Part shown: positions 1-64,000 of the stretch, in pieces
How positions within the stretch are numbered: position 1 is the first letter of the stretch
Layout of the letters: each line of letters starts with the position of its first letter
NCBI GenBank assembly: GCA_963692865.2
Contig: OY843592.1
Span: 3,840,001 to 3,904,000 of the forward strand
Source: a bacterium
GTDB taxonomy: Bacteria; UBA8248
Length of the DNA stretch: 64,000 nucleotides
Direction: 5' to 3'
Notes under the pieces: generated by a model
What the model was told of the DNA's origin: nothing
The model's input: the letters and a program-made list of their open reading frames with translations, nothing else
Databases searched by the model: none
Program-made: the position numbers and the translations under genes

Positions 1-355
1 GGTAAGGCGCTAAAAGATAATACCCCTCCGGCACGGGGAGCAGGTCGCCGCCCCTCAAGACGAAGCTGCGCCGGTAGCGCTCGTTCGTGCCGATGAGTTG
101 CTCACTGAGACCCAGTTCCTCGCAGAGTTCGACGCCCTCCGGTTTAGATGCGAGGAAACAGTCCGGGCCTTTCTCCATCAGGACGCCGTCTGCGATTTCG
201 GTCTCGACCACGCCGCCGAGTCGCGGTGAAGCCTCGATGAGATGGACTTCCGTGGAGAGATTCTGCGCCTTGGAAGCCTGGAGGAGCCGGTAGCAGGCGG
301 TGAGCCCCGTCACCCCGCCGCCGAGCACGACCACCCGCCGGGCGTCCCGGGTCAA
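1..355 (-). CDS. hemY: Protoporphyrinogen/coproporphyrinogen oxidase HemY (HemG/CgoX), 5' part only, runs off window start
   Basis: Manual translation from TTG at 355 (overlaps hemH TGA): LTRDARRVVVLGGGVTGLTACYRL...IEASPRLGGVVETE...MEKGPDCFL, with the FAD-binding GGGxxG motif; follows hemE-hemH. Confidence 0.85.
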   Translation of the reverse strand, partial: MTRDARRVVVLGGGVTGLTACYRLLQASKAQNLSTEVHLIEASPRLGGVVETEIADGVLMEKGPDCFLASKPEGVELCEELGLSEQLIGTNERYRRSFVLRGGDLLPVPEGYYLLAPY

Positions 356-1314
356 CTTCCGCTCTCCGCCATCTTCGCGCGCACCAGGTCCGAGAGCATC
401 TCGATGAAGGCGGGGTGCGTGCCCACCGTGGGCGCGCGGCAGAAGCGAAGCCCCGCCTCCTCGGCCGCTTCGCGCGCCTCGATGTCGAGGTCGAAGAGCA
501 CCTCCACGTGGTCGCATATGAAGCCGATGGGCGCGAGAAGAACGGCCTTCGCGCCGGCGGCGGCGACGTTTTCGATCACCTCCACCACGTCCGGGCCGAG
601 CCAGGCGCCGGGGGGAACGTCCGGGCTGCTCTGGAAACCGACCTCGTAGTCCTCCAAGCCCAGCTTTTGCGCCGCGAGCGCCGCCGTTTCCCGGAATTCC
701 TCCTCATACGAAGAGGCCCTGGCCATGGAAACCGGAATGGAGTGAGCCGTAAAGATGACTCTCACATCATCCAGCCCGTCCTCTTCGGGGAGGGCTTGCC
801 TCATCCGCTCTGCGATGGCGTCGATGAACCCCGGATGCGCATGCCAGGGCGTTTCCAGGAACTCGGTTTCGGGCGCATCTGCGCCCAGCTCTTCACGCGC
901 CGAGGCGACGGCGCCCCGGTAGGCCTCCCAGCTGATTTTCGTGCGGTGAGGCGCCAGTATGACGCCCAATGCGCGCCGCAAGCCGCGCCCCCCCATCTCG
1001 GCCAGCGTCTCTTCGACGTAGGGCGTCCAGAAGCGATAGCCCGTGTAGACGGGAACGCCCGCGCCCGCTCGCTCCAGCGCCATCTCGAGCGCGCCCGCCT
1101 GTTTCTGGGAGAAAAACGTGAACGGGGAGACGCCGCCGAAATGTTCATAGTGGGCCGCCACCTCCCGGATGCGCTCCGAGCCGCCCGACCTCTGGCCCAC
1201 GATGCCCTCCACGTAGCAATACGCCTCGCCCGGGCATTCCTCGTAGCGGCGGCAGCAGCCCCGCGTGGGGCCGCCGAAGCCGATCATGATGATGGAATCG
1301 AACTTGTCCTTCAT
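352..1314 (-). CDS. hemH: Ferrochelatase (coproporphyrin/protoporphyrin)
   Basis: Motifs GGVSP, RFWTPY, FTAHSIP, FQS, WLGP, PIGFICDHVEVLFDLD; ATG at 1314 overlaps hemE stop (ATGA). Confidence 0.93.
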   Translation of the reverse strand: MKDKFDSIIMIGFGGPTRGCCRRYEECPGEAYCYVEGIVGQRSGGSERIREVAAHYEHFGGVSPFTFFSQKQAGALEMALERAGAGVPVYTGYRFWTPYVEETLAEMGGRGLRRALGVILAPHRTKISWEAYRGAVASAREELGADAPETEFLETPWHAHPGFIDAIAERMRQALPEEDGLDDVRVIFTAHSIPVSMARASSYEEEFRETAALAAQKLGLEDYEVGFQSSPDVPPGAWLGPDVVEVIENVAAAGAKAVLLAPIGFICDHVEVLFDLDIEAREAAEEAGLRFCRAPTVGTHPAFIEMLSDLVRAKMAESGS

Positions 1315-2375
1315 CCGGCCCCCGCTTCCCACTCGTGAACGAAATCGATGAGCCTCTTGACGTTGGCGACCGGCGTGCCCGGCAGAATGCCGTGCCCCAG
1401 GTTGAAGATGTGGCCCGGACGCGCGGCCCCCTGGCGCAGGACGTCCTCCGCGCGCGCGAGGATACGCTCGGGCTCCGCGAACAGGACGCACGGGTCGAGG
1501 TTTCCCTGAATTCCCATCTCGCCGATGCGCTCTCTGGCGTCGGCCAGCTCCACGCGGAAATCCACCCCCGCCACGTCGCCGCCCGCATCTGCGAACGCTT
1601 CGAGATAGGGCGCGGTTCCCGTGCCGAAATGGATGACGGGCGCGCCCTTCTCGATGCCCGCAATCAGCGCGCGGCTGTGCGGCAGGACGAACTCCCGGAA
1701 ATCCGCGGGTGAGAGGCATCCCACCCAACTGTCGAAAACCTGCACCGCCTGCGCGCCCGCGCGAATCTGTTCGTTCAGATAGATAGTCAGCCCCCGCACG
1801 AGCTTTTCCATCAGCGCGCGCCAAGCCCCCGAATCGGCGTACATGAACCTCTTGGTGTTCTCGAAATTGCGCGAGCCGCCGCCTTCGATCATGTACGACG
1901 CGAGCGTGAAGGGCGCGCCGCAAAAACCGATGAGCGGAAGGGCGGGGTTCATCTGCTCCCTCGTCTTGCGGACCGCCTCGTAAACGAAGGCGAGGCTCTC
2001 ATGCGGTTCCGCCTCCCGCAGCCGCTCCACGTCCGAAGCCACCCGAACCGGATTGTGAAGAACGGGGCCTCCCTCCAGGTACTCCAGGTCCATGCCCATG
2101 GGTTGTAAGATGAGCAGAATGTCGGAGAACAGTATGGCGGCGTCCGCCCCGATGGCGTCGAGCGCCGTTACGGCGACCTCTGCGGCCAGATCGGGCGTGC
2201 GGCAAAGCTCGATGAAGGAGACCTTCTCGCGCACGGCGCGGTATTCGCGCATGTACCTGCCCGCCTGCCGCATGAGCCAGACGGGCGTCCTCGCGCTCTC
2301 CAACCCCCGGCAGGCGCGCATGAATGCGGAATCCTCATAGCGAGGCGCGTTTTCCACCGCCGGATGCGCCGGCAT
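1311..2375 (-). CDS. hemE: Uroporphyrinogen decarboxylase
   Basis: PVWLMRQAGRY, DAAILFSDIL, LIGFCGAPFTLASY, QGNLDP, HIFNLGHG motifs. Confidence 0.97.
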   Translation of the reverse strand: MPAHPAVENAPRYEDSAFMRACRGLESARTPVWLMRQAGRYMREYRAVREKVSFIELCRTPDLAAEVAVTALDAIGADAAILFSDILLILQPMGMDLEYLEGGPVLHNPVRVASDVERLREAEPHESLAFVYEAVRKTREQMNPALPLIGFCGAPFTLASYMIEGGGSRNFENTKRFMYADSGAWRALMEKLVRGLTIYLNEQIRAGAQAVQVFDSWVGCLSPADFREFVLPHSRALIAGIEKGAPVIHFGTGTAPYLEAFADAGGDVAGVDFRVELADARERIGEMGIQGNLDPCVLFAEPERILARAEDVLRQGAARPGHIFNLGHGILPGTPVANVKRLIDFVHEWEAGAG

Positions 2376-2574
2376 GAACACCCTCCCGTGCAGCGTGTGA
2401 GAACCCGCTCCTCCGGGCGGGTCCGATGAAGCCAGTCTAATCCAAAAAGCGCGCGCGCGACTATCGGGCGAGACGTTCCCATGCAAAGCAAGGAAACCGC
2501 CGCTCGCTGGACAACGCCGGTTCAGGTAAGATACATAAGGATTCTTGATTTCGGGCGACTAGCCCCGACACCCC

Positions 2575-2649
2575 GGCGCCATAGCCAAGTGGTAAGGCAG
2601 AGGACTGCAAATCCTTTATTCCCCGGTTCGAATCCGGGTGGCGCCTCCA
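2575..2649 (+). tRNA. tRNA-Cys(GCA)
   Basis: GGCGCCA acceptor stem, D-loop AAGTGGTAA, anticodon arm GAGGA-CTGCAAA-TCCTT, T-loop GGTTCGAATCC, encoded CCA end. Confidence 0.97.
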
Positions 2650-2674
2650 ACATCCCTATAAGGGAGACGATCCG

Positions 2675-3310
2675 ATGGAGCAGACGACCACAGCGCCGAA
2701 CATTGAAACCAAAGAAGAGCTTCGCGAGTTCTACGGCCCGGCCAACGAGCGCAGCGTCAGGAAGCAGATGGCGAAGCTCGACGAGCACGCGAAGAACTTC
2801 ATCGCGCTCTCTCCGTTCATGGTCATCTCCTCCGCCACGGCGGACGGCGCGGACGCATCCCCCAAGGGGGACCCGCCCGGATTCGTCAAGGTGATCGACG
2901 AGGGCACGCTCCTCATCCCCGACAGACCGGGCAACAACCGCGTCGACACCATGAGCAACATCGTGGAGAACAACCACGTCGGCCTCCTCTTCCTGGTGCC
3001 CGGCATGTGCGAGACGCTGCGCGTGAACGGGCGCGCGCGCATCACGACGGACCCCGAAGTCCTCGAACCGCTCTCGGTGAAGGGCAGACTCCCCAGATCG
3101 GCGATGATCGTCGACGTGGACGACGTGTACCTCCACTGCGGAAAGGCCCTCATCCGCGCGGACCTCTGGAACGCGGAAAAACATATCGAAAGAAAGTCTT
3201 TCCCCTCGATGGGCCAGATGCTCTCCGATCAGATAGACGAAGACGGCTACGACGACGGAGAGGAAATGGACAAGGGCATCCAGGAGAGATACAGGACGGG
3301 CCTCTATTGA
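2675..3310 (+). CDS. Pyridoxamine 5'-phosphate oxidase-like FMN/flavin-binding split-barrel protein (MSMEG_1061-like)
   Basis: DASPKGDPPGFV, IPDRPGNNRVD, GLLFLVPG, ETLRVNG, YLHCGKALIRA motifs; SD GGAG. Confidence 0.85.
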   Translation: MEQTTTAPNIETKEELREFYGPANERSVRKQMAKLDEHAKNFIALSPFMVISSATADGADASPKGDPPGFVKVIDEGTLLIPDRPGNNRVDTMSNIVENNHVGLLFLVPGMCETLRVNGRARITTDPEVLEPLSVKGRLPRSAMIVDVDDVYLHCGKALIRADLWNAEKHIERKSFPSMGQMLSDQIDEDGYDDGEEMDKGIQERYRTGLY

Positions 3311-3311
3311 C

Positions 3312-4358
3312 GCAGTGGCAGGCCCCTGCGCCTGTCCTGATCGGCTCCACCTTGAACAAGGACAAATAGAGAGAAAGGACAACCACGGGGGGTTGTCCCT
3401 ACGGGTTGCGCACCTCGAAAATCACTCCGTCCTCGGGCAGGGAAACGACCCGTAGGGGGCCGTTCGCGAACGGCCCTTGCCGCTCCTGCATCAGTCGCAT
3501 CGAACCCTCGTCTTGCCTTCCGCCGTATTGCCTCACCCTGAGTAGCGGCGAAGCCGCGTATCGAAGGGCGAAATTCGCGCCCGCTGGAAAGATGCGCTCC
3601 CCCATCCTTCGATACGGCGCTTACGCGCCTACTCAGGATGAGGGTTCGGGGCGCTTGCACGGGATGAGGGCGTCAAGCGTTCCGCGAAGCCCGGCGCCGC
3701 GCGACGGGTTTGATCACCGTCATTCCGGCGCACGCCGGAATCCAGGGCCGACGAGGAAGGCGACAGCGCCGGACAACCATAAATCGACAAGACAAAAACG
3801 ATAAAGCCAAAACCAAATTCCTGGATTCCGTCAAACCCTCCCGCCTTGGGGCTGTTGAAAAACCCTGTTCCGGGGTCGGGCGGACACACAGATCCGCCCC
3901 TGCGTTTCGTTTCGCAGAGGTTGGCAGGTCGGACATATATGTCCGGCCTGCGGGAGGCGCGATGGTTTCGTAGGGGCCGCATATCATGCGGCCCGCATTG
4001 TGAGGGCGAAAAGGCAGGGCCGCATGATATGTCGGACATATATGTCCGACCTGCGGGTAAAACGTGGTTGATGCGAGAGGGATAGGTTTTTCAACAACCC
4101 CGAGAAGGGGTTGTCACCTACAAACAAATTGTCTCTCTCCGGCTTTTTCAACAACCCCGCCTTGGTCGGGTCTGACACCGGAATGACGGCGGGGGCAAAC
4201 CCCTCGAAGAGGAAAAGCGGGTTCATCGGACGGCCCTGCGCAGGGCGCGATGGTTCTGTAGGGTCAGGCCCCTGCGCCTGTCCTGATCGGCTCCGCCTTG
4301 AACAAGGACAACCTCAGGGGGTTGTCCCTACCAGGATTCCTCCTCCCTGGTCGGGACT
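3312..4358. repeat. Cluster of REP-like palindromes and miniature IR-bounded elements
   Basis: GTCGGACATATATGTCCG palindromes, CTGAGTAG..GTATCGAAGG unit, GTCATTCCGGC..GCCGGAATC unit and GGGCTGTTGAAAAA / TTTTTCAACAACCC inverted ends; all recur elsewhere in the window. Confidence 0.85.
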
Positions 4359-4360
4359 GA

Positions 4361-6276
4361 CTAATGCGTTTCTCGTAAATAAACGACCGAGAGGGGCGGC
4401 AGCGTTATCTCAACGGAATAGGGCTGGTCGTTCAAAGGCGCTGCAACGGCATGGCAGCCGTCTGGATTCCCCATGTCCCCGCCTCCGTATATCTCCGCAT
4501 CGCTGTTCAGCACCTCGACCCAATCGCCGTCGGCGGGAACGCCCATGCGGTAGTGCATCCTGGGCACGGGCGTCAGGTTCGCCGCCACGAGCAGCATGGG
4601 TTCATCCTCCGTGGCGATCCGCACGAACCCCAGCACGCTGTCATCGGCCGCATCCGCCGCCACCCACTTGAAGCCGCGCGGGTCGTAATCCCTTCGGAAC
4701 AGGGCGCGCTCCTTGTGGTACATGGCGTTCAGGTCGCGCACCCACTTCATCAGCCCCGCCCTCAAGGGCTCCTGGGCCAAGTCCCAGTCGAGCGCGCCGT
4801 CGTGATTCCATTCGCGCCACTGGCCGAATTCCCCGCCCATGAAGAGGAGTTTCTTGCCGGGCTGGGCGAACATCAGCCCGTAGAGCGCGCGCAGGTTCGC
4901 GAATTTCTGTCCGCCCTCTCCCGGCATCTTCCCGAGCAGGGAGCTCTTGCCGTGCACCACCTCGTCGTGGGAGAGCGGCAGCACGAAATTCTCGTTGTAG
5001 GCGTAGAGCAGGCGGAACGTGAGCAGGTTGTGGTGGAATTTCCGGTGGACGGGGTCTTTTTTCATGTACGCGATCGAATCGTGCATCCAGCCCATGTCCC
5101 ACTTCATGCCGAAACCCAGTCCGCCCGTATCCACGGGTCTCGATACCATCGGCCAGGCGGTGGATTCTTCCGCGATGGTCTGCACGTCGGGAAACCGGCG
5201 GTAGACCTCGGTGTTCAGGCGCCTGAGGAAAGAGATGGCTTCGAGGTTCTCCCGGCCTCCTCTTCGTTGGGAAACCACTCCCCCTCTTTTCTCGAATAAT
5301 CGAGGTAGAGCATCGAGGCCACGCCGTCGACGCGAAGCCCGTCGGCGTGGAAATACTCCAGCCAGTACATGGCGCTGCTTATCAGGAAGGCGGCCACCTC
5401 GTTACGCCCGTAATTGAAGATGTGGCTTTGCCAGTCCGGGTGAAATCCCCGCCTGGGGTCGGCGTGCTCGTAGAGATGGGTGCCGTCGAAATAGCCCAGC
5501 CCGTGCCCGTCCGTGGGGAAGTGGGAGGGCACCCAGTCGAGTATCACGCCCAGGCCGCGCTGGTGGAGATAATCGATGAGATACATCAGATCCTGAGGGG
5601 TTCCGAAGCGGCTCGTGGGAGCGAAGTAGCCCGTGATCTGATACCCCCATGAACCGTTGAAGGGGTGTTCCATCACCGGGAGGAACTCGACGTGGGTGAA
5701 GCCCATGTGGAGCATGTGCTCGGCGAGTTGGGGAGCCAGTTCCCTGTATGTGAGGGGGCGATTCTCTCCATGCGGCGCCCGCCGCCAGGAGCCGATGTGA
5801 AGCTCGTAGATGGAAATGGGCGCTTCGCGGCCGTTGCACGCGCCCCGGCACTCCATCCAGTCCCCATCGCCCCATTCGTAATCGAGACCCCAGACGACCG
5901 AGCCGCTCCTGGGGGAAACTTCGCTGTAGACCCCGAACGGATCCGCCTTCTCCGCCCGATAATCGCCGAACTGCGAGTGGATCCGGTATTTGTAGACCTC
6001 GCCCGTCCCCACGCCCGGGATGAATCCCGCCCATATGCCTGAGCTTTCCACCGGAGCCAGCGGGTGGCTCTCCTCGTCCCAGCCGTTGAAATCGCCGATG
6101 ACGCTCACGGAATCCGCGTTCGGCGCCCATACGGCGAAATGGACGCCTTCCTCCCCGCCCACCGTCATCGGGTGCGCGCCCATTTTGTCGTACAAGGTGA
6201 AATGGGACCCCTGGTTGAACAGGTACACGTCGTAATCCGTGATGTAGGAAAGCGCGGGGTAGTGGACTATGCTCAC
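4361..6276 (-). pseudogene. glgB: 1,4-alpha-glucan branching enzyme, split by a 1-nt frameshift near 5255-5265 (pseudogene or sequencing error)
   Basis: ORF 5215-6276 has [30 protein letters not shown]; ORF 4361-5278 continues [26 protein letters not shown]. The frames meet within the usual W-PN-xGGRENLEA segment. Confidence 0.88.
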
Positions 6277-8411
6277 GGGGCCGTCTCCTCCCGCGCCACG
6301 GGCGGCTGATTACGGCCTCTCAGCAAGACCACCGACTCTCCGGCGAGAAGATAGGAATCGCCCGCGTGAATCCGCCGGTTCCACCCTTTTTCATCGACCT
6401 GGGATGTATCCATCACCACGGTCCACCTCCTGTTTCTGTCTTCCTCGAGGAAAACGAAGGGAATCGCTTCGTGATGCGCGTTCATGAGCACCATGAAGGT
6501 ATCACGATTCCCGGCCCCATGCCGAGAAAAAAGGCGCCTCTCTTCCGCTCCCCACAACCTGAAACCGAAACATTTCATGTAGTGCACATCCCACTCGTGC
6601 GCCCTCAACTCATGGCCCAGATGATGGAGCCAGACGAGTTCGGGTCTTTCCGTCTCGCGCAGGCTTTTTTGCGGAAAAAACGCCGTGCGCCGGAACGCAG
6701 GCCGGGTCCTGGTCCAACGGATGAGGTTCTGGACGAAAGAAAGCAGATCTGCGTTTTTTTCCGCCAATTCCCAATCCACCCAGGACGTCTCGTTGTCCTG
6801 GCAATAGGCGTTGTTGTTCCCCGACTGGGTGCGGCCGAACTCGTCTCCCGCCTGGAGCATCGGCACGCCCTGGGCGAGGAACAGGCTCGCGAGCAGATTC
6901 TTCTTGCGCCGCGCGCGCATGGCCGATACGAAGGGGTCGTCCGTCGAACCCTCCACACCCCCGTTCCAGCTATGGTTCTCGTCCGCGCCGTCTCTGCTCC
7001 CCTCCCCGTTCGCGCCGTTGTGCTTGTGCTGATGGCTCACCAGGTCTTCCAGTGTGAAGCCGTCATGACAGGCGATGAAATTCAGGCTCGCCTGGGGCGT
7101 CCGTCCACCGGCCTCGAAAACGTCGCTGCTTCCCGTCAGGCGCGTGGCGAACTCCGCCGCCTGGCCGAAGTCCGCGCGCCAGAACCGGCGCGCCGCGTCC
7201 CGGAACTCCCCGTTCCACTCCGTCCAGCCCTTCGGGAAATTTCCCAGCTGATACCCCCGATCGCCCAGGTCCCAGGGTTCGGCGATGAGCTTGCGCTTCG
7301 AGAGCGCCGGGTCGGCCGCGACCGCCTTGAAAAATGCGGATTCGGGGTCGAAGCCCCTCCCGCTGCGCGCGAGGGAGGGAGCGAGGTCGAACCGGAAACC
7401 ATCGACGTGAAATTCCTCCGCCCAGCAGCGCAGGCTGTCTGTGATGAGGCGCAGGACCGCCGGATGCGAGGCGTTCAGGGAATTGCCGCAGCCCGTGGTG
7501 TCGACGTAGCGGCTCTCATCCTCAGGATCCACGCGGTAATAGACCCGGTTGTCGAGCCCGCGAAACGACAGGTGCGGCCCCCTGAAATCCCCCTCTCCGG
7601 TGTGGTTGTAGGCCACGTCCAGGATCACCTCGATCCCCGCCCGGTGATACGCCTTGACCATCTCCTTGAACTCATCGACCTGGCCGCCCCTGTCGCCGCG
7701 GGTGGAAAAGCGCGCGTCGGGCGCGAAAAAGCCTATCGTCGCGTACCCCCAGTAATTGGAAAGCCCCAGTTGGTGGAGACGATGCTCCGAGACCCGGTGA
7801 TGAACGGGCAAAAGCTCTATGGCCGTCACGCCCAAATTTTTCAGGTATTCCACCACGGCCGGATGGGCAAGGCCCGAATAGGAGCCCCTGATCTCCTCAG
7901 GCACGCCTGGATGCCGCACGGTGAAGCCCTTGACGTGCAACTCGTAGACGACGGTCTCGGACCAGGGCGTCCCGGGCGGGGTGACGCCCTCCCAATCGAA
8001 GGAGGAATCCACGAGCACGCTTTTTGGCGCCGCGTGGGCGTTGTCCCCGGCGTCGAAATGGCCGATGTCGCCATGCCCGTAGCCGTACATCTCCTCGCAC
8101 CAGTGAACGTCTCCCGAAATCGCCCGCGCATAAGGGTCCAGCAGCACCTTGTGGGGGTTGAAGCGATGCCCCTGCGCAGGCGCATAGGGGCCGTGGGCGC
8201 GGAACCCGTAGGGACGGCCCGCCCCCAGGCCTTCCACCTCCACGCGCCAGACGCCGCCCTCTCGTTCGAGGGGAATCCGCGCCGTCTCCCGGCGGTGATC
8301 ATCCTCATCGAACAGGCATAGCTCGACCCCCTGCGCGTTCTCAGAGAAAACGGAAAAGCGCGCGCCCCCGTCTATCCATTCGGCGCCCAGGCGCCCCTCC
8401 GGCTGACTCAT
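6273..8411 (-). CDS. glgX: Glycogen debranching enzyme
   Basis: VYELHVKGFT, NYWGY, DVAYNHT, DGFRFDLA, LIAEPWD, HDGFTL, NNAYCQDNE motifs. Confidence 0.96.
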   Translation of the reverse strand: MSQPEGRLGAEWIDGGARFSVFSENAQGVELCLFDEDDHRRETARIPLEREGGVWRVEVEGLGAGRPYGFRAHGPYAPAQGHRFNPHKVLLDPYARAISGDVHWCEEMYGYGHGDIGHFDAGDNAHAAPKSVLVDSSFDWEGVTPPGTPWSETVVYELHVKGFTVRHPGVPEEIRGSYSGLAHPAVVEYLKNLGVTAIELLPVHHRVSEHRLHQLGLSNYWGYATIGFFAPDARFSTRGDRGGQVDEFKEMVKAYHRAGIEVILDVAYNHTGEGDFRGPHLSFRGLDNRVYYRVDPEDESRYVDTTGCGNSLNASHPAVLRLITDSLRCWAEEFHVDGFRFDLAPSLARSGRGFDPESAFFKAVAADPALSKRKLIAEPWDLGDRGYQLGNFPKGWTEWNGEFRDAARRFWRADFGQAAEFATRLTGSSDVFEAGGRTPQASLNFIACHDGFTLEDLVSHQHKHNGANGEGSRDGADENHSWNGGVEGSTDDPFVSAMRARRKKNLLASLFLAQGVPMLQAGDEFGRTQSGNNNAYCQDNETSWVDWELAEKNADLLSFVQNLIRWTRTRPAFRRTAFFPQKSLRETERPELVWLHHLGHELRAHEWDVHYMKCFGFRLWGAEERRLFSRHGAGNRDTFMVLMNAHHEAIPFVFLEEDRNRRWTVVMDTSQVDEKGWNRRIHAGDSYLLAGESVVLLRGRNQPPVAREETAP

Positions 8412-8657
8412 CTTTACCTTGCCTTGAAAATTTCACCGTTTTTCACGAACGAACCGCGAGTCGTCGCGACGCATCTGCTCCACAATACGCCATCCTACAC
8501 GAATTTTGTTGTGGTTTTGTTACAAGGGCTTGCCCCGCGCGTGAACTTGCCGACGCGGCATCGGGCCCTGTTTCACCTTTTCCCGGGATAAGCTGTAGAA
8601 TCCCCTCCTCCATCGAAAAGTCGAAACAGCGGAATCCATGCCATAAGGGAGAGCATC

Positions 8658-9827
8658 TTGAAGATCATCGAGGTTCGCGAGACGGTGGTTCCCATCCAGT
8701 CGGACTTGAGAAACGCCTTCATCGATTTTTCCCTGATGACGGTGAGCGTCGCCGCGCTCGTCACGGACGTGGTGCGCGGCGGCAGGCGCGTCGTCGGCTT
8801 CGGCTTCAACTCGAACGGACGCTACGCCCAGCAGGGGCTCTTGCGCGAGCGCTTCATCCCCAGGCTCCGGGAGGCGGAGCCCGAAACCCTGCTCAACGAG
8901 GAAGGCTCGAACTTCGACCCGTCCAAAATCTGGGACTGCATGATGAAGAACGAAAAGCCCGGCGGGCACGGCGACCGCTCCGTCGCCGTGGGCATCATCG
9001 ACATGGCGGTATGGGACATGGTGGCCAAGATCGAGGAAAAGCCCCTCTACCGCCACCTGGCGGACGCCTACCGCGGCGGAGAGTGCGACGAGAAGGTATC
9101 GGTCTACGCCGCCGGTGGCTACTACTACCCGGGCAAAGACGTAAATGCCCTCCAGAACGAGATGCGAAGCTATCTGGAGCGCGGCTACACCACCGTCAAG
9201 ATGAAGATAGGCGGCGAATCGCTCGACGACGACATCAGGAGAATCGAAGCGGTGCTAGAGGTCGTTGGCGAGGGGCGCAACCTCGCGGTGGACGCAAACG
9301 GGAAATTCGATCTGGAGACCGCCGTCGCCTACGCGGAGGCGCTCGCGCCCTACGATCTGCACTGGTACGAGGAGGCGGGCGACCCGCTCGATTACGCGCT
9401 CCAGGCCGAACTCGCCGGGCACTACGACAATCCCATGGCGACGGGGGAGAACCTCTTCTCCACCCAGGACGCGAGAAACCTGATCCGCTACGGGGGGATG
9501 CGGCCCGGCGTGGACATCCTGCAGTTCGACTGCGCGCTCAGCTACGGCCTGGTGGAATACCTGAGAACGCTCGATATGGCGGAGGCGCACGGCTGGTCGG
9601 CCCGCTCGTTCATCCCCCACGGCGGACACCAACTCTCACTCAACATCGCGGGCGGTCTGGGCCTGGGCGGCAGCGAGTCCTACCCCGACGTGTTCAAGCC
9701 CTTCAACGGCTTCGCCGACGGCGTGGCGGTGGAAGACGGCTACGTCGGTTTTCCCGACCTGCCCGGCCTCGGCATCGAGGACAAGGCGGCGCTCAAGGAC
9801 GTGCTGAAGGAGCTCTCCGAAACCTAG
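8658..9827 (+). CDS. tarD: Mandelate racemase/enolase superfamily enzyme, D-tartrate dehydratase-like
   Basis: RNAFIDFS, GFGFNSNGRY, NEKPGGHG, YAAGGYY, KMKIGG, ATGENLFS, PHGGHQ motifs characteristic of the TarD subgroup. Confidence 0.82.
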   Translation: MKIIEVRETVVPIQSDLRNAFIDFSLMTVSVAALVTDVVRGGRRVVGFGFNSNGRYAQQGLLRERFIPRLREAEPETLLNEEGSNFDPSKIWDCMMKNEKPGGHGDRSVAVGIIDMAVWDMVAKIEEKPLYRHLADAYRGGECDEKVSVYAAGGYYYPGKDVNALQNEMRSYLERGYTTVKMKIGGESLDDDIRRIEAVLEVVGEGRNLAVDANGKFDLETAVAYAEALAPYDLHWYEEAGDPLDYALQAELAGHYDNPMATGENLFSTQDARNLIRYGGMRPGVDILQFDCALSYGLVEYLRTLDMAEAHGWSARSFIPHGGHQLSLNIAGGLGLGGSESYPDVFKPFNGFADGVAVEDGYVGFPDLPGLGIEDKAALKDVLKELSET

Positions 9828-9848
9828 ACGAACTCGGGCATCACCGCC

Positions 9849-11153
9849 TCACGACACCCGAAGCGCGACCCGGTGCATCGTGTTGTTGAGGTACCCCTTC
9901 GGGTTCCAGTCGATGGCGTGGGGCTGCATCACCCCCGCGCTGTCTATCGCCCGCGCCCAGACCTCGTAGTACCCGGCTTCCGGGAATCTGATATCGGCGC
10001 GGAAATTTTGCCAGGCGCCGTCGTTCACGGGAGCGTCCAGCGCAGCCGGTTTCCAGGTCGCGCCGAAATCATGGGAGAGCTCGACCGAGGCAACCGTCCG
10101 GTCTCCCGACCAGGCATGACCGCGCACTTGGGCGGCGCGTCCTACAGCCGCCCCGTTCGCGGGCTGCGTGATCAGCGATTTGACGGGCATCCGCTCGATG
10201 ATGACGAAATCTTTCTCCTCCACTTTCTCGCCCGGCTCGATTCTGTATCGCGGTACGCGGTAGGAGGTCCCCGTCATCTTGGGGCCATCGTGCACGACGT
10301 CTCGGAGGTAGATGCGCCGGAGCCATTTCTGCGAGCAAGACCCCGGCCAGCCGGGAACGACGAGCCGCAGCGGCGCCCCGTTCATCGGATGAATGGGTCC
10401 GCCATTCTGGCCGAAGGCGATGAGCACGCCCTCCGTCATCGCCTTGGCGATCGGCACGCCGCGCGAGATGGGCAGCTTGCCTGGCTCGCCGGAGAGGTCC
10501 CCGTCTGCGCCGACGTGGGCGGTGTAGACGACGCCGGGCCGCACGCCGGCCGCCGCCAGCACGTCCTTGAGCCGCACGCCCGTCCACTTAGAACAGGCGA
10601 CCGCCCCGTGGGTCCACTGGCTGCCCTTCACCGGCGGGTTGAAGAAGGCCCGCCCGTTGCCCCCGCATTCGATGACGAGGGCCATCGTGACGACCTCGAA
10701 CCTCGAACGAAGTTCGGCGATAGACAAGGTCATGGGGCGCTCCACGAGGCCATCGACGGTGAGGGTCCAGGATTTCGCCGACGCTTCCGGGGGCGGAACG
10801 CCGTTGTTGCGGATGAAGTGACGGGATGTCGGGGTGATCGGGTCGTCGAGCAGATGCGGCGGCGTTTCGGCGTTGAGCGGCCGCTCGTTCAGCAGCGTCA
10901 GGCCATCTTTTCCGACAAGCGCCTTCTCGTCGGCGAATGCCGCCGGAATGAACCCCGACGGCATGTTACGGTGAAACGGAATCCCCGCGCCCACCATCGC
11001 CGCCATGGCGGCAAGCCCGGCGCCCCGCAGAAAGCCGCGCCGATCGAGATACGACTTTCGCCCGAAGAAGGCGCTGTCCGCCGCTATCGGGTCAGCGGCA
11101 AAGAATTCGTGAATATCCGGGGTCTCAGAAGATGCGGATTTGTCTCCAGGCAC
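9849..11153 (-). CDS. Tat-exported sulfite oxidase family molybdoenzyme (SorT-like)
   Basis: RRGFL twin-arginine signal, PLNAETP, HFIRNN, Mo-ligand ECGGNGR, GAPLRLVVPGWPG, WNPKGYLNN. Confidence 0.9.
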   Translation of the reverse strand: MPGDKSASSETPDIHEFFAADPIAADSAFFGRKSYLDRRGFLRGAGLAAMAAMVGAGIPFHRNMPSGFIPAAFADEKALVGKDGLTLLNERPLNAETPPHLLDDPITPTSRHFIRNNGVPPPEASAKSWTLTVDGLVERPMTLSIAELRSRFEVVTMALVIECGGNGRAFFNPPVKGSQWTHGAVACSKWTGVRLKDVLAAAGVRPGVVYTAHVGADGDLSGEPGKLPISRGVPIAKAMTEGVLIAFGQNGGPIHPMNGAPLRLVVPGWPGSCSQKWLRRIYLRDVVHDGPKMTGTSYRVPRYRIEPGEKVEEKDFVIIERMPVKSLITQPANGAAVGRAAQVRGHAWSGDRTVASVELSHDFGATWKPAALDAPVNDGAWQNFRADIRFPEAGYYEVWARAIDSAGVMQPHAIDWNPKGYLNNTMHRVALRVS

Positions 11154-11201
11154 AATGCTCTCCCATTACCGAAATCCTTTGAGAGAAAATCTTCGCGCAT
11201 T

Positions 11202-12206
11202 CTAAACGAACTCGGGCATCACCTCTTCGGCGAAGCGCTCGAGCGTCCGCAGTACGAGTTCCTGCGGCATCCCCGGCCACTGCACGCGGAACGCCATGTG
11301 GTCGACGCCCAACTCGTCGCGGTGGCGCCTGATGTCCTCGGCCACGTCCTCCGCCGAGCCGATGAGGAACCTGTCGGAGCGCAATTCATCAAGCGGCATC
11401 CGCAGCGTGTCGCTGCTCGGCAGCGCCTCGCTCTGGCCCCATTTCACGTAGACGTCGTATTTGACCGCCAGATACTCCGCGCACTCGCGAAAGGCGCTCT
11501 CCCTGTCCGCGCCGATGAACATCTCCTTGATGACGGGCGTCGCATCGGGCGCGCCCTTGCCGAGGGCTTCGCGCTCAGCGTGAAACATCTCCATCTGGCG
11601 CTTCAGGGTGTCGAAGCGCGCATGGGGGTTCAGGAACCACGCCTCTCCCATCCTGGCCGCGCGCTTCACCGCGCCGTCGCCGTTCGCCGCTATCCAGATG
11701 GGGGGCCTGGGCTTCTGGATGGGCCGCATGGTGAGGTTCACGTCTTCGAGGTTCACCACTTCGCCCTCGTAATCGAGCGTCCCCTCTTCGAGCAGGCGGG
11801 TGACGGCTTCGAGTTTCTCCTCGAACGCCTTCACGCGCCAGGGTTTCGTGAGGCCGAACGCGCGGTATTCGGGTTCGCGGTAGCCCAGCCCCACGCCGAG
11901 CACGAAGCGGCCCTTCGTCATGGCGTCGAGCGTGGCGACCTGCTCCGCCACGTCCACCGGGTTGTGAAGCGCCAAAAGCAAAATTCCCGTGCCGACCGTC
12001 ATATCGCCCGCGTGGGCCGCCACCTGGGCGACGCTCGGCCAGGTCTGCATCATCCACACGCCCTCGGTGAGGTAGTGCTGTCCGCACCACACGCTGTGAA
12101 AGCCCAAATCTCTAATCAGGCGCACCTGCTCCAGATGTTCCTCCCAGCGCCCGGCGGGGTCGTCCCCCAAAGCGTGCTGGTTCATGACGAACATGCCGAA
12201 TTTCAT
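11202..12206 (-). CDS. Luciferase-like monooxygenase (LLM) class flavin/F420-dependent oxidoreductase
   Basis: GFHSVWCGQH, NPVDVAEQVATLD, GRFVLGVGLG, PPIWIA, FAEEVMP motifs. Confidence 0.9.
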   Translation of the reverse strand: MKFGMFVMNQHALGDDPAGRWEEHLEQVRLIRDLGFHSVWCGQHYLTEGVWMMQTWPSVAQVAAHAGDMTVGTGILLLALHNPVDVAEQVATLDAMTKGRFVLGVGLGYREPEYRAFGLTKPWRVKAFEEKLEAVTRLLEEGTLDYEGEVVNLEDVNLTMRPIQKPRPPIWIAANGDGAVKRAARMGEAWFLNPHARFDTLKRQMEMFHAEREALGKGAPDATPVIKEMFIGADRESAFRECAEYLAVKYDVYVKWGQSEALPSSDTLRMPLDELRSDRFLIGSAEDVAEDIRRHRDELGVDHMAFRVQWPGMPQELVLRTLERFAEEVMPEFV

Positions 12207-12228
12207 ATCACCCTCTCGTTTTGTCTTG

Positions 12229-13134
12229 TCAGTCCTTGGTTCCGAAATCATCGGCCAGGGCGATCACCTTCTCCGCCGCCTCGACCACGGGGTAGTCGAT
12301 CATGCGCCCGCCGACGGAGACGCTCGCCTCCCCGCGCGCCGTCGCCTCCTCGAAGGCGGCGACCACCTCGCGCGCCTTTTCGACTTCTTCTCTCGTCGGC
12401 GTGAAGGCGTGGTTCACGACTTCCACCTGCCTGGGGTGGATGCAGAACTTACCGAACATGCCGAGCGCGCGGCACCGCACGGCGCTGGCCGCGAGGCCCT
12501 CCTGATCGTCCAGGGCGATCCAGACCGTGTCGAGCGGTTTCTCGAGACCTGCGCTGCGCGAGGCCACCGCGATTCGAGAGCGCGGGTAGTCGAAGGTGAA
12601 CTCATCAAGCGGCCACTCGACGTCCAGATCGTTGGTGTAGTCCCCCGCCCCGAAGGCGAGCTGGAAACGACGCTCTCCCGTATCGGCGGAGGCGATGGAG
12701 AAGGCGTCCTCCACGCCCCTTGCGTTCTCGAGGATGGCGAGCAGATGCGCGCTCCCCGCTTCACGGCCCGCCGCTCTCTCCGCATCGCGGATGAGCCTGT
12801 CGGCCGCCAGTATCTGGCCGGGGTTCTCCGCCTTGGGCAGCACGATTCCCCGGAGCGCAGGCCCCACCACCGCCGCGATGTCCTCCGCCCCGCAGGCGAC
12901 AGAAAAGCCCGTCACGTCGTCCAGCGGATTCACGCGCACGAAAACGTCCGCCCCGTCCTCTTCGGCTATCGTCTCTACCGCCGCCCCGAGCGCGGCGCGC
13001 GTCGAGTCCTTCTCATCGGCGGGCACGGCGTCTTCCAGGTCCAGAACGACGGCGTCGGCCCCGGCCTTGCCCACTTTCTGGAGCATTCTCTCCCTGTTCC
13101 CGGGGGCGAACAGAATCGTCCGGTAGAGTTTCAT
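12229..13134 (-). CDS. CitE/HpcH-family CoA ester lyase
   Basis: RTILFAPG, VLDLEDAV, FVRVN, LPKAE, GKFCIHPRQ, GRMIDYP motifs. Confidence 0.9.
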   Translation of the reverse strand: MKLYRTILFAPGNRERMLQKVGKAGADAVVLDLEDAVPADEKDSTRAALGAAVETIAEEDGADVFVRVNPLDDVTGFSVACGAEDIAAVVGPALRGIVLPKAENPGQILAADRLIRDAERAAGREAGSAHLLAILENARGVEDAFSIASADTGERRFQLAFGAGDYTNDLDVEWPLDEFTFDYPRSRIAVASRSAGLEKPLDTVWIALDDQEGLAASAVRCRALGMFGKFCIHPRQVEVVNHAFTPTREEVEKAREVVAAFEEATARGEASVSVGGRMIDYPVVEAAEKVIALADDFGTKD

Positions 13135-13197
13135 ACGTGTTTCTCCTTTTCCTTCATTATCGAAGATGACGTGTTTTTACCCCCGATGGCGGCACTT

Positions 13198-13306
13198 GCC
13201 AAGCCGGGCGAGGCGCCAGAATCCCACGTCGCCAGAACCGAGGGACCGGACTCGACCATCAACGCCTTCACGAGAACCACCTTCGAGCTCGCCGGGGAAC
13301 AGGCGG
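13198..13306 (+). pseudogene. Degenerate 109-bp copy of the 5' region of the downstream amidase gene
   Basis: Translates AKPGEAPESHVARTEGPDSTINAFTRTTFELAGEQA versus amidase AKPSEIVEAHIARTEKLDSTINAFTRTTFDLAREQA (14430-14538). Confidence 0.85.
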
Positions 13307-13415
13307 CTCCAGCCCGGCCCGGCCGTCGCCACACGGCAAGGTATCGAGAGCAGTGATCGCCGGATGAGAGGCGGGCATCGGGACGCCTACCGTTCCACGA
13401 CGCCGCAACGCCGGC

Positions 13416-13730
13416 TCACGCGGACCTCGCATCCGCCAACCGTTTCTCCCCGGCCTGCTCCCTGCGAACCTGGGCCAGTTCGTAGCTCGCCTGCATGCGC
13501 ATCCAGTGGTCGGCGGTCCCCCAGCCGATGCGCTCCAGCGCGAGCGCCATGTTGGCGGACACGCCCGCCCTTCCGTTCAGCAGGCGTGAAAGCGTCCCGC
13601 GCTCGCAACCCAGGCGGGCCGCCGCCTCGGTAACGCTCCAGCCGACCTCTTCCATGCTCTCGCGGATCAGTTCGCCCGGATGCGGCGGGTTCAGCATCGG
13701 GCCCGCGCGTTCGCCTTCGCTCCCGTTCAT
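13416..13730 (-). CDS. higA: HigA-family antitoxin (HTH)
   Basis: [45 protein letters not shown]; SD AGGAGG. Confidence 0.92.
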
Positions 13731-13747
13731 CGCTCGCCTCCTTCCCG

Positions 13748-14020
13748 TCAATGGTAGTCTACCAGGTCCACGCCCACGGCTTCTCCGTCCTCGAACCGGA
13801 ACACCACGCGCCAGTTGCCGGAAACGCGCACGCTCCACTCGCCCGCCCGGTCGCCCTTCAAGGGGTGCAGCCGGAAGCCCGGCGCGTCCGCATCACCCGG
13901 GCGCGCCGCCTCCTGCAGCCGAAACAGGATGCGCCTGAGCCGCGGCGTCAAATCGGCCGGTAGCCGCGCCGGGTCGTCCCGTTCGTGGAGCGCCCGCAAA
14001 CCCTTGTGCCTGATCTTCAT
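13748..14020 (-). CDS. higB: HigB/RelE-family mRNase toxin
   Basis: [41 protein letters not shown]. Confidence 0.93.
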
Positions 14021-14056
14021 GGCGTTATTGTAACGTATAGCGCTACACGCTGCAAG
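14021..14056 (-). promoter_or_regulatory. Putative leaderless sigma70 promoter of higBA with palindromic operator
   Basis: Minus strand TTGCAG-17 nt-TACAAT-6 nt-ATG; imperfect palindrome TGTAACG-TATAG-CGCTACA (14029-14047) overlaps the spacer and -10. Confidence 0.7.
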
Positions 14057-14363
14057 CGAAACGTCTTGCGCCGGCTCGCCACCATGAGAATTGATCGAGT
14101 GTGGCGAAACTCTATCGGCGCCACACTCGCTCTTGCGGAGACGGCGCGCGCGGGAGTCGACGCGAGAACACCGGAATGCGCCGTCCGATCGCCTGAGCGG
14201 CCCGGAAACACGGTACGGACGCCCTTTGCGGTTGGTCCTCACCCCTGAAGCGCCGGTGGGATATCATTGCGTTTTCGCATGAAGCCCCGCCTTCGTTTCG
14301 GCCCCGCGCCATCTCGAATATAATCCCGCTAAATCGACGAGCAACTTTTTCTGGAGCGACCCC

Positions 14364-16037
14364 ATGAACCCCGACGAACTGCTGCACCGCCCCATCACGG
14401 AACTGTCTTCTCTCATCGAAGGCGGCGAAGCGAAGCCGAGCGAGATTGTTGAAGCCCACATCGCCAGAACCGAGAAGCTGGACTCGACGATCAACGCTTT
14501 CACGAGAACCACCTTCGACCTCGCCAGGGAACAGGCGGAGCGGCTGGACTCAGAACTCTTGGAGGGAAACTACCGGGGGCCGCTCCACGGGATCCCCGTC
14601 GCGCTCAAGGACCTGTTCGACCTGAAAGGCCACCCCACCACGGCGGGCAGCCGGATTCTGGGGAAAACCGCGGCGAGCGAAACGGCGGAGCCCGTGCGCA
14701 GGCTCATCGAAGCCGGGGCGGTGATAGTCGGGAAGACGAACCTGCAGGAATTCGCGCGCGGCGGCACCGGGGCTAACAGCGCGTTCGGCCCGGCGCGAAA
14801 CCCCTGGAGTCTGGACCACACGCCGGGCGGAAGCAGCAGCGGGTCGGCCGCCTGCGTGGCGGCGGGGATGGCGGCGGCCGCGCTCGGCTCCGACACCGGC
14901 GGCTCGGTGCGCCTGCCCGCCTCGTTCTGCAATCTGGCGGGCATCCGCTCCACCTATGGCCGGGTGAGCAGGGCCGGGGCCGTGCCGCTGGGGCTCAGCT
15001 TCGACAACGTGGGCCCCCTCGCCCGAACGGTGGAGGACGCCGCCCTCATCCTGGGAGCCATCGCAGGCCCGGACCCCAGGGACCCGACGACGGGAACCGG
15101 GCCCGCGCCCGATTTCCTGGAGACCGTGAACGAGGGCGTGCGCGGCATGACGCTGGGCGTCCCGACGAACCATTTCTGGCCGGGCGAGGACACGGAAGCG
15201 GAAGCCGTCGTGCGCGAGGCCATCGCGCGGTTCGAGAAGCTGGGCGCAAAAATCGCGGAAGTGGAAATCCCCTGGGCGCGGCTCGGCCAGGTCGCCTACG
15301 CCGCAACCGTGGGGCCGGAGGGCGCGGAATACCACCGGAAATTCCTCGAAAACCACCGGGATGGATACGTCTCGCCCGGAGCGGATTTTTTCGAGTACAG
15401 CCTCTTCATCCCGGGCTGGCGGTACGTGCAGGCGCAAAAGGCGAGAACCTTCTTCATCCGGCAGGCGGCGGAGGTTTTCAGAAAGGTGGACGCCGTGCTC
15501 ACGCCCACCGTCGCCATAGCGCCGCCCACCATCGCGGATTGTCTGGACGGCATGAAAATGTGGCCGGTGGTGAGCGACAACACGGCCGCCTTCAGCACCA
15601 TCGGCAACCCCGCGCTTCAGGTCCCTTGCGGGTTCACGAAAAAGCGCCTGCCCGTCGGCCTTCAGGTTGCGGGCAGATGGGGGGACGAGGCGCGCCTTTT
15701 CCGAATCGGCAAGGCATTGGAGGCCGACAATCCGCTCTGGCGAACGAGGCCGCCCGAGGTCGACGAGCAGCCGCCTCCTCAAGAATTCCCAGAACCACCC
15801 GCCTCAACGTCACAAGAAACTCGGGAGTCAGAGGCCGCCGCCCACGTTCTGGCCATGGCGAAAACCATGGGCTATGCGATTGATTTGGATAAAATCTCAC
15901 CGGAGGCGCTCGAACAGGGCGTCACGAACATGCTCGCGGGACTGGAAAAACTGGACGACCTCGATCTGGATGATTGCGAGCGCGCCGAGACGCTGAACCT
16001 GCTGGAGATGGATTTCGACTCGATCCCTAGCCCGTAA
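14364..16037 (+). CDS. Amidase signature family enzyme (GatA/AtzE-like) with C-terminal helical extension
   Basis: GPLHGIPVALKD, GKTN, PGGSSSGS, GSDTGGSVRLPAS catalytic motifs; about 80 aa of extra C-terminus after a Pro-rich linker. Confidence 0.9.
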   Translation: MNPDELLHRPITELSSLIEGGEAKPSEIVEAHIARTEKLDSTINAFTRTTFDLAREQAERLDSELLEGNYRGPLHGIPVALKDLFDLKGHPTTAGSRILGKTAASETAEPVRRLIEAGAVIVGKTNLQEFARGGTGANSAFGPARNPWSLDHTPGGSSSGSAACVAAGMAAAALGSDTGGSVRLPASFCNLAGIRSTYGRVSRAGAVPLGLSFDNVGPLARTVEDAALILGAIAGPDPRDPTTGTGPAPDFLETVNEGVRGMTLGVPTNHFWPGEDTEAEAVVREAIARFEKLGAKIAEVEIPWARLGQVAYAATVGPEGAEYHRKFLENHRDGYVSPGADFFEYSLFIPGWRYVQAQKARTFFIRQAAEVFRKVDAVLTPTVAIAPPTIADCLDGMKMWPVVSDNTAAFSTIGNPALQVPCGFTKKRLPVGLQVAGRWGDEARLFRIGKALEADNPLWRTRPPEVDEQPPPQEFPEPPASTSQETRESEAAAHVLAMAKTMGYAIDLDKISPEALEQGVTNMLAGLEKLDDLDLDDCERAETLNLLEMDFDSIPSP

Positions 16038-16044
16038 GAAATGC

Positions 16045-17169
16045 CTAGTCCGGCTTGAGCAGAACTTTCAGGCACTCCCCCGTGCCCGTGACCTCGATGC
16101 CCGCCTGCACCTGGGAGAGGGGCAGACGGTGGGTGAAGATGTCGTCAACCGGGAGCGTCGTCCTCAGGAGCATGTCCATCGCCGGCTCGAACTGCACTTG
16201 CGGATAGGCCCATGAGCCGCAGATGTCCACGTCCTTGTTGCACACCTGGTGGGGCCTGATCTCCACCCCGCCCGGGTCGCCGTAGTGCCCGACTTCCACT
16301 AGCTTTCCGCCCCGGCGGACGAGGTCCAGCCCCTCGGCGAAGGCCGCCGGAACGCCCGCCGCCTCGACCACCACGTCCGGCCCCACGCCGTCCGTCCAGG
16401 AGAGGACCTGCTCTTTCCTTTCTTCGGGCGTGAGCGCCGCCAGGCTCACCGTCTTCGTGGCGCCGAATTTTCTGGAGAACGCGAGTCTCTCCTCGGTCAT
16501 GTCCACCGCGATGATCTCGCCCGCCCCCATCGTCTTGAGTGCGGCCACCACGAGCAGCCCGATGGGGCCCACGCCCATGACGGCGCACCGCGCGCCCACG
16601 CCGAACCCCTCCCCCGCGTAGGGGATGCCCGGGGAGAGCGAGCGCCCCGCCGCCCTCTGGGCCACGGCCAGTGGTTCACAGAGCGTGGCCCGCTCAAGCG
16701 ACAGACCCTCGGGCAGCTTCAGGACGAAGGAGTTCCCCTGAATGTACATGTATTCCGAATACGCCCCGAAAAGGTGCGGCGCCTCGGCGGAGGTGCGGAA
16801 CCCGAACACCGTGCGGTTCGGGCACAACTGGGGCCGGTGCGGCGCGTGAATGCAGAACCAGCACTTGCCGCACGCCTGGCTGCCCGGCGTCACGGTGATG
16901 GCGTCGCCCTCCCTGATGGGGCCGCCCACGATCTTCATGTTCGAATTCGCCAGCGGCCCCATCTTCTCGATGATTCCGCTGAACTCGTGCCCCGGAATCA
17001 CCGGCCACGCCACGTTCAGGTTGCCTCCGTACATGTGCTTGTCCGAACCGCAGACGCCCACGGCGGCCACCCGCATCAACAGGGCGTCGTCCTCAATCTC
17101 GGGCATGGGGTATTCGCGCAGGGCGATCTCGCCCGGCTGTAGAATCGTGGCGGCCTGAACGGTGGACAT
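16045..17169 (-). CDS. Zinc-dependent medium-chain alcohol dehydrogenase
   Basis: GVCGSD, PGHEFSG, CGKCWFC..C, GVGPIG motifs. Confidence 0.92.
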   Translation of the reverse strand: MSTVQAATILQPGEIALREYPMPEIEDDALLMRVAAVGVCGSDKHMYGGNLNVAWPVIPGHEFSGIIEKMGPLANSNMKIVGGPIREGDAITVTPGSQACGKCWFCIHAPHRPQLCPNRTVFGFRTSAEAPHLFGAYSEYMYIQGNSFVLKLPEGLSLERATLCEPLAVAQRAAGRSLSPGIPYAGEGFGVGARCAVMGVGPIGLLVVAALKTMGAGEIIAVDMTEERLAFSRKFGATKTVSLAALTPEERKEQVLSWTDGVGPDVVVEAAGVPAAFAEGLDLVRRGGKLVEVGHYGDPGGVEIRPHQVCNKDVDICGSWAYPQVQFEPAMDMLLRTTLPVDDIFTHRLPLSQVQAGIEVTGTGECLKVLLKPD

Positions 17170-17321
17170 CGAATCCCTCTCCTCGAAGTGATGGCTTTAG
17201 ACCTAAGAAAAACCGGCGCGAGCCTCTCGGCAAGTTGTGATGCGCGCTACTTTAGCGTATCTCTGATTCGCGCCACAATGAACGCAGTGGAAGCGAACCC
17301 CGAACCTGTTGAGGATACTCC

Positions 17322-18185
17322 ATGTCGCTCGATAAGACGCTCGCCATCTTCGGCTACCCCCTGGGGCATACGCTCTCGCCCGTCATGCACAACGCGGCGG
17401 CGGAGAAGCTGGGGCTGCCCTACCGCTTCACGGCCTACGAGGTGCGCCCGGACCGCTACGAGGAGGCGGTTCGCGGCGCGGCGGCGATGGGTTTCGCGGG
17501 CTTTTGCGTCACCATCCCCCACAAGGTGGCCACCTTCCGGCTGATGGACGACTTGAGCGAGGACGCGAAACTCATGGGCGCGGTGAACATGGTGACGTTC
17601 GAGGAGGGCGGCAGGCTCAAGGGCCACAACACCGACGGCGCGGGCTGGCTCCGCTCCCTGGAAGAGGAAACAGGCGTCTCCCCACAAGGAAAAAGATGCC
17701 TGCTGCTGGGCGCGGGCGGGGCCGCAAGGGCCATCGCCATCAAGCTCGCGCAAACGGGCGCCGCGCACGTCGAGATTCGTAACCGCACGGCGGAGAAGGC
17801 GGCGGCGCTGGCGGGCGAGGTGAAATCCCATTTTCCTCAAGTAGAAATTCATGGAGGCGGCCTGGATGCGCTTGAATCCGCCGCCCTGGGGCGGGATATT
17901 ATCGTCAACACGACGAGCCTGGGGATGAGCGGGGATGAGGCGCGGGAGGCGGCCTGCCCCCTGCCCGAGGAGTTCATACCGCCGGACAGCATCTGCGCCG
18001 ATGCGGTCTACAACCCGCTCGACACCCCGTTCCTGAAAGCCGCCCGGCGCAGAGGCGCGCGCGCCGTCTCGGGGGTCGGCTGGCTTTTGCACCAGGGCGC
18101 TCTGGGCTGGGAGCTTTGGACGGGCACGCAGATGCCGGTCGAACACGTGCGCGAGAAGATGCTCGAAGCGCTTCGGAACCGATAG
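17322..18185 (+). CDS. aroE: Shikimate dehydrogenase
   Basis: HTLSPVMHN, VTIPHK, GAVN, GHNTDG, LGAGGAARA, NRT, NTTSLGM, YNPLDT. Confidence 0.93.
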   Translation: MSLDKTLAIFGYPLGHTLSPVMHNAAAEKLGLPYRFTAYEVRPDRYEEAVRGAAAMGFAGFCVTIPHKVATFRLMDDLSEDAKLMGAVNMVTFEEGGRLKGHNTDGAGWLRSLEEETGVSPQGKRCLLLGAGGAARAIAIKLAQTGAAHVEIRNRTAEKAAALAGEVKSHFPQVEIHGGGLDALESAALGRDIIVNTTSLGMSGDEAREAACPLPEEFIPPDSICADAVYNPLDTPFLKAARRRGARAVSGVGWLLHQGALGWELWTGTQMPVEHVREKMLEALRNR

Positions 18186-18218
18186 CATCCACTTGAGACA
18201 AGGAGCCTGAGAAATTCC

Positions 18219-19409
18219 ATGAGTATGCCGCTTGAGGGGATTCGCGTCCTCGATCTTTCCAGAATACTGGCGGGGCCGTTCTGTACCATGATGCTCGGCG
18301 ACATGGGGGCGGAGGTCATCAAGGTCGAAAACCCCGTCGGCGGAGACGACACGCGCGGCTGGCCGCCTTTTTACGAGGGAGGCGAGAGCAGTTACTTCCA
18401 GTCCGTGAACCGCAACAAGAAAAGCCTCACGCTGAACTTGAAAGCCGAGGAAGGAAAAGAGGTTTTAAGGGCGCTCGTCGAGAAATCGGACGTCCTCATC
18501 CAGAACTTCCGGCCCGGCGCCATCGAGCGGCTCGGCTTCGACTGGGATACCTGCCACGCGCTCAACCCCCGGCTCATTTACGCCAGCGTCTCGGGCTACG
18601 GCCAGAGCGGCCCCTCCAAGGAGAGGCCCGCCTACGACATCCTCTTACAGGGCGAAGGCGGACTCATGAGCATCACGGGGGCCGAGGGAGGCGGCGGCTT
18701 CAAGACGGGCATCGCCATCGCCGACCTCACCACCGCCATGTTCGCAACCCAGGGGATTCTGCTGGCCATCATCGCCCGCGAGAAGACGGGGGAGGGCCAA
18801 TATGTCGACACGGCCATCCAGGACGGACAGGCCGCGCTGATGAGCCACGCCGCGGGCAACTTCTTCGCCACGGGAACCCCGCCCGGACGGCTGGGGAACC
18901 GCCATCCGAGCATCGCGCCCTACCGCGATTTTCCCTGCTCGGACGGGGAACTCATCGTCGCGGCGGCCAACGACTCCTTGTGGCAGCGGTTCGCCCGCGC
19001 TATCGGCAGGGCCGATCTGGCGGACGACCCCAAATGGACCACGAACGCGGCGCGCGTCTCGGGGCGCGATGAACTCGAAGCCGAGATCGAGGAGACCATG
19101 CGGGTCAAGACCCGCACGGAGTGGGCCGAAATCGTATCGGATGCCGGCGTGCCCTGCGGGCCGGTGCGGACGATTGAGGAGTTGTGCGCGGACCCGCAGA
19201 TCCATCACCGCGAGATGGTCGTCGAGATGGAGCACGCGAGGACCGGCGTTCTGAAGGTGATGGGCAACCCCATGAAGCTCTCGGACACGCCCGGCGAACT
19301 CCGCATGCCCCCTCCCCTGCTGGGTGAACACACCGAGGAAATCCTCTCCGGCCTGTTGGCCAAGTCGGACGGGGAGATCGCCGCGCTGAAAGAAAAGGGC
19401 GTCGCATAG
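18219..19409 (+). CDS. CaiB/BaiF family III CoA-transferase
   Basis: PLEGIRVLDLSRILAGP, NRNKKSL, NFRPG, SGYGQSGP, IADL, PPLLGEHT. Confidence 0.95.
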   Translation: MSMPLEGIRVLDLSRILAGPFCTMMLGDMGAEVIKVENPVGGDDTRGWPPFYEGGESSYFQSVNRNKKSLTLNLKAEEGKEVLRALVEKSDVLIQNFRPGAIERLGFDWDTCHALNPRLIYASVSGYGQSGPSKERPAYDILLQGEGGLMSITGAEGGGGFKTGIAIADLTTAMFATQGILLAIIAREKTGEGQYVDTAIQDGQAALMSHAAGNFFATGTPPGRLGNRHPSIAPYRDFPCSDGELIVAAANDSLWQRFARAIGRADLADDPKWTTNAARVSGRDELEAEIEETMRVKTRTEWAEIVSDAGVPCGPVRTIEELCADPQIHHREMVVEMEHARTGVLKVMGNPMKLSDTPGELRMPPPLLGEHTEEILSGLLAKSDGEIAALKEKGVA

Positions 19410-19503
19410 CGTTCATGGGGAGCCAAGCCTTGTCAGACGCGGCCCTCGCCGATAGGATGCGGGAGAAATCGCGGACTTTACTCGATTTGAGCGGAGAAGC
19501 GCC

Positions 19504-20505
19504 CTGAGAACCGTCACGTATTCATTCAACTTCACCTTGCCCATCACGAACTGGTGCGTGAACCACTGCGGCTATTGCAGCTTTCGCAGCAGCGTTCCCC
19601 TCCTGCTTTCGATGGAGGAGTGCGAACGGCTCGCGAAGCAGGCCCATGCGCAGGGCGTGGTCGAGGCGCTCGTCATGACGGGCGAGGGAATCGACCGGCA
19701 CAAGGGCCTTAAACATCAGTTGAAAGAATGGGGGCATGACTCCTACGCCGCCTATACGGCCGAGGTGTGCAAAATGTGCCTCGAGGTCGGCCTGCTGCCC
19801 CACGCCAACATCGGCACGCTGGAGGAATGGGAATACGAGATACTGAAACCCTACAACGTCTCGATGGGCATGATGATGGAGACCGTCAGCGCAGAAGCCA
19901 CGCGCATCGCCCACCGGACGGCGCCGACGAAAACGCCCGAGGTCCGGCTCGCCTCCCTGGAGGCGGCGGGCAAGCTCGGAATAGCGTTCACGACGGGAAT
20001 CCTGGTCGGCATCGGGGAATCGCCCGAAGAGCGCGTCGAGACGCTGGAAGCCATCGCCGAGGCGCACAGCCGCTACGGACACATTCAGGAGATTATCCTG
20101 CAACCCCTCAACCCCCAGCCCCTGACGCCCATGGCCAAGTGGACCCGGCCGCCGGATGAGGAGGTCGCGGCGCTGATACCCGAAGCGCAAAGGCTCATGC
20201 CGGGCGTGCACATACAGGTTCCGCCGAACCTGGTGGACGACCTGCTCGGCCTCATCATGGCGGGGGCGGACGACATCGGGGGCATCGCGCCTGAACCGGA
20301 TCACATCAACCCGAACCGCCATTGGCCGAAACTGGGGAATCTCGACCAATCCCTCCATCAGGAAGACATCGCGCTGCGCCTGCGGATGCCGGTGTATGAC
20401 GAATTCATCGAGGCGGGCTGGTGTCCGCCCGAAACCCTGCCCGCGCTCCGCCGGATGCTGGAGCGGCGCGAAGCGCAGGAAGCCCTGCCCGTGGAGATCG
20501 CATGA
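19504..20505 (+). CDS. cofG: FO synthase subunit CofG (radical SAM)
   Basis: TVTYS..LPITNWCVNHCGYCSF (CxxxCxxC), LLPHANIG, SMGMMMET, FTTGILVGIGE, GHIQEIILQ, QVPPNL, DHINP; start inferred at CTG 19504. Confidence 0.9.
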   Translation: MRTVTYSFNFTLPITNWCVNHCGYCSFRSSVPLLLSMEECERLAKQAHAQGVVEALVMTGEGIDRHKGLKHQLKEWGHDSYAAYTAEVCKMCLEVGLLPHANIGTLEEWEYEILKPYNVSMGMMMETVSAEATRIAHRTAPTKTPEVRLASLEAAGKLGIAFTTGILVGIGESPEERVETLEAIAEAHSRYGHIQEIILQPLNPQPLTPMAKWTRPPDEEVAALIPEAQRLMPGVHIQVPPNLVDDLLGLIMAGADDIGGIAPEPDHINPNRHWPKLGNLDQSLHQEDIALRLRMPVYDEFIEAGWCPPETLPALRRMLERREAQEALPVEIA

Positions 20506-21755
20506 GCGTCCCCTTCGCCCATGAAGTTCTCGACGCCTTCGAGGCGGGAGAGGAAATCCCGCGCGAGGGCGCCACCACCCTGCTCGCCGAGCGGGATGCG
20601 GAGTTCACCGAGCGCCTTTACGCGACGGCGGACGCGGAGAGAAAAGAGGCCGTCGGCGACGAGGTGAGCTACGTCATCAACGCGAACGTGAATTTCACGA
20701 ACGTATGCTACACGGATTGCAAATACTGCGGCTTCTGGCGGAGGCCGAACGCGCCGGACGCCTACACGCACGACGACGACGTGCTGCGCGAGAAATTCGA
20801 GCGCGCGAGGGATTTCGGCGTGCGCGAAATCTGCATGCAGGGGGGACTGAACCCCCAGATATCCATAGACCGCTACGAGGAGGTGCTCAGGCTCGCGCGC
20901 GAAGTCATCCCCGGCGTTCACATGCACGCCTATTCGCCCGCGGAAGTCGACCACATCCAGCGAAAGACCAGGCTGCCGCTCGAAGTGGTGCTCACAAGGC
21001 TCAAGGAAGCGGGTCTCGGGTCCGTCCCCGGAACGGCCGCCGAGATTCTCGTGGAAAGGGTGAAGAAGCTCATCAGCCCGGGAAGAATCCCCGTCGAGAG
21101 ATGGTGCGAGATTATCAGAACCGCCCACGCCGTGGGCATCCCGACGACGTCCACCGTCATGTACGGCCACATCGAGAGCAGCGCCGACCTGGCCGAGCAC
21201 ATGGATATTCTCCGGAAGATGCAAAAAGATTCGCTCAAGACGGACGGAGAGGGCCGGTTCACGGAGTTCGTCCCCCTGCCCTTCATCCCTTACGACAACA
21301 AGATGGGCGAGGAGTTCGGCATCGAGGAGATGGCGGACCTCGAAACCATCCTGAAGCTCCATGCCGTCGCCCGGCTCTTCTTCCGGGGAATTATCGCCAA
21401 CATTCAGGTGGCGTGGCCCAAGATCGGTATCGACGCCGCGAAGAAGGCGCTCTCCCTCGGGGTGAACGACCTGGGTGGAACGCTGATCGAGGAGAACATC
21501 TCCAGAGAGTCGGGTTCGGAATACGGGCAAAGCCTGAGCCCCAGGCAGTTCAACGACGCCATCCTGGGAGCGGGGCGCACTCCCGTCCAGCGCACGACCA
21601 CCTACGACATCATCCGCGAAGACGACCCGCGATACCGCCGCCCGCGCGCGGATGACGAGGCGCTGCTCGGCGCCGGCTTCTCGGGCGGGAGAAAAGAAGG
21701 CGACTTCATCCCGGAAAACCACCTGGGCGTCTCGAGCGCCGAACGCCCCCGCTAA
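20502..21755 (+). CDS. cofH: FO synthase subunit CofH (radical SAM)
   Basis: VSYVINANVNFTNVCYTDCKYCGF, EICMQGG, PGTAAEIL, TVMYGH, FTEFVPLPF, NDLGGTLIEENISR. Confidence 0.93.
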   Translation: MSVPFAHEVLDAFEAGEEIPREGATTLLAERDAEFTERLYATADAERKEAVGDEVSYVINANVNFTNVCYTDCKYCGFWRRPNAPDAYTHDDDVLREKFERARDFGVREICMQGGLNPQISIDRYEEVLRLAREVIPGVHMHAYSPAEVDHIQRKTRLPLEVVLTRLKEAGLGSVPGTAAEILVERVKKLISPGRIPVERWCEIIRTAHAVGIPTTSTVMYGHIESSADLAEHMDILRKMQKDSLKTDGEGRFTEFVPLPFIPYDNKMGEEFGIEEMADLETILKLHAVARLFFRGIIANIQVAWPKIGIDAAKKALSLGVNDLGGTLIEENISRESGSEYGQSLSPRQFNDAILGAGRTPVQRTTTYDIIREDDPRYRRPRADDEALLGAGFSGGRKEGDFIPENHLGVSSAERPR

Positions 21756-21774
21756 CCGGCCGGAGAAAGAACCC

Positions 21775-23217
21775 TTGAACGAACTTCACCATCACTCCTT
21801 CAAAGACATGATGAACGACGTGGTGGACGCGGGCAGTTGCTGCGAGTGCGGAAGCTGCGTCCTCGTCTGCCCACACAACGTCATCGAATACATCGACGCC
21901 AAGCCCAAGCAGACGGCCAAGGCGAAGGCCGATTTCGATTACTGCGGCATCAGCGAGGGGGTGGGCTGCGACGTTTGCGCGTCGGTGTGCCCGAGGCTCT
22001 GGCCGAGGGAGATTCACCTGAAAGACGCCACCTTCGGTGAAACGAGGAGCGAGACCTACGAGGGAATTTTCGGCGCCTACCAGCACATCTTCATGGCGAG
22101 AACAAAGCGCGACGACGTGATGGAGCGCGCCCAGGACGGCGGCATCGTCACTGCGCTGCTCGCATGGGCGCTCGAGGCGGGCGTCATCGACGGGGCGGTG
22201 GTCTCCGCCGTCGGGGAGGACGACCCGCCGTGCGACCCGAGTCCCAAGGTCGCCACGACCTACGAGGAGATTCGCGCGAGCGCGGGTAGCTGGTACACCT
22301 ACTGCCCGAACAACCTCGCGCTCGAAGAGGTGAAAGAAAGGGATTTGAAGAAAGTGGGCTTCGTGGGCGTTCCCTGCCAGGTCACGCCCGTGCGCAAGAT
22401 GGAGCTCATCGACCCCTCCTTTCTGGTCTCGCACAAGAAAAGGCCCCAGCACATCGAGAAACAGCGCGGCTTCCTGAGAGGCTTCGCCGAGCGCGTGGCG
22501 TTCCAGATCGGCCTGTTCTGCACGGAGGTTTTCACCTTCGACCTGATGACGGAGAAAATCGAAAAGGACCTCGGCATCCCCCTCACGGAAGTGGCGAAGT
22601 TCAACGTGAAGGGGGAAGTCCTCGTGCACAAGAAAGACGGGGAACTCGTCACCTTCTCGCTCCAGGAGGCGATGGAGAACTACCAGCGCCCCGAATGCCA
22701 GCACTGCGCGGATTTCTCCGCCGAACTCGCGGACATCGCCTGCGGCGGCGTGGGAACGCGGGGCTGGACCATCGTGGTGCTGCGGACCGAGAAGGGCAAG
22801 GAGATCTGGAAAGAATTCGAAAAAGAAGGCCTCGTGGAGATCCAGCCGATACAGGAGAACCGGCGGGCCTGGAACATCCTGCACATTCTTGCGAGAAGGC
22901 AGCGCAACCGCGTGCCGACGATGGGGCCCAAGAGCGGCACGCCGGAGGGCCTCCCCCAGTACGACCCGTTCGATGGCGCCGGCTTCGCCGCGCAAAGCAT
23001 GATCGACAGCCCCAAAACGCCCGAGGAACTCGAAGAATGCCTCGCCACGGCCTATGGGGAGGAGGCGCGCCCCGTCGGCGTGCGCGGCTTTATGGCGGGC
23101 CGGCCGATTCCGGACGACCCGGGCGACCCGCCCCCCGGGGAGAAGCGCAAACTTCCACCACCCCCGAGTCCGGCCCAGGGCGGCGCGCCGCCGGGCTGGG
23201 AGCCTCAAGAGTCATAA
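21775..23217 (+). CDS. Coenzyme F420 hydrogenase/dehydrogenase beta-subunit (FrhB/FqoF-like) Fe-S flavoprotein
   Basis: N-terminal ferredoxin motifs CCECGSCVLVCP and CDVCASVCP; AQDGGIVT, SAGSWY, VGVPCQV, IGLFC, CQHCADFSAELADI; TTG start with SD GGAG. Confidence 0.85.
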   Translation: MNELHHHSFKDMMNDVVDAGSCCECGSCVLVCPHNVIEYIDAKPKQTAKAKADFDYCGISEGVGCDVCASVCPRLWPREIHLKDATFGETRSETYEGIFGAYQHIFMARTKRDDVMERAQDGGIVTALLAWALEAGVIDGAVVSAVGEDDPPCDPSPKVATTYEEIRASAGSWYTYCPNNLALEEVKERDLKKVGFVGVPCQVTPVRKMELIDPSFLVSHKKRPQHIEKQRGFLRGFAERVAFQIGLFCTEVFTFDLMTEKIEKDLGIPLTEVAKFNVKGEVLVHKKDGELVTFSLQEAMENYQRPECQHCADFSAELADIACGGVGTRGWTIVVLRTEKGKEIWKEFEKEGLVEIQPIQENRRAWNILHILARRQRNRVPTMGPKSGTPEGLPQYDPFDGAGFAAQSMIDSPKTPEELEECLATAYGEEARPVGVRGFMAGRPIPDDPGDPPPGEKRKLPPPPSPAQGGAPPGWEPQES

Positions 23218-23218
23218 G

Positions 23219-23854
23219 TTGGATACCCCCGGCCTCACAGACAAAAAACCGGCGCTAAGCATTTCTCTCGATGAGGCGCTGCGCAAAAGGCGCTCCATCC
23301 GGCATTTCACGGGAAAACCCGTTCCGATGGAGATACTCGAAACCGCCCTCTCCGCCGCGTGCCTGGCCCCCAGCCCGCACGGGACGAGTCCGTGGCGGTT
23401 TTGCATCCTCGATTCCAAGGAGGCGAAGGAAACCCTGGCCGCCGAGATGGGCGAGGACTTTCTCCGCGACATGGAAGCGGAGGGCGTTCCCGAAGAAGAG
23501 CGCCGACGCCGCCACCAAGGGAGCATCCGTTTGCTCACCGGCGCGCCCGCGCTCATCATGGCGGCGCTCTCCTTCGCGGACCTGGACGTTTACGAAGAAC
23601 CCGCAAAACAGACCAACGAGTGGATGATGGCCGAACACAGCCTGGGCGGCGCTCTTCAGAACCTGATGCTCGCCCTGGCGGCGCAGGGAGTGGGTTCGGT
23701 CTGGCGCTGCGCTCCCCTGTTCTGCCCCGAAACGGCCCGTAAGGCCCTCGATTTGCCCGCCGACTGGGTTCCCAGGGCGCTCATCGTCGCGGGCTATCCC
23801 GCACAGCAGCCCCCTCCCAAAGAAACGCCCGAGCCGGTGCTGATCGTCCGATGA
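23219..23854 (+). CDS. Nitroreductase-family protein, probably a stand-alone dehydro-F420 reductase (FbiB C-terminal domain-like)
   Basis: RRSIRHF, APSPHGTSPWRF, GGALQNLMLAL..GVGSVW..APLFCP, GYP; lies inside the cof operon. Confidence 0.82.
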   Translation: MDTPGLTDKKPALSISLDEALRKRRSIRHFTGKPVPMEILETALSAACLAPSPHGTSPWRFCILDSKEAKETLAAEMGEDFLRDMEAEGVPEEERRRRHQGSIRLLTGAPALIMAALSFADLDVYEEPAKQTNEWMMAEHSLGGALQNLMLALAAQGVGSVWRCAPLFCPETARKALDLPADWVPRALIVAGYPAQQPPPKETPEPVLIVR

Positions 23855-24807
23855 GTTTTTCCGGTCCGGTCGTTGCGCTCGCAGGCGGAGTGGGCGGCGC
23901 CAAGCTCGCCGTCGGCCTCGCCCATGCGCTCCCCGAGGGGGCGCTCACCGTCATCGTGAACACGGCGGACGACCTGGCGCTCCACGGCCTGCACATCAGC
24001 CCCGACATCGACACCGTGATGTACAATCTGGCGGGCATGTCCAACCCCGAGACGGGCTGGGGCATCGACGGCGACGGAACGAGCGCGCTCGACCTCCTGG
24101 GACGCTACGGAGGGCCGACATGGTTCCGGCTGGGCGATATGGACCTGGCGACCCACATCCGCAGAACCCAGCGCCTGGCCGAGGGCGCGCGCCTGACGGA
24201 GGTGACGCGCGAACTCACAGCCTCCCTGGGCGTAAAAGCGAACATCCTGCCCATGACGGACTCCCCCATCGCCACGCGCGTGAAGACGCCGGAAGGGGAA
24301 CTCGAGTTTCAGGACTACTTCGTCGCCAGGGGAACGCGGCCGAGCGTACGCGGGGTGCGCTTTCAGGGGGCGGATGAGGCGCGCGCAACGCCCGAGGTGA
24401 TGCGCGCGTTCGACGAGGCGCGCGCCATCGTGTTCTGTCCATCGAACCCCATTGTGAGCATCGGCCCCATTCTCGCGATATCGGATATCCATGAGCGCCT
24501 GCGCCGCGCGTCCGCGCCGCGCGTGGGGGTGAGCCCCATCATCGGGGGCGCCGCCCTGAGAGGCCCCGCCGCCGAGATGCTGAAAAGCCTCGGGCACGAG
24601 GTATCGGCTCTGGGCGTCGCCCGGATTCTCAAGGACGTGCTCGACGGGTTCGTCGTGGACACCGAGGATAAAGCCCTTGTTTCATCCATCGAGGAGATGG
24701 GGCTTGAGAGCATCGCGCTTCCCAGCATCATGTCCGACATTGATTCAAAGAAAAAACTGGCCCAAGGCGTTTTGGCGTTCGCCTCGTCGATGCAAAAGAT
24801 GGCATAA
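23851..24807 (+). CDS. cofD: 2-phospho-L-lactate/PEP transferase CofD/FbiA
   Basis: LAGGVGGAKL, IVNTADD, GLHISPDIDT, WFRLGDMDLATH, FQDYFV, PSNPIVSIGPIL, VSPIIGG. Confidence 0.96.
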   Translation: MSFSGPVVALAGGVGGAKLAVGLAHALPEGALTVIVNTADDLALHGLHISPDIDTVMYNLAGMSNPETGWGIDGDGTSALDLLGRYGGPTWFRLGDMDLATHIRRTQRLAEGARLTEVTRELTASLGVKANILPMTDSPIATRVKTPEGELEFQDYFVARGTRPSVRGVRFQGADEARATPEVMRAFDEARAIVFCPSNPIVSIGPILAISDIHERLRRASAPRVGVSPIIGGAALRGPAAEMLKSLGHEVSALGVARILKDVLDGFVVDTEDKALVSSIEEMGLESIALPSIMSDIDSKKKLAQGVLAFASSMQKMA

Positions 24808-24856
24808 GAGGTTTCAGGTATACTGAAACACGTTTTCTCTTACCAAACCGGGATGG

Positions 24857-25513
24857 ATGATGAATCTTCCGAGCCGTTGCGTCGCCCTGATACCGGTCCG
24901 CGATTTCAGAACCGGAAACTCGAGGCTCGCCCAGACTCTGGACGAGAACACAAGAAACCAGTTGGGCCGCTGGATGCTCGAGCGCGTCCTGAAAGCGGTC
25001 GGTTCTGCGGAGCGCGTCGATGAAATCGCGGTGCTGAGCGATTCCGCGGAAGTCCTGACTCTGGCCGGTGAATACGGCGCGGTCGGCTTGCTCCAGGAAT
25101 CAGGCGGGCTGAACAACGATCTGGAAACCGGACGCTCTTGGGCGAGGGGGAGAAACGCTTGTTCCTTGTTCATCGTCCACGGAGATTTGCCGTTTCTGAC
25201 GAGCGAGGAAGTGAACGCTTTTATCGAAGAGCGTGAACTTTCGGAAAATGCAGGGAGCGACATACGCATCGCCCGCTCGAAAGACGGCGGCACGACCGCG
25301 CTCTTCACCCGGCCGATCGACGCGATTCCCTTCCTGTTCGGGGAGCGGAGCTTCGAGAAACACCACTCCGCAGCGAGGAGATACGGCCGCGAGGCGCAAT
25401 CTTTTGAATCGTTCGGCTTCGCGCACGACATCGACTCGCCCGAGGACCTCGAATTCCTGCTCTCTCGTGAAAGGGAAGCGCCGGGGTGGCTGGCTTCCGC
25501 TCCCATGAGATGA
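24857..25513 (+). CDS. cofC: Phospholactate/PEP guanylyltransferase CofC/FbiD
   Basis: ALIPVR..GNSRL, GLN, HGDLP, DGGT, FGERSFEKH, DIDSPEDL. Confidence 0.92.
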   Translation: MMNLPSRCVALIPVRDFRTGNSRLAQTLDENTRNQLGRWMLERVLKAVGSAERVDEIAVLSDSAEVLTLAGEYGAVGLLQESGGLNNDLETGRSWARGRNACSLFIVHGDLPFLTSEEVNAFIEERELSENAGSDIRIARSKDGGTTALFTRPIDAIPFLFGERSFEKHHSAARRYGREAQSFESFGFAHDIDSPEDLEFLLSREREAPGWLASAPMR

Positions 25514-26271
25514 AAAACGTCGAAATCATCCCCGTCGCCGGCTTGCCGGAAATCAAGGAGGGCGACGCGCTTGCGCCCCTGATCCTGAATGCGCTCGAAA
25601 CGGGCGGCGTGAGAATCCGGGATCGGGACGTGCTCGTTCTCGCGCAAAAGATCGTCAGCAAGGCCGAAGGCAGGGTGTTGGATCTGAAAAGCGTCGAGCC
25701 GTCCCAGGAAGCCCTCGAAATCGCGGACCGCGACGGGCGCGACCCCAGGCTCGTCGAGGCGGTGCTCAGAGAGTCGAACGAGATCGTCGTCGCTTCCGAG
25801 CGCGCGCTCATCGCGGAGCACCGCTCGGGCGCGGTATGCGCCCATGCGGGGATAGACCGCTCGAACTTAAGAGGCAGCGAAGATGAGGCGCTGCTTCTGC
25901 CCCGCGACGCCGACCTCTCCGCCCGGAAACTCCATGAAGAGATCCAAAGCGCGGCGAACGCCTTCGTTCCCGTCCTCATCGCCGACACCCAGGGGCGCGC
26001 TTTTCGCCGGGGCGTCGTCGGCGTGGCGATAGGGTGCGCGGGGCTGGAGCCCCTGGTGGACTTGAGAGGAGAGAAAGACCGCAGCGGCCGCACGCTCGAA
26101 ATCACCATACTCGCGCACGCGGATGAAATCGCCGCGGCGGCCAGCCTCGTGATGGGACAGGACAAGCAGGGCGTTCCCGCCGTCCTGATTCGCGGACTCA
26201 AGTATCATGAGGGAGACCGACCCGCGCAGACGCTCTACCGCACGAAAGAAGAAGACCTGTTTCGCCCATGA
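25510..26271 (+). CDS. cofE: F420-0:gamma-glutamyl ligase
   Basis: GLPEIKEGD, QKIVSKAEGR, HAGIDRSN, LLPRDAD, IADTQGRAFRRG, ADEIAAAASLVMG. Confidence 0.95.
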   Translation: MKNVEIIPVAGLPEIKEGDALAPLILNALETGGVRIRDRDVLVLAQKIVSKAEGRVLDLKSVEPSQEALEIADRDGRDPRLVEAVLRESNEIVVASERALIAEHRSGAVCAHAGIDRSNLRGSEDEALLLPRDADLSARKLHEEIQSAANAFVPVLIADTQGRAFRRGVVGVAIGCAGLEPLVDLRGEKDRSGRTLEITILAHADEIAAAASLVMGQDKQGVPAVLIRGLKYHEGDRPAQTLYRTKEEDLFRP

Positions 26272-26301
26272 GATCACAACCTTTCATATAAGGATGCGCC
26301 C

Positions 26302-26634
26302 ATGGCCATACTTCACTGGAACGACGTCGAGGAAAGACAACTGAACGACATCATCCGCGGCAGAATCGTCAAGACCGACAACGTGATGGCGTGCCGGATC
26401 ACGGCGAAGACCGGAAGCCCCATCAAAACCCACACCCACGAGTTCGACCAGATAACGCACATGATCCGGGGAAAGCTGAAGTTTCACTCGGGAGACGGGG
26501 ATTACAAAGTCGTTCAGGCGGGAGACGTCATGATCTTTCCGGCGGGAACCCCGCACGGCGGAGAAGTCCTCGAAGAAGCGGAGTACATCGACATGTTCTC
26601 GCCGCCGAATCCCGATTTTCAGTGGGATAAATAA
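26302..26634 (+). CDS. Cupin domain protein
   Basis: HTHEFDQ...GKL and GDVMIFPAGTPHG cupin motifs. Confidence 0.85.
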   Translation: MAILHWNDVEERQLNDIIRGRIVKTDNVMACRITAKTGSPIKTHTHEFDQITHMIRGKLKFHSGDGDYKVVQAGDVMIFPAGTPHGGEVLEEAEYIDMFSPPNPDFQWDK

Positions 26635-26639
26635 AAACG

Positions 26640-28150
26640 GGGCCTGAAACCGCCTTCCGTGGGGGCTGTTGAGAAACCCGGTTTCGGAAGAAGGCGCCTT
26701 TGACACTCCCTCATCGGTCGCGTCAAGCCCTCGTCCCGCTCGGTGACGGAGCTCCCCAGCACCCCCTCACCCTGAGTAGCGGCCCTTCGTCAAGCTCGGG
26801 ACAGGCTCCGCCCTCCCCATTTTCCTCACCCTGAGTAGCCGCCGAAGGCGGCGTATCGAAGGGCAATCCCGATTGAAGAATGAGGGATTGTCCCGAATCC
26901 GTAGAGAAGCAATTTTGAGTTGTGCGCGCGCTTTTGAATTTCACTCCCCCCTTGAGGGGGCTGTTGAAAAATCCGTCCCTCTCGGATCAACCACGTTTTA
27001 CCCGTAGGGGCCGTTCGCGAACGTGGGGCGTTCATCAACGCCCCGCCCCGGAGAAGAAACGGGCGCTTCACGAAGCGCCCCCACGGTCGTCTTTCAAGAG
27101 GGTGTGTAGGTCAGACATATATGTCCGACATATCATGCGGCCCGGCCTTTTCGCCCCTCCGGCGGCGGGCCGCATGATATGCGGCCCCTACACCGCCCGT
27201 ATTCGACCTCGATGGTCTTGAAGTTCACTCCCTCCTCGCGAGCAATACCGATTAACACGCAGTATGGAAACACTCCCCCCTTGAGTGGGAGTCGGCAAGA
27301 CGAGGGCGAAGCCCGAGGTCGCGCCGGTGGGGGGAGCTTTTGATTTTATCACCATGTCCCCCGCCGAATCGGCCTTCGCCAAGGCTCGGCCTCTTCGTCT
27401 GGCTTTCCCCTCGGGAAGCCAGACCCTCAAGGGGCTGTTGAAAAATCCGTCCCTCTCGGATCAACCACGTTTTACCCGTAGGGGCCGTTCGCGAACGTGG
27501 GGCGTTCATCAACGGTCCTCTCCGGTGGAAAAACGGACGCTTCCCGAAGCGTCCCTACGATCGTCATTCAAAATGGTATTGTATGTTGGACATATATGTC
27601 CGACATATCATGCGGCCCGGCCTTTTCGCCCCTCCGGCGGCGGGCCGCATGATATGCGGCCCCTACACCGCCCGTGTTCGGCCTCGATGGTCTTGAAGTT
27701 CACTCCCTCCTCGCGAGCAATACCGATTAACACGCAGTATGGAAACACTCCCCCCTTGAGGGGGAGTCAGTGAGCTAAGGGCGTAAGCCCGAAAGCGAAC
27801 TGGTGGGGGGAGCTTTTGATTTTATCACCATGTCCCCCCGCCGAATCGGCCTTCGCCAAGGCTCGGCCTCTTCGTCTGGCTTTCCCCTCGGGAAGCCAGA
27901 CCCTCAAGGGGGGAGTGAAATTCGGTGTGTTCCTTCTGTGGACTTTTTCAACAGCCCCGCATCGGTCGGGTTCGTGCCTTCGATACGCGGCTTCGCCGCT
28001 ACTCAGGATGAGGCGGAGAGGGGTTTTTCAACAGCCCCGCATCGGTCGCGATTGACCCCCGATACGGCGCGCAAGCGCGCCTGCTCGGGATGAGGGAGAT
28101 GAGAGAGGGGTGGGGCTTTTTAACAACCCCCTGCGGGACAGCTTCGGTGC
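26640..28150. repeat. Large composite repeat array including a roughly 474-bp tandem duplication
   Basis: 26957-27430 and 27431-27910 are near-identical, each beginning GGGGCTGTTGAAAAATCCGTCCCTCTCGGATCAACCACG; built from several palindrome families. Confidence 0.9.
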
Positions 28151-28195
28151 CGAATGAGAAGAACCGACACTCCCCGAATCGGGAGAACCGGCACT

Positions 28196-28405
28196 CTAGC
28201 TCTTGAATCGTCTGAGATTCGTATTTTTCTTCCCGGGCTCCCTCCGGCTCATCCGCTCCAGGACAAGGCCGGCTTCGAGCGCTTGCTGGTTGAAGCGAAA
28301 CTCCTCCCAGGTGCAACGGGCCAGCAGGTGCGGGGGAAGGCCGTAGGTCTTCGCCTGAAAATGAATGACCGCCAGCAGTTCCTTGCTATACGCGCGGAAA
28401 CGCAT
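28196..28405 (-). CDS. Small ORF downstream of tail chaperone, likely the frameshift extension (gpT-like part)
   Basis: Overlaps the 3' end of the chaperone in the +1 frame; FRAYSKELLAVIHFQAKTYGLPPHLL..FRFNQ resembles phage chaperone extension domains (inference from position). Confidence 0.55.
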   Translation of the reverse strand: MRFRAYSKELLAVIHFQAKTYGLPPHLLARCTWEEFRFNQQALEAGLVLERMSRREPGKKNTNLRRFKS

Positions 28406-28778
28406 CGCCTTCCGGCGCGCCCTCCTCTGGGGCCGGAGCCGCCGCATCGTTCTGAAGCGTCATGACGGCGGTGAATATGGCGTCGGCGTCCGCCGGGGCG
28501 AGTTCATGGATGCTCAGTTCATCGGGCAGGCAACGCCCCGGCTCCTTATCCGTCATCGAGCCGCGCTCGGGAACGAAGCAGCGCCTCAGGATGCAGTGCG
28601 CCCACTCCCCCGTAAGCGCGTATCGCTCCTCCTCTCCCGCAGCGCCGTCAGCGGCGCCCGCGAAGAGCTTCGGGTACGCCGCCATGTCCAGGAGATTCGG
28701 CGCGCGCACGAAGCCCTTGAGCCCCGAGGGCAGGGTGATGGGCCTGCGCCCATGGTTTCTGTATTCCGAAATTTCCAC
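28386..28778 (-). CDS. Putative phage tail assembly chaperone
   Basis: 130 aa directly after tail tube, ITLPSG motif, SD AAAGGGAGG; assigned mainly by synteny. Confidence 0.6.
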   Translation of the reverse strand: MEISEYRNHGRRPITLPSGLKGFVRAPNLLDMAAYPKLFAGAADGAAGEEERYALTGEWAHCILRRCFVPERGSMTDKEPGRCLPDELSIHELAPADADAIFTAVMTLQNDAAAPAPEEGAPEGDAFPRV

Positions 28779-28850
28779 GATTCCTCCCTTTCGTTTTCGC
28801 TGAATCGAGACTTGACCAAGGTGAAGAAGCAGCCGCCTTCCAGACGGAGA

Positions 28851-29990
28851 CTAGGCGAAGACGATGGAAATCTCGTCGTCCCCCGCATTGCGCGCCAGGC
28901 GGAAAGGCGCATCGTAGGCCAGCAGGCCGTCCCGGTCCGAAAAGCCCATATCCGCGTACTGGCATTTGGGCGCGGTGATGGCGCAGACGTTCCCGGCCCT
29001 GTGGCCGACCTGCACGCTCAGGGGGAGATGCGCGCCGCTTTCCCAATCGGCGAACACGTCCTCGGTGGCCTTGAGCACGGCCTCGGGGTCGAAAGAGCCC
29101 GACGGCGCGCGGCCCGTCACCACGGCGTTCACGTGTCCGCCCGATGCGTTGGCGCTCTGGCGCAGGACAACCTCGTTGTTCATGGCGAAGCGGATGTTCG
29201 CCACGTCGAAATGGAAGCCTCCGAACGAAAAGCCGCTCATGAGGATGGGTTCGGGCGTCTGCCCGTCGTAGGACGCGCCGCCCGGGAGCGGCGCATCGCT
29301 CACCTCGAAATCGGCCGCCTCGAACTCCCAATCCACCGTGGGCACGCCGTCCAGGGGACAGTTGATGGAAAAACTCCCCATGCAGCCCAGATACATGACT
29401 TGCAAGCCGTCGATGAACGCCGTGATGCAGATTCTCGTATAGCTCGATTTGTCGGAGGCGGGCGCATAGGCGACGGAAGCGCCATCGACGACCGTCTCCT
29501 TCATCGCGCACGCCCTGAACAACAGGCCGTAATCGGGCGCGACGCCCGCGATGCCTGAGCCGCGCAACTCGGTGGCAAAGGAAATCTGCGCGGAGCGTTT
29601 TCCGGGAATCGACGGGAAAGGCGAGAGGCTCGCATCCTTCACCGCGCGCTCCAGTTGCTCCACGCCGATCTCGTGGGCGAAGTTGCCCGCCCGGAACAGT
29701 TCCGAGGCCGCCGCCGGCCGATCCAGCAAGTAGGCCGTGCCCGCGGCGGGGGCTGTGTCCCAGGCGGCGTCCACCGTGAGCGTGTCCGTGGCCGCGTCGA
29801 AATCGCTCACCTTTCTCCTTTGGCCAATGCCGACCCCCCGGATCGTGCGCAGCACCGAGCCGTTCCAGAAATCATCATCCTCCGCGAGCGCGGCGTCCAC
29901 CAGGGTGGAGGCGTCGGCGGAATCCGCCGCCAGCTCCTTCTCTTCCGTCGCGCCGATAGTCTGTCGATCCATCAATATCGTATCGCCCAT
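28851..29990 (-). CDS. Phage major tail tube protein (non-contractile type)
   Basis: SAQISFATELRGSG.AG.APDYG.LFRAC, YLGCMGSFSI, TGRAPSGSFDPE, NAGDDEISIVF; N-terminal beta-rich insertion; SD AAGGAGG. Confidence 0.75.
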   Translation of the reverse strand: MGDTILMDRQTIGATEEKELAADSADASTLVDAALAEDDDFWNGSVLRTIRGVGIGQRRKVSDFDAATDTLTVDAAWDTAPAAGTAYLLDRPAAASELFRAGNFAHEIGVEQLERAVKDASLSPFPSIPGKRSAQISFATELRGSGIAGVAPDYGLLFRACAMKETVVDGASVAYAPASDKSSYTRICITAFIDGLQVMYLGCMGSFSINCPLDGVPTVDWEFEAADFEVSDAPLPGGASYDGQTPEPILMSGFSFGGFHFDVANIRFAMNNEVVLRQSANASGGHVNAVVTGRAPSGSFDPEAVLKATEDVFADWESGAHLPLSVQVGHRAGNVCAITAPKCQYADMGFSDRDGLLAYDAPFRLARNAGDDEISIVFA

Positions 29991-30060
29991 CCCGTGTTCT
30001 CCTCCTTCCGTTTTGAGGCGAAGGCGCATCCTTCGCCGGTTTTCATGGCCTTTTCTTCGT

Positions 30061-30594
30061 TCAATCCCGCCGAATCCGCTCTACCGCCCGAATCCGTATT
30101 TCGGCGTAATGGCAAAGCACGTTCCCGAACGTCCTCAGTTCAATCAGGTCCACCTGCGGGGGCTGAAGGCGCTCCAGGGAGGGGACGCGCGGCGCTCCCG
30201 ATTCATCGAGAAGGCGAAGCGCCCCCTCGTCCCTGAAGCGGTCGCAAATCTCCTCGATCAGATCCTGGAAGGCCAACTCGCTGCCCGCCGCGTCCTCTGC
30301 GCTCATGATGCCGAAGAGCAGGAACGTGTGGGTTCGCCTGCCGAGGCCCGACGGGAGGAAGCCGCCTGCCGCGTTCGAGCCGATGGATGCGGCCTCCTCC
30401 CCGGCTCTCTCGCGCGTCAGCACCCAGCCCCTGATTTGAGCGACGCCGCCGCCCGCCTCCCACCGGAAAAGGTCCAGATATTTCCCCAGGTCGGCCGACC
30501 AGCGCTGATGGCCGTGCACCCGGCCCGCCTCCGGTACGCTCGATATTTCCGCCAAAACGGCGTCGCCGATTTCCCTGTATCGTGATTTAGCCAC
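30061..30594 (-). CDS. Putative tail terminator/completion protein
   Basis: AGRVHG.QRW, IRGWVLTR, SELAFQDLIEEICDRFR, FGNVLCHYAEI; position between neck and tube genes. Confidence 0.6.
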   Translation of the reverse strand: MAKSRYREIGDAVLAEISSVPEAGRVHGHQRWSADLGKYLDLFRWEAGGGVAQIRGWVLTRERAGEEAASIGSNAAGGFLPSGLGRRTHTFLLFGIMSAEDAAGSELAFQDLIEEICDRFRDEGALRLLDESGAPRVPSLERLQPPQVDLIELRTFGNVLCHYAEIRIRAVERIRRD

Positions 30595-31096
30595 CGATTT
30601 TCCTCGCAATTTCATCCATCAGTTGACCAATGCGCCCCTCGATCCAGCCCTGGTTTTCCTCGAAGGCGCGCGTGAACATGCGGCGTTCCCGTATCCCCCG
30701 CCGGGCGATAGCGCGGGCGACGAGGAAGGCGACGCTCTCGAAATCGTCACCCCGCGACTCCAGGTTCCGGACCACCCAGAGGTGCAGGGGCGAACCCTCC
30801 CTCCAAGGCGGCATTGCGCTTCCCGGACGGCGTCCGAATTCCACGGGGTCTGCATAAGGAGCGCGCGAGGCGACAACACCGCGCAACTCGCCCGGAATAT
30901 CACCTTCGATTTCGACGAAAATGCTCCCTCGCAGATTTCCACTTGCGCCGATGGACGTTCGCGTCATTACCTCGCGCCTGAGCATTCCGGTGATCTCGGC
31001 CATCGCTTCGCGCGCGAGACGGAAAACCTCCTCTTCTTCCCGCGCGTTTGGAGGCGTTTCCGCCAGGGCTTCCAGCGTTGCGCTCCGATGATTCAC
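30587..31096 (-). CDS. HK97 gp10-like tail/neck component
   Basis: GASGNLRGSI, YADPVEFGRRPG, VARAIARRG...MFTRAF pattern typical of HK97-gp10-like proteins. Confidence 0.7.
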   Translation of the reverse strand: MNHRSATLEALAETPPNAREEEEVFRLAREAMAEITGMLRREVMTRTSIGASGNLRGSIFVEIEGDIPGELRGVVASRAPYADPVEFGRRPGSAMPPWREGSPLHLWVVRNLESRGDDFESVAFLVARAIARRGIRERRMFTRAFEENQGWIEGRIGQLMDEIARKIGG

Positions 31097-31114
31097 GTCG
31101 TCTCTCCTCTCCGC

Positions 31115-31825
31115 CTAGCGATCCCCGGACGCGCCGTGCGTGAAGTATTCGCCGCGCCCCAGCGAGAGAAGCGCGTCCCAATCGAGAGACGCGCCGGCCG
31201 GACCCGCCACTTCGCCCTCCTTGCGGCCGAGATGGTTCTGGTATTTGCGCTCGAGCTCCCGGCCCAGGCGCGTGTATTCCGAAGACTTGCTCTGGTAGTC
31301 CACCGAATCCGCCGCGAGGGTCGGGTTCGAGGACTGGGCGAAGCGGCGGGCCAGCAGGTGGCAGCCCTCAGCGGCGGCCAGCCACGCTACGGCGGTCAGG
31401 TCGTTTTCGGGTACGCTCGTGCGCGCGTCGTCGGCCGTGTGCTTGATCGCGTAAAACAGGCGGAGCGTGTGGCCCATTTGAGGGGAGAAGTAGATGAGCC
31501 TGAACCTCGCCGCCGGGGTTCCTTTCGCATAGATGATCCAGGCGCTCCGCCGCAGGTAGGAGGGCTTTCTCTCCCCCTGGGGATATTCCACCTCCCGGAT
31601 GAAGGAGAGGGAATCGTCCCAGTCCTCCGGCAGGGGAAAATCGAAAGTTTCGCTGTCGCCCGCGTAATCGGCGAACGAGACGAGCGGCCTGTCCTTGCTG
31701 TAGCGCGTGAGCGCCGCGTTCACCAGATCGGCGTAGTCCGCCTCCTCGACCCCGAATTCCCGTGGCAGCGCGCCCGCCTTCAACAAAACCTTCACTTCCT
31801 TGATGATCGTCTGCCTGCCGGCCAT
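31115..31825 (-). CDS. Putative head-tail adaptor protein
   Basis: Position after capsid and decoration genes; ALTRYSKDRP, VEYPQG, ADSVDYQSKS; SD GGAGGAGG. Confidence 0.6.
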   Translation of the reverse strand: MAGRQTIIKEVKVLLKAGALPREFGVEEADYADLVNAALTRYSKDRPLVSFADYAGDSETFDFPLPEDWDDSLSFIREVEYPQGERKPSYLRRSAWIIYAKGTPAARFRLIYFSPQMGHTLRLFYAIKHTADDARTSVPENDLTAVAWLAAAEGCHLLARRFAQSSNPTLAADSVDYQSKSSEYTRLGRELERKYQNHLGRKEGEVAGPAGASLDWDALLSLGRGEYFTHGASGDR

Positions 31826-31856
31826 TTTTTCTCCTCCTCCTCGTTCTCTCGCGGCT

Positions 31857-32198
31857 TCAAGTCTTGAGCGTGAGCCTGGCCTCGAACGTAAACGAAGGCT
31901 CCTGCCCGCCGACGGACCACGCGAGCCGGAGCCAGGGGCCGACGTTCGCGAGCTTGACGAGGGTCTTGCCGGCCGAGGTGATTTGGGCAGGCCTGGTATG
32001 GACGAAAACCGCCTCATCGTCCGCAGGACCGGTCTGCACCTCGAAATCGAGCGCCGGCGAGGCGCCCGATACCGCCGTCACGTCGATGAACAAGAGCGCC
32101 TCGGTGAAGCGGCTCACCTCGAACGCCGTGCTGCCTCCCGCGGCGACGCGGGCCGCGGGTGGAGCGAGGGTGATGGTGTGGGTTCGCCTGTCGGACAT
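31857..32198 (-). CDS. Small beta-sandwich virion protein (capsid decoration-like)
   Basis: 113 aa, alternating beta pattern (IDVTAVSG.SP.LDFEVQT, WLRLAWSVGG.PSFTF), directly after capsid, SD GGAGGAG. Confidence 0.5.
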   Translation of the reverse strand: MSDRRTHTITLAPPAARVAAGGSTAFEVSRFTEALLFIDVTAVSGASPALDFEVQTGPADDEAVFVHTRPAQITSAGKTLVKLANVGPWLRLAWSVGGQEPSFTFEARLTLKT

Positions 32199-32232
32199 GG
32201 CTTCTCCTCCGAATGCGTATGCGCCGCGCTAA

Positions 32233-34314
32233 CTAGGCGGGCGCGCCGCGATAGAAGCCGCGGAAGTCCAGGACGGCGCCGCCGTAGACGTGCCTGATCT
32301 TGTAGCGAATCTTGTCCGCGCTGAATCCGCTGCCGGCGGAGGGGTTGTCCTCGATGAACAGTTCGGGCTCGCGCATGTCGTCCATGAAGCCGATCTCGAT
32401 TGTGTCCATGAGGCCCGGGTCGGCGATCATGTACCAATCGTTCGAGTCGGTGAGTTCGGGCGCCCACAAGGGCTCCACCCCCAGGCGGTTGATGAAGCTA
32501 GGCTGGTTGGAGTTTCCGCCCGCGACGACCTTGACGGGCGACTGGGTGACTTCGAACGCCTCTTCGAGCAGTTCGGTTGGGTGGACGAGGTATTTGGGCC
32601 GGGCCTGCGCCGCCACCTCGACGCCGTCTTCCCCATAAAACGTCTGCTGGCCCATCGCCTTGATGGCGGCGACGGCGTTGTCGTAGGTCAGCGCGTTCGC
32701 GGAGGCGTTGTGGTGGTCGTCGTGGAACAGCGTTTTACCGTCGTAGATGGCGGTGTTGGAGGCCAGAAAATCGAACACGAAGCCGTTCAGGGTGCGCTGG
32801 GCCGCGCGGGCGAGGCGCTGGGGGATCATGCGAATCGCGCCCATGTCGTCGTTCTGGATCATCTCCCAGGTGAGGTCTTCCACCCCACCGCGCTTGGAGA
32901 CGGCGTAGGTCACTTCCTCATCCGTCGGGGAGGTGAGCGCCGGATAGGCGGCCTGCTCGGCGACCGTTTGCAGATCGCCGTAGCCGCCGACGCGCACACG
33001 GCGGTTCGTGCGGAAATCCTTGACGGGCGTCACGGAGGAGACGATTTTCTTCCACTGGTGGAAGCGTTCGTCCCTGAAATCGCGAAGCATAGCGCGGCGG
33101 ATCGAATCCCCGAACGCCTCGCCCCACGTACTCGTCTGCAAGGAAGCGGAGAGGCGGCGCACCCCGTTCCAGTCCTCGGCGGCGCGGTGGTAGTGGAACG
33201 TCTCGGCGAAGAACTGGCGAGGTGCGAGGCGGTGGCCCGTGAAATCCTGAAACGCCTCGCTCATGAAGCGGTAGGGCCGCTCCCCGTCTACCGCCTCTTC
33301 ACGCGAACTCCAAAGCCCGTCGAGGGCCGCCTTCTTGCGGTCCGCCTCGTCCCGCATCACCTCCCCGCGCGCGCCGAAACCGCGCAGCGCGCCGCTCGCC
33401 GTGAGTTTTTCCAGCGTGGCCGCCTCGACCCGAATCGCCTCTTCGATCTCCTCCTCCGTGAAGCTCCCCTCGGCGAACTGGGCGCGCATTTTCTCCTGTA
33501 CGGCTTCGGGAAGTGCTGAGACCGCGAGTTTTTGCGCGAGCACGCTGCGCGCCGCGCCGCTCGGGGTCTTGGGCTTATCCGCCACGACCTCTTCTCCTTT
33601 TTTCTTCAGGTCCAGTTCAAGGTCCGCGTCTTCACAGGCCGCGAGGAACTGTTGCGGCGTCCAGGCATCGCCGAGTTTCTCGGCCGATTCGGGCGCCACG
33701 CTTTTGAGTTTCTTTCCGAGTTTTTCGAACATCTTCACCTCCGGTGTAGTGGAATGATTGGCGGCGAGACCCAGAATCCCGCCCCCGAGCTTGCCCTTGT
33801 GCACGACGTCGACGGAGTGAACCGCCAGAATTTTTTCGAAATGCAAAACGAGCCCACCGGCCTCCTCGCGGAACTCCGCCTGCGCGAGCACGTCGAAGGA
33901 AAAGCCGAAAGGCTCATCGAGACCCCGGGACAGCGCATCGTGCGCCAGCGCCTGAAACCACGACGCGGACCGCGAAACCGCAAACGTGCTCAAAAGCCCC
34001 TCCCCGCCCATGCGGACCTCGCGGTGCCAGCCGACCAGGTTCCTGATGTCGGGGCCGCTCGAGGCGGTGTGGTTCGCGAACGCCTGCGCGCCCTCGAACA
34101 GTGGAGCGGCCTCGCGCAGAACGTCGCCGGGCAGGAACCATTCCCCGTCCCTCGAGTAGCCGGCCCGCGCGATCAGCACCTCGAAATCCCAGGCCTCTTC
34201 CGGCGGCTGCGATTTATCCGCAACCGAGCGGATGATGTGGCCATGCAGCCTCAAAGTGTGAGAATCCTTCTGCGCCTCGGCGCGAGTCCATAAGCGGTTC
34301 ATCCATCTTTTCAA
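32233..34314 (-). CDS. Fused prohead protease/scaffold plus major capsid protein (Mu gpT-like, HK97 fold)
   Basis: N-terminal protease-like region (LFEGAQAFANH, RNLVGW, GFSFD, SVDVV), helical scaffold, then capsid (VKDFR, LTWEMIQNDDMGAI..IPQRL, YDGKTLFH.DH, PKYLVHP, IEIGF, RYKIRHVYGGAVLDFRG); SD AAAGGAG. Confidence 0.85.
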   Translation of the reverse strand: MKRWMNRLWTRAEAQKDSHTLRLHGHIIRSVADKSQPPEEAWDFEVLIARAGYSRDGEWFLPGDVLREAAPLFEGAQAFANHTASSGPDIRNLVGWHREVRMGGEGLLSTFAVSRSASWFQALAHDALSRGLDEPFGFSFDVLAQAEFREEAGGLVLHFEKILAVHSVDVVHKGKLGGGILGLAANHSTTPEVKMFEKLGKKLKSVAPESAEKLGDAWTPQQFLAACEDADLELDLKKKGEEVVADKPKTPSGAARSVLAQKLAVSALPEAVQEKMRAQFAEGSFTEEEIEEAIRVEAATLEKLTASGALRGFGARGEVMRDEADRKKAALDGLWSSREEAVDGERPYRFMSEAFQDFTGHRLAPRQFFAETFHYHRAAEDWNGVRRLSASLQTSTWGEAFGDSIRRAMLRDFRDERFHQWKKIVSSVTPVKDFRTNRRVRVGGYGDLQTVAEQAAYPALTSPTDEEVTYAVSKRGGVEDLTWEMIQNDDMGAIRMIPQRLARAAQRTLNGFVFDFLASNTAIYDGKTLFHDDHHNASANALTYDNAVAAIKAMGQQTFYGEDGVEVAAQARPKYLVHPTELLEEAFEVTQSPVKVVAGGNSNQPSFINRLGVEPLWAPELTDSNDWYMIADPGLMDTIEIGFMDDMREPELFIEDNPSAGSGFSADKIRYKIRHVYGGAVLDFRGFYRGAPA

Positions 34315-34410
34315 GGGAAACTCCTTTCTCTCCGGTGTTTCAGGGTTTCTGTTCCCGGCGAGGCGCCGGAGCCGCCCCCTCGGTGAAACAGGGGCGGGCG
34401 CAACGGCGAC

Positions 34411-34462
34411 AATCTAGGGCAAGGAGTCTCTAAGGCGGGCCGCGCAAATGCGGGGAAATGCG
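34411..34462 (-). promoter_or_regulatory. Putative activator-dependent promoter of capsid/tail operon (22-bp box plus -10)
   Basis: CGCGCAAATGCGGGGAAATGCG at 34441-34462, then 24 nt, then TAGATT (minus, 34411-34416); same architecture at 49325-49376. Confidence 0.75.
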
Positions 34463-34671
34463 TATTTGACGTCTTTTTATGCAGAAATTTGATTTTGCTA
34501 ATTGCAAATCTCAAGAAAATGCGGCAACATACGGAAAATTCTGGAGTTGTGGGCAATGGGGGTGGTCCCGGCGTCTACCGATTCCGGATAATTCGCCCGC
34601 CAACTCGAAATTCCCGGATTCGCCGAGCGATAAAGACCGCCCCTTCGACGACACGAACGAGGTTTGATCTC

Positions 34672-35964
34672 ATGTGGGGCGTCGCTCAACCGGCCTTGAA
34701 TTTCTTCCAGAAACTCTCCTGGAACCATATGCTCGACATCGGGATCATGTGGTTCCTGCTCTACCAGGTCTACATTCGATTCAAGGGCACCCAGGCGATG
34801 CGCCTTCTCGTGCGCGTGTTCGCGGTCTGGCTCGTCTATCTCGCCTCCCAGGCCGCAGGCCTGCACCTGACTTCGTTCCTGCTGTGGGCCATCTGGATCG
34901 CCGTGCTCATCTTGTTTCTCATCAATTTCCACGGCGAGATCCAGAAGATATTCTTCCAGCTCAACCCGGTGCGCAGATTTTCCATCCTGCTGCGCCGGGC
35001 GATGCGCATCCGCCTGCCGGACGAGAGCGTCACCGCCATCGCCGAATCCGCCTTTTCGCTGGCGGCGAAGCACATGGGCGCCATCATCGTCGTGGAGCAC
35101 CGGGATTTGACCGACTCCCTGCTGAGAAGTCCGGGCGAGGAGATCGAGGCGGACATTCAGCCCGCGCTGCTGGAAACCATCTTCTTCAAGGGGGCGCCCT
35201 ACCACGACGGCGCCGCCGTCGTTCGCGGGAACAAGGTCTCGCGCGCGGGATGCGTTTTGCCCCTTTCGGAGAACCACGCCCTGCCGCCCGAGTTCGGCAC
35301 GCGCCACAGGGCGGCGGTCGGCATCACGGAACGCTGCGACGCCCTGGCGGTCGTCATATCCGAGGAACGCGGAGAGGTCACCTGCGTGGAGGGCGGCCAC
35401 GTCAAGGCGGTGGAGGATGAGGAGGAACTCGCCTCCTGGCTCACGGCGCGGCTGCGCGCGGCCCGCGAGGCGGGACAGACGAAAGGACGCATCTCGCTGC
35501 GCCACGTTTTCGAGAACTGGCGGCCCAAGCTCGCCGCCCTGGCCGCCGTCATTTTCCTCTGGTCGCTCGGCGGGCAGGAACACCAGAATCCGCAGAATTT
35601 CTTCCCGCAACTCGAAAGCAAGGTGGAGGAGGAATTCCGGGTCGCGGTCCACTACTACAACGTTCCCAACGGGGTCACCCTGCCGGCCGATGCGGCGAAA
35701 GAAGTCAAAATCCGCCTGAGAGGCAGGCGCGATCTCCTGAACTACATCGACGCCACCCGCCTGCGCGTAAACGTGAACCTCGCCAAAATGACGCCCGGCG
35801 CGCATTCGCGCACGCTGTCGGGCCGCGACATCGACCTGCCGAACGGTCTCGAATTCCTGAGCGCGGAACCCAGGGCCCTGAATTTGAACCTCGCCAAGGC
35901 GCCGACGCCAGAGAAAATGACGAAATCGAGCGCCTCCACCGAAACGCGCGAGTCCTCGAACTAA
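34672..35964 (+). CDS. Membrane diadenylate cyclase CdaA fused to a YbbR (CdaR-like) domain
   Basis: Three N-terminal TM helices, GAIIV, HDGA, CVLPLS, GTRHRAAVGITE, VISEERG; further TM then YbbR-like domain (VKIRLRG, VNL..MTPG, LPNGL). Confidence 0.88.
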   Translation: MWGVAQPALNFFQKLSWNHMLDIGIMWFLLYQVYIRFKGTQAMRLLVRVFAVWLVYLASQAAGLHLTSFLLWAIWIAVLILFLINFHGEIQKIFFQLNPVRRFSILLRRAMRIRLPDESVTAIAESAFSLAAKHMGAIIVVEHRDLTDSLLRSPGEEIEADIQPALLETIFFKGAPYHDGAAVVRGNKVSRAGCVLPLSENHALPPEFGTRHRAAVGITERCDALAVVISEERGEVTCVEGGHVKAVEDEEELASWLTARLRAAREAGQTKGRISLRHVFENWRPKLAALAAVIFLWSLGGQEHQNPQNFFPQLESKVEEEFRVAVHYYNVPNGVTLPADAAKEVKIRLRGRRDLLNYIDATRLRVNVNLAKMTPGAHSRTLSGRDIDLPNGLEFLSAEPRALNLNLAKAPTPEKMTKSSASTETRESSN

Positions 35965-36040
35965 GACCTCTCTTTTCAGATACCTGGATTTTCAGCGAAC
36001 CGGGAATTTGCTTTTTTCGCGCAATGGGGTGATATTGAAG

Positions 36041-36352
36041 GAACCGGGCCATCGCCGCCGAGATGTCCAAGGCGCTTTGACGAGCGATGCGGGCAAGCCA
36101 TCTTTGATGGTCCTCGGCGTCGGCCGAGTGAGGCGGGGAGGAGCCGACACAGAAAGCGGCTCCGGTCCGGTTTCGAGAAACCCCTCAAAGGAAGGAGGAT
36201 GCGATGATATCTACGATAAATCGCTTCGGCCGTGCGGAAACGCCGCCCTCCCCGGCCCCATCGCATCGGCCGGGCGGGGAGGAAAGCAAAAGGCTGATGC
36301 CCGAATAAAGGCGACATAACGCCTTCGTAAGGTGAGACGAGTTCTCGCCTCA
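36041..36352 (+). ncRNA. Candidate structured RNA (unassigned), possibly with a 34-aa ORF at 36204-36308
   Basis: Upstream TTGCTT-17-GATATT, several nested stems, downstream intrinsic terminator; no family recognised. Confidence 0.4.
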
Positions 36353-36360
36353 GAAAAAAC

Positions 36361-36399
36361 AAAAGAGAGCGGGGTGCAACGCCCCGCTCTTCTTTTTTT
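36361..36399. terminator. Bidirectional intrinsic terminator
   Basis: A-run, GAGCGGGG-loop-CCCCGCTC stem, T-run. Confidence 0.85.
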
Positions 36400-36401
36400 G
36401 A

Positions 36402-36596
36402 TTAGCTCCCGGCCTCGAGTTTCCGCATCTCGATTTCGAGTTGCTGGAGCCTGTTCTTGATCATGTTGAAGTCGTACTCGAACCCCTCGGCGAGCAGCGT
36501 GAGTCCCTGGTAGAGCCGGTGCTTTTCCGGCTCTTCTTCCGCGCTCACCGAATCGAGCATTTCGGCGAAAACCTCTCTGGCGTGATGAAAGCTCAA
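36402..36596 (-). CDS. Small hypothetical helical/coiled-coil protein
   Basis: 64 aa, purine-rich SD, host-like codon usage, ends at terminator. Confidence 0.5.
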   Translation of the reverse strand: MSFHHAREVFAEMLDSVSAEEEPEKHRLYQGLTLLAEGFEYDFNMIKNRLQQLEIEMRKLEAGS

Positions 36597-36731
36597 AACC
36601 CCTTCCCCCTTTTTGAATGATAACGCGCACCGCGAAGCGATAAATCTTTCGCGGGAAGAATCCCGCCCCTATATTTGCTAGAATCCATCGCACCGACAAA
36701 TAAACCACATCGTTTTCGAGGAGTCATCTTC

Positions 36732-37229
36732 ATGCCGGAAAGACCGAACACGCCGCAAGTCATCCTCCGCCACATCCAGGGCACGCAGCTACAGATGTTC
36801 ACCACCACGGGCAAGCACTCCTACGTGCTCGATGAGCCCGAAACGCGGGGAGGAACGGACCTCGCCGCCACGCCGTTCGAGTTCTTCATCGCCGGCCATG
36901 CGGGCTGAGGCCTCTACACGCTGCTGGGAGCAGCGAAGGCCAAGGGCATCCAGGTCGACGACGTGGAAGTCCACGCGGAGTTCAAGCGGAATTTATCGCC
37001 GAAGTTTCACGCCGATTTTCATTCGGACCCGGAGCGGAGAAAACTCGCCATCGGCGTCATCCGCACGAGCTATTACATCCATGGCGACGTGTCCGAGGAG
37101 CAAAAGGCGGAACTGCTCGACGAACTCGCCAACTGCCCCATCCACAACACGCTGATGACGCCGCCCAGGCTCGAGGAGCGGATCGTCGTTCTGGAAAAAG
37201 ACGAAACCGCGCCAAAAGAGATTTCATAA
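36732..37229 (+). CDS. OsmC-like peroxiredoxin, selenoprotein candidate (in-frame UGA at 36906)
   Basis: DEPETRGGTDLAATPFE..AGHAG-[TGA]-GLYTL..CPIHNTL; TGA occupies the catalytic Cys position; SECIS-like hairpin 36909-36941. Confidence 0.85.
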
Positions 37230-37234
37230 CGGCG

Positions 37235-37695
37235 GGGAAAGAGCCGCTTGCCAAATAAGGGATTGTTGAAAAAGTCCTCATCGCTCGGTCGATTCCTCCC
37301 TCATCGGTCGGAATCGACCACCCCCGTCATTCCGGCGAAAGCCGGAATCCATTTTGACTTTTTGCCTTCCGCATTGATTCGTGTTCGGGCAAAGACGAAA
37401 TGAAAAGCCTGAAGGTATCCCCTTCATCGGCCCCAGACTCCGCATTCTCTCCCGCCTGGGTCGTGGTTGAAATTGGAAGGAAGATCAAAAACGAAAGGCG
37501 AAAATGGATTCCGGCTTTCGCCGGAATGACGAGCAAAAACCAAATTCATCTTGGATCCCGAGAAGAGAACGCCGTTTACCGTAGGGACAGGTCGCGACCT
37601 GTGGGACAGCCCCGAGCAGGGGCAGTCACTACAAAAAACATAAATCCTCCCACATTGGATTTTTTCTACAACCCCGAAGACACCCTTCAAAACGG
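37235..37695. repeat. IR-bounded repeat element with CGTCATTCCGGCGAAAGCCGGAATCCA inverted pair
   Basis: GGATTGTTGAAAAAG at about 37260, inverted copies at about 37325 and 37505, GTAGGGACAGG palindrome. Confidence 0.75.
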
Positions 37696-37698
37696 GTC

Positions 37699-38181
37699 TT
37701 AGTAGGAAATCCTGTCCTCCATCCGCGCCCACAGGTTGAAGGATTCGAGCGCCTCGTCTTTCAGAAGCCGGGTCGATTCCAGTTTTCTTTCGCGCATCGG
37801 CAGGGCGATTTCGTTGTAGAGAAATTCATCGGAAAACCCGATGGCGTCGGCCTCGACGATGGTGTTCCCGTAATACATGCGCTCGATTCTCGCCCAGTAA
37901 ACGGCGCTCAGACACATCGGGCATGGCTCGCAGCTCGTGTATATCTCACAGCCGGACAAGTCGAAATTATTCAGTTTCGCGCAGGCCGCCCGTATGGCGA
38001 GCATTTCGGCGTGGGCGGTGGGGTCGCAAGAAGACGTCACACGGTTCGTCCCCTCGCCGACGATCTCGCCGTCCTTGACGACGACGGAGCCGAAAGGCCC
38101 GCCGAGCCCGTCCCGCACGTTTTGAGATGCGAGCGCTATCGCCCTTCTCATGAAAGATTCCCGAGTCGCCATTTTTCTCAT
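37699..38181 (-). CDS. guaD: Guanine/nucleoside deaminase (cytidine deaminase fold)
   Basis: GGPFG, DPTAHAE, YTSCEPCPMCLSAVYW, IGFSDEFLY. Confidence 0.88.
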   Translation of the reverse strand: MRKMATRESFMRRAIALASQNVRDGLGGPFGSVVVKDGEIVGEGTNRVTSSCDPTAHAEMLAIRAACAKLNNFDLSGCEIYTSCEPCPMCLSAVYWARIERMYYGNTIVEADAIGFSDEFLYNEIALPMRERKLESTRLLKDEALESFNLWARMEDRISY

Positions 38182-38377
38182 CTCCCGGTTGGCTCCGTTT
38201 TTCCGTCATCGTTTTCTTTTTACTGCGTCTATATTTTCTCCAGATTCACCTAATCATAACTTGTTTTTGGAGCCGTTTACATTCATTTTACAGGTTCTCC
38301 CTTTATCGTCTCCAGGATGCGGAGCCTGAAACAAAAGAAACCCTACGCTGCGAAATTCGCAACCCGAAAAGGAATGG

Positions 38378-39283
38378 ATGATGAAAATCGGATTTATCGG
38401 ACTGGGAAACATGGGGGCCGGCATGGCGGCCAACCTCCAGAAGGCGGGCTACGCGCTCGTCGTTCACGACATCGTGCGCGAGGCGGCGGTGGAACACTTG
38501 GAACGCGGCGCGCTCTGGGCGGATTCTCCCGAAGAGGCGGCCCGCGCGTGCGAGGTCGTCTTCACCTCGCTGCCGGGTCCAAAAGAAGTCGAGAGCGTGG
38601 CCACGGGGCCGAACGGGGTTCTCGCGGGCATCGGCGCGGGGAAGGTCTACGTCGACCTGAGCACGGGATACCCTTCAATCGTCCGAAGAATTCATGAGAA
38701 ATTCTCAGAAGCGGGCGCGCACATGCTCGACGCCCCCGTGAGCGGCTCCACCATCGGCGCGAACACGGGGCGTCTGGCCATCATGGTGGGGGGAGACGAG
38801 GAGGTGTATGAACGCTGCAAACCCCTTTTCGAGGCATTCGGCGACCGCCCCACCTACACCGGCCCGATCGGCACCGGCACCGTCTGCAAGCTCGCCCATA
38901 ACTGCATGAGTTACGGCATTCAGGCCCTCGCGGCGGAATGCTACACCCTGGGCGTCAAGGCGGGCGCCGCGCCCGAAGTATTGGCCGAGACGATCCGCAA
39001 CGGCGCGGTGGGCCGGGCCGTGCACTTCCACTTCATCTTCCCCGAGACTTTCTTCAAGGGGAAATTCGACGAACCCCACTTTCCCATGAAGGGATCGGTG
39101 AAGGACGTAGGCCTCGCGCTCAGGCTCGCCCGCGAGCACGACGTTCCCATGGCGATAGGCAACATCGCCTACGGGGAGCTCATCGCGGGGCTGAACCGGG
39201 GATGGGGGGAGGATGACGCGAGGCGCGCCATGACGCTCCAGGAAGAGCGCGCGGGCGGCGTGCAGATGAGAGTTTCAGAATAG
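38378..39283 (+). CDS. 3-hydroxyisobutyrate dehydrogenase-family NAD(P)-dependent oxidoreductase
   Basis: IGFIGLGNMG, FTSLPG, LDAPVSG, MVGGD, CKLAHN, KDVGLA. Confidence 0.92.
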   Translation: MMKIGFIGLGNMGAGMAANLQKAGYALVVHDIVREAAVEHLERGALWADSPEEAARACEVVFTSLPGPKEVESVATGPNGVLAGIGAGKVYVDLSTGYPSIVRRIHEKFSEAGAHMLDAPVSGSTIGANTGRLAIMVGGDEEVYERCKPLFEAFGDRPTYTGPIGTGTVCKLAHNCMSYGIQALAAECYTLGVKAGAAPEVLAETIRNGAVGRAVHFHFIFPETFFKGKFDEPHFPMKGSVKDVGLALRLAREHDVPMAIGNIAYGELIAGLNRGWGEDDARRAMTLQEERAGGVQMRVSE

Positions 39284-39370
39284 GAATTTCACGATTCATC
39301 CGACGGGATGCGCGTTCTTTCCGCCCGCTTTCCCGACGGAGCGGGTCATCGAGGAACGAGGAGTATTCGA

Positions 39371-40396
39371 ATGAAACACGGAATCGCCATGCTGCCACCC
39401 GCGCCCGAGACCTACGCGCACTGGTGCCGCCTCTCGGAAGAAGCGGGCTTCGACGTCATCTGGGTGCCGGACTCCCAATCCCTCTACCGGGAGCTTTACG
39501 TCTCGTGCGCCATCTGCGCGGCGAACACCACGCGCGTTCTGCTGGGGCCCAACGTCACCAACCCGCTCACGCGGCACCCCGCGACGGCGGCGAGCGCCAT
39601 CGCCACGGTGGATGAGTTCTCGGGCGGCCGCGCGCTGTTCGGGATCGCCACGGGCGACAGCGCCGTCCTGAATCTGGGCCTGCGCCCCGGCCGCGTGGAC
39701 GAGGTGCGCGATTACGTGCTCGCGATGCGCGGGATGCTGGAGGAGGGCGCCGCGCACTACCGGGGAAAACCCTGCGCGCTGAGTTGGCACAAAAAGCGGG
39801 TTCCGCTCTACATCGCCGCCGAGGGGCCGCGCACCATCCGTCTTGCGGGCGAGATAGCAGACGGCGTCACCATAGGGTGCGGCCTCACGCCCGAGGTGGT
39901 GGCGGATTCCCTCACCTGGCTGGAGGAGGGCGCCAGGAAATCGGGCCGCAAGGTGGACGATCTCGACGTCTGGTGGCTGGCGAAGGTGAACGTGCGCGAA
40001 GACGGCGAGCAAGCGCGCGAGGAAATCCGCATGGCGCTCGCCGCGAGCGCACACCACGCCTTCCGCTTCACGCTGGAGGGCAAGCGGGTGCCCGATGAGC
40101 TTCGCTCCGCCGTCGAAACCCTGAAAAAAGGATACGCGTTCCACGAGCACGAGATGGTGGACAAGCAGACGAACGCCGAACTCGTGGACGGGCTCGGCCT
40201 TCGCGAATACCTGCTGGATCGCTTCGCCGTCGCGGGCGACGCCGCGGAATGCGTGAAGCGGGTCCGCGAACTCGAAGCGACGGGCGTGGGGGCATTGAGA
40301 ATCGCCGCCCACGTGCACGACAAACCCGCCTTCATCCGGGCGTGGGGCCGCGATATCATCAGCGCAACCAAGCAACCACAGAGGACATCTTCATGA
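39371..40396 (+). CDS. Mer-like LLM class (probably F420-dependent) reductase, copy 1
   Basis: GFDVIWVPDSQ, GPNVTNPLTRHP, GIATGDSAV, YIAAEGPRT.RLAGEIADG. Confidence 0.88.
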   Translation: MKHGIAMLPPAPETYAHWCRLSEEAGFDVIWVPDSQSLYRELYVSCAICAANTTRVLLGPNVTNPLTRHPATAASAIATVDEFSGGRALFGIATGDSAVLNLGLRPGRVDEVRDYVLAMRGMLEEGAAHYRGKPCALSWHKKRVPLYIAAEGPRTIRLAGEIADGVTIGCGLTPEVVADSLTWLEEGARKSGRKVDDLDVWWLAKVNVREDGEQAREEIRMALAASAHHAFRFTLEGKRVPDELRSAVETLKKGYAFHEHEMVDKQTNAELVDGLGLREYLLDRFAVAGDAAECVKRVRELEATGVGALRIAAHVHDKPAFIRAWGRDIISATKQPQRTSS

Positions 40397-41394
40397 GACA
40401 CGGCATTTCCTTCAGACCGCCCGATACGGATTCGTTCGCACGGTGGTGCAGGCGCGCGGAAGAACTCGGCTTCGACGCGGTGTTCATCCCCGATACGCAA
40501 TCCCTTTACCGGGAGGTCTATGTCTCTTGCGCGATTTGCGCGATGGAGACGAGCGGGATCATCTTCGGCCCGTGCGTCACGAACCCCGTCACGCGCCATC
40601 CGGCGGTGGCCGCGAGCGCCATCGGCACCATCAGCGAGCTCTCCGGCGGGCGCGCCTTCTGGGGGATCGCCACGGGCGACAGCGCGGTGTTGAACTTAGG
40701 ATTAAGGCCCGCGAAGCTCGCCGAGATGCGCGAATACATCCTCGCCGTGCGGGGGATGCTCGAAGAAGGAAGCGCCGAGTACAAGGGCAGGCCCAACCGG
40801 CTGAGCTGGCACAAATCACACGTGCCCATACACATCGCCGCGGAAGGCCCCAGGACGCTGCGCCTGGCGGGCGAGGTGGGGGACGGCGTCATCATCGGAA
40901 CAGGCTTAATCCCCGAGGTCATCGCGGACACGCTCTCCTTCATCGACGAGGGCGCCAGAAAATCTGGCCGGAGGGTGGAGGATCTCGACCTCTGGTGGCT
41001 GGTGGACGCCCACGTGGACGCGGACGGCGAGCGCGCCCGCGAGGACATCCGCACCGCCCTCGCCGCGAGCGCGCACCACTCGTTCGCCTTCACGATGGAG
41101 AACAAGCGAATCCCCAGGGAACTCGCATCCGGCATCCGCGCGCTGAGAGACGGATACCAGACTTCGGAGCACGGCTTCATGGATAAATCCAACAATGCGG
41201 CGCTCGTCGATCAGTACGGCCTCAGGGACTACCTCGCCGAGCGGTTCGCGGTCGTCGGCACGCCCGAAGAATGCAGGAAGAGACTCGAAGATCTCGAAAG
41301 CCTGGGCGTCACGGGGCTTCGCATCAACAACAACCTGCCCGACAGGACCGTCTTCATGAACGCCTGGGCGAAGGACGTGCGGGGGGTTGCTTAG
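40393..41394 (+). CDS. Mer-like LLM class (probably F420-dependent) reductase, copy 2
   Basis: Same motifs as upstream paralog; ATGA overlap. Confidence 0.88.
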   Translation: MRHGISFRPPDTDSFARWCRRAEELGFDAVFIPDTQSLYREVYVSCAICAMETSGIIFGPCVTNPVTRHPAVAASAIGTISELSGGRAFWGIATGDSAVLNLGLRPAKLAEMREYILAVRGMLEEGSAEYKGRPNRLSWHKSHVPIHIAAEGPRTLRLAGEVGDGVIIGTGLIPEVIADTLSFIDEGARKSGRRVEDLDLWWLVDAHVDADGERAREDIRTALAASAHHSFAFTMENKRIPRELASGIRALRDGYQTSEHGFMDKSNNAALVDQYGLRDYLAERFAVVGTPEECRKRLEDLESLGVTGLRINNNLPDRTVFMNAWAKDVRGVA

Positions 41395-41474
41395 GAAGTA
41401 TTCATGGCCGGGCTAATGGGCAGCGGGCGGAGTGGATCGCTAAAGAATTTTGACGGCTTTACTTCAGAGTGGAT

Positions 41475-42068
41475 TCAACCACGAAAAGAATCGACTCCTT
41501 TATAATTGAGTACTGCGTTTGATTTGAGGCTCTTGATCAAAATGGCCTCTACTTGTTTACGCAATGTATCGTCCTCAATCTCAATATAAGAAGCCTGTTC
41601 GACTATCGGAGATTTGAACCAGAACTTTTCGAAATGTTGTTTCAAACGATTCTTTATGTTCTTGGATTGTCCGATGTAAATCAGGCGATCGCTTATATCG
41701 TAAAGCAGATAAACACCGGAAGTGGTAGGCCACTCTTCTTCATCATGCGGCGAAAAATCTTGGATTGACCCCAAGCCTTCTATGCGGGAGGCTTCGGCAG
41801 TATCTTTTGAATTCTCAACATCGCCTCGCGTCCATCGGTAAGTGCGATCTCCCCTTACCATCGCCCTCCGCTTTCGGAAGCCAAGGTTGCGGAGGCACTC
41901 GGCAATCCTCATCTGCGTGGGCCTGTCCAGCTTGTCCTCGTCAATGCGCAGAACATCCCGAGCGATTTCAGCAAGTGTCATATCTCCGCCATCATACGCC
42001 GAAAAGAACTCCTCGATGAAGTTTTCCCACTCGTCTATTGAGTGTTGCTCCTCGTATCGCAGCCTCAT
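41475..42068 (-). CDS. GIY-YIG nuclease domain protein with N-terminal helical DNA-binding-like domain
   Basis: GVYLLY..LIYIGQSKNIKNRLKQH..EAILI..LN; lower-GC segment; SD GAGGGAGG before ATG 42068. Confidence 0.75.
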   Translation of the reverse strand: MRLRYEEQHSIDEWENFIEEFFSAYDGGDMTLAEIARDVLRIDEDKLDRPTQMRIAECLRNLGFRKRRAMVRGDRTYRWTRGDVENSKDTAEASRIEGLGSIQDFSPHDEEEWPTTSGVYLLYDISDRLIYIGQSKNIKNRLKQHFEKFWFKSPIVEQASYIEIEDDTLRKQVEAILIKSLKSNAVLNYKGVDSFRG

Positions 42069-42373
42069 TCCCTCCCTCAATACTATAAATCGTCGGGGCA
42101 GACACACCAGACGCTTGAACCTAACTTGTTCATGGTAAGGCGTCAAGAATTTCCCAGTCGGGTTTCGGAGCATGATTTCTTCGGAAATCCTATGCCTTTA
42201 CTTCCCGAAAACCACTCTGGAACCCTCCCTTCCCCTCGAACCACAGCGGTTAGAATTGCTGGGAATTATCGCGACAGGCGGATTCGAACTCCCCGGAGGT
42301 TCATTCACAAGAGGTTGGACATGAGCGAACCGACTTGCCGCCGATTAGTTAAAGGAACACAGGAAATTACACG

Positions 42374-42568
42374 CTATTTCTCGGTATCTTCCAACCCTTT
42401 GTTGTAGCCGAGAGCGTAGATACAAAAAGGACATTTGCCAGCAGCCATCACCCTGCCCATGGGCGCATCAGGTAGCTGTTCTATCTTTTCCAGGAGAACT
42501 CTTGTTTTCTCTGGTATTTCTCGATGAGATGGTACGCTGTGTTTCGTGCAATTATTTCCAGGCCCCAT
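42374..42568 (-). CDS. Small Cys/His-containing hypothetical protein
   Basis: C..H..CPFC.YALGY pattern in low-GC island. Confidence 0.35.
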   Translation of the reverse strand: MGPGNNCTKHSVPSHREIPEKTRVLLEKIEQLPDAPMGRVMAAGKCPFCIYALGYNKGLEDTEK

Positions 42569-42658
42569 TAAATTTCTCTTTTCATAGGGATTTAACGCCA
42601 AGTATTCGTCGGGTTTGTTTTTCCTGCGCCAATCCCGACCTGCCCGACAGGACGGTTT

Positions 42659-43432
42659 TCATGAACGCATAATCGCGACTTCCGGCAATTCCGCATCCGG
42701 TTCCAACGGCAGAATTGCACGCGCTTGCGTGTAATCTCCCTCCTGCACAATTGGTGTAATTTTGCTGACTTGCCGCACCGCTATAGGGTGGCCATTGGTC
42801 GGGTCGCGACTCACCAATCCTTCCACGACAGCGTGTTTTCCCCAAACTTCTCTCATGAGATCTTCCTGACCAGATTGCAAATAACACGAAACCGGACGGT
42901 CATTCAGAGCGTCATATAGAGTGAATCGCAACACGTTTCGCTTTGTTAATGTCTGAACTTCTCCCTCCACGGCGCCAAAGGCCACAGATATTACATTTCC
43001 CGGCAGACTTAAAACGTTGTCCGCCGCTCTCGGCTTACCAGTTGGAGGATTATGCAAGATTACCGTTTCCTCTTGTGTCTCAAATCGGACTCGTTTGACG
43101 CCATTTCCAACCAAGCGTCCAAGTTTCATCGCTGGACCGGAAATTTTTCGTCCACGATCAATCCGAACATTTTCTCTAAGCGCTCTGCCAACGTCATTGT
43201 ACCCTCTTACAACCCGTTCGACCCTTTCCGATTGAAGGCTATATCCTTTAATGGTCGCTAATGCGCTCCCGGGCTGAAGGTCTTCGATCTTCCACTCAAT
43301 ACCGCCTCCCTCCTCAACCGTTAACGCACTGACGAGGCTATTCAGCGATTTTATCGCGGTGGCGAACGTCTCAAGAGTGACATCGCCTTCCAGCATCAGC
43401 GTAATCGTGTCAGGAGTCATTACTTCCCCCAT
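42659..43432 (-). CDS. Hypothetical protein in low-GC island
   Basis: 257-aa ORF with natural composition; no motif recognised with certainty. Confidence 0.6.
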   Translation of the reverse strand: MGEVMTPDTITLMLEGDVTLETFATAIKSLNSLVSALTVEEGGGIEWKIEDLQPGSALATIKGYSLQSERVERVVRGYNDVGRALRENVRIDRGRKISGPAMKLGRLVGNGVKRVRFETQEETVILHNPPTGKPRAADNVLSLPGNVISVAFGAVEGEVQTLTKRNVLRFTLYDALNDRPVSCYLQSGQEDLMREVWGKHAVVEGLVSRDPTNGHPIAVRQVSKITPIVQEGDYTQARAILPLEPDAELPEVAIMRS

Positions 43433-43698
43433 ATGGGGTTCCTAAAGGATGCGGTATTGATGGATATCCTAATCAGGATATCAATATGTCTAAGCCTATT
43501 GTCTCAAAATTTGCGTGTCAATCAATTCCCAATTCAGACCAAAACACCCCCAAAATCTCGTATTGATCCGAGAAGCGGATGCAGTTACGGCGCGAAAAAC
43601 TCTTTCTTCCCTCAGGCAGCGCCTTCGGTTAGAATGGCCGGAAATGATCGAAACGAGTGAATTCGACCTCCCCGAAAAACCTCACAATGGAGGATCAC

Positions 43699-44253
43699 AT
43701 GAGCGAAATGACGAAGGAGAAGGAAAAGATTCTCGTCTATGAACCCGTGGCGGAGGCGCCGGGCGCGGGCGCCGTCATGGCCGCGCGGCCCGAGAGCCTG
43801 AGCGGCAAGAGCGTGGGCCTCATCAACAACACCAAGGATTTCACGGATGAGATTTTCGACGTCATGGGCGCCGCGCTCGAAGAACAGTTCCCCGGCGTGC
43901 GCGTCGTGCGCTACAGGAAGGAATCCGTGAGCGGCGCATCGCCCGCCTTGATGGAGCAGGTGGAAGGAGAGTGCGACGCCGTCGTTTCCGCCCTCGGCGA
44001 CTGAGGCTCGTGCACGTCGTGGAGTATCCACGACAGCGTCGCCCTGGAGAAGAGAGGGCTTCCCACGGTCACGGTCGTCACCGACGCATTCGAGGCCTAC
44101 GCCAAACAGCTCACCAGGCTGCACAAGATGAGCGAACTTCCCCTCGTTACCCTGCCCCATCCCATCGCGGGCAGAAAGCGCGAGGAGGTGGACGAGATGT
44201 CGGCGAAGGCGAGCGCGCATCTGGCGTCCGCCCTCACGCAGGCGAGCGCTTGA
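43699..44253 (+). CDS. UGSC-motif selenoprotein candidate (in-frame UGA at 44002)
   Basis: LSGKSVGLINNTK..DAVVSALGD-[TGA]-GSCTSWSIHD..EKRGLPTV..PHPIAG; frame stays open to TGA 44251; SECIS-like hairpin 44016-44034. Confidence 0.9.
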
Positions 44254-44260
44254 TATCGGC

Positions 44261-45361
44261 ATGGACGCGCCAGAGCCCGCCCGCCGGATAGCGCTCGACG
44301 AAGACGCGGGCGCGATATACGAACACTTCTACGAGGAGGGCTGGACGGACGGGCTGCCCGTCATCCCGCCGACCGAGGAGCGCGTCTTAGAGACCCTTCG
44401 CTTCACGGACTATGCGCCGCACGACGTCATCGCCCACGTTCCGCCCCGGAATGCCCCGGCGACGGTGGAGATCATCGCCATCAACGCCGTGATGGCGGGC
44501 TGCAGGCCGGAATACCTGCCCGTTCTCATCGCCGCCGTTCAGGCCATGACGGAGCCGGCCTACAACCTCTACGGCCGCCAGACGACCACGCACCCCGGCG
44601 CGCACCTGATGATCGTCCACGGGCCGGTTCGGAACGAACTCGAAGTCAACTGCCGCCAGAACGTGTTCGGGCAGGGCCGTCGCGCCAACGCGACGCTCGG
44701 CCGCGCGGTGCGGCTCCTGATGATGAACGCCGGCGGCGGCATCCCCGGCGTGACGGACATGGCCACCCACGGGCATCCGGGCAAATACGCCTACACCATC
44801 GGCGAGGACGAGGAGGGAAGCCCCTGGCCGCCCTTTCACGTGGATAGAGGATTCGCGCCCGATACCTCCGCCGTCACCATGCTCTGCGCCGAATCGCCCC
44901 ACAACGTGAACGACCTCGTGAGCAAGACGCCGCATAAATACCTCGGCACGGCGGCTTCGGCCATGAGCCACCTGGGCGCCAACGGCGTCTACCGGAGCGG
45001 GCTGCCGAGCGAGCAGATGCTGGTGCTGACCGCGGAAGCGGCGACGTGGCTGTCGAATCAGGGGTGGTCGAAGGCCGACGTATCCCAGTTCATCTTCGAG
45101 AACGCGCGTCAGCCGATCCGCCTCATGCGCGACCGCGGCGGCTTCGACATGACGCCGCTCGCCCCCTTCGTGAACACGGACGAGGATGAGGACATGGCCC
45201 CCATCGTCCCGAGGCCGGAAGACATCCTCATCGTGGTCGCCGGCGGCCACGGCCGCCACATGCAGGCCGTCTTGACTGCGAGCTACAACCTGAGCGTCAC
45301 CAAAGCCATCACCAGAAAAGACGGAACGCCGCTCGGGTCTGTAAGGGAGTTCGTGGAGTGA
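44261..45361 (+). CDS. UGSC-associated conserved protein
   Basis: WTDGLPVIPPTEERV, IAINAVMAGCRPEY, RANATLGRA, HPGKY, EDEEGSPW; family commonly found beside UGSC proteins. Confidence 0.75.
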   Translation: MDAPEPARRIALDEDAGAIYEHFYEEGWTDGLPVIPPTEERVLETLRFTDYAPHDVIAHVPPRNAPATVEIIAINAVMAGCRPEYLPVLIAAVQAMTEPAYNLYGRQTTTHPGAHLMIVHGPVRNELEVNCRQNVFGQGRRANATLGRAVRLLMMNAGGGIPGVTDMATHGHPGKYAYTIGEDEEGSPWPPFHVDRGFAPDTSAVTMLCAESPHNVNDLVSKTPHKYLGTAASAMSHLGANGVYRSGLPSEQMLVLTAEAATWLSNQGWSKADVSQFIFENARQPIRLMRDRGGFDMTPLAPFVNTDEDEDMAPIVPRPEDILIVVAGGHGRHMQAVLTASYNLSVTKAITRKDGTPLGSVREFVE

Positions 45362-45379
45362 GGGGGGCAAATCTCCGAA

Positions 45380-45871
45380 TTACTCATAAGGTAGCGTGTG
45401 CGTCTGGATAACCTCGATATCGAAGTATCGCTCCATCTGCTTTATGCCTTGATCGTCCGAGTAAATCGTACTTTCATTTTGAGCGAGAGCGACGGCGACG
45501 ATTTGCCTGTCGTATTTGAGTTGTGCTTTCGTAAACGGAGATTGGGATTCGAACACGCGGTTCTCGTGAATTTTCTGTGTGACATGGACAAGCTTTTTCA
45601 CGGCATCAATGTCAAAACCTGCAATATGAAAGTGGCGGGATTGCTGGAGTATGGAAATCCACTCTTCTATGTTTCCTCTTGCAATAACGAGCACTTCCGC
45701 CAGTGCGGGAGTGGGTATGATGATTGGCTGGGATTTTGATTCCATATCGCGGATGAGATATTCGATCCGCTGACTCACATTGGCTAGGGGCTCACCGGTG
45801 GCGGGATCACTAGGTGGCTTGGCGTTCGGCTGCACCAAAAACATGAGAGTCGTTGCATCGAATACCGGCAT
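45380..45871 (-). CDS. PIN-domain (VapC-like) protein
   Basis: VFDAT, IIIPTPALAEVL, KYDRQIVAVA, IYSDD acidic PIN residues; low GC. Confidence 0.75.
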   Translation of the reverse strand: MPVFDATTLMFLVQPNAKPPSDPATGEPLANVSQRIEYLIRDMESKSQPIIIPTPALAEVLVIARGNIEEWISILQQSRHFHIAGFDIDAVKKLVHVTQKIHENRVFESQSPFTKAQLKYDRQIVAVALAQNESTIYSDDQGIKQMERYFDIEVIQTHTLPYE

Positions 45872-46089
45872 TACTTTCTAATCTCGACGCCTCGTTCCCT
45901 CATGAGTTCGGCATACGGGTCATCGACGCCATCGAACAACCCCAAACCTCTCATTTTGCGAACAACCGAACCGATCGACTCTTCGGCGGGTTCACGCCCA
46001 CTCGTTATATGCTCATCTTCTTGAAAATGGTTGTTGTTCCCAACGCCAAATTCAAGATTCGTTTTCTCTTCCTGATTTTTGTCGTCCAT
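45871..46089 (-). CDS. Small acidic protein, putative antitoxin
   Basis: 72 aa, stop overlaps PIN start, SD GGGGAG. Confidence 0.5.
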   Translation of the reverse strand: MDDKNQEEKTNLEFGVGNNNHFQEDEHITSGREPAEESIGSVVRKMRGLGLFDGVDDPYAELMRERGVEIRK

Positions 46090-46201
46090 GGCTCTCTCCC
46101 CTTGGACTCAATTATCCAGGAAACAGGAAATTCATACAAGCGAGAGGTTTTTGCGCCTCTTCCAACCGAGCCTCCCTTTCGCATGAAATCCGCACTCTCC
46201 C

Positions 46202-47575
46202 CTACCCATCCACGCTCATGCCGAACTGGCCCGCGAGGTGGGTGATGAGCCTGCCGGCGGCGTCATCGCTCATCCAGCCGCGTGAGGTGGCCGTCTCGAG
46301 CGCGGCGCTCACGCGCAGGAGCGCCTGGGACATCTTCTCGGTGTCGCGCACGGAGATATCCGGCAGAACGGGCGAGACGCCCGAGCGCAGCGCTTCTTCA
46401 CTCAGCGCGCCCGCGCGGCGGGCTTCCTCCAACTGCTTGTCGGCCATGGCCTGCAGGATATGGCGCACGGTGCGCTGGCGGCGCGTCATCTTCTTGAGCG
46501 TGGGCTGATCCATCGACTCGGCCGAGGCGCGGTTCACGTCCTCTCCCTGGGCGAACCAGTGGGAGGGAACGCCCACGCCGCCGAGCAGCAGGCCGCGCAT
46601 CATCTTGGCGATCCCCTGCGCGCCGGACTCGCCGCCTTTCAAGTCGGGCGAGACGGCTTGCCACTCCTCTTTCTCGTTGTGAACGCGCACGCTGGAGGGC
46701 TTGGGCGCGACGCCGTTCTCGGCGAGCCACTCGGCTATCTTCTCGGGGCCCGCGCCCTTGAGCGTTACGTCGTAGATGAAGCTGTTCTGCAGGCGCGCGC
46801 GCTCCACGGCGTCGAATATGAAGCGCTCGTAGGTGTCTATCCAGTCGATGGCGGCGAGCAGATCGGAAGCCCCGCGCGCGGCGTCGCTCGCCTTGTTTAT
46901 CTGGAACAGGAACGCCTCCCCGTCTGTGAAGCGCGCCCGCTCCTTCTGCGCGGAGGCGCTCAGGTAGCCGCGCGGGTCGCCGCCCAGCGCCGTCCGGATG
47001 CGCTTGCCCTTTCGCGCCGCCCCGCCCGGACCGTCTGCGCGCAGGACGACCCCTACGGCCAGGGCGCAGTTGTCCGGGTCCATCACCACCTCCTCTATCA
47101 GGCGCGGGCTGACGTAGCCGAGCCGGACGCGCCCCTCGAAGCGCGAGACGGCGACGGGCAGGAGGAGTTCCCCGAAGATGCCGAGTTCGGAGACCAGCCG
47201 CTCGAAGCGGATGTCCATCTGGTTCACGGGGTCGGCCCAGAACGCCTTCACGGCGCGCAGGGCGCGCTCATCCTCCCCGTGCCAGCTCACCCCCTCGCCC
47301 ACGACGTGGTCCGTAACGATCTCGATCAGCCGCTGGCCCATCAGGTTCGTGAGCCAAAGCTCATACGCCAGCGCCTGCATGCGCGCGTGGGTGTAGGGCG
47401 AAACCCCGCCGCGCCCCTCGCCCAGGGGCCGCCATATCCGCTCGTCCGGATCAATCGCCGCGCTCATTCGCCCCGAGCGCCGCGCGGCCGCCTTCACTCT
47501 CCCGGCATCTCCCTTGTTCCCGGGTCCCGACTTCCGCCCGGGAGCCTTCACCCTCTTTACACTCTCCATCCTCAT
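46202..47575 (-). CDS. Phage portal protein
   Basis: RLIEIVTDHVVGEG, FWADPVN, ELGIFGE, RGASDL, VRVHNEKEEW, GVPSHWF..DVNRASA, RRQ; directly after terminase. Confidence 0.82.
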   Translation of the reverse strand: MRMESVKRVKAPGRKSGPGNKGDAGRVKAAARRSGRMSAAIDPDERIWRPLGEGRGGVSPYTHARMQALAYELWLTNLMGQRLIEIVTDHVVGEGVSWHGEDERALRAVKAFWADPVNQMDIRFERLVSELGIFGELLLPVAVSRFEGRVRLGYVSPRLIEEVVMDPDNCALAVGVVLRADGPGGAARKGKRIRTALGGDPRGYLSASAQKERARFTDGEAFLFQINKASDAARGASDLLAAIDWIDTYERFIFDAVERARLQNSFIYDVTLKGAGPEKIAEWLAENGVAPKPSSVRVHNEKEEWQAVSPDLKGGESGAQGIAKMMRGLLLGGVGVPSHWFAQGEDVNRASAESMDQPTLKKMTRRQRTVRHILQAMADKQLEEARRAGALSEEALRSGVSPVLPDISVRDTEKMSQALLRVSAALETATSRGWMSDDAAGRLITHLAGQFGMSVDG

Positions 47576-48219
47576 CTCCTCTCGATCATCCGCTGGTGAT
47601 AAGTCCGCGGCGTCACCGTGCCCCCGGCGAAGGGGGCCAGCACGCCCTCGCTCCGCGCCAGGGACTCGGCCAGCCGCGCATAGGCGCAGGCGAAGCCGAA
47701 GTGGTTCTCGTTCCGCTCATACGCCAGCGCCGTCTCCCCGGAGGAGCGGACGCGCGGCTTTTTTCTCAAATTCATCAGGTGACGCTCCACCTCGTTCAGG
47801 AGCGCCTCCTCCCCGGTGTCCTTTGGACTCGGCAGCAGGACACGCCCGGCGCCCTCGTGGAACTCCTCCACCAGGTGATCGAGCAAATCCTCGCGGTTCA
47901 TGCGCACGTGGCGGCGCTCGACCCCCAGAAACGAGACATCCTTGATCTGCATCTCGCCCTCGGTGTGCCGCCAGATGAAGCCGCCGTCCGGATTCAAGTC
48001 GTACACCGCGCGCGCCTCCCGGGTGTGGGGTCCGCCGTCTATGACGAACGCCTCCACGCCCAGGCCCGAGAACACGGCGCGGCACCGCGCGATGAGCCGC
48101 TCGACGGGCAGGGATTCGAAATATATCCACCGGGCGGGCCGGCCCTCCCCGTGTTCGCGCACTGCAAGCGCGCAGGCGTCGCCCGTGTCGATTCCGCAGA
48201 AACGATGCGCCGCGCTCAC
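47572..48219 (-). CDS. Terminase large subunit, C-terminal RNase H-like nuclease domain as a separate gene
   Basis: GTG start overlapping upstream TGA (GTGA) with SD GGAGG 7 nt upstream; FCGIDTG, VIDGGP, NHFGFACAY. Confidence 0.78.
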   Translation of the reverse strand: MSAAHRFCGIDTGDACALAVREHGEGRPARWIYFESLPVERLIARCRAVFSGLGVEAFVIDGGPHTREARAVYDLNPDGGFIWRHTEGEMQIKDVSFLGVERRHVRMNREDLLDHLVEEFHEGAGRVLLPSPKDTGEEALLNEVERHLMNLRKKPRVRSSGETALAYERNENHFGFACAYARLAESLARSEGVLAPFAGGTVTPRTYHQRMIERR

Positions 48220-49274
48220 GCGGGCGCCTCCGCCAGGCGATAGGGCGCGGCGTCGCGCAGCTTCCCGAGCAACTCGCGGGAGATCGGCTGGGCGTCGCCC
48301 GCATCGGGGATGGCGAGCGCCGAGCAGCGAAAGCGCGCCCTCTCGCTCGGGAGGCGGGCGGCGGCCCATTTCGCCTTGATGCGGTCGAGGCGCACCGCGC
48401 CGACCGCGAGTTGGGAGAGGCGGTAGCTCCTGTGCCGCCGATTCGCCCGCGCGGCCTCCCACCGCCCCGCGCCTCTCTTGAGCGCGCCGCCACAGTCCGG
48501 GCAAGCGAGGCCGCCCCCGCGCAGGATGCCTGGCCAGTTCTCCTCCAGGACGCTCCCGGCGCGGCACGCCGGGCACCTCACGCGCCAGCGCCTCCGGTCT
48601 CCCGCCTCGTACATGGCGTGAATGCCCGCGCCCGGGGTTCTGCCGACGGCCAGGTTGAGCGTCAGGGCGAGCGGCGAGGCGTCGATGCGGTCGTTCGACC
48701 ACTTGAGGTTCTCCGGCGGCAGGTCGTCCACCTCGTCGCGAATCAGCACGTCGAGCGGAATCGATATGGCGTTGCCGATGTCCCTGAGACCCAGGATGTA
48801 GAGAAAACGCGAACCCCCGCTTCCGGGGAATTCCTTCAAGCCCTTGGGCGACGCGCCCTTGTATTCCCCATCGCGCATGAGCGAGGCGATGCGCCCGCCC
48901 CTGAGCGCGGGGCGCACGCGCGTCTGGTCGAAGCGGTCGGCGAAATCCTGATCGGGCAGAAAATAGCCCACGTTCAGGCGGTGGACGATGACGCAGTAAA
49001 GCGCAAAACCGATGGCGAACGTCGTCATGCCCACCTGCGCGCCCTTGAGGACGCTGACGGTCCGATCGGGCGCGCGATCCTTCAGCACCCCGTCGAGCGC
49101 GGCGACAATCTCCAAAAGCGCCTCTCTGCCCTCGAAGGTGAACGCGCCGGTGTCGGTCGACATCCCGCTCGTCAGAAACCGGGCCAGCCCGCGCGCCTCG
49201 CCCGAAAAGCGCGGGGCTCCGCCGGTCGTAAGGGCCATGCCGGGGGCCCGAAGGATTTTTCGGGACTTGCGCAA
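48216..49274 (-). CDS. Terminase large subunit, N-terminal ATPase domain (GpA-like)
   Basis: Walker A-like KGAQVGMTT, YFLP, Walker B DVLIRDEVD, DRRRW..CPAC..CPDC Zn motif; TTG start with SD GGAGGAG. Confidence 0.82.
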   Translation of the reverse strand: MRKSRKILRAPGMALTTGGAPRFSGEARGLARFLTSGMSTDTGAFTFEGREALLEIVAALDGVLKDRAPDRTVSVLKGAQVGMTTFAIGFALYCVIVHRLNVGYFLPDQDFADRFDQTRVRPALRGGRIASLMRDGEYKGASPKGLKEFPGSGGSRFLYILGLRDIGNAISIPLDVLIRDEVDDLPPENLKWSNDRIDASPLALTLNLAVGRTPGAGIHAMYEAGDRRRWRVRCPACRAGSVLEENWPGILRGGGLACPDCGGALKRGAGRWEAARANRRHRSYRLSQLAVGAVRLDRIKAKWAAARLPSERARFRCSALAIPDAGDAQPISRELLGKLRDAAPYRLAEAPA

Positions 49275-49324
49275 TGCCGGAACTCCTCCAGTCCAAGGAT
49301 GCCGCGCGCATCCTCACGGGGAGG

Positions 49325-49376
49325 AATATAGGGGATGGGGGCCGTGAGCCATGACGCGCAAATGCGGGGAAATGCG
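49325..49376 (-). promoter_or_regulatory. Putative activator-dependent promoter of terminase-portal operon (22-bp box plus -10)
   Basis: CGCGCAAATGCGGGGAAATGCG at 49355-49376, then 24 nt, then TATATT (minus, 49325-49330). Confidence 0.75.
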
Positions 49377-49439
49377 CGGTTTGCGGGGAACATCGTTTCT
49401 ACCCCGCCGATGCGGGATGGTTTGCCGGGCGGCGGGAAA

Positions 49440-49650
49440 AAGGCGATCCTCCCGCATCAATCGGGCTTTCACCTGTAGGGGCCGCATATCATGCGGCCCG
49501 TTGCGGAGGCGAAAATCAGGGTCGCATGATATGTTGGACATATATGTCTGACCTACAGAATCATCACGTCGCCGACCGGGCAGCGGAAGAACCACTCCCC
49601 GGTCGGTGAAATACGACGAATCACGAAATCAGGATTTTTTCACGACCCCG
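49440..49650. repeat. Copy of the palindromic repeat element
   Basis: GTAGGGGCCGCATATCATGCGGCCC..GGACATATATGTC unit and TTTTTTCACGACCCC end. Confidence 0.75.
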
Positions 49651-49799
49651 ACCGGCAGACTGATGAGCGCATCCTTGCGCTCAGGCGCGCATCCGGGGTC
49701 TTTGAACCCGAAGCGCCCGGCGCGCTCTCGCCGCGCGGCGTTGATCGCGCCTCCGACTTCCTGTAAATCCGTCTTTGAAACAATGCCGAATGAAGGCAT
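49629..49799 (-). pseudogene. yajQ: Truncated, degenerate yajQ N-terminal fragment
   Basis: MPSFGIVSKTDLQEVGGAINAARRERAGRFGFKD resembles the YajQ N-terminus (MPSFDIVSxxDxxEVxNA..RFDFK); ends in a repeat terminus. Confidence 0.7.
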
Positions 49800-50202
49800 G
49801 GTGTTCGCAAAGCTCCTCTGGAAACCGGGCGCACGCTACACACCCGGCGCTTCTGGTGGTATAGTAGGCGGCAGCTCATCCAACGCCCAGGATTGTTCTG
49901 GAGACGATTGGGGGGTTTCCCCCGCGAGGAATCCCTATTTTCCTTGACTGAACGGCTGGTTCCGACGCCTTCCGGGGCGCGAAACCATCTCAAGGAGATT
50001 GGTGTATGCGTCGAATCACGACGAAAATCAAGTCCGAAGACGTCGAGAGAGCACGGGCCGGACGCGGTGGTGACGAGGAGATTCTCATCCACGCCACCCG
50101 GTGCGGCATCCAAACCGGCGGGCGGGCGAAGCCGCCGTCTAAAACCTGAACCAAAACCTTTTTTTCGATTCATTACCTGACGCATTTAGGGAGGTTGAAA
50201 AA

Positions 50203-51486
50203 ATGAAACGCTTTCTTTTGTTCCTTTGGGCCGCGGCGCTCGCCCTGGCCCCGGGGACCGCATTCGCGGCCGATAAGCTCGATACCGGGAACACCGCCTG
50301 GATACTGACGTCGACCGCCCTCGTCCTGTTCATGACGCTCCCGGGCCTCTCGCTCTTCTACGGCGGCCTCGTGCGCGCGAAGAACGTGCTCTCGGTGCTG
50401 ATGCAGTGCTTCGCCATCGCCTGCGCGGTGTCGGTCGTCTGGCTCGTCGTCGGCTACAGCTTGGTGTTCGAGGCGGGCAACGCCTTCATCGGCGGGCTGG
50501 GCAAGGCGTTCTTCGCGGGCGTGGGCGTGGAATCGCTCTCGGGCAACATTCCCGAGACGGTCTTCGCCATGTTCCAGCTCACCTTCGCCATCATCACGCC
50601 CGCGCTGATCGTGGGCAGCTTCGCCGAGCGGATGCGCTTCTCGGCCCTGTTCATCTTCTCCATCGCGTGGGTGATCCTCGTCTACGCGCCGGTGGCCCAC
50701 TGGGTGTGGGGCGGCGGGTGGCTCGGCGCGATGGGCGCGCTCGATTTCGCGGGCGGCACCGTGGTGCACATCAACTCCGGCATAGCGGCCCTGGTGGCCG
50801 CCATCCTCATCGGCCCGAGGCACGGCTTTCCCACGACGGCCATGCTGCCCCATAACCTGCCCATGGCGGTGACGGGCGCGGGCATCCTGTGGGTCGGCTG
50901 GTTCGGCTTCAACGCGGGCAGCGCGCTGGCGGCAGACGGCGCGGCGGGCATGGCCATGCTCGTCACCCACATCTCCTCGGCGGCCGGCGCGCTCGCGTGG
51001 ATGTTCGCCGAGTGGATCAAGCACGGCAAGGCGAGCGTGCTCGGCATCGTGACGGGCATGGTGGCGGGCCTGGTCGGCATCACGCCGGCTTCGGGCTTCG
51101 TGGGGCCGGTGGGCGCGCTGCTGCTCGGCGCGATAGCCGGCGTCGGCTGCTACGCCGCCACCAACTACATGAAGCAGGTGCTCAAGATAGACGACTCGCT
51201 CGACGTGTTCACCGTGCACGGCGTGGGCGGCATCATCGGCGCGATACTAACCGGCGTTTTCGTCGCCAAGGGGTTCGGCGGCGTCGGCTTCGCCGAGGGC
51301 GTCGGCATGGGCAAGCAGTTGTGGATCCAGTTCGTGAGCGTGGTCGCCACGCTCGTCTACTCGGGCGTCGTATCCTTCATCCTGTTCAAAATCGTGGACG
51401 CCATCGTGGGCCTCAGGGCCGACGCCAACGAGGAATCCGGCGGCCTCGACCTCATGATGCACAACGAATCGGCCTACGAACGCTAG
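50203..51486 (+). CDS. amtB: Ammonium transporter
   Basis: LVLFMTLPGL.LFYGG, FQLTFAIIT, AER, HWVWGGG, DFAGGTVVH, LWVGWFGFNAGS, DDSLDVF.VHG. Confidence 0.97.
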   Translation: MKRFLLFLWAAALALAPGTAFAADKLDTGNTAWILTSTALVLFMTLPGLSLFYGGLVRAKNVLSVLMQCFAIACAVSVVWLVVGYSLVFEAGNAFIGGLGKAFFAGVGVESLSGNIPETVFAMFQLTFAIITPALIVGSFAERMRFSALFIFSIAWVILVYAPVAHWVWGGGWLGAMGALDFAGGTVVHINSGIAALVAAILIGPRHGFPTTAMLPHNLPMAVTGAGILWVGWFGFNAGSALAADGAAGMAMLVTHISSAAGALAWMFAEWIKHGKASVLGIVTGMVAGLVGITPASGFVGPVGALLLGAIAGVGCYAATNYMKQVLKIDDSLDVFTVHGVGGIIGAILTGVFVAKGFGGVGFAEGVGMGKQLWIQFVSVVATLVYSGVVSFILFKIVDAIVGLRADANEESGGLDLMMHNESAYER

Positions 51487-51496
51487 GCCGTACGCG

Positions 51497-51526
51497 AAAA
51501 GGCCCCGGGGCCGAGTCCCCGGGGCC
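51497..51526. terminator. Strong hairpin after amtB
   Basis: GGCCCCGGGG-CCGAGT-CCCCGGGGCC preceded by AAAA. Confidence 0.7.
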
Positions 51527-51559
51527 GCGCGTTCGCGTGAAAGGCGGCCTCTCCAATTC

Positions 51560-51750
51560 GGGGTTGTTGAAAAACTATCCCTCTCGCATCAACCACGTTT
51601 TACCCGTATGTCGGACATATATGTCCGACATATCATGCGACCCGGCCTTTTCGCCCTTCCGGTGGCGGGCCGCATGATATGCGGCCCCTACAAAAACCGC
51701 TCCCCCCCGGTCGCGTAAAACACTATTCATCAAGGCTTTTTCAACAACCC
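51560..51750. repeat. Complete miniature element bounded by GGGTTGTTGAAAAA / TTTTTCAACAACCC
   Basis: Terminal inverted repeats at about 51561 and 51737 enclose the palindromic unit; abuts permease stop codon. Confidence 0.85.
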
Positions 51751-52764
51751 TCAAGCCGTTCGCTTTTTTCCCACGTAGTCGAGCAGGACGGCCAGGATGA
51801 TGATCGCCCCCACCGCCAGCAGTTGCCAGTCGGCGGCTATCCCCAAGAGGTTCAGGCCGTTTCGGATGCACGCGATGATGAGCGTGCCGATGACGGTGCC
51901 GATGACGCGCCCCTCGCCGCCCAGCAGCGAGGCGCCGCCGATGACGACCGCGGCGATGACGTCCATCAAATCGAACATGCCCATGATGGCCTGGGCGGCC
52001 ATGAGGCGCGAGGCCATCACCACGCCCGCCAGCGCGCCGCAGAAACCGCTGAAGACGAGCACGAACAGCTTGACGGCGAAGACGTTCACGCCGGCGACGC
52101 GGGCGGCCTCCTTGTTGCCGCCGACGGCGTAGATGTTCGTGCCCAGGACGGTGCGCGAGAGGATGAGGTGCGCGATGAGAAAGACGACGCCCATGATGAC
52201 GGCGGCCATGGGAAACGGGCCGACGTAGCCCTGCCCGACGACGCTGAAGGCCTCGGGCAGGCCGAAGATGGACTGCTCGCCCGTCAGGATGAGCGCGCCG
52301 CCGCGCGCGAGGCTGTCCATCGCCAGCGTGAGGATGAAGGCGGGAATCGCGAACCAGCCCACGAAGACCCCGCTCACTCCGCCCAGCAAGACGCCGAGGA
52401 TCAGGGTGGCGAGCACCGCGGGCACGATGGGCACCCCGTATTCCTTGAGCAGAAGCGCGACGACGACCGCACCCATCGACTGGATAGAGGCCACGGACAA
52501 GTCGATCTCCGCGCAGATGATGACGAGCGTGAGGCCCGCCGCCATGATGCCGATGTTCGAGGACTGGAGCAGGATGTTCATCATGTTCGAGACGGTGAAG
52601 AAGTTCTCCGCCGTGATCGAGAGAAAGAGGATCAACAAGATGAGCGCGAGAATAAGGCCGTACCTGGAAAAGCCCGACGCGATGAGAGATGCGATATCGT
52701 ATCCCCCGCTCGCTTCGGCGGCCGGGCCACGCCCGCTATCCATTTTTCCTTCGCCGCTCATCAT
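51751..52764 (-). CDS. Sugar (RbsC-like) ABC transporter permease
   Basis: EIDLSV, IPAFILTL, YAVGGNKEAARVAGV, IAAVVIGGASL.GGEG. Confidence 0.93.
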   Translation of the reverse strand: MMSGEGKMDSGRGPAAEASGGYDIASLIASGFSRYGLILALILLILFLSITAENFFTVSNMMNILLQSSNIGIMAAGLTLVIICAEIDLSVASIQSMGAVVVALLLKEYGVPIVPAVLATLILGVLLGGVSGVFVGWFAIPAFILTLAMDSLARGGALILTGEQSIFGLPEAFSVVGQGYVGPFPMAAVIMGVVFLIAHLILSRTVLGTNIYAVGGNKEAARVAGVNVFAVKLFVLVFSGFCGALAGVVMASRLMAAQAIMGMFDLMDVIAAVVIGGASLLGGEGRVIGTVIGTLIIACIRNGLNLLGIAADWQLLAVGAIIILAVLLDYVGKKRTA

Positions 52765-52789
52765 TCCTCTCCCCGGCAGACACGTCTCT

Positions 52790-53188
52790 TATGGGGTTGT
52801 TGCAAAAGCCCCCTTCGCCTCATCCTGAGTAGCGGCGAAACCGCGTATCGAAGGATGTCCTCTCGCCCCGGGGCAAGCGTTCGATTCCCCGCGCCCTTCG
52901 ATACGCCGCCTCCGGCGGCTACTCAGGGTGAGGAAAGAGGCGTTGGCGGTTTGCGAGGGCCACAGACGAAGGTTATTCAACAACCCCCTATCGAGCAAGT
53001 TCGCCGGAATGACGAACAAAACCAAATTCGTCATCGACCCCGACAAAAGAGCGCCAACTACCGTAGGGACAGGCCTCTGTGCCTGTCCTGACGAAAGACA
53101 ACCATGGAGGGCTCGGACAGGCGTAAAGGCCTGTCCGCTACAAACCTTCTACTTGCAAGGCCCTTGCCGGGTTTTTCAACAACCCCTC
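52790..53188. repeat. Intergenic IR-bounded repeat cluster inside ABC operon
   Basis: GGGGTTGTTGCAAAA, CTGAGTAG..TATCGAAGG unit, TTTTTCAACAACCCC end next to ATPase stop. Confidence 0.8.
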
Positions 53189-54775
53189 TTACGCCGCCGT
53201 GCCCGTCGCGTAGCGCATGATGGTTTCCGCGTCTGCGTCTTTCCTTGAAACCTCGCCGGTGATGCGGCCCTCGTTCATCACGATGATGCGGCTGCAGATC
53301 GCCGTGACCTCGGGCAGTTCGGAGGATATCACGATAATCGCCACCCCGAGCTGCGCGAGTTCCTCGAGGATGCGGTAAATCTCCACCTTGGCGCCCGCGT
53401 CGACGCCCTTGGTCGGCTCGTCGAGTATGACGATGCGAGCGCCCGTGGATATCCCCCGCGCGAGGAGCACCTTTTGCTGGTTCCCGCCGCTGAGCTGGGC
53501 GATCCGATCCGTCAGGGAGGCGACCTTGATGCTCAGCCTCTCCACGTAGTCGCGCGAGAGGCCATCCGCGCCCGAACCGTTGACCCAGCCCAGAAGGCGC
53601 GTGAGCCTTCGCGAGCGGCTCTCCCTGCCGAAGTTGAACAGGGTGATGAGCAGGTTCTCCAGCACCGATAAGAGCGGGAACACGCCCTGGTTCTTGCGGT
53701 CTTCGGTCAGAAAAGACAGCCCGTGGCGTATGGCGTCGCGGGGTTTCCTGATTCTCACCGACTCGCCGTCGATCAGCACCTCGCCGCCGTCCAGCCGATC
53801 GAGACCGAACAGCGCGCGGAACAATTCCGTCCTTCCCGCTCCCACGAGTCCCGCGAAGCCGAGAATCTCGCCTCTTCTCACCTTGAAGCTCACGTCTGCG
53901 AACACGCCTGCCGTCGTGAAATTCCTGACTTCGAGAACCTCCTCGCCCATCTGGCCGCTGATCCTGGGGTAGCGCTCGCTGAAGGTGCGCCCCGTCATCA
54001 TGCGGATGAGGGCGTCGACGTCGGTGTCCGCGGCACCGATGGTCCCGACGTGGCGTCCGTCGCGCAGGACGGAGATGCGATCGCCGATCGCGAGGCAGTC
54101 CTCCAGCGTGTGGGAGACGTAGACGACCCCGATGCCGCGCGCCGTCAGGCGCTCGATGACCTCGAAGAGCGCTTCCTTCTCACCGGGACCCAGGGAAGAG
54201 GTGGGTTCGTCCATCAGGATGACTTTGGCGTCGAAGGCCACCGCCTTGGCGATCTCGAGAAACTGCATATCCGACAAACTCAGAGTCAACACCTCGGCGT
54301 TCGGGTCGACGTCTATCCTAAGTTCGGTGAAAATCTCGCGGCAGCGCCGCTCCATCGCCGCCACATCGCGCACGCCCAGACGCCCGAGCAGCCGGTTCGC
54401 GCTCCTCAAATCGCGGCCCAGGAAGAGATTGCTCTTCACGTCCATCAGCCGCACGAGGCTCAGTTCCTGGTGGATGACGCTGATTCCCAGTTCGCGCGTG
54501 AGGGCGGGCGAGCATCTCTCGATGACGCTGCCTTCGAACACCATCTCGCCGGTATCTTTTTCGACGACGCCCGAGATGATCTTGATCATGGTCGACTTGC
54601 CGGCCCCGTTCTCGCCCAGGAGGACGTGCACCTCGCCGGGGCGCACGCTGAAATCCACCCCGTCGAGCGCCACGACCCCCGGAAACGTCTTGCCGATGCC
54701 GCGCATGTCGAGGATCAAGCACTCCGAAGCGTCTTCCTGAGGGGATTCGGTTGGACGGGAGGGAGACGGCGTCAT
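53189..54775 (-). CDS. Sugar (RbsA-like) ABC transporter ATP-binding protein
   Basis: GENGAGKST, MDEPT, GLVGAGRTE, EDRK, LSGGNQQK, LDEPTKGVD, ISSELPE. Confidence 0.95.
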   Translation of the reverse strand: MTPSPSRPTESPQEDASECLILDMRGIGKTFPGVVALDGVDFSVRPGEVHVLLGENGAGKSTMIKIISGVVEKDTGEMVFEGSVIERCSPALTRELGISVIHQELSLVRLMDVKSNLFLGRDLRSANRLLGRLGVRDVAAMERRCREIFTELRIDVDPNAEVLTLSLSDMQFLEIAKAVAFDAKVILMDEPTSSLGPGEKEALFEVIERLTARGIGVVYVSHTLEDCLAIGDRISVLRDGRHVGTIGAADTDVDALIRMMTGRTFSERYPRISGQMGEEVLEVRNFTTAGVFADVSFKVRRGEILGFAGLVGAGRTELFRALFGLDRLDGGEVLIDGESVRIRKPRDAIRHGLSFLTEDRKNQGVFPLLSVLENLLITLFNFGRESRSRRLTRLLGWVNGSGADGLSRDYVERLSIKVASLTDRIAQLSGGNQQKVLLARGISTGARIVILDEPTKGVDAGAKVEIYRILEELAQLGVAIIVISSELPEVTAICSRIIVMNEGRITGEVSRKDADAETIMRYATGTAA

Positions 54776-54819
54776 GGGCGAGTCTTCCAGTTGGAGGGTC
54801 GGGCCGTGCCGACGTGCGC

Positions 54820-55392
54820 CTCAAGGGTTGTTGAAAAAGCCTTATTCTCGTGATCCGGGGTATGGAGCCGACAGGGCAGGGAGTTCGACTCCGATTTGCA
54901 GGGATCGCATACATGCGACCCATGCGGATGAATCAAAACTACGCTCATCGGCAATCCCCCCGCCCGAATCGCGTCCATGACTCAAAAGGGGCAAATATCA
55001 AATCACGAGTCGGGTCGCATGTACGGGGCTGTTGAAAAAGCTATCCCTCTCGCATCAACCACGTTTTACCCGTAGGTCGGACATATATGTCCGACATATT
55101 ATGCGACCCGGCCTTTTTTCGCCTCTCCGGCGGCGGGCCGCATAATATGCGGCCCCTACACCGCCACTCGAACGACGCGTGTAAGAACAAACCCGAGGAG
55201 GGGCTGTCACTACGGAATCATCACGTCGCCGACCGGGGATATATGGACTTTTTCAACAACCCTATGTCTGCGACCCCTGCACCACTCCCTCGTTCTTTCC
55301 GGTCAACCGGGCGACCACGGGAGACTCCGGACAAGCCCCTGCGCCTGTCCAGCTACGCATCTCCCGCGTTTCGAATCGAACCCGTAGGGGCG
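54820..55392. repeat. Repeat cluster flanking IS
   Basis: IR ends at about 54824, 55026 and 55248; palindromic unit 55042-55160; GTAGGGGCGCTTC at 55384. Confidence 0.8.
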
Positions 55393-56865
55393 CTTCTCTA
55401 ATCGGGTAGGGCAAGTCAAGTTCCTCTCCCCTGGTTCTGTCAGACCTGTTCCGCCTTTGGCTGCAGATGACGCTCCATGGGGGTCTCGCTTCTCTTCGTG
55501 ATCGACTCCCGAGCCGGGGGCCGTCAACAGGATGGGATCGGAGAACGAAGTGGAACAATCTTTCCTGCGCCCTCGCATCGTCACCGACGCAGCGGGGCTA
55601 GGCCGACAGCGTACTCACTTCGTCCCTCGTCCCCACGGGAGCATCCCCCGCCGAGGCGGAAGCTACAGGGTTTGTCTGTGGTCCTCCTTCTTCAGTGTCT
55701 CGACCTCAGGCAGCCGAAGCATCCGCGCCGTCGCGCTTCCAGCGGAACTCACTGCCATCCATCCACATGCGGTGCATGATGACGCCGAGCCGGCGGGCGA
55801 GCGCAACCTTCGCGCGCGACTTGCCGCGACGCTTCGCCACACCCATCGCCCAGGCTTTCAGCCATGACCACCGCGTCGTGCGCCCGAGCAAGACGTTGGC
55901 GGCTTCGTAGAGCGCCGCGCGCATCATCGCGTCGCCGCATTTGGAGATGCTTCCCGTGCGGTCGACCTCTCCGGATTGCCATTTGCGAGGCACAAGCCCG
56001 AAGTGCGCGCCCACCGAGCGCGAGCGCGCAAAACGCGATGGCACGTCGACGCTCGCCCGGAAGGTGAGCGCCGTCACCGGACCCACGCCGGGAACCGTCA
56101 TCAGGCGCCGGCAGACCGGATCGGCTCGCGCCGCCTCCAGCATCATCCTGTGCAGCCGGACGTATTCCGCCAGCAGCGCAGAGCGAGCCCGCAGCATCGG
56201 CGCCACCAGGCGCGCCAACTCCGGGCGCTCCGCGACCAGACACCCTACACGCGCCTCCAAACCGCGACGGGTGACCTTGCCCATCTTCAGCCCGAAGTTG
56301 CGCAGCGTGCCCCGGATGTGGGCCTCGGCGTCGCACAACTGCTTCAGCATGAACCTGCGGTTGGCGAGGAGCATGCGTTTTTCCTGGCTCGACACCGTCT
56401 TCACGTGCACCGGGCGAATCAGGTTCGCGCGAACCAACTGGGCGATGCCGCGCGCGTCGTCGCGGTCGCTCTTGTTCACCGTCGCCGAGAGCACCGCCTT
56501 CAGTTGCCGCGTCTCGGCGCAAACCACCGGGAACCCGGCCTCGGCCAGACCGTCATGGAGCCACTGTGACAGCGGCCCCGCCTCCAGGCAGATGCGCGTT
56601 ACGCCGAAGGCCAGTCCGGTGAAGAACGCCACGAGGGCCGCGGGTTCGCTCGCGACCTTCGCCTCCCGGACGATCCCGCCCTCCGCGTCCACCACGCACA
56701 CACTCGTCCACTCCAACGACACGTCGAGTCCTGCAAAGTAGTTCATGACTGCTCCTCCTGCGGGCGCGTAGAGACCGGACCATCCCGGCCTCGCCTCGAA
56801 TCATAAGGCAGAGGAACATCCGCCACACGCGGTAGTTCGCAGACCAACCCGATTACCCCATCTTC
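55393..56865 (-). mobile_element. IS110-family (IS1111-type) insertion sequence
   Basis: Sub-terminal inverted repeats TAATCGGGT(A/T)GG at 55399-55410 and 56844-56855, GAAG core at both ends, long 3' non-coding region. Confidence 0.85.
55706..56746 (-). CDS. IS110-family transposase/recombinase
   Basis: AGLDVS, CLEAG, KSDRDDA (DEDD RuvC domain), VPGVGP, GLVP..QSG (catalytic Ser), ISKCG, ALARRL. Confidence 0.95.
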   Translation of the reverse strand: MNYFAGLDVSLEWTSVCVVDAEGGIVREAKVASEPAALVAFFTGLAFGVTRICLEAGPLSQWLHDGLAEAGFPVVCAETRQLKAVLSATVNKSDRDDARGIAQLVRANLIRPVHVKTVSSQEKRMLLANRRFMLKQLCDAEAHIRGTLRNFGLKMGKVTRRGLEARVGCLVAERPELARLVAPMLRARSALLAEYVRLHRMMLEAARADPVCRRLMTVPGVGPVTALTFRASVDVPSRFARSRSVGAHFGLVPRKWQSGEVDRTGSISKCGDAMMRAALYEAANVLLGRTTRWSWLKAWAMGVAKRRGKSRAKVALARRLGVIMHRMWMDGSEFRWKRDGADASAA

Positions 56866-57100
56866 CCTCCTCGGGAAGGCCGACAGTAAGCAGAGGGCGC
56901 AAGCCCGAAAGCGAACTGGTGGGGGGAGTTTTTCATTTCGGACCGTCCCCCCACCGAATCGACCTTCGCACAAACCGCTCGGCTTCATCGTCGGGTTCCC
57001 CCCTCGGGGAACCCGGCCCTCAAGGGGGGAGTGAAACTTCAAAAGCGTGCGCGAAACGCAAAACCGCTTCCCGGGGAACTTTTTCAGCAATCCCCTCATG
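56866..57100. repeat. CCCTCAAGGGGGGAGTG-type repeat copy
   Basis: Similar to the unit at 27745-27918. Confidence 0.7.
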
Positions 57101-57135
57101 TCGAGCGCAGAAAGCCGCGGGTCCCGCTCTCGCCG

Positions 57136-58341
57136 CTATATCTCCAGCGGCTCTTTGGGAAAGGACGTAAAGGAAACGCCGCCGTCCTTCGTGACGTGCA
57201 CCATGTCCTCGTTGCCGAACAGATAGGTGTTCTCGACGGCGATGCGCGGCTCGACGGCGAGCACCATGTTCTCCTCGAGCGGCATTTTCTCGATTCCCAT
57301 GTCGGGGCGCTCGTGGATGTCCCAGCCCAGGCCGTGGCCCAGGAACCTGTCCCACAAATCGAACCCGGCGTCGCGGGCCATCGCCTCGGCCGTGTCGACG
57401 AGCCTGCTCGCCACGACGCCCGGCTTCGCCTCCTCGATGACCGTCCGCTGGATATCGAGTATCGTCTCGTAGGCGCGCCGGTGGGTATCCGTCACCGGCC
57501 CCATGGCGCGCGTGCGCGAGGAGTCGACGGGATAGCCTTCGAACCTCATGCAGATGTCCCAGTGCACGACGTTGCCGCGCTCGATGGCCTTGGCCGGGCT
57601 GGGCATGTGCAAGAGCGCGCCCGCCACCGGATAGCCGCTGCAGATGAGGCTGGGCGAGCTGCTGCACGAATCCTCGTAAATCGGGTCGGCGGAGCGCATC
57701 GCGTGCTCGGCGGCGCGGATGAGTTCGAGCTCCGTCGCGCCGACGCCCTCGGTGCTCAGGATGGCGGCGACGGTCTCGTGCCCCAGGTCCGCGACCCGGC
57801 CCGCCTTGCGCATCATCTCCAGATCGAAATCGCTCTTCACCATCCGGAGTTCCTCCACGATGGTCGAGCGCACGATTTCGAGGTCGGGGAACGTCTCCCT
57901 CATCCCGGCGTAGAGGGGCGCGGGGAACTTGTCGAACGTCTCGACGCCGACGCGCCTGACTTCGCCCGCGTCGCGAATCAGCTTCTCCAGGTTCTCGACG
58001 GAGAGGCCGTCGCCCTTTTTCGCCGAAAACCCCTCCCCCGCCACGATGCGCGGGACGCACACCTCGCGCGTCGGCATGAGGCCCGGATCGACCATGAGCG
58101 CGGGGTCGTCGCTTTGCGTGATGAAGGCCGCGCCCCCGTCGACGATGGAGGTCTCCGTGGACGTCAGGCTGATCCACCCCGCCCGGTCGGGAAAGTAATC
58201 GGTGAGATAGCGCAGGCTGCCGGAGAGCTTGTTATTGCCGTAAACGATCAAGGCGTCGTATTCACGCTCCGCCATCAGCCGCCGGGTGTTCGCCAGCCGT
58301 CTGTCGATTTCGGCCTGGAGCACATCGCGTGGAATGGGCAT
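57136..58341 (-). CDS. M24 family (Xaa-Pro peptidase/creatinase-like) hydrolase
   Basis: LRMVKS, WDI..GYPVDSSRT, GHGLGWDIHE, LAVEP, EDMV. Confidence 0.88.
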   Translation of the reverse strand: MPIPRDVLQAEIDRRLANTRRLMAEREYDALIVYGNNKLSGSLRYLTDYFPDRAGWISLTSTETSIVDGGAAFITQSDDPALMVDPGLMPTREVCVPRIVAGEGFSAKKGDGLSVENLEKLIRDAGEVRRVGVETFDKFPAPLYAGMRETFPDLEIVRSTIVEELRMVKSDFDLEMMRKAGRVADLGHETVAAILSTEGVGATELELIRAAEHAMRSADPIYEDSCSSSPSLICSGYPVAGALLHMPSPAKAIERGNVVHWDICMRFEGYPVDSSRTRAMGPVTDTHRRAYETILDIQRTVIEEAKPGVVASRLVDTAEAMARDAGFDLWDRFLGHGLGWDIHERPDMGIEKMPLEENMVLAVEPRIAVENTYLFGNEDMVHVTKDGGVSFTSFPKEPLEI

Positions 58342-58422
58342 GTCATCCCCCTGGGCGAGCGGACGCGCGGGGAGAGCGGGGTTCGAATCCCCCCGCCTCC
58401 GCGCGGCGCCGCGTTTGAACTC

Positions 58423-59373
58423 CTACTTGATGCCGGCTTTGAGGTTCTTGCCCACCGCCTGAAGCAGTCTCGTATCCAGCGGAATCGTCCCGGTGTCGAT
58501 CGTGTACTTGGACTTGTCGTCCTTGTCCATCGCCACGTCGACGCCCGTGCGCACGAGCTGCTTGCCGACCGAATCGCAAAAAGTCAGCACGGTCGCCAGC
58601 ATGTTGCCGCGATAGACTTCCTGCATCGCCTCCTCGACGCCGTTGAAACCCGTGACGATGATCTTGCCGAGCTTCCCGCGCGCCTTCACCGCCTGGAGCG
58701 CGCCGAGCGCCATGTCGTCGTTCACGGCGACGATGGCCGAGATATCGGGATGCGCCGTCAGGATGTCCTCGGCTTTCTTCAAGCCCTGCGCGCGGTCCCA
58801 GTTGGCCGCCCAGACGCCGACCACCTTGATGCCCTTGTACTTGGCCAGCGTGTCCCTGGCGCCCCTTTTCCGCAGGATGCTGGACATGTTGCCCGGCACG
58901 CCCTCCATGAGCGCGACCTTGCCCTTGCCGCCCAGCTCCTCGGCGACGGCCTTGGCGACCGCGGACTGCCCGTAGTACTGATCCGGCCCGACGAAATGCC
59001 GCGCCACCTGCTTGGCCAGATCGTCGGAATGGATGAGCACGCGGATGCCGCTTTTCTGCACCTTCTTGACCGTCTGCACCATGGCGTTGGGGTCGATGGC
59101 GCTGAAGGCGAGCACGTGCACGCGCTTCTGGATGAGGTCGTCGATCATCTTGGTCACGCCGATGAGGTCGGTGCCGAGAGCGCCGCTCAGGACCGTGAGC
59201 TTGACGTTGGGATGGTTCTTGGCCTCCGCCTCGGCGGAGCGTTTGAGGCAGGCGAAATAGGGGTTCCCCAGCGTCTCCACCACGATGCCGATCTTGACCT
59301 CCTTCGCGAACGCGGGCGACGTGAACCCGGCGAACGCGACCGCTACGATGACGATACCTATCATGCGCTTCAT
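58423..59373 (-). CDS. Sugar (RbsB-like) ABC transporter substrate-binding protein
   Basis: Signal peptide ending AFA, NPYF, ANWDR, NDDMALGALQA, TGFNG. Confidence 0.92.
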   Translation of the reverse strand: MKRMIGIVIVAVAFAGFTSPAFAKEVKIGIVVETLGNPYFACLKRSAEAEAKNHPNVKLTVLSGALGTDLIGVTKMIDDLIQKRVHVLAFSAIDPNAMVQTVKKVQKSGIRVLIHSDDLAKQVARHFVGPDQYYGQSAVAKAVAEELGGKGKVALMEGVPGNMSSILRKRGARDTLAKYKGIKVVGVWAANWDRAQGLKKAEDILTAHPDISAIVAVNDDMALGALQAVKARGKLGKIIVTGFNGVEEAMQEVYRGNMLATVLTFCDSVGKQLVRTGVDVAMDKDDKSKYTIDTGTIPLDTRLLQAVGKNLKAGIK

Positions 59374-59569
59374 AGACTCTCCTCCCCGGTTGGATCTATG
59401 ACCCAGTGTGCAATCGCATCTTCGGAATTCAGGTGATGGGAAAATGATCACACACGGACTCGCGCGCGTCAAGAAAGAAGATCGGCGGCAGCGCGGAGAG
59501 GCACGGATGAACGCGATGGTTCGTAGGGACAGGCCGCTGCCTACGGAAACCGGCTGGGTCCGACGACGT

Positions 59570-61408
59570 TCAGCGTTTGCCGCCGAAACCACCGAGGAGG
59601 TTGACGCGAGGCGTTCGATCATCAAGCACCCCCGCCATTTCCTCATGCGCCGGGCCAAAGAAGCCGCCGTTGATGCGGTTGTCGGTATCGGAGAAGGCAT
59701 TACCGGTCACTTGGATGGCGTATGCGAGGCTGGGGGCCCGGAAGGGTGTCGGTTTGTTCTCGACGAACACGCGCAGGTTGTCGAACCGTGCCGTGCCGTT
59801 GAGGTTCGAAAGCGTTACTTGGAGTTCCGCGTCGCCGAACACGGGGGGCAGCATGGCCTGCCCAAGATCCACACCAAGCAAAGAACCCGACCAAGATACC
59901 GTCTCCTTTAAGGCGGGGTTTTGGGCAAGATTCGCACCCGGAGCGACACCGAATGCGTCGGCACCAGCCCATAAAGAATCCCATTCGTAATTGGGTGTGT
60001 TGTGAAATACAAAATCTCCTGCAAATCGAAGGGCCCGCGACACGCCTACTCCAAAAGCGCTGTAGCGTCCCCAAGCCCCAAAACCATAGATTTCCGGTTC
60101 GGACGCTGTTTTGGAATCCAGTACCTGATATCCGCTGTCTGCCAAAATGGCCTTGTCCAATTCGCTCGGGCCGTTGCTCCAAGTGCCATCAGCCCCGACG
60201 CCGTCACCACAGTACGGTGCATAATATGTCATTATAGATCCAACGCAGCCGCCCGGATGCGCATAATCGACTATGGCACCGGGAGTTCCTGCTGGCACAT
60301 TCACCCAAAAATCTCCTTCCAGATACCTACGAAACGGGACGGAATTCCCGCCGTTGGCTTCGCGCGCCTTGGGTCCATCGAATGTGCCATTCACGGTGTT
60401 TATGTGGCGCTGAAATCCCTCGAAAGCCCACAAAACATGCCCCAGTTCATGGGCTGCAGTGCCCATTTGCCTGTCCCAGTCAGAACTCCACCCACCTGGA
60501 TTTCCGGGAAAACCGGCAACACGTCGAGTGAACGTTATTGTTCCAATCCGCGCTCGTGAATCGCGCGACGCTACTAAACCACCCGCACAAGCAGCAGCGC
60601 CACCACATCCTTCTTCCTCAAAACCCACCGACACATAAAGACCATCTATCGTGAGTTCTTTGAAAACTTGATCATCTAGCGAAATATTTTGGATAGTATA
60701 AGAACCATAGTCGTTGATATGGTAGGACCACGCTTTCCCAGCCCGCTCAATAGCCGCTCGGATGCTTGAATCAAATACCGCCGCCGAGTTACCTCGGTAT
60801 TCGAACTCTATATTGAGCGTCCCGGCGGGGCCAGATTTCCATTGTCCATAGGTGATCCCGTTTCTTTCGCCGATGACTTCAACATCTTCTGGCCGCACGT
60901 TGCGAAATCTGGCTCCGGCATTTTCTGGATTTCCGTCAGCGCTATCGAGCAAAACCTTGAGAACCCGTTTCCGTTGGACGATATCCGACTGGTTTACCAC
61001 CGACAGCCCAAGCGCAGACCGCAATGTCTGAGGATCGTTCCAATGATCGAGCAGATCCTCGGCAAAGATATTATTTCTGAAGTAACCCCAAGCCGTTACA
61101 GTGGGCGCGCCGCCGGTCCGGTCGTAGGTCGCCGTGCCATCCGACGCCACCGTCACCACGCACGCCGGGCCGCCAGACGGACACGAGAGCACCATGTTGC
61201 CATGCTCATCGGAAACGCCCGGCTCAACTGTAATTCGGCCGGGCCGAATGCCATGGCCATAAGGGAGCGGTAAAGACAAATCCGGCGGCGGCACAACCGG
61301 CGGCGATGAAGTGACGCCACCCCCACCGCCACAGGCAGACAAGACAGTCAACAACAACCAAAGTAACGACAACTTGAGGTAAAAACCCCTGATTCCTTGA
61401 CGCTTCAT
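59570..61408 (-). CDS. Lipoprotein with zinc metallopeptidase (HELGH) domain and C-terminal TbpB-like beta-barrel
   Basis: Lipobox LSAC plus Gly/Pro linker, AAHELGH, C-terminal GGFFGPAHEEMAGV..LGGFGGKR. Confidence 0.72.
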   Translation of the reverse strand: MKRQGIRGFYLKLSLLWLLLTVLSACGGGGGVTSSPPVVPPPDLSLPLPYGHGIRPGRITVEPGVSDEHGNMVLSCPSGGPACVVTVASDGTATYDRTGGAPTVTAWGYFRNNIFAEDLLDHWNDPQTLRSALGLSVVNQSDIVQRKRVLKVLLDSADGNPENAGARFRNVRPEDVEVIGERNGITYGQWKSGPAGTLNIEFEYRGNSAAVFDSSIRAAIERAGKAWSYHINDYGSYTIQNISLDDQVFKELTIDGLYVSVGFEEEGCGGAAACAGGLVASRDSRARIGTITFTRRVAGFPGNPGGWSSDWDRQMGTAAHELGHVLWAFEGFQRHINTVNGTFDGPKAREANGGNSVPFRRYLEGDFWVNVPAGTPGAIVDYAHPGGCVGSIMTYYAPYCGDGVGADGTWSNGPSELDKAILADSGYQVLDSKTASEPEIYGFGAWGRYSAFGVGVSRALRFAGDFVFHNTPNYEWDSLWAGADAFGVAPGANLAQNPALKETVSWSGSLLGVDLGQAMLPPVFGDAELQVTLSNLNGTARFDNLRVFVENKPTPFRAPSLAYAIQVTGNAFSDTDNRINGGFFGPAHEEMAGVLDDRTPRVNLLGGFGGKR

Positions 61409-61497
61409 ATCTTCACTCCCTTGACTCTTTCGAGGTTCCATGGGGCGCGACGCCCGGCGACGTAATCAACGAACCCGAACAGATCACACCACCCAAT

Positions 61498-61719
61498 TCA
61501 GCCGTCACATCTCTTGCTGGCCAAATATTCCGGATACATCTCTTTAGGGATTTTGGTAGTTCCGCCCGATGGCACCCAAGTTCCTTCCCGCCGCTCCTTG
61601 CCGGAGGGAATCGAGATTACGGTATTCCAAACGCATTGCCCAACCGGCACTTCAATCATCGTTGACCGACATCCGGCCACCATTGCGAGCAGTATGATAA
61701 AAATCGCCGCTTCTCTCAT
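61498..61719 (-). CDS. Small lipoprotein
   Basis: MREAAIFIILLAMVAGC lipobox, SD GGAGG. Confidence 0.6.
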   Translation of the reverse strand: MREAAIFIILLAMVAGCRSTMIEVPVGQCVWNTVISIPSGKERREGTWVPSGGTTKIPKEMYPEYLASKRCDG

Positions 61720-61976
61720 GATTCCGCCTCCCTGTTATGCATCGTTGCATGTCTCGCCCAAATCCAATTCGGTACCAATACCGTCCGGCGTCCAACCCGA
61801 CACCACAGCAACAAAAGAAGCGGGGCCAAACCGTTGGAACATGCGCGAGAGCTCGATTCGCCGCACAAGCGGGACCGCAGGCGTACCCGCAATCGCCGAT
61901 CCAGCAATGCGCTCATTCGCCGTTCAGGCCTCAACCATTGCGCCTAAACCGAGGGCGCTCTAACAATCCGCGAATT

Positions 61977-62912
61977 CTATCTGTCGCCTATTTCCTTTGT
62001 TTTTCGGTCGATTTCTACCCATGGCGACAAAAAACCATCCCTCCTCAACGTCACGGTCGTGCGAAATCCCTTCGATCTTAAGGGAAACATGAATCTCTGA
62101 ACTCCAGCTACACGCCCCACCTCATCGGTCCGGACCGGGAAGTCGTTCAGCTCCAAGGTCCAGTCTCCCAAGATACTCTTGTCGACCGTCGTAAACATCG
62201 CGTAGAAAGTGGTTTCTCTACCAGGGCGAATTCGCACGTCCGATCCCAGAATTTTCAGGGGCCGCAAAGTTCCGACCACTCCCTTGCCGCTGATGCACGG
62301 GAGCTTGGCCCTGATGTTCTGCGCAAGGATCTGGAAATCAGCCAACTCGTTGTCGTTGCCTGCCGGATCGACCAGAACTGCATCCGCCCGATCGAGCCTC
62401 AAAACGTTCGGTGTGCCATTCGTGATCCTGAACCGCCTTACATAAACTCCCTCCAGCGGGTCGACTTTGATCATTACCCTGGTTTTCTGGATGGAAACCC
62501 GCCCCGTCCTCGCATTTACGTAACGCTTGGTATTGAATCGAAGATGAGCACCCTCGCAGGCCTGTACTACAACTGGCTGTACAAGGTCTTCTATTTCACC
62601 TTGATCCTCGATAGTAACATTGTCCTTTGTTTGCTTTTTTTGATGATCTTCGGCCGCGACGATGGCAAAAGTGTCGATGTGCCGCAGTTTCGTCTCCGGT
62701 TCCCCTCCCGCGCACGCTGCAAGAACCAACAAGAAAGAAAGCGGAACAATACGGAAATATTTTGGCGGACAAATTGCAACAAAATCGGCAAGCCAACTGC
62801 GCAACCTGTCAATCAAACTCCAATCACTGAAGAAAAAATCGATATCGCACAGGTGGCGACGGAAAGGAACCATTTTCACATTCTCCTTGATTTGAGGTTT
62901 GTATACGTCCAA
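61977..62912 (-). CDS. Hypothetical lipoprotein (start uncertain)
   Basis: Hydrophobic stretch plus LAAC lipobox internal to ORF; beta-rich body. Confidence 0.55.
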   Translation of the reverse strand: MDVYKPQIKENVKMVPFRRHLCDIDFFFSDWSLIDRLRSWLADFVAICPPKYFRIVPLSFLLVLAACAGGEPETKLRHIDTFAIVAAEDHQKKQTKDNVTIEDQGEIEDLVQPVVVQACEGAHLRFNTKRYVNARTGRVSIQKTRVMIKVDPLEGVYVRRFRITNGTPNVLRLDRADAVLVDPAGNDNELADFQILAQNIRAKLPCISGKGVVGTLRPLKILGSDVRIRPGRETTFYAMFTTVDKSILGDWTLELNDFPVRTDEVGRVAGVQRFMFPLRSKGFRTTVTLRRDGFLSPWVEIDRKTKEIGDR

Positions 62913-63284
62913 TCATGTTTGCTCTAGTCCGAGGATCAGCCCTAGACCAATACCTGGAAAAAACTCTCGATAGGGCTCAAGTTTAATGACACAGGCAACC
63001 TTAAAAGTATCCGATGCATTCCGGTATGAAATGCTTTTTGACGGGGGCTTTCTTCAGTATTGTGGGAGAGAAATCCACGAGTACTTGGGGACTTGAATCG
63101 ATCAAGCCCCCACTGGACAGCGGCAATACTGTCGAAGGGTTTGATGCAGGAATTTTGCTCGCAAATGGAGAAACGATTCGCGCTATTATCGCAATCGAAC
63201 GCGCAGTCCGTTTCGACCCCGAAAACGACTATATGGAAGCTTTTCGCGCCGCAAAAGAGGTCAGCTAATTTTGGTCCTTTTCCT

Positions 63285-63329
63285 GTGTCGGGGTGTCGGG
63301 GTGTCGGGGTGTCGGGGTGTCGGGGTGTC
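63285..63329 (+). repeat. Octanucleotide tandem repeat (GTGTCGGG) x5 plus partial
   Basis: Perfect copies read directly from the sequence. Confidence 0.95.
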
Positions 63330-63862
63330 CTTGGCGCATGTTAGCATCCTTACCCGAATGTAACAATATGAGTGATTTCACCACCTCGCTGAACTTTGCC
63401 ATACACGGGGTTGTGGCTTTCGGCGAACTCTCGCGCTTTATGCGTTCAGACTCTTGCAGATCATGCGCCAGCCAAGAATCCCCGGCGCGATTTCTTTCTT
63501 CTAGGCACATCATGCCTTCATGTCCTACGCTCTTCACTTTGACAGGGATACCCATGAAGCCACAGTGAGAGCAATACGTCTCACCGGGCCAACTCTGTTT
63601 CTGAAGCCAACAAACTACTTTGCCTATTATTAGGCTTTTAATACACCAAAAGATTTGGTTAGGCAAGCATTACAACCCGAATTCTTCTGGATGTCGTTGC
63701 CGAGCACCCTCAAGGGGAGGTAGGGGCAAAGCAGGCTCTGGGCGGCTCCTCTTTGGCAGGGTCGCGCCACACCCCCTCGACACGCTCGGGACGGAGGAAA
63801 ACAGTCTTTCCATCCCTACTCGCCGTGAACCCCCTTTGTAAGGGGAACCTTTTCAACAACCC

Positions 63863-64000
63863 CTACTTCGGCGGGATGATCGGCAAGAGCACGTGGGAGG
63901 GATGCTCGGGGCCGGTGTGGACCGTCACCTCGCCGCCGAACACCTCGGGCGGCCTGTCGGCAGGGTCGTCGTGCCGGAACGGCCCCACGCCCGAGAATAC
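63863..64000 (-). CDS. C-terminus of CocE/NonD-family hydrolase (partial, runs off window end)
   Basis: VFSGVGPFRHDDPADRPPEVFGGEVTVHTGPEHPSHVLLPIIPPK-stop. Confidence 0.65.
   Translation of the reverse strand, partial: VFSGVGPFRHDDPADRPPEVFGGEVTVHTGPEHPSHVLLPIIPPK

Follow-up and report, generated by a model that had tools for sequence, protein, structure and literature searches.

The genome of an uncultured, sponge-associated Nitrospinota-like bacterium contains a siphovirus-type virion gene set that appears to be domesticated, vertically inherited and distributed over three chromosomal loci, and that probably encodes a gene transfer agent (GTA). Judged from sequence, it bears the genomic signature of such an agent, previously undescribed in the Nitrospinota-like group. 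Two of the loci lie in the window, i.e. the 64,000-nt stretch of DNA that was analysed: locus B codes for a split large terminase and the portal, and locus A for the proteins from the capsid to the tail assembly chaperones. The third, locus C, codes for the tail tip and tape measure and is 2.2 Mb away on the chromosome. The two minus-strand gene sets reported in an earlier note on this DNA (operon A, 28196-34314; operon B, 46202-49274) were recovered with intact ORFs. Our reading builds on what was observed, namely which genes are present, their conservation and synteny, the selection acting on them, their joint loss, the terminase split and a common promoter architecture. From this we infer that the operons are co-regulated and that particles form, package random DNA and transfer it; comparisons used 22 genomes of the genus and 41 of the family. 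The features are as follows (positions in the window, except for locus C):

49355-49376, minus strand: 22-bp promoter box of operon B, CGCATTTCCCCGCATTTGCGCG, with two tandem 10-bp units CGCATTTSCC
49325-49330, minus strand: -10-like hexamer TATATT of operon B, 24 nt downstream of the box
48216-49274, minus strand: large terminase ATPase half, 352 aa, in its own ORF (Pfam GpA_ATPase 6.6e-16; dN/dS 0.22)
47572-48219, minus strand: large terminase nuclease half, 215 aa, in its own ORF (phrog_675 terminase large subunit 1.3e-11; dN/dS 0.21)
46202-47575, minus strand: portal protein, 457 aa (phrog_10963 3.7e-46; dN/dS 0.15)
34489-45871, strand unspecified: resident host-gene block separating operons B and A (Pfam; synteny)
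34441-34462, minus strand: 22-bp promoter box of operon A, identical in all letters to that of operon B
34411-34416, minus strand: -10-like hexamer TAGATT of operon A, 24 nt downstream of the box
32233-34314, minus strand: protease-major capsid fusion, 693 aa (Pfam Phage_capsid_4 1.2e-46; phrog_4523 'major head and protease' 4.5e-52)
31857-32198, minus strand: putative head- or neck-associated protein, 113 aa (weak match to phrog_9522 'major tail protein', 2.9e-4; no Pfam match)
31115-31825, minus strand: ~236-aa protein, placed where a head-tail connector would be, within a 300-aa ORF at 31115-32017 (assigned by position; no Pfam match)
30587-31096, minus strand: HK97 gp10-like neck or tail-completion protein (Pfam HK97-gp10_like 2.5e-4; phrog_5 3.9e-11)
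30061-30615, minus strand: 184-aa protein immediately ahead of the tube gene (no Pfam match; dN/dS 0.21)
28851-30029, minus strand: tail tube protein, 392 aa (Pfam Phage_tube_2 3.5e-13; phrog_290 2.5e-16; dN/dS 0.19)
28386-28778, minus strand: small ORF, 130 aa, in tail assembly chaperone position (conserved; dN/dS 0.16; no Pfam match)
28196-28447, minus strand: small ORF, 83 aa, in tail assembly chaperone position, overlapping the 130-aa ORF (conserved; dN/dS 0.29; no Pfam match)
C1:1633466-1640345, strand not given: locus C, tape-measure and tail-tip genes, 2.2 Mb from the window with the same box upstream

The protease-capsid fusion of operon A is a single-copy gene in its own genome (dN/dS 0.185), and also has a weak Pfam match to Mu gpT (6e-6). 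The adjacent 113-aa protein shows 65-90% identity among relatives (dN/dS 0.31). The ~236-aa protein probably starts at an internal ATG of the 300-aa ORF, because the alignment of its relatives begins at residue 54-65 of that ORF, and position suggests a tail-terminator role for the 184-aa protein. The overlap of the two chaperone-position ORFs contains no canonical slippery heptamer; hence, a programmed frameshift is not shown for this pair. Five small ORFs of the operon lack a clear family, but are nevertheless conserved and under purifying selection. The ORFs labelled decoration, adaptor, terminator, OsmC and UGSC in the earlier note had no family match.

In operon B, as in all 23 loci examined, two translationally coupled ORFs encode the large terminase, with the break falling at the domain linker. 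A comparison of these loci and of homologues showed that: 1) an ATGA or GTGA junction joins the two halves in 23/23 loci, and in the window it is a GTGA overlap in which the GTG start of the nuclease gene shares bases with the TGA stop of the ATPase gene. 2) By reading of the sequences, a GGAGG motif is present directly upstream of the junction in 19 of the 23. 3) Residues 14-326 of a fused 552-aa homologue share 45% identity with the ATPase half, and residues 344-549 of this protein align with the nuclease half (E 2e-20), which covers positions 360-548 of the 576 in the phrog_675 profile. 4) Homologues in the 51 clusters at >=53% identity are 271-408 aa long, and those in the 17 clusters at 34-46% identity 552-611 aa. 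With the nearest outside homologues being fused, the split appears to be the derived state. In common with the GpA-type (lambda-like) terminases, the ATPase ORF matches GpA_ATPase, and the C-terminal third of fused homologues is where the nuclease ORF aligns; unlike the single polypeptide of that type, the domains here are separate polypeptides, the stop codon of the first gene overlapping the start codon of the second. A literature search found no description of separately encoded terminase domains.

The prediction that the genes missing from the window should lie elsewhere was borne out for the tape measure and tail-tip genes, which are found at locus C behind the same box; small terminase and lysis genes were not recognised in the three loci. 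We discovered locus C via contiguous clusters in distant relatives (L030, L031 and G027), where the tape measure and the 368-, 177- and 403-aa genes come straight after the chaperones. It codes for a distal-tail protein (368 aa), a 177-aa and a 403-aa protein, a receptor-binding-like protein (313 aa), a 231-aa and a 127-aa protein and the tape measure (561 aa), in a layout kept in all 15 relatives fetched. The putative tail-tip roles are suggested by gene order in conjunction with weak signals, including low-TM Foldseek matches, AF2 models with pLDDT of 38 and 51 and language-model look-alikes. By eye, the 127-aa membrane/coiled-coil protein may be a candidate accessory in release or packaging. 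Searches of the three loci with Pfam and PHROGs recognised no small terminase, endolysin or holin, and because of these missing genes the GTA function is one that we infer.

The block between portal and capsid encodes a cdaA-like DAC+YbbR protein, a cytidine/dCMP-type deaminase, a 3-hydroxyisobutyrate-dehydrogenase-like protein, two luciferase-like monooxygenases and a conserved 366-aa protein, along with variable low-GC inserts bearing GIY-YIG, 257-aa and 163-aa genes. The same block occupies this position in the genus loci long enough to reach it, and the order amt, TerL-portal, host block, capsid to chaperones, cofE is fixed. As the earlier note had it, no integrase accompanies the operons: the 64 kb of the window contain no tyrosine-recombinase match, and of the 11 such matches in the genome, the one nearest to operon A is ~60 kb off and the one nearest to locus C ~100 kb. 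With no integrase within ~60 kb, no integration, replication or lysogeny genes among the annotated neighbours and loci 2.2 Mb apart, the system appears unable to propagate itself, and its coding capacity could probably not be packaged as a single unit. An intact temperate prophage was considered and rejected, as a conserved host block of 10-12 kb and a distance of 2.2 Mb separate the genes, with neither an integrase nearby nor a tRNA flanking operon A or operon B.

The box occurs at each of the four operons of the system, its identity at operons A and B having been recognised earlier, and after 24 nt it is followed by TAGATT, TATATT, TATATT or TACACT, with equal spacing throughout. These promoters have two direct 10-bp repeats in tandem, spanning roughly -58 to -37, and then a -10-like hexamer, with no recognisable -35. 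Genome-wide, TAnnnT begins exactly 27 nt after the 19-nt core at 30/104 sites, and at <=5 sites for any other offset. The core, with <=1 mismatch, begins 99-103 nt ahead of the start codon of the TerL ATPase in 20 of 21 genus loci, the one in the window counted among them, and upstream of the capsid gene the box is found with <=2 mismatches in 14/14 same-genus loci checked and is absent from three loci of other genera. It is conceivable, though rather unlikely, that the box is a common promoter element of the genus, such as an UP-like or global-regulator site, and hence uninformative on co-regulation of the phage operons. Indeed, its own genome (G000) has 78 copies with <=2 mismatches, including ones ahead of ordinary genes (mnmA-type, PDH E1, LLM, SCO1, DUF192, TctC and TauE), 18 genus genomes have multiplied it to 34-119 copies each, housekeeping genes again included, and many copies are located in multi-copy repeat contexts. 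On its own genome alone, therefore, the box marks no private regulon. However, the only three boxes with <=1 mismatch in G015 are upstream of the capsid, TerL and 368-aa genes, and two of the three with <=2 mismatches in G019 precede the capsid and 368-aa genes, with a degenerate copy retained at unchanged spacing in the G019 TerL promoter. Further, the system-less genomes G009 and G010 have 0 and 4 copies respectively, one of the latter being a scar at the former TerL promoter, and on a rough guess of ~2000 transcription units and ~100 sites, chance is unlikely to have placed the box at all four operons. The earlier reading of co-regulated operons needs a correction here: in G000 the system does not have the box to itself, and in the sister species G015 and G019 it nearly does.

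The system resembles GTAs as a class (RcGTA, BaGTA, VSH-1, Dd1 and VTA) in several respects: 1) phage-derived head, packaging and tail genes are present without replication or integration functions. 2) They are inherited vertically under purifying selection. 3) They are located at several loci, and their expression may be tied to a common regulatory site. RcGTA likewise has accessory loci apart from its main cluster; its terminase, portal and capsid probably belong to families other than those matched here (GpA_ATPase, Phage_capsid_4 and Phage_tube_2). The present system differs from the class in its host lineage (Nitrospinota / Nitrospinaceae / Tectomicrobia) and in a terminase encoded by two ORFs, with no TerS found in the three loci. 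A reference title in PMC11841831 speaks of the 'divided genome' of VSH-1, and a passage of the same article describes the TerS of known GTAs as being without a DNA-binding domain.

Close known kin include siphoviruses with protease-capsid fusions, such as the Microcystis phage Mae-JY22 (PP438414.1). Mae-JY22 has a fused capsid ORF of 771 aa (33% identity over 95% of the 693-aa query) and, in the same order, homologues of the ~236-aa protein right after the capsid gene (tblastn 5e-23), of the 184-aa protein before the tube gene (1.4e-12) and of the tube itself. It differs in being a contiguous 41-kb phage genome whose tape measure comes straight after chaperone-sized genes and whose tail genes are closely followed by one for an adenine methylase, and by tblastn its terminase and portal have no detectable similarity to those of the system. 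In a different family of this bacterial class, a contiguous prophage-like region (G027:C6, ~103-128 kb) shares the portal, fused capsid, neck and 368-, 177- and 403-aa genes at 27-49% identity, in one block with the ancestral order. Unlike the system, it encodes an Amidase_3 endolysin together with Dam and D12 methylases, has a weak Mu-F-like match under the Pfam cut-off (23.0 bits vs 29.6) and one 529-aa terminase-sized ORF without family match, and lacks the box. Its distribution in that family is patchy (3/7 genomes).

Conservation, selection and dispersal would fit any particle of benefit to the host, and the packaged cargo is deduced from genes. Hence, the particle might be kept for another purpose, either as a PBSX-like killing particle that packages DNA or as a mover of one specific region or satellite, although we regard this as unlikely. 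A lead in this direction, and no more than a lead, is that one of the language-model clusters nearest to the 231-aa protein is viral and has XkdW (PBSX family) in 15% of its members. On the other hand, the three loci showed no toxin, sheath or baseplate-type genes, an unsystematic look near them noticed no amplifiable origin or satellite, and the purifying selection on the portal and on each half of the terminase (dN/dS 0.15-0.22) is an argument that the packaging of DNA is itself important.

Evidence for domestication, as proposed in the earlier note, comes from single-copy orthologues, fixed host neighbours, dN/dS well below 1 and deep tree agreement. The capsid, terminase ATPase, tape measure and 368-aa genes are each found, in single copy, in 20 of the 22 genus genomes, the same ones for every gene; the first three have no internal stops in any carrier (66-91% identity), and the last is whole in 17/20, being in two pieces in the G006, G015 and G018 assemblies. 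All four are absent from G009 (99% complete) and G010 (95% complete). The latter has deletion scars, with the last ~26 portal codons beside the box and ~580 bp left at the former operon A, and retains the host genes, including the block. Within the family the capsid was recovered from 32/41 genomes and not found in 9/41. Median pairwise dN/dS is 0.15-0.45 over the 19 system genes tested versus 0.12-0.30 for neighbouring host genes. The phage genes were expected to follow the species tree, and the comparison, made against host genes linked to the locus and hence not an independent species tree, showed agreement in deep topology and branch lengths but conflict at shallow nodes, some with support of 93-99. 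Thus, presence in most genomes of the genus and family, fixed flanks and deep congruence point to phage-derived virion genes that are resident in the chromosome and vertically inherited. That these genes are an old defective prophage, rearranged into fragments, decaying and functionless, is very improbable, since the division into three pieces, the missing small terminase and lysis genes, the losses in genus and family and an ATPase gene that looks broken in one relative of another genus (two pieces with a TGA in G048) are set against largely intact genes, dN/dS in the range of adjacent housekeeping genes, conserved promoters and terminase junctions, and loss that is all-or-none over the three loci.

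Under the GTA reading, a box-reading factor would turn on the four operons together, procapsids would mature via the fused protease, and the two-piece GpA-type terminase would fill them with DNA. Tail length follows a rule of about 1.5 A per tape-measure residue, and the non-contractile tails added would measure ~80 nm, given the 561-aa tape measure. Such a particle could not carry its own genome, because its genes are megabases apart and without integration, replication or lysogeny genes; host DNA would therefore be the most likely cargo, as in a gene transfer agent. More tentatively, and with somewhat less than an even chance of holding as a whole, we propose that an uncultured and for the most part sponge-associated Nitrospinota-like family has an independently evolved GTA, with a split terminase assembling in trans, a stepwise dispersal from one phage cluster to three loci and a dedicated box that was later multiplied. 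If this is true, the naturally split halves of the large terminase must assemble in trans, and the dispersal of a contiguous phage cluster into three loci would be a stepwise process that can be reconstructed. Likewise, a box at ~100 copies per genome would wire housekeeping genes into the regulon of the particle, or the reverse.

The two phage gene sets that the earlier note claimed in the window are real by ORF, Pfam and PHROGs evidence, and the upstream copies of the 22-bp promoter box that it described as common to both are identical. The two sets, operons B and A, comprise the following genes:

48216-49274, minus: terminase ATPase ORF, GpA-type (operon B)
47572-48219, minus: terminase nuclease ORF (operon B)
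46202-47575, minus: portal gene (operon B)
32233-34314, minus: protease-capsid fusion of 693 aa (operon A)
between capsid and tube, minus: four small head/neck ORFs, one HK97 gp10-like (operon A)
28851-30029, minus: tail tube, Phage_tube_2 (operon A)
28196-28778, minus: two overlapping chaperone-sized ORFs (operon A)

The interval between the operons carries cdaA-like, deaminase, dehydrogenase and two luciferase-like monooxygenase (LLM) genes, together with a low-GC stretch that includes a GIY-YIG gene. A canonical slippery heptamer was looked for in the overlap of the chaperone ORFs and not found, and a PDB sequence search with the capsid protein returned nothing useful. Of 14 control genomes, those of Caulobacter vibrioides and Synechococcus elongatus likewise have matches to the Pfam family Phage_capsid_4; Caulobacter has a known gene transfer agent (GTA).

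The missing tail genes, which had been predicted to lie at another locus, were found in the window's own genome (G000) at C1:1633466-1640345 (locus C), 2.2 Mb from the window's operons. In three more distant relatives (L030, L031 and G027) a single contiguous cluster runs from the chaperones to a tape measure and then to a gene for a protein of ~370-600 aa, and homologues of both of the latter genes are present at locus C, which encodes, in the order 368, 177, 403, 313, 231, 127 and 561 aa along the minus strand, these products:

locus C, minus: 561 aa, tape-measure-like (phrog_1535, 1.2e-5)
locus C, minus: 368 aa, corresponding to the position after the tape measure in the contiguous relatives
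locus C, minus: 313 aa, nearest language-model clusters viral, one with the Mtd receptor-binding domain family
locus C, minus: 231 aa, no family match
locus C, minus: 177 aa, role from position only
locus C, minus: 403 aa, role from position only
locus C, minus: 127 aa, N-terminal hydrophobic helix and coiled coil (read by eye)

The 313-, 231-, 177-, 403- and 368-aa proteins have no Pfam or PHROGs match, and PDB sequence searches with the 368- and 403-aa proteins yielded nothing useful; for the 368-aa protein, one relative shows a weak Laminin_G_3 match, in a stretch absent from the G000 protein. AlphaFold2 runs with 16-row alignments gave poor models (pLDDT 51 for the 368-aa and 38 for the 403-aa protein). 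A Foldseek search with the 368-aa model found nothing in the PDB at E<=0.001, with weak matches to CBM32/discoidin-like domains only, and 22 low-TM viral matches in BFVD, a few of them named minor tail protein; we regard these results as weak. In the ESM Atlas the 313- and 231-aa proteins fall near viral clusters, one with mtd_2nd and one with XkdW in 15% of members, and these are leads only. Within locus C (positions 7466-14345 of L037, G000:C1:1626001-1646000) the tape measure comes after the tail-tip genes, whereas in the contiguous relatives it comes before them; the order looks like a circular permutation, as if the module had moved via a circular intermediate.

Within the genus, the capsid, terminase ATPase, tape measure and 368-aa genes share one and the same distribution, each being present in 20 of the 22 species genomes. 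The first three are free of internal stops in the genus genomes carrying them, and in three assemblies (G006, G015, G018) the 368-aa gene is recovered as two separate matches. G009 (99% complete) and G010 (95% complete) lack all four. Across the family the capsid occurs in 32 of 41 genomes (by genus 20/22, 4/4, 1/1, 1/1, 1/2, 1/1, 1/1, 3/5 and 0/4), and in other families of the class capsid relatives are only ~40% identical and found in 4 of 9 genomes. Wherever the flank suffices, the gene order in the genus is amt, TerL-ATPase, TerL-nuclease and portal, the same host block, capsid to chaperones, and cofE; likewise, all 15 fetched relatives have the same locus C layout, beside cinA and usually also hexapeptide-transferase/Ppx genes. 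G010 retains cofE, cdaA, the deaminase, the dehydrogenase, both LLMs and a 366-aa gene in that order, with ~580 bp left at the former operon A site and the last ~26 portal codons directly adjoining a 2-mismatch box in front of amt. The absence in G010 is a deletion rather than a primary absence.

Three small neck genes have median pairwise dN/dS values (Nei-Gojobori; 8-21 genomes per gene) of 0.31-0.45, and the range is 0.15-0.30 for the capsid, tube, chaperones, portal, both halves of the terminase and every gene of locus C, the tape measure among them. Host genes next to the system (cofE, HIBDH, the LLMs, cdaA, cinA and the 366-aa gene) fall at 0.12-0.30. Trees of six phage genes and six linked host genes share their deep splits and have similar branch lengths, with conflicts at some shallow nodes (support up to 99). 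As the host genes compared are linked to the locus, this agreement speaks for co-divergence with the neighbourhood and is not a test against the species tree. There is no integrase match within the window and no tRNA near operon A or B, and the 11 integrase-family matches in the genome come no closer than ~60 kb to operon A and ~100 kb to locus C. There is thus a strong case that the dispersed phage-particle gene set is vertically inherited and selectively maintained, and we infer that it most likely functions as a gene transfer agent. Pfam and PHROGs searches of the three loci picked out no small terminase, endolysin or holin. Known GTAs, as described in PMC11841831, package DNA by a headful mechanism and have a TerS without a DNA-binding domain.

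The terminase of this system is encoded as two chains. In all 23 loci the ATPase ORF ends in a TGA preceded by A or G, so that the nuclease start codon overlaps it as ATGA or GTGA, and in 19 of the 23 a GGAGG lies a few bases upstream (read by eye). The best nuclease match is shifted by two bases in 20 of these loci; in L039 it spans only residues 73-222, in a different frame, while L059 reaches the contig end and L060 is partial. Homologues of the ATPase ORF with at least 53% identity (51 clusters) are 271-408 aa long, those at 34-46% identity (17 clusters) are 552-611 aa long, and three further database matches are fragments. In one fused homologue, residues 14-326 correspond to the ATPase ORF and residues 344-549 to the nuclease ORF, so that the split falls in the interdomain linker. 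Both halves are under purifying selection, and the split is derived and as old as the family's element. A literature search for separately encoded terminase domains found nothing. In a genome of another genus (G048:C1:3141638-3142656) an in-frame TGA divides the match to the ATPase gene in two, through either gene breakage or faulty assembly. The split terminase offers a natural experiment in which a packaging motor is built from two chains.

The box precedes the capsid gene in 14 of 14 genus loci, the 368-aa gene in 16 of 16 and TerL in 20 of 21, the 21st having a degenerate copy at the same spacing. In front of the four G000 operons it is followed, after 24 nt, by TAGATT, TATATT, TATATT or TACACT, and its 19-nt core ends 83-129 nt ahead of the start codon. 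Assuming a transcription start a few bases past the hexamer, its tandem 10-bp repeat would lie at roughly -58 to -37, and on spacing grounds the box was rejected as a sigma-54 or ordinary -35 element. G000 contains 84 sites of the 22-mer at <=4 mismatches, where a back-of-envelope estimate gives ~0.3 by chance, and 104 sites of the core at <=3 mismatches, 30 of them with TAnnnT exactly 27 nt downstream. Many sites are in repeated contexts, and the box also precedes mnmA-type, PDH E1, LLM, SCO1, DUF192, TctC and TauE genes. Several copies share the downstream -10 and 5'UTR too. Copies at <=2 mismatches number 34-119 in 18 genus genomes, 4 in G010, 3 each in G015 and G019, and none in G009. G015 has just three copies at <=1 mismatch, in front of the capsid, TerL and 368-aa genes, and two of the three in G019 precede the capsid and 368-aa genes. 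Our reading is that the box is the system's own control site, multiplied later in most species, though it may instead be a general element that was secondarily lost. The copy-number contrast suggests bursts of promoter-module amplification of the 'mobile promoter' kind, and the box shows the spread of one promoter module through a genome.

Short intergenic repeats are dispersed throughout G000, to the point of saturation. A ~475-bp unit is duplicated in tandem directly after operon A (27000-27920, downstream), and blastn gave 584 genome-wide matches to pieces of it and 367 to the stretch upstream of TerL (49380-49640). As the chaperone genes of relatives have cofE and a short conserved stretch (the doubtful ORF 26284-26706) much nearer to them, the repeat block looks like an insertion in the window. 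The inverted repeats at 27.1 kb and 49.5 kb were rejected as element ends, since they are members of repeat families that recur hundreds of times in the genome. Another inverted repeat (37325-37362 / 37494-37531; 38 nt, 92% complementary, arms 131 nt apart) lies in an intergenic low-GC stretch. Within the host block, 41400-46000 has a low GC content (49-55%) and contains:

41475-42173: GIY-YIG gene
42659-43432: 257-aa gene
45380-45871: 163-aa gene (phrog_21691, 4e-18)

Given their patchy presence, each in some relatives only, these three look like accessory inserts, possibly mobile or defence-related. The 366-aa gene (44261-45361) is the most conserved of the region (79-97% identity, dN/dS 0.12) and has no Pfam match; four relatives each have 7-16 matches to its family, some of them arrayed in tandem. 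The minus-strand ORFs 26284-26706, 43612-44262 and 36211-36708 were dropped as system genes (dN/dS ~0.9-1.3) and are probably non-coding in that frame; for the first two, synonymous divergence is very low as well, and the opposite-strand ORFs 26302-26634 and 43657-44004 have better GC3.

Comparison across the class recovers several arrangements of the system: 1) G027, of another family, has the genes together in one contiguous, prophage-like block, along with methylases, an Amidase_3 endolysin, one terminase-sized ORF of 529 aa and a weak Mu-F-like match under the Pfam cut-off. 2) In other genera of the window's family (G048/L030, G055) the capsid-to-tail-tip genes are still contiguous. 3) A third genus (L035) has the order amt-TerL-portal-LLM-cdaA-capsid, and a capsid gene adjoining cdaA recurs in several genera (L025, L035, L036). 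4) The tape measure and the tail-tip genes have been relocated, as a module, to a site 2.2 Mb away in the window's genus. The family keeps intermediate stages, namely contiguous, half-dispersed, three loci and clean deletions in two species, and the order of the domestication steps is therefore directly readable.

The G000 assembly is 4.15 Mb with 61% GC. Close capsid-gene relatives in public records are metagenome-assembled genomes titled Nitrospinota, Nitrospinaceae, Tectomicrobia or 'bacterium', several of them from sponge bins, and the DNA sequencing runs matching parts of the window are mostly labelled sponge metagenome (small shares). In the published literature on Nitrospinota, Tectomicrobia and sponge symbionts we found nothing of this kind reported for the lineage, and that on GTAs and sponge symbionts yielded alphaproteobacterial work only. 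To our knowledge GTAs have evolved independently in just a handful of known cases, and work on them has mostly concerned the alphaproteobacterial type. The present candidate belongs to a different phylum-level lineage, one of uncultured symbionts; it would extend the known range of such gene exchange, and would give a recombination route inside sponge microbiomes.

Follow-up and report, generated by a model that had tools for sequence, protein, structure and literature searches.

A conserved 22-base direct-repeat box as the probable switch of a previously undescribed GTA-like particle system

To our knowledge, nearly all that is established about the control of gene transfer agents (GTAs) comes from Alphaproteobacteria. 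Few independent GTA families are recognized, according to the available part of one source (PMC9662315). In RcGTA of Rhodobacter capsulatus, the accessible portions of two papers describe GafA-dependent promoters at the main cluster and at separate head-spike, tail-fibre and lysis loci (PMC9638019, PMC6363796), with putative activator sites at two of the three accessory loci (PMC9638019). The Caulobacter crescentus GTA, as far as the available text goes, is activated by GafY together with IHF and subject to anti-termination by GafZ (PMC11150451). In Bartonella, the BaGTA protein BrrG links two loci by processive antitermination, in the part of the preprint available (bioRxiv 10.1101/2024.11.20.624540).

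A full-text search, judged from titles and the beginnings of abstracts, returned no GTA-like element in Nitrospinota, Nitrospinae or Tectomicrobia. Here we analyze a 64 kb stretch of bacterial DNA (hereafter the window) from a host lineage known only as metagenome-assembled genomes, in which a short promoter signature links dispersed phage-derived operons. We describe the cis-architecture of this signature, its conservation in relatives and the genes that it accompanies. The 22-base box at its core probably serves as the switch for a previously undescribed GTA-like particle system.

The promoter features of the window are as follows.

34441..34462, minus strand: box 1, two direct CGCATTT repeats plus GCGCG, 5' of the capsid operon; predicted to lie at about -58 to -37
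34411..34416, minus strand: -10-like hexamer TAGATT of the capsid-operon promoter; 4 of 6 columns invariant in 15 aligned species
49355..49376, minus strand: box 2, an exact match to the 22-mer of box 1, 5' of the terminase/portal operon
49325..49330, minus strand: -10-like hexamer TATATT of the terminase-operon promoter
34514..34534, minus strand: distal conserved element with an extra GCATTT copy, about 71 nt 5' of box 1; 2-mismatch match at 34517-34532

The two boxes are the sole matches of CGCGCAAATGCGGGGAAATGCG in the window, even with up to 3 mismatches tolerated, and none of 100 dinucleotide-preserving shuffles contained any match. Both have the same orientation relative to the genes that follow on the same strand, the protease-capsid ORF (start 34314) and the terminase ATPase ORF (start 49274). 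Read on the gene (minus) strand each is CGCATTTCCCCGCATTTGCGCG, within which the 7-mer CGCATTT recurs with a 10-nt period; 24 nt ending in CCC come next, and then TAGATT (34416-34411) or TATATT (49330-49325). Box, orientation, period, spacing and hexamers agree with a sequence-only reading of the same DNA. That reading had also called the spacers otherwise dissimilar, and here it was mistaken: the two spacers agree at 13 of 24 positions (binomial P = 0.004), a level reached by 0.5% of random 24-mer pairs from the window. The two promoters therefore probably share ancestry. A looser pattern (proximal half-site, 28-30 nt, TANNNT) occurs twice in the 64 kb, both times at the boxes, against an expected 0.29; 7 of 100 shuffles gave at least 2 matches. 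A sigma-70 consensus scan found no gene-strand promoter at either site, and the expected -35 positions read CCGCCT and ATGGCT.

Among the five sequences that have diverged most, 10 of 21 columns of the distal element are invariant. This element could be a second site, or else belong to the divergent cdaA-like promoter. Box 1 itself could also control the cdaA-like gene, since it adjoins that divergent gene or sits in its leader. No terminator was found in the window leaders (about 45 and 90 nt), nor any conserved terminator or strong leader structure (leader consensus fold -5.35 kcal/mol).

What do the two promoters precede? One phage-derived operon carries a split terminase and the portal, the other runs from protease-capsid through tail tube, and about 11 kb of cellular genes lie between them.

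48216..49274, minus strand: large terminase, ATPase part, 352 aa, separate ORF (PF05876 6.6e-16; phrog_675 7.8e-48)
47572..48219, minus strand: large terminase, nuclease part, separate ORF (phrog_675 9.5e-12, profile positions 357-547)
46202..47575, minus strand: portal protein (phrog_10963 3.7e-46); its ATG overlaps the terminase stop
45380..45871, minus strand: 163-aa protein, variable accessory gene ending the terminase operon (phrog_21691; weak PIN-like match)
34489..45361, strand not assigned: cellular genes between the operons, encoding a diadenylate cyclase (cdaA-like), deaminase, dehydrogenase and three luciferase-like monooxygenases
32233..34314, minus strand: protease-major capsid fusion, 693 aa (PF25209 1.2e-46; phrog_29592 5.5e-133; phrog_4523)
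28196..32198, minus strand: head-completion and tail genes (phrog_5 3.9e-11; PF18906 3.5e-13; phrog_290 2.5e-16), namely the next seven
31857-32198, minus strand: g113
31115 to about 31840, minus strand: g300
30587-31096, minus strand: Neck1/tail completion
30061-30615, minus strand: g184
28851 to about 29990, minus strand: tail-tube-like
28386-28778, minus strand: g130
28196-28447, minus strand: g83

The large terminase presumably acts as two separate polypeptides. The nuclease part has a GTG start that overlaps the TGA stop of the upstream ATPase ORF, with a change of frame at the junction, and the clade homologues of the ATPase ORF are all short as well. By tblastn, the 163-aa accessory gene occupies the same position in L001, L009, L012 and L020 and is missing there from L005, L007, L010, L013 and L014. 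The TTG start of the capsid gene lies 6 nt past the GGAG core of an AAAGGAG Shine-Dalgarno sequence, and the head-completion and tail genes are syntenic and intact in relatives. Within the cellular block there is also an insert of low GC content that carries a GIY-YIG gene.

Twelve loci of genomes labelled Nitrospinota or Tectomicrobia retain one gene order: portal, cellular genes, capsid to g83, cupin. Values of dN/dS for 7 phage-like genes in 7 relatives are 0.10-0.45 (capsid 0.15-0.25), versus 0.05-0.70 for cellular neighbors, and dS is alike for capsid (0.29-0.63) and DAC (0.24-0.63). Capsid and terminase homologues show graded identity within one lineage and then fall to at most 39% and 46%, respectively. 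The phage-like genes are free of in-frame stops except ahead of the true tube start and in L018. Among the scanned window ORFs there was no match to integrase, repressor, replication or lysis families, and neither the window nor the DNA adjoining the loci showed an integration, replication or lysogeny module. We considered an intact or recently decayed prophage and rejected it: some 11 kb of conserved cellular genes interrupt the module, whose position is fixed across species. Vertical inheritance with the chromosome, interruption by cellular genes and purifying selection lead us to conclude that the set is best described as a GTA-like domesticated element, known here from its genes, which would produce particles. 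The sequence-only reading spoke of virion operons; the genes are indeed phage-structural ones, but they form a vertically inherited, interrupted GTA-like set and no phage genome.

Conservation of the box was followed in the 22 clade loci with sequence available upstream of the capsid gene. Both half-sites, the 29-nt gap and TAnATT are present there in 20 of 22 relatives. Fifteen loci have a GCATTT-type box (9 exact, 4 with one mismatch to the 22-mer, 1 with two, 1 with five) and five have a GAAnnT/GAATTT-type pair of half-sites; L015 retains the proximal half-site alone, and L011, whose locus is at a contig edge, has no box 5' of its capsid gene. In an alignment of 15 sequences, 16 of 22 box columns are invariant, compared with 4/24 in the spacer, 4/51 and 2/75 in the upstream stretches and 3/70 in the leader. 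The box is thus a conserved island of the capsid-gene intergenic region. In close relatives (capsid 87-91% identical) the intergenic DNA can still be aligned. Their exact boxes thus do not count as independent cases, and support for the footprint comes from about 10 more deeply branching lineages.

A regular expression for the whole architecture, allowing gaps of 28-30 nt, was run on the window plus clade loci (428,811 bp). It gave 27 matches, 26 of them on the gene strand 5' of phage-like genes. Although 28-30 nt were allowed, the gap is exactly 29 nt in all 26; the hexamers are TAGATT (18), TATATT (3), TAGTTT (2), TACATT (2) and TAAATT (1). Among 56 distant control loci (1,068,171 bp) there were two matches, L034 and L038, both in AT-rich gut alphaproteobacterial contigs. 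Selection had been proposed over recent duplication, and the capsid promoters bear this out: box, distance and hexamer are retained where the flanking intergenic DNA has diverged.

The same signature marks several operons at once in other genomes. L018 carries CCCCGAATTTCCGGTAGTTGG at five promoters in one locus, and L016 carries GAACTT/GAATTT at three; two of the latter share an identical stretch of 51 nt, perhaps through one recent tandem duplication. These boxes precede the portal, the capsid operon, a tape-measure-like ORF (phrog_1535 9.5e-7) and a protein with a lectin or F5/8-type-C domain, in keeping with the virion regulon first suggested for the window. A box at both the terminase/portal and the capsid operon is seen in the window, with an analogous arrangement in L018 and L016; in relatives of the GCATTT group the 10-kb flanks reached as far as terminase or portal. 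In distant relatives GAATTT replaces GCATTT in a lineage-specific manner, at three to five promoters per locus. Such a variant shared by several promoters of one locus suggests a dedicated trans-acting factor.

We propose that the box is probably bound by a dedicated factor with sequence specificity. This factor would most likely be an activator, switching on the GTA-like operons together; binding and activation are predictions from the DNA. Two subunits or domains would sit on one face of the DNA, on direct 6-7-nt repeats 10 nt apart. Given a transcription start about 7 nt past the hexamer, the two-repeat site would cover roughly -57 to -42, a position from which the factor could recruit or stabilize the housekeeping RNA polymerase at promoters where the -10 (TAnATT) is good and the -35 unusable. 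It would turn on jointly several separate operons, encoding the split large terminase, portal, protease-capsid, neck and tail tube, and in relatives also the tape measure and lectin-domain tail protein. Of the tandem-binding activator proposed earlier, dependence on a factor is supported (there is no usable -35, and the half-sites change in concert); the binding protein, the positive sense of its action and the transcription starts are predicted. The window ORFs scanned offered no candidate DNA-binding protein, and no GafA/GafY-like (DUF6456) domain was matched in Pfam among ORFs scanned in the window, L015-L018 and L023; such a regulator could be encoded at another place in the genome.

Could the recognizing protein instead be of a sigma type? 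An alternative sigma, sigma-like or sigma-remodelling protein, of the kind controlling some defective prophages and RcGTA, might read the box and the following nTGG as an extended upstream element. In L018 the invariant block comprises the proximal half-site and the next 11 nt, extending to the -35 region, and TGG stands at equal distance in L015, L016, L018, L019, L023 and the window terminase site. In the available text on RcGTA, moreover, GafA has a sigma-like domain and binds near the -10/-35 (PMC9638019). We nevertheless consider this unlikely: TAnATT retains A2 and T6, as housekeeping -10 elements typically do, repeats 29 nt from the hexamer are too distant for -35 contact by the same sigma, and the capsid promoters of the GCATTT group have no TGG.

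The same footprint might be the operator of a repressor that silences the particle genes, with induction through its loss. Expression of GTA systems is kept tightly off, that of Caulobacter has a repressor acting above its activators in the part of the paper available (PMC11150451), and conservation alone cannot separate positive from negative control. The site, however, is entirely 5' of the -35 position and overlaps neither the -10 nor the start. Nor is a repressor needed, since promoters without a -35 should be weak unaided. We regard this account as improbable.

An element that works without any dedicated factor has a very slim chance. Two ATTT tracts about 10 nt apart are predicted to fall between -40 and -60, the range in which UP elements work, and phased T-tracts might contact the polymerase alpha subunits or bend the DNA. 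Yet conservation is as strict at the G/C positions of the box as in the T-tracts, the change from C to A in the half-sites is concerted within lineages, and within 64 kb the element is confined to the two phage-derived operons. Least credible is a historical identity (a duplicated promoter fragment, gene conversion, or a packaging or recombination site without a role in transcription): the above-chance spacer identity and the place of box 2 just 5' of the terminase genes, a frequent location for packaging sites, would suit it, but the box persists in lineages with unalignable surroundings, where it invariably has a -10-like hexamer 29 nt away and precedes an operon start, tail operons included, and neither window box belongs to the adjoining dispersed repeat family.

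A dedicated activator remains our preferred reading, and a broader proposal may be built on it. We suggest tentatively, as a possibility we would not yet favor, that the lineage labelled Nitrospinota/Tectomicrobia harbors an undescribed, independently arisen GTA family, with a permanently split terminase, operons dispersed among housekeeping genes, one activator, and a co-evolved box (GCATTT or GAATTT by branch) marking every operon. If so, the box would be a genomic marker for the remaining loci and for the regulator. The motif could be used to list the whole regulon in complete chromosomes that are already public. The C to A change in both half-sites offers a natural specificity switch for finding the regulator by co-variation, and the window promoter is reporter-ready.

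How does this locus compare with known systems? A related gene arrangement is that of a prophage, L027, on a Paracidovorax citrulli contig, which has portal (phrog_10963), protease-capsid (phrog_29592) and Neck1 (phrog_5) in the same order. Its module differs in being uninterrupted and in having an endolysin, a DNA-binding small-terminase-like gene, an undivided 556-aa terminase, a head-morphogenesis gene and an 1182-aa tape measure; the regular expression found no box-architecture promoter in L027. As for the promoter, OmpR/PhoB-type response regulators and phage lambda CII are activators that use tandem direct repeats adjoining or over the -35. The window promoters likewise combine a normal -10 with direct repeats about one helical turn apart, which lie at or just 5' of the position where the -35 is missing. 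Those proteins activate through polymerase contact; assigning the predicted window factor to either family would be analogy only, and the repeat sequence gave no match to a verifiable known motif.

BaGTA, as far as the accessible account goes, also has separate domesticated-phage loci under one regulator at a promoter-proximal site and requires a -10-like element. Its antitermination acts over a long attenuating leader, however, whereas the window leaders are short and terminator-less. The Caulobacter GTA, in the available text, resembles the window in its weak -35, its dependence on an upstream activator element and its co-regulated accessory loci elsewhere. In Caulobacter that element maps to about -123 to -113, an IHF site separates it from the core promoter, and the second factor acts between -35 and -10; the window repeats directly abut the -35 position.

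A further parallel is RcGTA. In the accessible portions of the work on it, phage-derived particle genes are scattered over chromosomal loci, and one dedicated DNA-binding activator near the core promoter switches them together, as our predicted activator would. The host lineage is different, and the window ORFs scanned contain no GafA-like (DUF6456) domain. Compared by Pfam names alone, the window capsid (PF25209) and split gpA-type terminase carry other names. Finally, in the window the head-packaging module itself is split in two by cellular genes, and the motif is a direct repeat of 10-nt period whose distance to the -10 is constant at 29 nt.

Two operons of phage-like genes on the minus strand of the window are each preceded by the same 22-mer. 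The window has two exact copies, one at 34441-34462 (box 1, before the capsid operon) and one at 49355-49376 (box 2, before the terminase/portal operon); no third is found there at up to three mismatches, and 100 shuffles gave 0 matches. On the gene strand both copies read CGCATTTCCCCGCATTTGCGCG, in which the unit CGCATTT occurs twice with a 10-nt period. Downstream of each copy come 24 nt that end in CCC, and next a -10-like hexamer, TAGATT (34416-34411) or TATATT (49330-49325). The sequence-only reading had described these two exact copies, their 10-nt period, the spacer and the hexamers, and it was right on all but one point: it called the spacers otherwise dissimilar. They are identical at 13 of 24 positions, which exceeds chance (P about 0.004) and suggests that the two promoters probably share ancestry; part of the spacer may itself be under constraint. 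The sequence at the -35 location is non-consensus, and a sigma-70 consensus scan detected neither promoter.

The principal genes after the boxes and between the operons are as follows.

48216-49274, minus: ATPase ORF of a gpA-type terminase, first after box 2 (PF05876, phrog_675 7.8e-48)
47572-48219, minus: terminase nuclease ORF, about 215 aa (C-terminal half of the same terminase profile)
46202-47575, minus: portal (phrog_10963 3.7e-46)
32233-34314, minus: protease-major-capsid fusion, 693 aa, after box 1 (PF25209 1.2e-46, phrog_29592 5.5e-133)
Rest of the capsid operon: small head-completion genes, Neck1/tail-completion (phrog_5), tail-tube-like (PF18906)
End of the capsid operon, at 28196: two small, overlapping ORFs
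Between the operons: diadenylate cyclase (divergent from the capsid promoter), deaminase, dehydrogenase, three luciferase-like monooxygenases

About 11 kb of ordinary cellular genes thus lie between the two operons, and the rest of the window is also cellular (F420 biosynthesis, ammonium transporter, ABC transport). Of the window ORFs scanned, none matched an integrase, repressor, replication or lysis family. This is not a prophage genome.

Two translationally coupled ORFs (47572-49274, minus), a 352-aa ATPase and the nuclease, make up the large terminase. A GC3 plot changes frame near 48.2 kb, where a GTG start (48219-48217) overlaps the TGA stop (48218-48216). Could this be a frameshift or a pseudogene? 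The overlapping stop and start, the same junction in a related locus (L014:2-963) and the short homologues found throughout the lineage rule this out. Among 70 homologous proteins, from a search restricted to lengths of 193-616 aa, all 53 with at least 53% identity have 194-408 aa and all 17 with at most 46% have 552-611 aa. Judged from these sequences, the split is conserved lineage-wide and is not decay. At the other end of the gene set, the 130-aa and 83-aa ORFs (28196-28778, minus) that follow the tail-tube-like gene overlap by 62 nt in different frames and match no family. The pair is reminiscent of the tail-chaperone pair preceding tape-measure genes in siphophages; no tape-measure gene follows the 83-aa ORF in the window's branch.

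Homologues of the capsid form a graded series from 89% down to 50% identity (116 proteins), and the few members of this series with a named source bear the label Nitrospinae, Nitrospinota or Tectomicrobia. Other matches are ordinary phage capsids at no more than 39% identity, except for three shorter ones (58-63% of the query covered, 40-42% identity). The terminase ATPase ORF gives the same pattern (70 proteins). A profile search of genome contigs with a 29-sequence capsid alignment yielded 79 loci, all outside the window's own genome: L001-L023, at 57-91% identity, are members of this lineage, and the distant remainder, L024-L079, is at 31-46%. The whole arrangement is kept in 12 loci (L001, L002, L005-L010, L012-L014 and L020), in the shared order of portal, cellular genes in the same sequence, capsid operon through the 83-aa ORF, and a cupin gene. 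Against seven of these 12, dN/dS is 0.10-0.45 for the phage-like genes and 0.05-0.70 for the neighbouring cellular genes; synonymous divergence is similar for capsid (0.29-0.63) and cyclase (0.24-0.63). The tube gene shows apparent in-frame stops, all of them upstream of its true start but for one at residue 71 in L018. The retained arrangement, the dN/dS values and the matching synonymous divergence argue that the gene set has travelled with the chromosome and is maintained by selection. The related module of L027, a true prophage among the distant loci, is uninterrupted and complete; it includes an endolysin, a tape measure of 1182 aa and a terminase in one piece. The module of the window's lineage is interrupted.

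Is the box conserved with the genes? Sequence upstream of the capsid gene is present in 22 of the 23 lineage loci. A GCATTT-type box occupies the same place in 15 of the 22 (nine without mismatch, four with one, and one each with two and five), although close relatives are not independent witnesses. Five more (L016-L019 and L023) carry a pair of GAAnnT/GAATTT-type half-sites, mixed in L023 (GAATTA/GCATTT). L015 retains the proximal half-site alone, and L011 is unrelated from the spacer upward, 200 nt from its contig end. In an alignment of 15 upstream regions, 16 of 22 box columns are invariant, against 4/24 in the spacer, 4/51 and 2/75 further upstream and 3/70 in the leader. Other conserved islands are the hexamer (4/6), the 11 nt after it (6/11) and the ribosome-binding site with its TTG start (10/18). 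A pattern requiring a half-site within two mismatches of its partner, N4, G[AC]A[ACT]TT, 28-30 nt and TAn[AT]nT finds 27 sites in 428,811 bp, a search space comprising the window and the lineage's capsid loci with their flanks. All but one (26/27) lie on the gene strand before phage-like genes; in these 26 the gap is exactly 29 nt and the hexamer has A at position 2 and T at position 6. The distant loci served as control and gave 2 sites in 1,068,171 bp, both in AT-rich contigs. The terminase-operon box is observed in the window alone, as relatives' flanks end inside terminase or portal.

Around the capsid promoter lie further features. A conserved distal element with another GCATTT stands at 34514-34534 (minus), about 71 nt upstream of box 1; 7 of its 21 columns are invariant in the 15 regions, and 10 of 21 when the five sequences that diverge most are compared. 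The element may serve as another site for the factor, or it may belong to the promoter of the divergent cyclase gene. An ATGTT..CCGCA string directly upstream of box 2 resembles it loosely. The search for a third window promoter came to nothing: the core at up to two mismatches gave 4 matches against 3.72 expected, of which one extra is the distal element and the other lies within the neck gene, on the opposite strand. The cyclase gene (DAC and YbbR domains; 34489-35964, plus), which has box 1 beside it, adjoins the capsid promoter even in distant L015 and L023. Its start is uncertain, either 34489, which would place the start codon just 27 nt past box 1, or about 34621, since in-frame similarity to several relatives begins only at about residue 41-47. 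A terminator-like hairpin that box 1 forms on the plus strand was dismissed, being weak (three G-C pairs), on the wrong strand and absent at box 2. The minus-strand leaders, about 90 nt (34330-34410) and 45 nt (49275-49320), contain GC-rich hairpins. Of these, only one small hairpin of the capsid leader persists in 15 species, with weak covariation support, and we rejected a leader RNA element on the weak consensus fold of 15 capsid leaders (-5.35 kcal/mol, 10 pairs). At the gathering threshold, the sole Rfam match in the window is a tRNA at 2575-2646.

The same architecture recurs at further promoters in two relatives. L018, a complete chromosome whose capsid is 67% identical, has five within 22 kb, before portal, capsid and three tail-side genes, and all five share CCCCGAATTTCCGGTAGTTGG. 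Its portal and capsid genes lie on the same strand about 1.3 kb apart, and a short sulfatase-modifying-enzyme-like ORF between them runs the other way; the portal promoter has a degenerate distal half-site and the hexamer TAGGCT. Among the genes after the L018 boxes are those for a 485-aa protein, for an F5/8-type-C domain protein and for a small transmembrane protein, the last present four times, as well as weakly tape-measure-like ORFs. At L018:16850-20650 tandem modules, each a promoter box with a small single-pass membrane protein (four copies, 57-72% identical), are interleaved with the weakly tape-measure-like ORFs; L016 has two copies of the module. L016 has three sites, two of which may represent one duplication; behind the third comes an ORF with matches to tape-measure families (phrog_1535 9.5e-7), adjoined by a lectin-domain protein. 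In the window's branch tail genes are not beside the capsid operon (in L002 a cupin gene lies 82 nt after the 83-aa ORF) and, if there are any, sit elsewhere. A homologue search with the L018 485-aa protein returned two near-identical matches only and was uninformative for tail genes of the source lineage. The L018 and L016 sites indicate that each genome employs its own half-site version at all its promoters. Such concerted change is what a dedicated trans-acting recogniser predicts.

What kind of recogniser might this be? With a transcription start about 7 nt beyond the hexamer, the half-sites would lie on the same side of the helix, at about -57 to -52 and -47 to -42. Activators of the OmpR/PhoB type and lambda CII bind tandem direct repeats beside a missing -35 element and contact polymerase. 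The box has this geometry, and we therefore read it as an activator site: it is likely that a dimeric or tandem activator binds here, and one such protein would switch on the particle operons jointly. A sigma-like factor that reads the promoters is an unlikely alternative; the conserved L018 block extends into the -35 region, as such a factor would have it. That the box is a repressor operator we regard as less likely still. An UP-like element acting without a factor is very improbable beside half-sites that change in concert, and a non-transcriptional or purely historical repeat, with 29-nt gaps in 26 of 26 sites, is the least credible of all.

We found no binding protein for this putative activator site in the window. 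The ORF at 49640-50185 translates to low-complexity junk, that at 43612-44262 has stops and a dN/dS of about 1, a 64-aa ORF (36402-36596) is conserved but acidic and without family match, and a 163-aa ORF is weakly PIN-like and variably present. ORFs at 59.7-64 kb gave no match to a DNA-binding family, and the small ORFs after the L018 boxes were discarded as encoding the four-fold repeated transmembrane protein. A repeat family with a palindromic core is dispersed over the window (26950-27920, 49438-49564 and 51570-51692): two tandem units of about 475 bp each lie behind the tail operon, another copy stands behind the ammonium transporter gene, and box 2 has an inverted one 62 nt upstream of it. 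The family resembles a miniature mobile or REP-like element; its copies lack the box, which is not part of it.

Some features of the cellular background deserve mention. The second and third luciferase-like paralogues are separated by a low-GC stretch (41400-44300; 0.51 at 42-44 kb), which was probably inserted later; it holds a GIY-YIG domain ORF, short internal repeats and a 257-aa ORF found among relatives only in L002, L006 and L008. A glycogen-branching-enzyme-like gene (4361-6276, minus) is present as two overlapping ORFs, one with CBM48 and the start of the catalytic domain (5215-6276) and one with a C-terminal all-beta domain (4361-5278), which suggests a frameshift or sequencing error. 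An IS110-family transposase gene (55706-56746, minus) and a HigB-like toxin domain ORF (13748-14242, minus) are ordinary mobile and toxin-antitoxin elements unrelated to the box.

By analogy, the nearest counterparts are the regulons of gene transfer agents (GTAs); particles define that class, and the element is a candidate member of it. Judged by titles and opening abstract lines, no paper whose full text pairs gene transfer agents with Nitrospinota, Nitrospinae or Tectomicrobia deals with such an element. In published accounts, GafA of RcGTA binds near -10/-35 at the main cluster and at dispersed accessory loci (PMC9638019), the Caulobacter GTA uses GafY with IHF from about -120 and GafZ as antiterminator (PMC11150451), and BaGTA relies on antitermination by BrrG (bioRxiv 10.1101/2024.11.20.624540). 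The window's element differs from all three in lineage, in protein families (Pfam and PHROGs names) and in the motif and its position; moreover, cellular genes split even its head-packaging module, and its terminase is itself split. What it has in common with them is a set of phage particle genes fixed in the host at several loci, here under one promoter signature.

Follow-up and report, generated by a model that had tools for sequence, protein, structure and literature searches.

Overlapping genes for the ATPase and nuclease halves of a probable two-chain large terminase in a phage-derived module of Nitrospinota-type bacteria

Large terminases are described as one-chain, two-domain motors (PMC7824862). 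In the bacterial genome analysed here the ATPase and nuclease domains are instead encoded by two consecutive genes, terL-A and terL-N, and the question is whether this arrangement is an error or a decaying gene, a device for making one protein by recoding, a pair of genes put to some other use, or a terminase that genuinely works as two polypeptides. All features described below lie in a single window, the whole stretch of 64,000 nucleotides (64 kb) that was analysed. Comparison with related genomes leads us to favour, at a probability of roughly three in four, a genuine, coupled large terminase whose two chains associate non-covalently, encoded in a vertically inherited phage-derived module that is domesticated and possibly resembles a gene transfer agent (GTA).

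The ATPase subunit is encoded by terL-A (48216..49274, minus strand), which has a TTG start and a product of 352 aa, and terminates at a TGA (48218..48216, minus strand). An in-frame ATG is present 12 codons after the TTG. The product contains KGAQVGMTT (residues 77-85), DVLIRDEVD (175-183), CPAC (234-237) and CPDC (258-261), giving a layout of a Walker A-like KGAQVGMTT, a Walker B-like VLIRDE, a four-cysteine zinc ribbon and a C-terminal tail of approximately residues 309-352; the two named motifs we take to be the Walker A and Walker B residues, respectively. Pfam family GpA_ATPase (PF05876) is matched with an E-value of 6.6e-16 and 59.1 bits (cut-off 25.6), and the best PDB folds for the AF2 model (pLDDT 83.9) are the terminase ATPase domains of P74-26 (7ks4, E 7e-8), HK97, D6E and T4 gp17. 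In an alignment of 20 sequences Q80, G82, D180 and E181 are invariant and K77 is at least 90% conserved. By its Pfam score, its fold and its conserved Walker-type residues, terL-A passes as a GpA-like packaging ATPase.

The nuclease subunit is less easily recognised. terL-N (47572..48219, minus strand) encodes 215 aa from a GTG start (48219..48217), matches no Pfam family, and has homologues labelled 'hypothetical protein' in every source that names one; sequence profiles of terL-N, like those of terL-A, returned only zinc-finger and de-novo-protein noise when compared with solved structures. Its AF2 model (pLDDT 90.5) has terminase nucleases as its top PDB folds, including G20c (5m1f; E 6e-6, TM 0.52/0.59), P74-26, SPP1 and T4 gp17, and RuvC resolvases also rank among the best matches. 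In the model D11, within GIDTG (residues 9-13), closes strand 1, D61, within VIDGG (59-63), closes strand 4, and N172-H173, within ENH (171-173), opens the last helix. Among 42 aligned sequences, 18 of them fused terminases, D11 and N172-H173 never vary and D61 is conserved in at least 90%, so that the split form keeps the catalytic-type residues, as well as the zinc ribbon, of fused phage terminases. As modelled, terL-N is a putative terminase nuclease of RNase-H-like fold with conserved residues of metal-binding type. The earlier note on this DNA had regarded ENH, where DH is more usual, as a peculiarity that might change activity; the motif is there, but because N172-H173 is also invariant in the 18 fused terminases, ENH is a family trait and not a defect. 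Stand-alone homologues of terL-N fall into 50 clusters of 131-304 aa. A 581-aa ORF (47572..49317, minus strand) can also be listed in the nuclease frame, with homology starting only at the GTG; it is a mere open frame of GC-rich DNA.

The two genes meet at a GTGA (48216..48219, minus strand), read directly from the sequence, in which the TGA of terL-A overlaps the GTG of terL-N. A Shine-Dalgarno-like GGAGG (48227..48231, minus strand) is situated within the ATPase coding sequence, 7 nt upstream of the nuclease start. Against phrog_675 (terminase large subunit, 576 positions) terL-A aligns with positions 26-343 (E 7.8e-48) and terL-N with positions 361-548 (E 1.5e-11), and the order of ATPase, zinc ribbon, linker and RNase-H-like nuclease is collinear with this profile. 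All 17 close genomes have an overlap of this kind (13 ATGA and 4 GTGA), with an exact GGAGG 7 nt before the nuclease start in 14 of them, and the deeper relatives L019, L020, L021 and L028 have an NTGA overlap too. Two deeper relatives have spacers before a nuclease ATG, of 67 nt in L018 and of 243 nt in L017, where both genes share one frame and are separated by the ATPase TGA and another in-frame stop. The junction is not readable at three loci, L022 having a run of N there and L016 and L023 ending before it. The usual terminase trait of ATPase and nuclease on one polypeptide is thus absent both from the 17 overlapping pairs and from the two with spacers.

The earlier note had described these motifs, the TGA, the GTG and the GGAGG, all of which are found at their given positions on the minus strand, and had read them as a natural split with the layout of translational coupling rather than a random frameshift. 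That reading is borne out, since close and distant orthologues alike break at the same place and purifying selection acts on the two halves. Its placing of the break right at the domain boundary needs some adjustment: in the co-fold model described below the break falls just ahead of strand 1 of the nuclease fold, but about 25-45 nuclease-packing residues remain on the ATPase chain.

The split and fused forms are sharply separated among homologues. Of 72 ATPase homologues, the 51 at 53-94% identity are all ATPase-only (271-408 aa), the 18 at 34-46% identity are all fused (552-611 aa), and the remaining three are fragments. Those fused homologues that were examined sit in ordinary phage morphogenesis modules (TerS-TerL-portal-protease-capsid). 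In a tree from a quick maximum-likelihood search, 50 split rows lie on one side of a single branch (SH-aLRT 100) and the 18 fused rows on the other. When a 564-position full-length terminase profile was compared with a library of 1.84 billion proteins, 137 of the best 150 family representatives were at least 450 aa long. Ten short matches in that library lie beyond the split clade and are possibly fragments or other splits, these being sequences without genomic context. Among phage records, terL-A matched 10, all below 60% identity (24.7-31.6%) and all in one-chain or unannotated genes, and a tblastn search of 50,697 phage records with terL-N gave no match. A plausible scenario, drawn from the tree, is a single origin of the split in the ancestor of a Nitrospinota-type clade, which has kept it ever since; a shift of frame by one base in the linker between the domains is its most probable source.

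The ATPase, nuclease and portal genes probably constitute one operon from which ATPase and nuclease would be made as separate polypeptides. Given the NTGA overlap of start and stop and the Shine-Dalgarno sequence 7 nt before the start codon, a ribosome that terminates on the ATPase gene should re-initiate directly on the nuclease gene, and this layout should yield the two chains in roughly equal amounts. A consensus scan for promoters and terminators gave nothing interpretable for this operon.

When the two chains were co-folded, as the earlier note had suggested, a score of 0.83 was obtained (0.84, 0.83 and 0.83 in individual runs) against 0.00 for the best control; in calibration the 0.83 mark was attained by 116 of 157 solved complexes and by 2 of 215 mismatched pairs. 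Contact agreement was at least 81% and partner pLDDT at least 82. The predicted interface pairs ATPase residues 309-352 with nuclease residues 20-35, 48-53 and 114-153, and the same tail modelled alone is of low confidence, its pLDDT dropping from 70 to 45 across residues 321-352. The model supports binding of the chains through the ATPase C-terminal tail, of which approximately residues 327-352 would pack onto the nuclease domain and so rebuild a two-domain terminase non-covalently. The alignments held fused homologues in both chains, which may supply inter-domain signal, and the score is therefore to be read as showing that the halves still fit rather than as proof of binding. The pass may also mirror likeness to solved one-chain terminases.

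The third gene of the trio encodes a 457-aa portal protein (46202..47575, minus strand; phrog_10963, E 3.7e-46), and an ATGA (47572..47575, minus strand), also read directly, overlaps the nuclease stop with the first portal ATG. The portal is 74-93% identical in the relatives, in several of which the portal match begins where the nuclease match ends, and in every intact locus the ATPase, nuclease and portal genes are found together and overlapping. Upstream of the ATPase gene is a 928-nt spacer with the remnant of a DUF520 gene, which is intact in relatives, and repeat insertions. No small terminase was recognised upstream of the trio, where a 181-aa ORF has no PHROG match; among the fused relatives TerS (phrog_426) is upstream in three of the five loci in which an upstream ORF was scanned. 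With regard to the usual placing of TerS upstream and portal downstream, the portal is present and no TerS was detected in the upstream region, the scan covering the locus.

The trio occupies one chromosomal site across Nitrospinota genomes. Wherever a locus extends far enough to show them, the flanking genes are the same, and this holds even for relatives with an amt protein of only 69-72% identity. Median dN/dS is 0.22 for the ATPase (17 sequences), 0.20 for the nuclease (16) and 0.16 for the portal (18), compared with 0.12-0.23 for five flanking cellular genes, values that were computed by NG86 for the trio and these five genes and are approximate in GC-rich genomes. Synonymous divergence is likewise similar, with dS of 0.43-0.52 for the trio and 0.38-0.50 for the flanking genes. 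These are traits of GTAs and viriforms, namely phage genes fixed in the chromosome with host-like divergence and under purifying selection, and no integrase or replication gene adjoins the phage-derived genes. The context is neither that of a phage nor that of an ordinary prophage, and is a three-gene module fixed at one site. The module is nonetheless dispensable in some lineages: in L032 and L033 all that is left is some 100 codons of the ATPase, in L028 the ATPase and nuclease are both frame-shifted and no portal match is present, L021 has a deletion of a nuclease segment and a frame-shifted portal, and frame changes elsewhere affect the nuclease of L001 and the portal of L012.

Further phage-derived genes are present 12 kb from the trio in a head and tail cluster (28196..34314, minus strand). 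This includes a 693-aa fusion of protease/scaffold and major capsid protein (32233-34314, minus strand; Pfam Phage_capsid_4, 1.2e-46), an HK97-gp10/Neck1-like gene (30587-31096, minus strand; HK97-gp10_like, 2.5e-4), a tail tube gene (28851-30029, minus strand; Pfam Phage_tube_2, 3.5e-13) and further ORFs of 113, 300, 184, 130 and 83 aa, all on the minus strand; PHROGs 29592/4523/133, 5 and 290 are also matched within the cluster. Synteny of the capsid gene extends to L019, L013 and L032, and capsid homologues share contigs with the terminase and show matching divergence (57% versus 55/60%, 79 versus 78%, 77 versus 79%, and 67 versus 66%). The particle genes seen in the window are thus the capsid-protease fusion, neck, tail tube, portal and terminase. 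No gene for a small terminase, a tape measure, a baseplate, a fibre or lysis was recognised in the 64-kb window, so that a complete particle is at most putative.

Could the two reading frames nevertheless stem from a sequencing or assembly indel, or from a recent pseudogenising frameshift in a one-chain terminase gene? The frames are one base apart, the nuclease frame stays open for a long way upstream in this GC-rich DNA, and frame changes do occur elsewhere in these genes, in L001, L012, L021 and L028. However, the same junction in all 17 independent assemblies, which come from various assemblers and projects, the spacers of 67 and 243 nt in two relatives, the ATPase-only form of 51 of 51 close homologues, a dN/dS of about 0.2 for both halves, and the lack of a homopolymer run at the junction together reduce the chance of such an error or decay almost to nothing. 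Programmed -1 frameshifting or other recoding, by which one chain would still be made and the two ORFs would serve as a regulatory device, is suggested by the -1 position of the nuclease frame with respect to that of the ATPase and by its being open, in the window, upstream of the junction, and programmed frameshifts are used by phage morphogenesis genes. It is nevertheless very unlikely in view of a -1 slippery heptamer (X XXY YYZ) being found in none of the 17 genomes in the last 90 nt of the ATPase gene, a start codon located precisely in the overlap, ATG in 13 of 17 genomes and preceded by a conserved Shine-Dalgarno sequence, the intervening in-frame stops of L017 and the 67 nt separating the genes in L018, and an Rfam scan of the 64-kb window that found one tRNA only.

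A third alternative accepts that the genes are conserved, and supposes that they have ceased to work as a terminase, one or both halves and the portal having been exapted for some other host function such as anti-phage defence, DNA repair or resolvase-like cutting, in which case the chains need not bind one another. Genes that are fixed in the host under purifying selection, with no adjacent small terminase, with RuvC resolvases among the best fold matches of the nuclease and with no complete tail or lysis set in the window, are all compatible with this. Weighing against it are the persistence of the trio as overlapping genes in every intact locus, the co-occurrence and co-divergence of the capsid-protease fusion, neck and tail tube genes, the retention of the catalytic-type residues and zinc ribbon of fused phage terminases, and the co-fold, which supports binding; we consider exaptation of this kind unlikely.

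For the coupled two-chain terminase that we prefer, the likeliest role would be DNA packaging for a host-retained, GTA-like particle of phage origin. A bolder proposal, which we advance tentatively and think rather less likely to be right than wrong, is that the split trio and the capsid and tail cluster make up an unrecognised, vertically inherited GTA-like element of Nitrospinota-type bacteria, sponge-associated and groundwater lineages included, that its terminase has been a heterodimer since about the time of domestication, and that the detached nuclease and the apparent lack of an adjacent TerS are part of site-free packaging of host DNA. Whether the split alters headful control or favours non-specific packaging, as had been suggested from the sequence, is a reasonable thing to ask, given that the context is one of domestication and that no small terminase can be recognised beside the trio.

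It is debated mechanistically how the terminase nuclease is kept inactive during translocation and switched on when packaging ends. A two-chain terminase under selection across a deep clade implies that the covalent link is dispensable, and offers a natural system for reconstituting motor and nuclease apart and asking what the tether adds. The context is also indicative of a packaging apparatus of phage origin that Nitrospinota-type hosts have retained, and if particles are made they would represent a new GTA-like lineage in ecologically important bacteria. Annotation pipelines will call these terminases truncated, because the nuclease half has no Pfam domain and is named 'hypothetical protein'.

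Among known systems, the terminase is closest in family to the GpA-type (lambda-like) terminases, with which it shares the ATPase family, the domain order and a portal gene directly downstream, but from which it differs in being two polypeptides, in having no adjacent small terminase and in being chromosomally fixed rather than carried by a mobile phage. Among actinobacteriophages, terminases are in some annotations labelled separately as 'ATPase domain' and 'nuclease domain'. In phi29, gp16 is a packaging ATPase that is not covalently tied to a nuclease, and phi29-like phages are not known to have any terminase nuclease, their genome being protein-primed and of unit length; the phi28 gp11 motor is among the weaker structural matches of terL-A. 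The likeness to gp16 is that of a motor ATPase without a covalent nuclease, but the adjacent gene here encodes a conserved nuclease, for which docking onto the tail of the ATPase is predicted.

A literature search for a terminase split at the protein level found none that matched, only general descriptions and terL genes with introns, inteins or split inteins. In these accounts terL is interrupted by group I introns, inteins and split inteins in the Jug phages, Twort, cyanophage Mic1 and 'fractured genes' (PMC12880540, PMC13729910, PMC7156551, PMC2677866), with terL of Twort present as three coding sequences (PMC13729910), and the accounts of introns and inteins report or propose that a single chain is regained by splicing, of either RNA or protein (PMC12880540, PMC7156551, PMC2677866). 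These genes resemble the present ones in that a terminase is spread over several ORFs, and differ in that no intervening element is present here; an intron or intein could not fit into a 4-nt overlap, and a two-chain product is therefore expected.

A search for reports of a GTA or a domesticated phage element in Nitrospinota found none. GTAs are described as phage head, tail and packaging genes that are kept by the host, vertically inherited, not self-propagating and in some cases distributed over several loci (PMC9632790, PMC10883770, PMC6821227). The module described here, although it belongs to an unrelated lineage (Nitrospinota-type MAGs) and has a terminase of another family in two chains, resembles the RcGTA-type elements of Alphaproteobacteria and the Caulobacter GTA in host retention and vertical inheritance, with synteny, host-like dS, a dN/dS of about 0.2 and two separate loci.

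The terminase ATPase, terminase nuclease and portal genes form a trio on the minus strand. The ATPase ORF (48216..49274, 352 aa), in which KGAQVGMTT, DVLIRDEVD and two CxxC pairs can be read, matches Pfam GpA_ATPase (E 6.6e-16; 59.1 bits against a cut-off of 25.6 bits). Its TGA termination codon (48218..48216) overlaps, as GTGA, the GTG start codon (48219..48217) of the nuclease ORF (47572..48219, 215 aa), and a GGAGG (48231..48227) lies exactly 7 nt upstream of this GTG; the motifs, stop, overlapping start and GGAGG had all been described in the earlier note, and every detail was borne out on reading the sequence. The portal gene (46202..47575, 457 aa; phrog_10963, E 3.7e-46) is third, again with a 4 nt overlap, ATGA at 47572-47575. 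A Pfam search with the nuclease ORF gave no match; PHROG 675 ('terminase large subunit', a profile of 576 positions) aligns with the ATPase ORF at positions 26-343 (E 7.8e-48) and with the nuclease ORF at positions 361-548 (E 1.5e-11).

The ATPase search of the protein database admitted proteins of 193-616 aa, a range wide enough for fused forms, and returned 72: 51 at 53-94% identity, every one (51/51) an ATPase-only protein of 271-408 aa, 18 full-length forms (552-611 aa) just 34-46% identical, and 3 short fragments. Stand-alone nuclease homologues fall into 50 clusters (58-99% identity, 131-304 aa), labelled 'hypothetical' wherever a name is given and without a Pfam domain, except for one 304-aa match bearing an unrelated domain. 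A genome scan yielded 34 loci. In the window and all 16 close loci (17/17) the stop codon of the ATPase gene overlaps the start codon of the nuclease gene, as ATGA in 13 and GTGA in 4, with GGAGG 7 nt upstream of the nuclease start in 14 of the 17 and no -1 slippery heptamer in the final 90 nt of the ATPase gene in any of them (0/17). In deeper relatives, with ATPases 62-66% identical to that of the window, the junction is GTGA in L019, L021 and L028 and TTGA in L020, and the two genes are separated by 67 nt in L018 and by 243 nt in L017, where two in-frame stops, the TGA of the ATPase gene and one more, precede the ATG; this comparison leaves out L022 (Ns at the junction) and L016 and L023 (sequence ends too early).

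A different arrangement is seen at the eight loci with 34-45% identical ATPases (including L025-L027, L029-L031 and L034), in all of which the ATPase and nuclease matches are contiguous in a single frame. Six are annotated; the fused TerL matches phrog_675 end to end in all six and is followed by a portal gene in five. Of the five with a scanned upstream ORF, three have a small terminase gene (phrog_426) immediately before TerL, and head protease and capsid genes lie downstream. Of the 150 best family representatives in a library of 1.84 billion proteins, 137 reach 450 aa or more. In a quick maximum likelihood tree of the ATPase region (68 rows, four fragments shorter than 300 aa being left out), the 50 split and 18 fused rows lie on opposite sides of one branch (SH-aLRT 100, length 0.61). 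Given the homologue lengths, the shared junctions and the tree, an assembly error or a recent pseudogene is excluded, and the earlier note's proposal of a natural split rather than a random frameshift stands, orthologues breaking at the same point as it had suggested checking. The simplest reading is that the split arose once, anciently. We note that P0264, a 364-aa ATPase-only protein of another sub-lineage that resembles the fused group, ends where the split forms end, and that P0270, P0378, P0283 and P0350 are short matches beginning mid-protein; these could reflect a second independent split or gene fragments.

The 4 nt overlap, the Shine-Dalgarno sequence 7 nt upstream and a start codon that is mostly the canonical ATG make up the layout classic for termination-reinitiation coupling, by which the nuclease would be translated after the ATPase gene. 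In alignment, the linker of the fused forms (e.g. ...SGARGFLPRYGGMDTGD) corresponds to ...AEAPA-stop / MSAAHRFCGIDTGD in the split forms, which fits an origin in a one-base frame change in the inter-domain linker; such a change would have produced the overlapping stop and start.

The closest folds to the ATPase model (pLDDT 83.9) are terminase ATPase domains, those of P74-26 (7ks4, E 7e-8) and then HK97, D6E and T4 gp17. The nuclease model (pLDDT 90.5, pTM 0.86) is closest to the G20c terminase nuclease (5m1f, E 6e-6, TM 0.52/0.59), with further matches to P74-26, SPP1, T4 gp17 and herpesvirus terminases, and also to RuvC. Co-folding of the two chains with their alignments, another check put forward in the earlier note, scored 0.83 (runs 0.84, 0.83 and 0.83), whereas the highest-scoring of three controls gave 0.00. 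Among solved complexes 116 of 157 attain this mark, as do 2 of 215 mismatched pairs. The halves of a split gene can, though, pass through likeness to solved one-chain terminases, and the input alignments included fused homologues; neither half has a sequence relative in the PDB. At least 81% of contacts recur between runs, with partner pLDDT of at least 82, and the confident interface joins ATPase residues 309-352 to nuclease residues 20-35, 48-53 and 114-153. Modelled alone, the ATPase has a poorly ordered tail, pLDDT falling from 70 to 45 across residues 321-352. Since the interface places residues 309-352 on the nuclease, the break lies just ahead of the first nuclease strand; this refines the first description, of a break right at the domain boundary, in that the preceding linker remains on the ATPase chain, where in the model it appears to act as a strap holding the nuclease.

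Median pairwise NG86 dN/dS is 0.22 for the ATPase (17 sequences), 0.20 for the nuclease (16) and 0.16 for the portal (18), and for flanking genes 0.21 (the ammonium transporter gene amt), 0.12 (a 366-aa neighbour), 0.23 (a luciferase-like gene), 0.19 (a dehydrogenase) and 0.14 (a deaminase), with dS of 0.38-0.52 across the trio and these five. In 20 ATPase sequences there is no change at Q80, G82, D180, E181 or any of the four cysteines, residues that fused terminases share. Across 42 nuclease sequences, 18 of them fused, no variation is seen at D11, which closes strand 1, or at N172-H173, which open the last helix; D61, closing strand 4, is retained in at least 90% of the 42. The earlier note had remarked on ENH in place of the more usual DH and suggested that activity may differ, but this is no peculiarity of the split nuclease: fused members have ANH, VNH, PNH or ENH, and because N172-H173 is invariant, fused forms included, NH is a trait of the whole family and no sign of decay.

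The trio does not lie in a prophage. In every locus with enough flank it is placed between amt, with a DUF520 gene intervening, and the same downstream cellular genes, which are a 366-aa gene, a UGSC-family gene, two luciferase-like monooxygenase genes, a dehydrogenase gene and a deaminase gene; this synteny persists to relatives with amt proteins 69-72% identical. Differences between genomes at the trio are small variable insertions only, such as a PIN-like gene pair and repeats. The module has been lost in some lineages, L032 and L033 retaining about 100 ATPase codons, and L028, L021, L001 and L012 have frame changes or deletions in it.

Among the various insertions, a repeat cuts the DUF520 gene (which we take to be YajQ-type) to a 68-codon remnant in the window (about 49630-49830, minus strand); the gene is intact between amt and the ATPase gene in L002 (9384-9887), L004, L024 and L012-L014. 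REP-like palindromic units (GGGCCGCATATCATGCGGCCC, TATGTCGGACATATATGTC) form an inverted pair around amt (49474-49556 and 51606-51692) and recur in tandem at about 27100-27700, on the downstream side of the tail cluster; in L017 the 243-nt spacer between the two terminase genes is filled by GC-rich repeats of a similar kind. Directly 3' of the portal gene, a lower-GC pair (45380-46089, minus) encodes a 72-aa ORF and a 163-aa PIN-like protein (Pfam PIN E 0.033, under the cut-off; phrog_21691, E 4e-18); it is present in L002, L003, L011, L012 and L014, absent from, for example, L007 and L010, and resembles an inserted gene pair of toxin-antitoxin type. At 41400-43650, where relatives have only about 150 nt, the window has about 2.2 kb of inserted low-GC DNA (0.40-0.52), which contains a GIY-YIG-domain ORF (41475-42173, minus) and a 49-nt copy of the UGSC upstream sequence. 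An IS110-family transposase gene (55706-56746, minus) separates ABC-transporter ATPase and M24 peptidase genes that adjoin in L002, L003, L004 and L007, so this insertion is genome-specific.

Three other features of the window are recorded here. The UGSC-family gene (43657-44253, plus) has an in-frame TGA at 44002-44004; with selenocysteine at this codon the motif becomes D-U-G-S-C, and the Pfam UGSC match, otherwise truncated (E 6.7e-15), covers positions 2-171 of the 172 (E 7.4e-47); the gene likely encodes a selenoprotein. A glycoside-hydrolase-13 type gene (minus) consists of two overlapping ORFs, 4361-5278 and 5215-6276, covering CBM_48 and the alpha-amylase catalytic part, then Alpha-amylase_C, and may be a frameshift or a genuine two-gene form. 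A coenzyme F420 biosynthesis-type cluster (19537-26271, plus) includes two radical-SAM CofG/H-like genes, CofD, CofC, F420 ligase, an FrhB/FdhB-like gene and a nitroreductase-family gene.

A head/tail cluster (28196-34314, minus) lies 12 kb from the trio, with ordinary cellular genes between. It encodes a 693-aa fusion of protease/scaffold and major capsid protein, an HK97-gp10/Neck1-like protein, a tail-tube protein and small ORFs. The capsid gene has the same position in L019 (68% identity), L013 and L032, and its homologues form a clade at 50-100% identity in the same kind of genome, on the same contigs and with divergence matching that of the terminase; the next matches are at most 39% identical. 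No integrase, small terminase, tape measure, baseplate, fibre or lysis genes were found within the 64-kb window. Together this points to phage-derived genes for packaging and for head and tail, at two loci, vertically inherited under purifying selection, and the sequences identify the split pair as a conserved, predicted two-chain large terminase within this host-fixed, phage-derived module.

In some actinobacteriophage annotations, an 'ATPase domain' and a 'nuclease domain' of the terminase are labelled separately. A full-text literature search covering few subscription journals found neither a protein-level split terminase nor a domesticated phage element in Nitrospinota. The published split terminases found by this search are genes broken by inteins, split inteins or group I introns, for which splicing to one chain is reported or proposed (PMC12880540, PMC7156551, PMC2677866); the Twort terminase gene is described as lying in three coding sequences (PMC13729910). 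Unlike these intron- or intein-broken genes, the junction in the window leaves no room for an intervening element because the overlap spans only 4 nt. Gene transfer agents are described as vertically inherited phage-derived gene sets (PMC9632790, PMC10883770, PMC6821227), and the two-locus, vertical, purifying-selection pattern seen here is like theirs.
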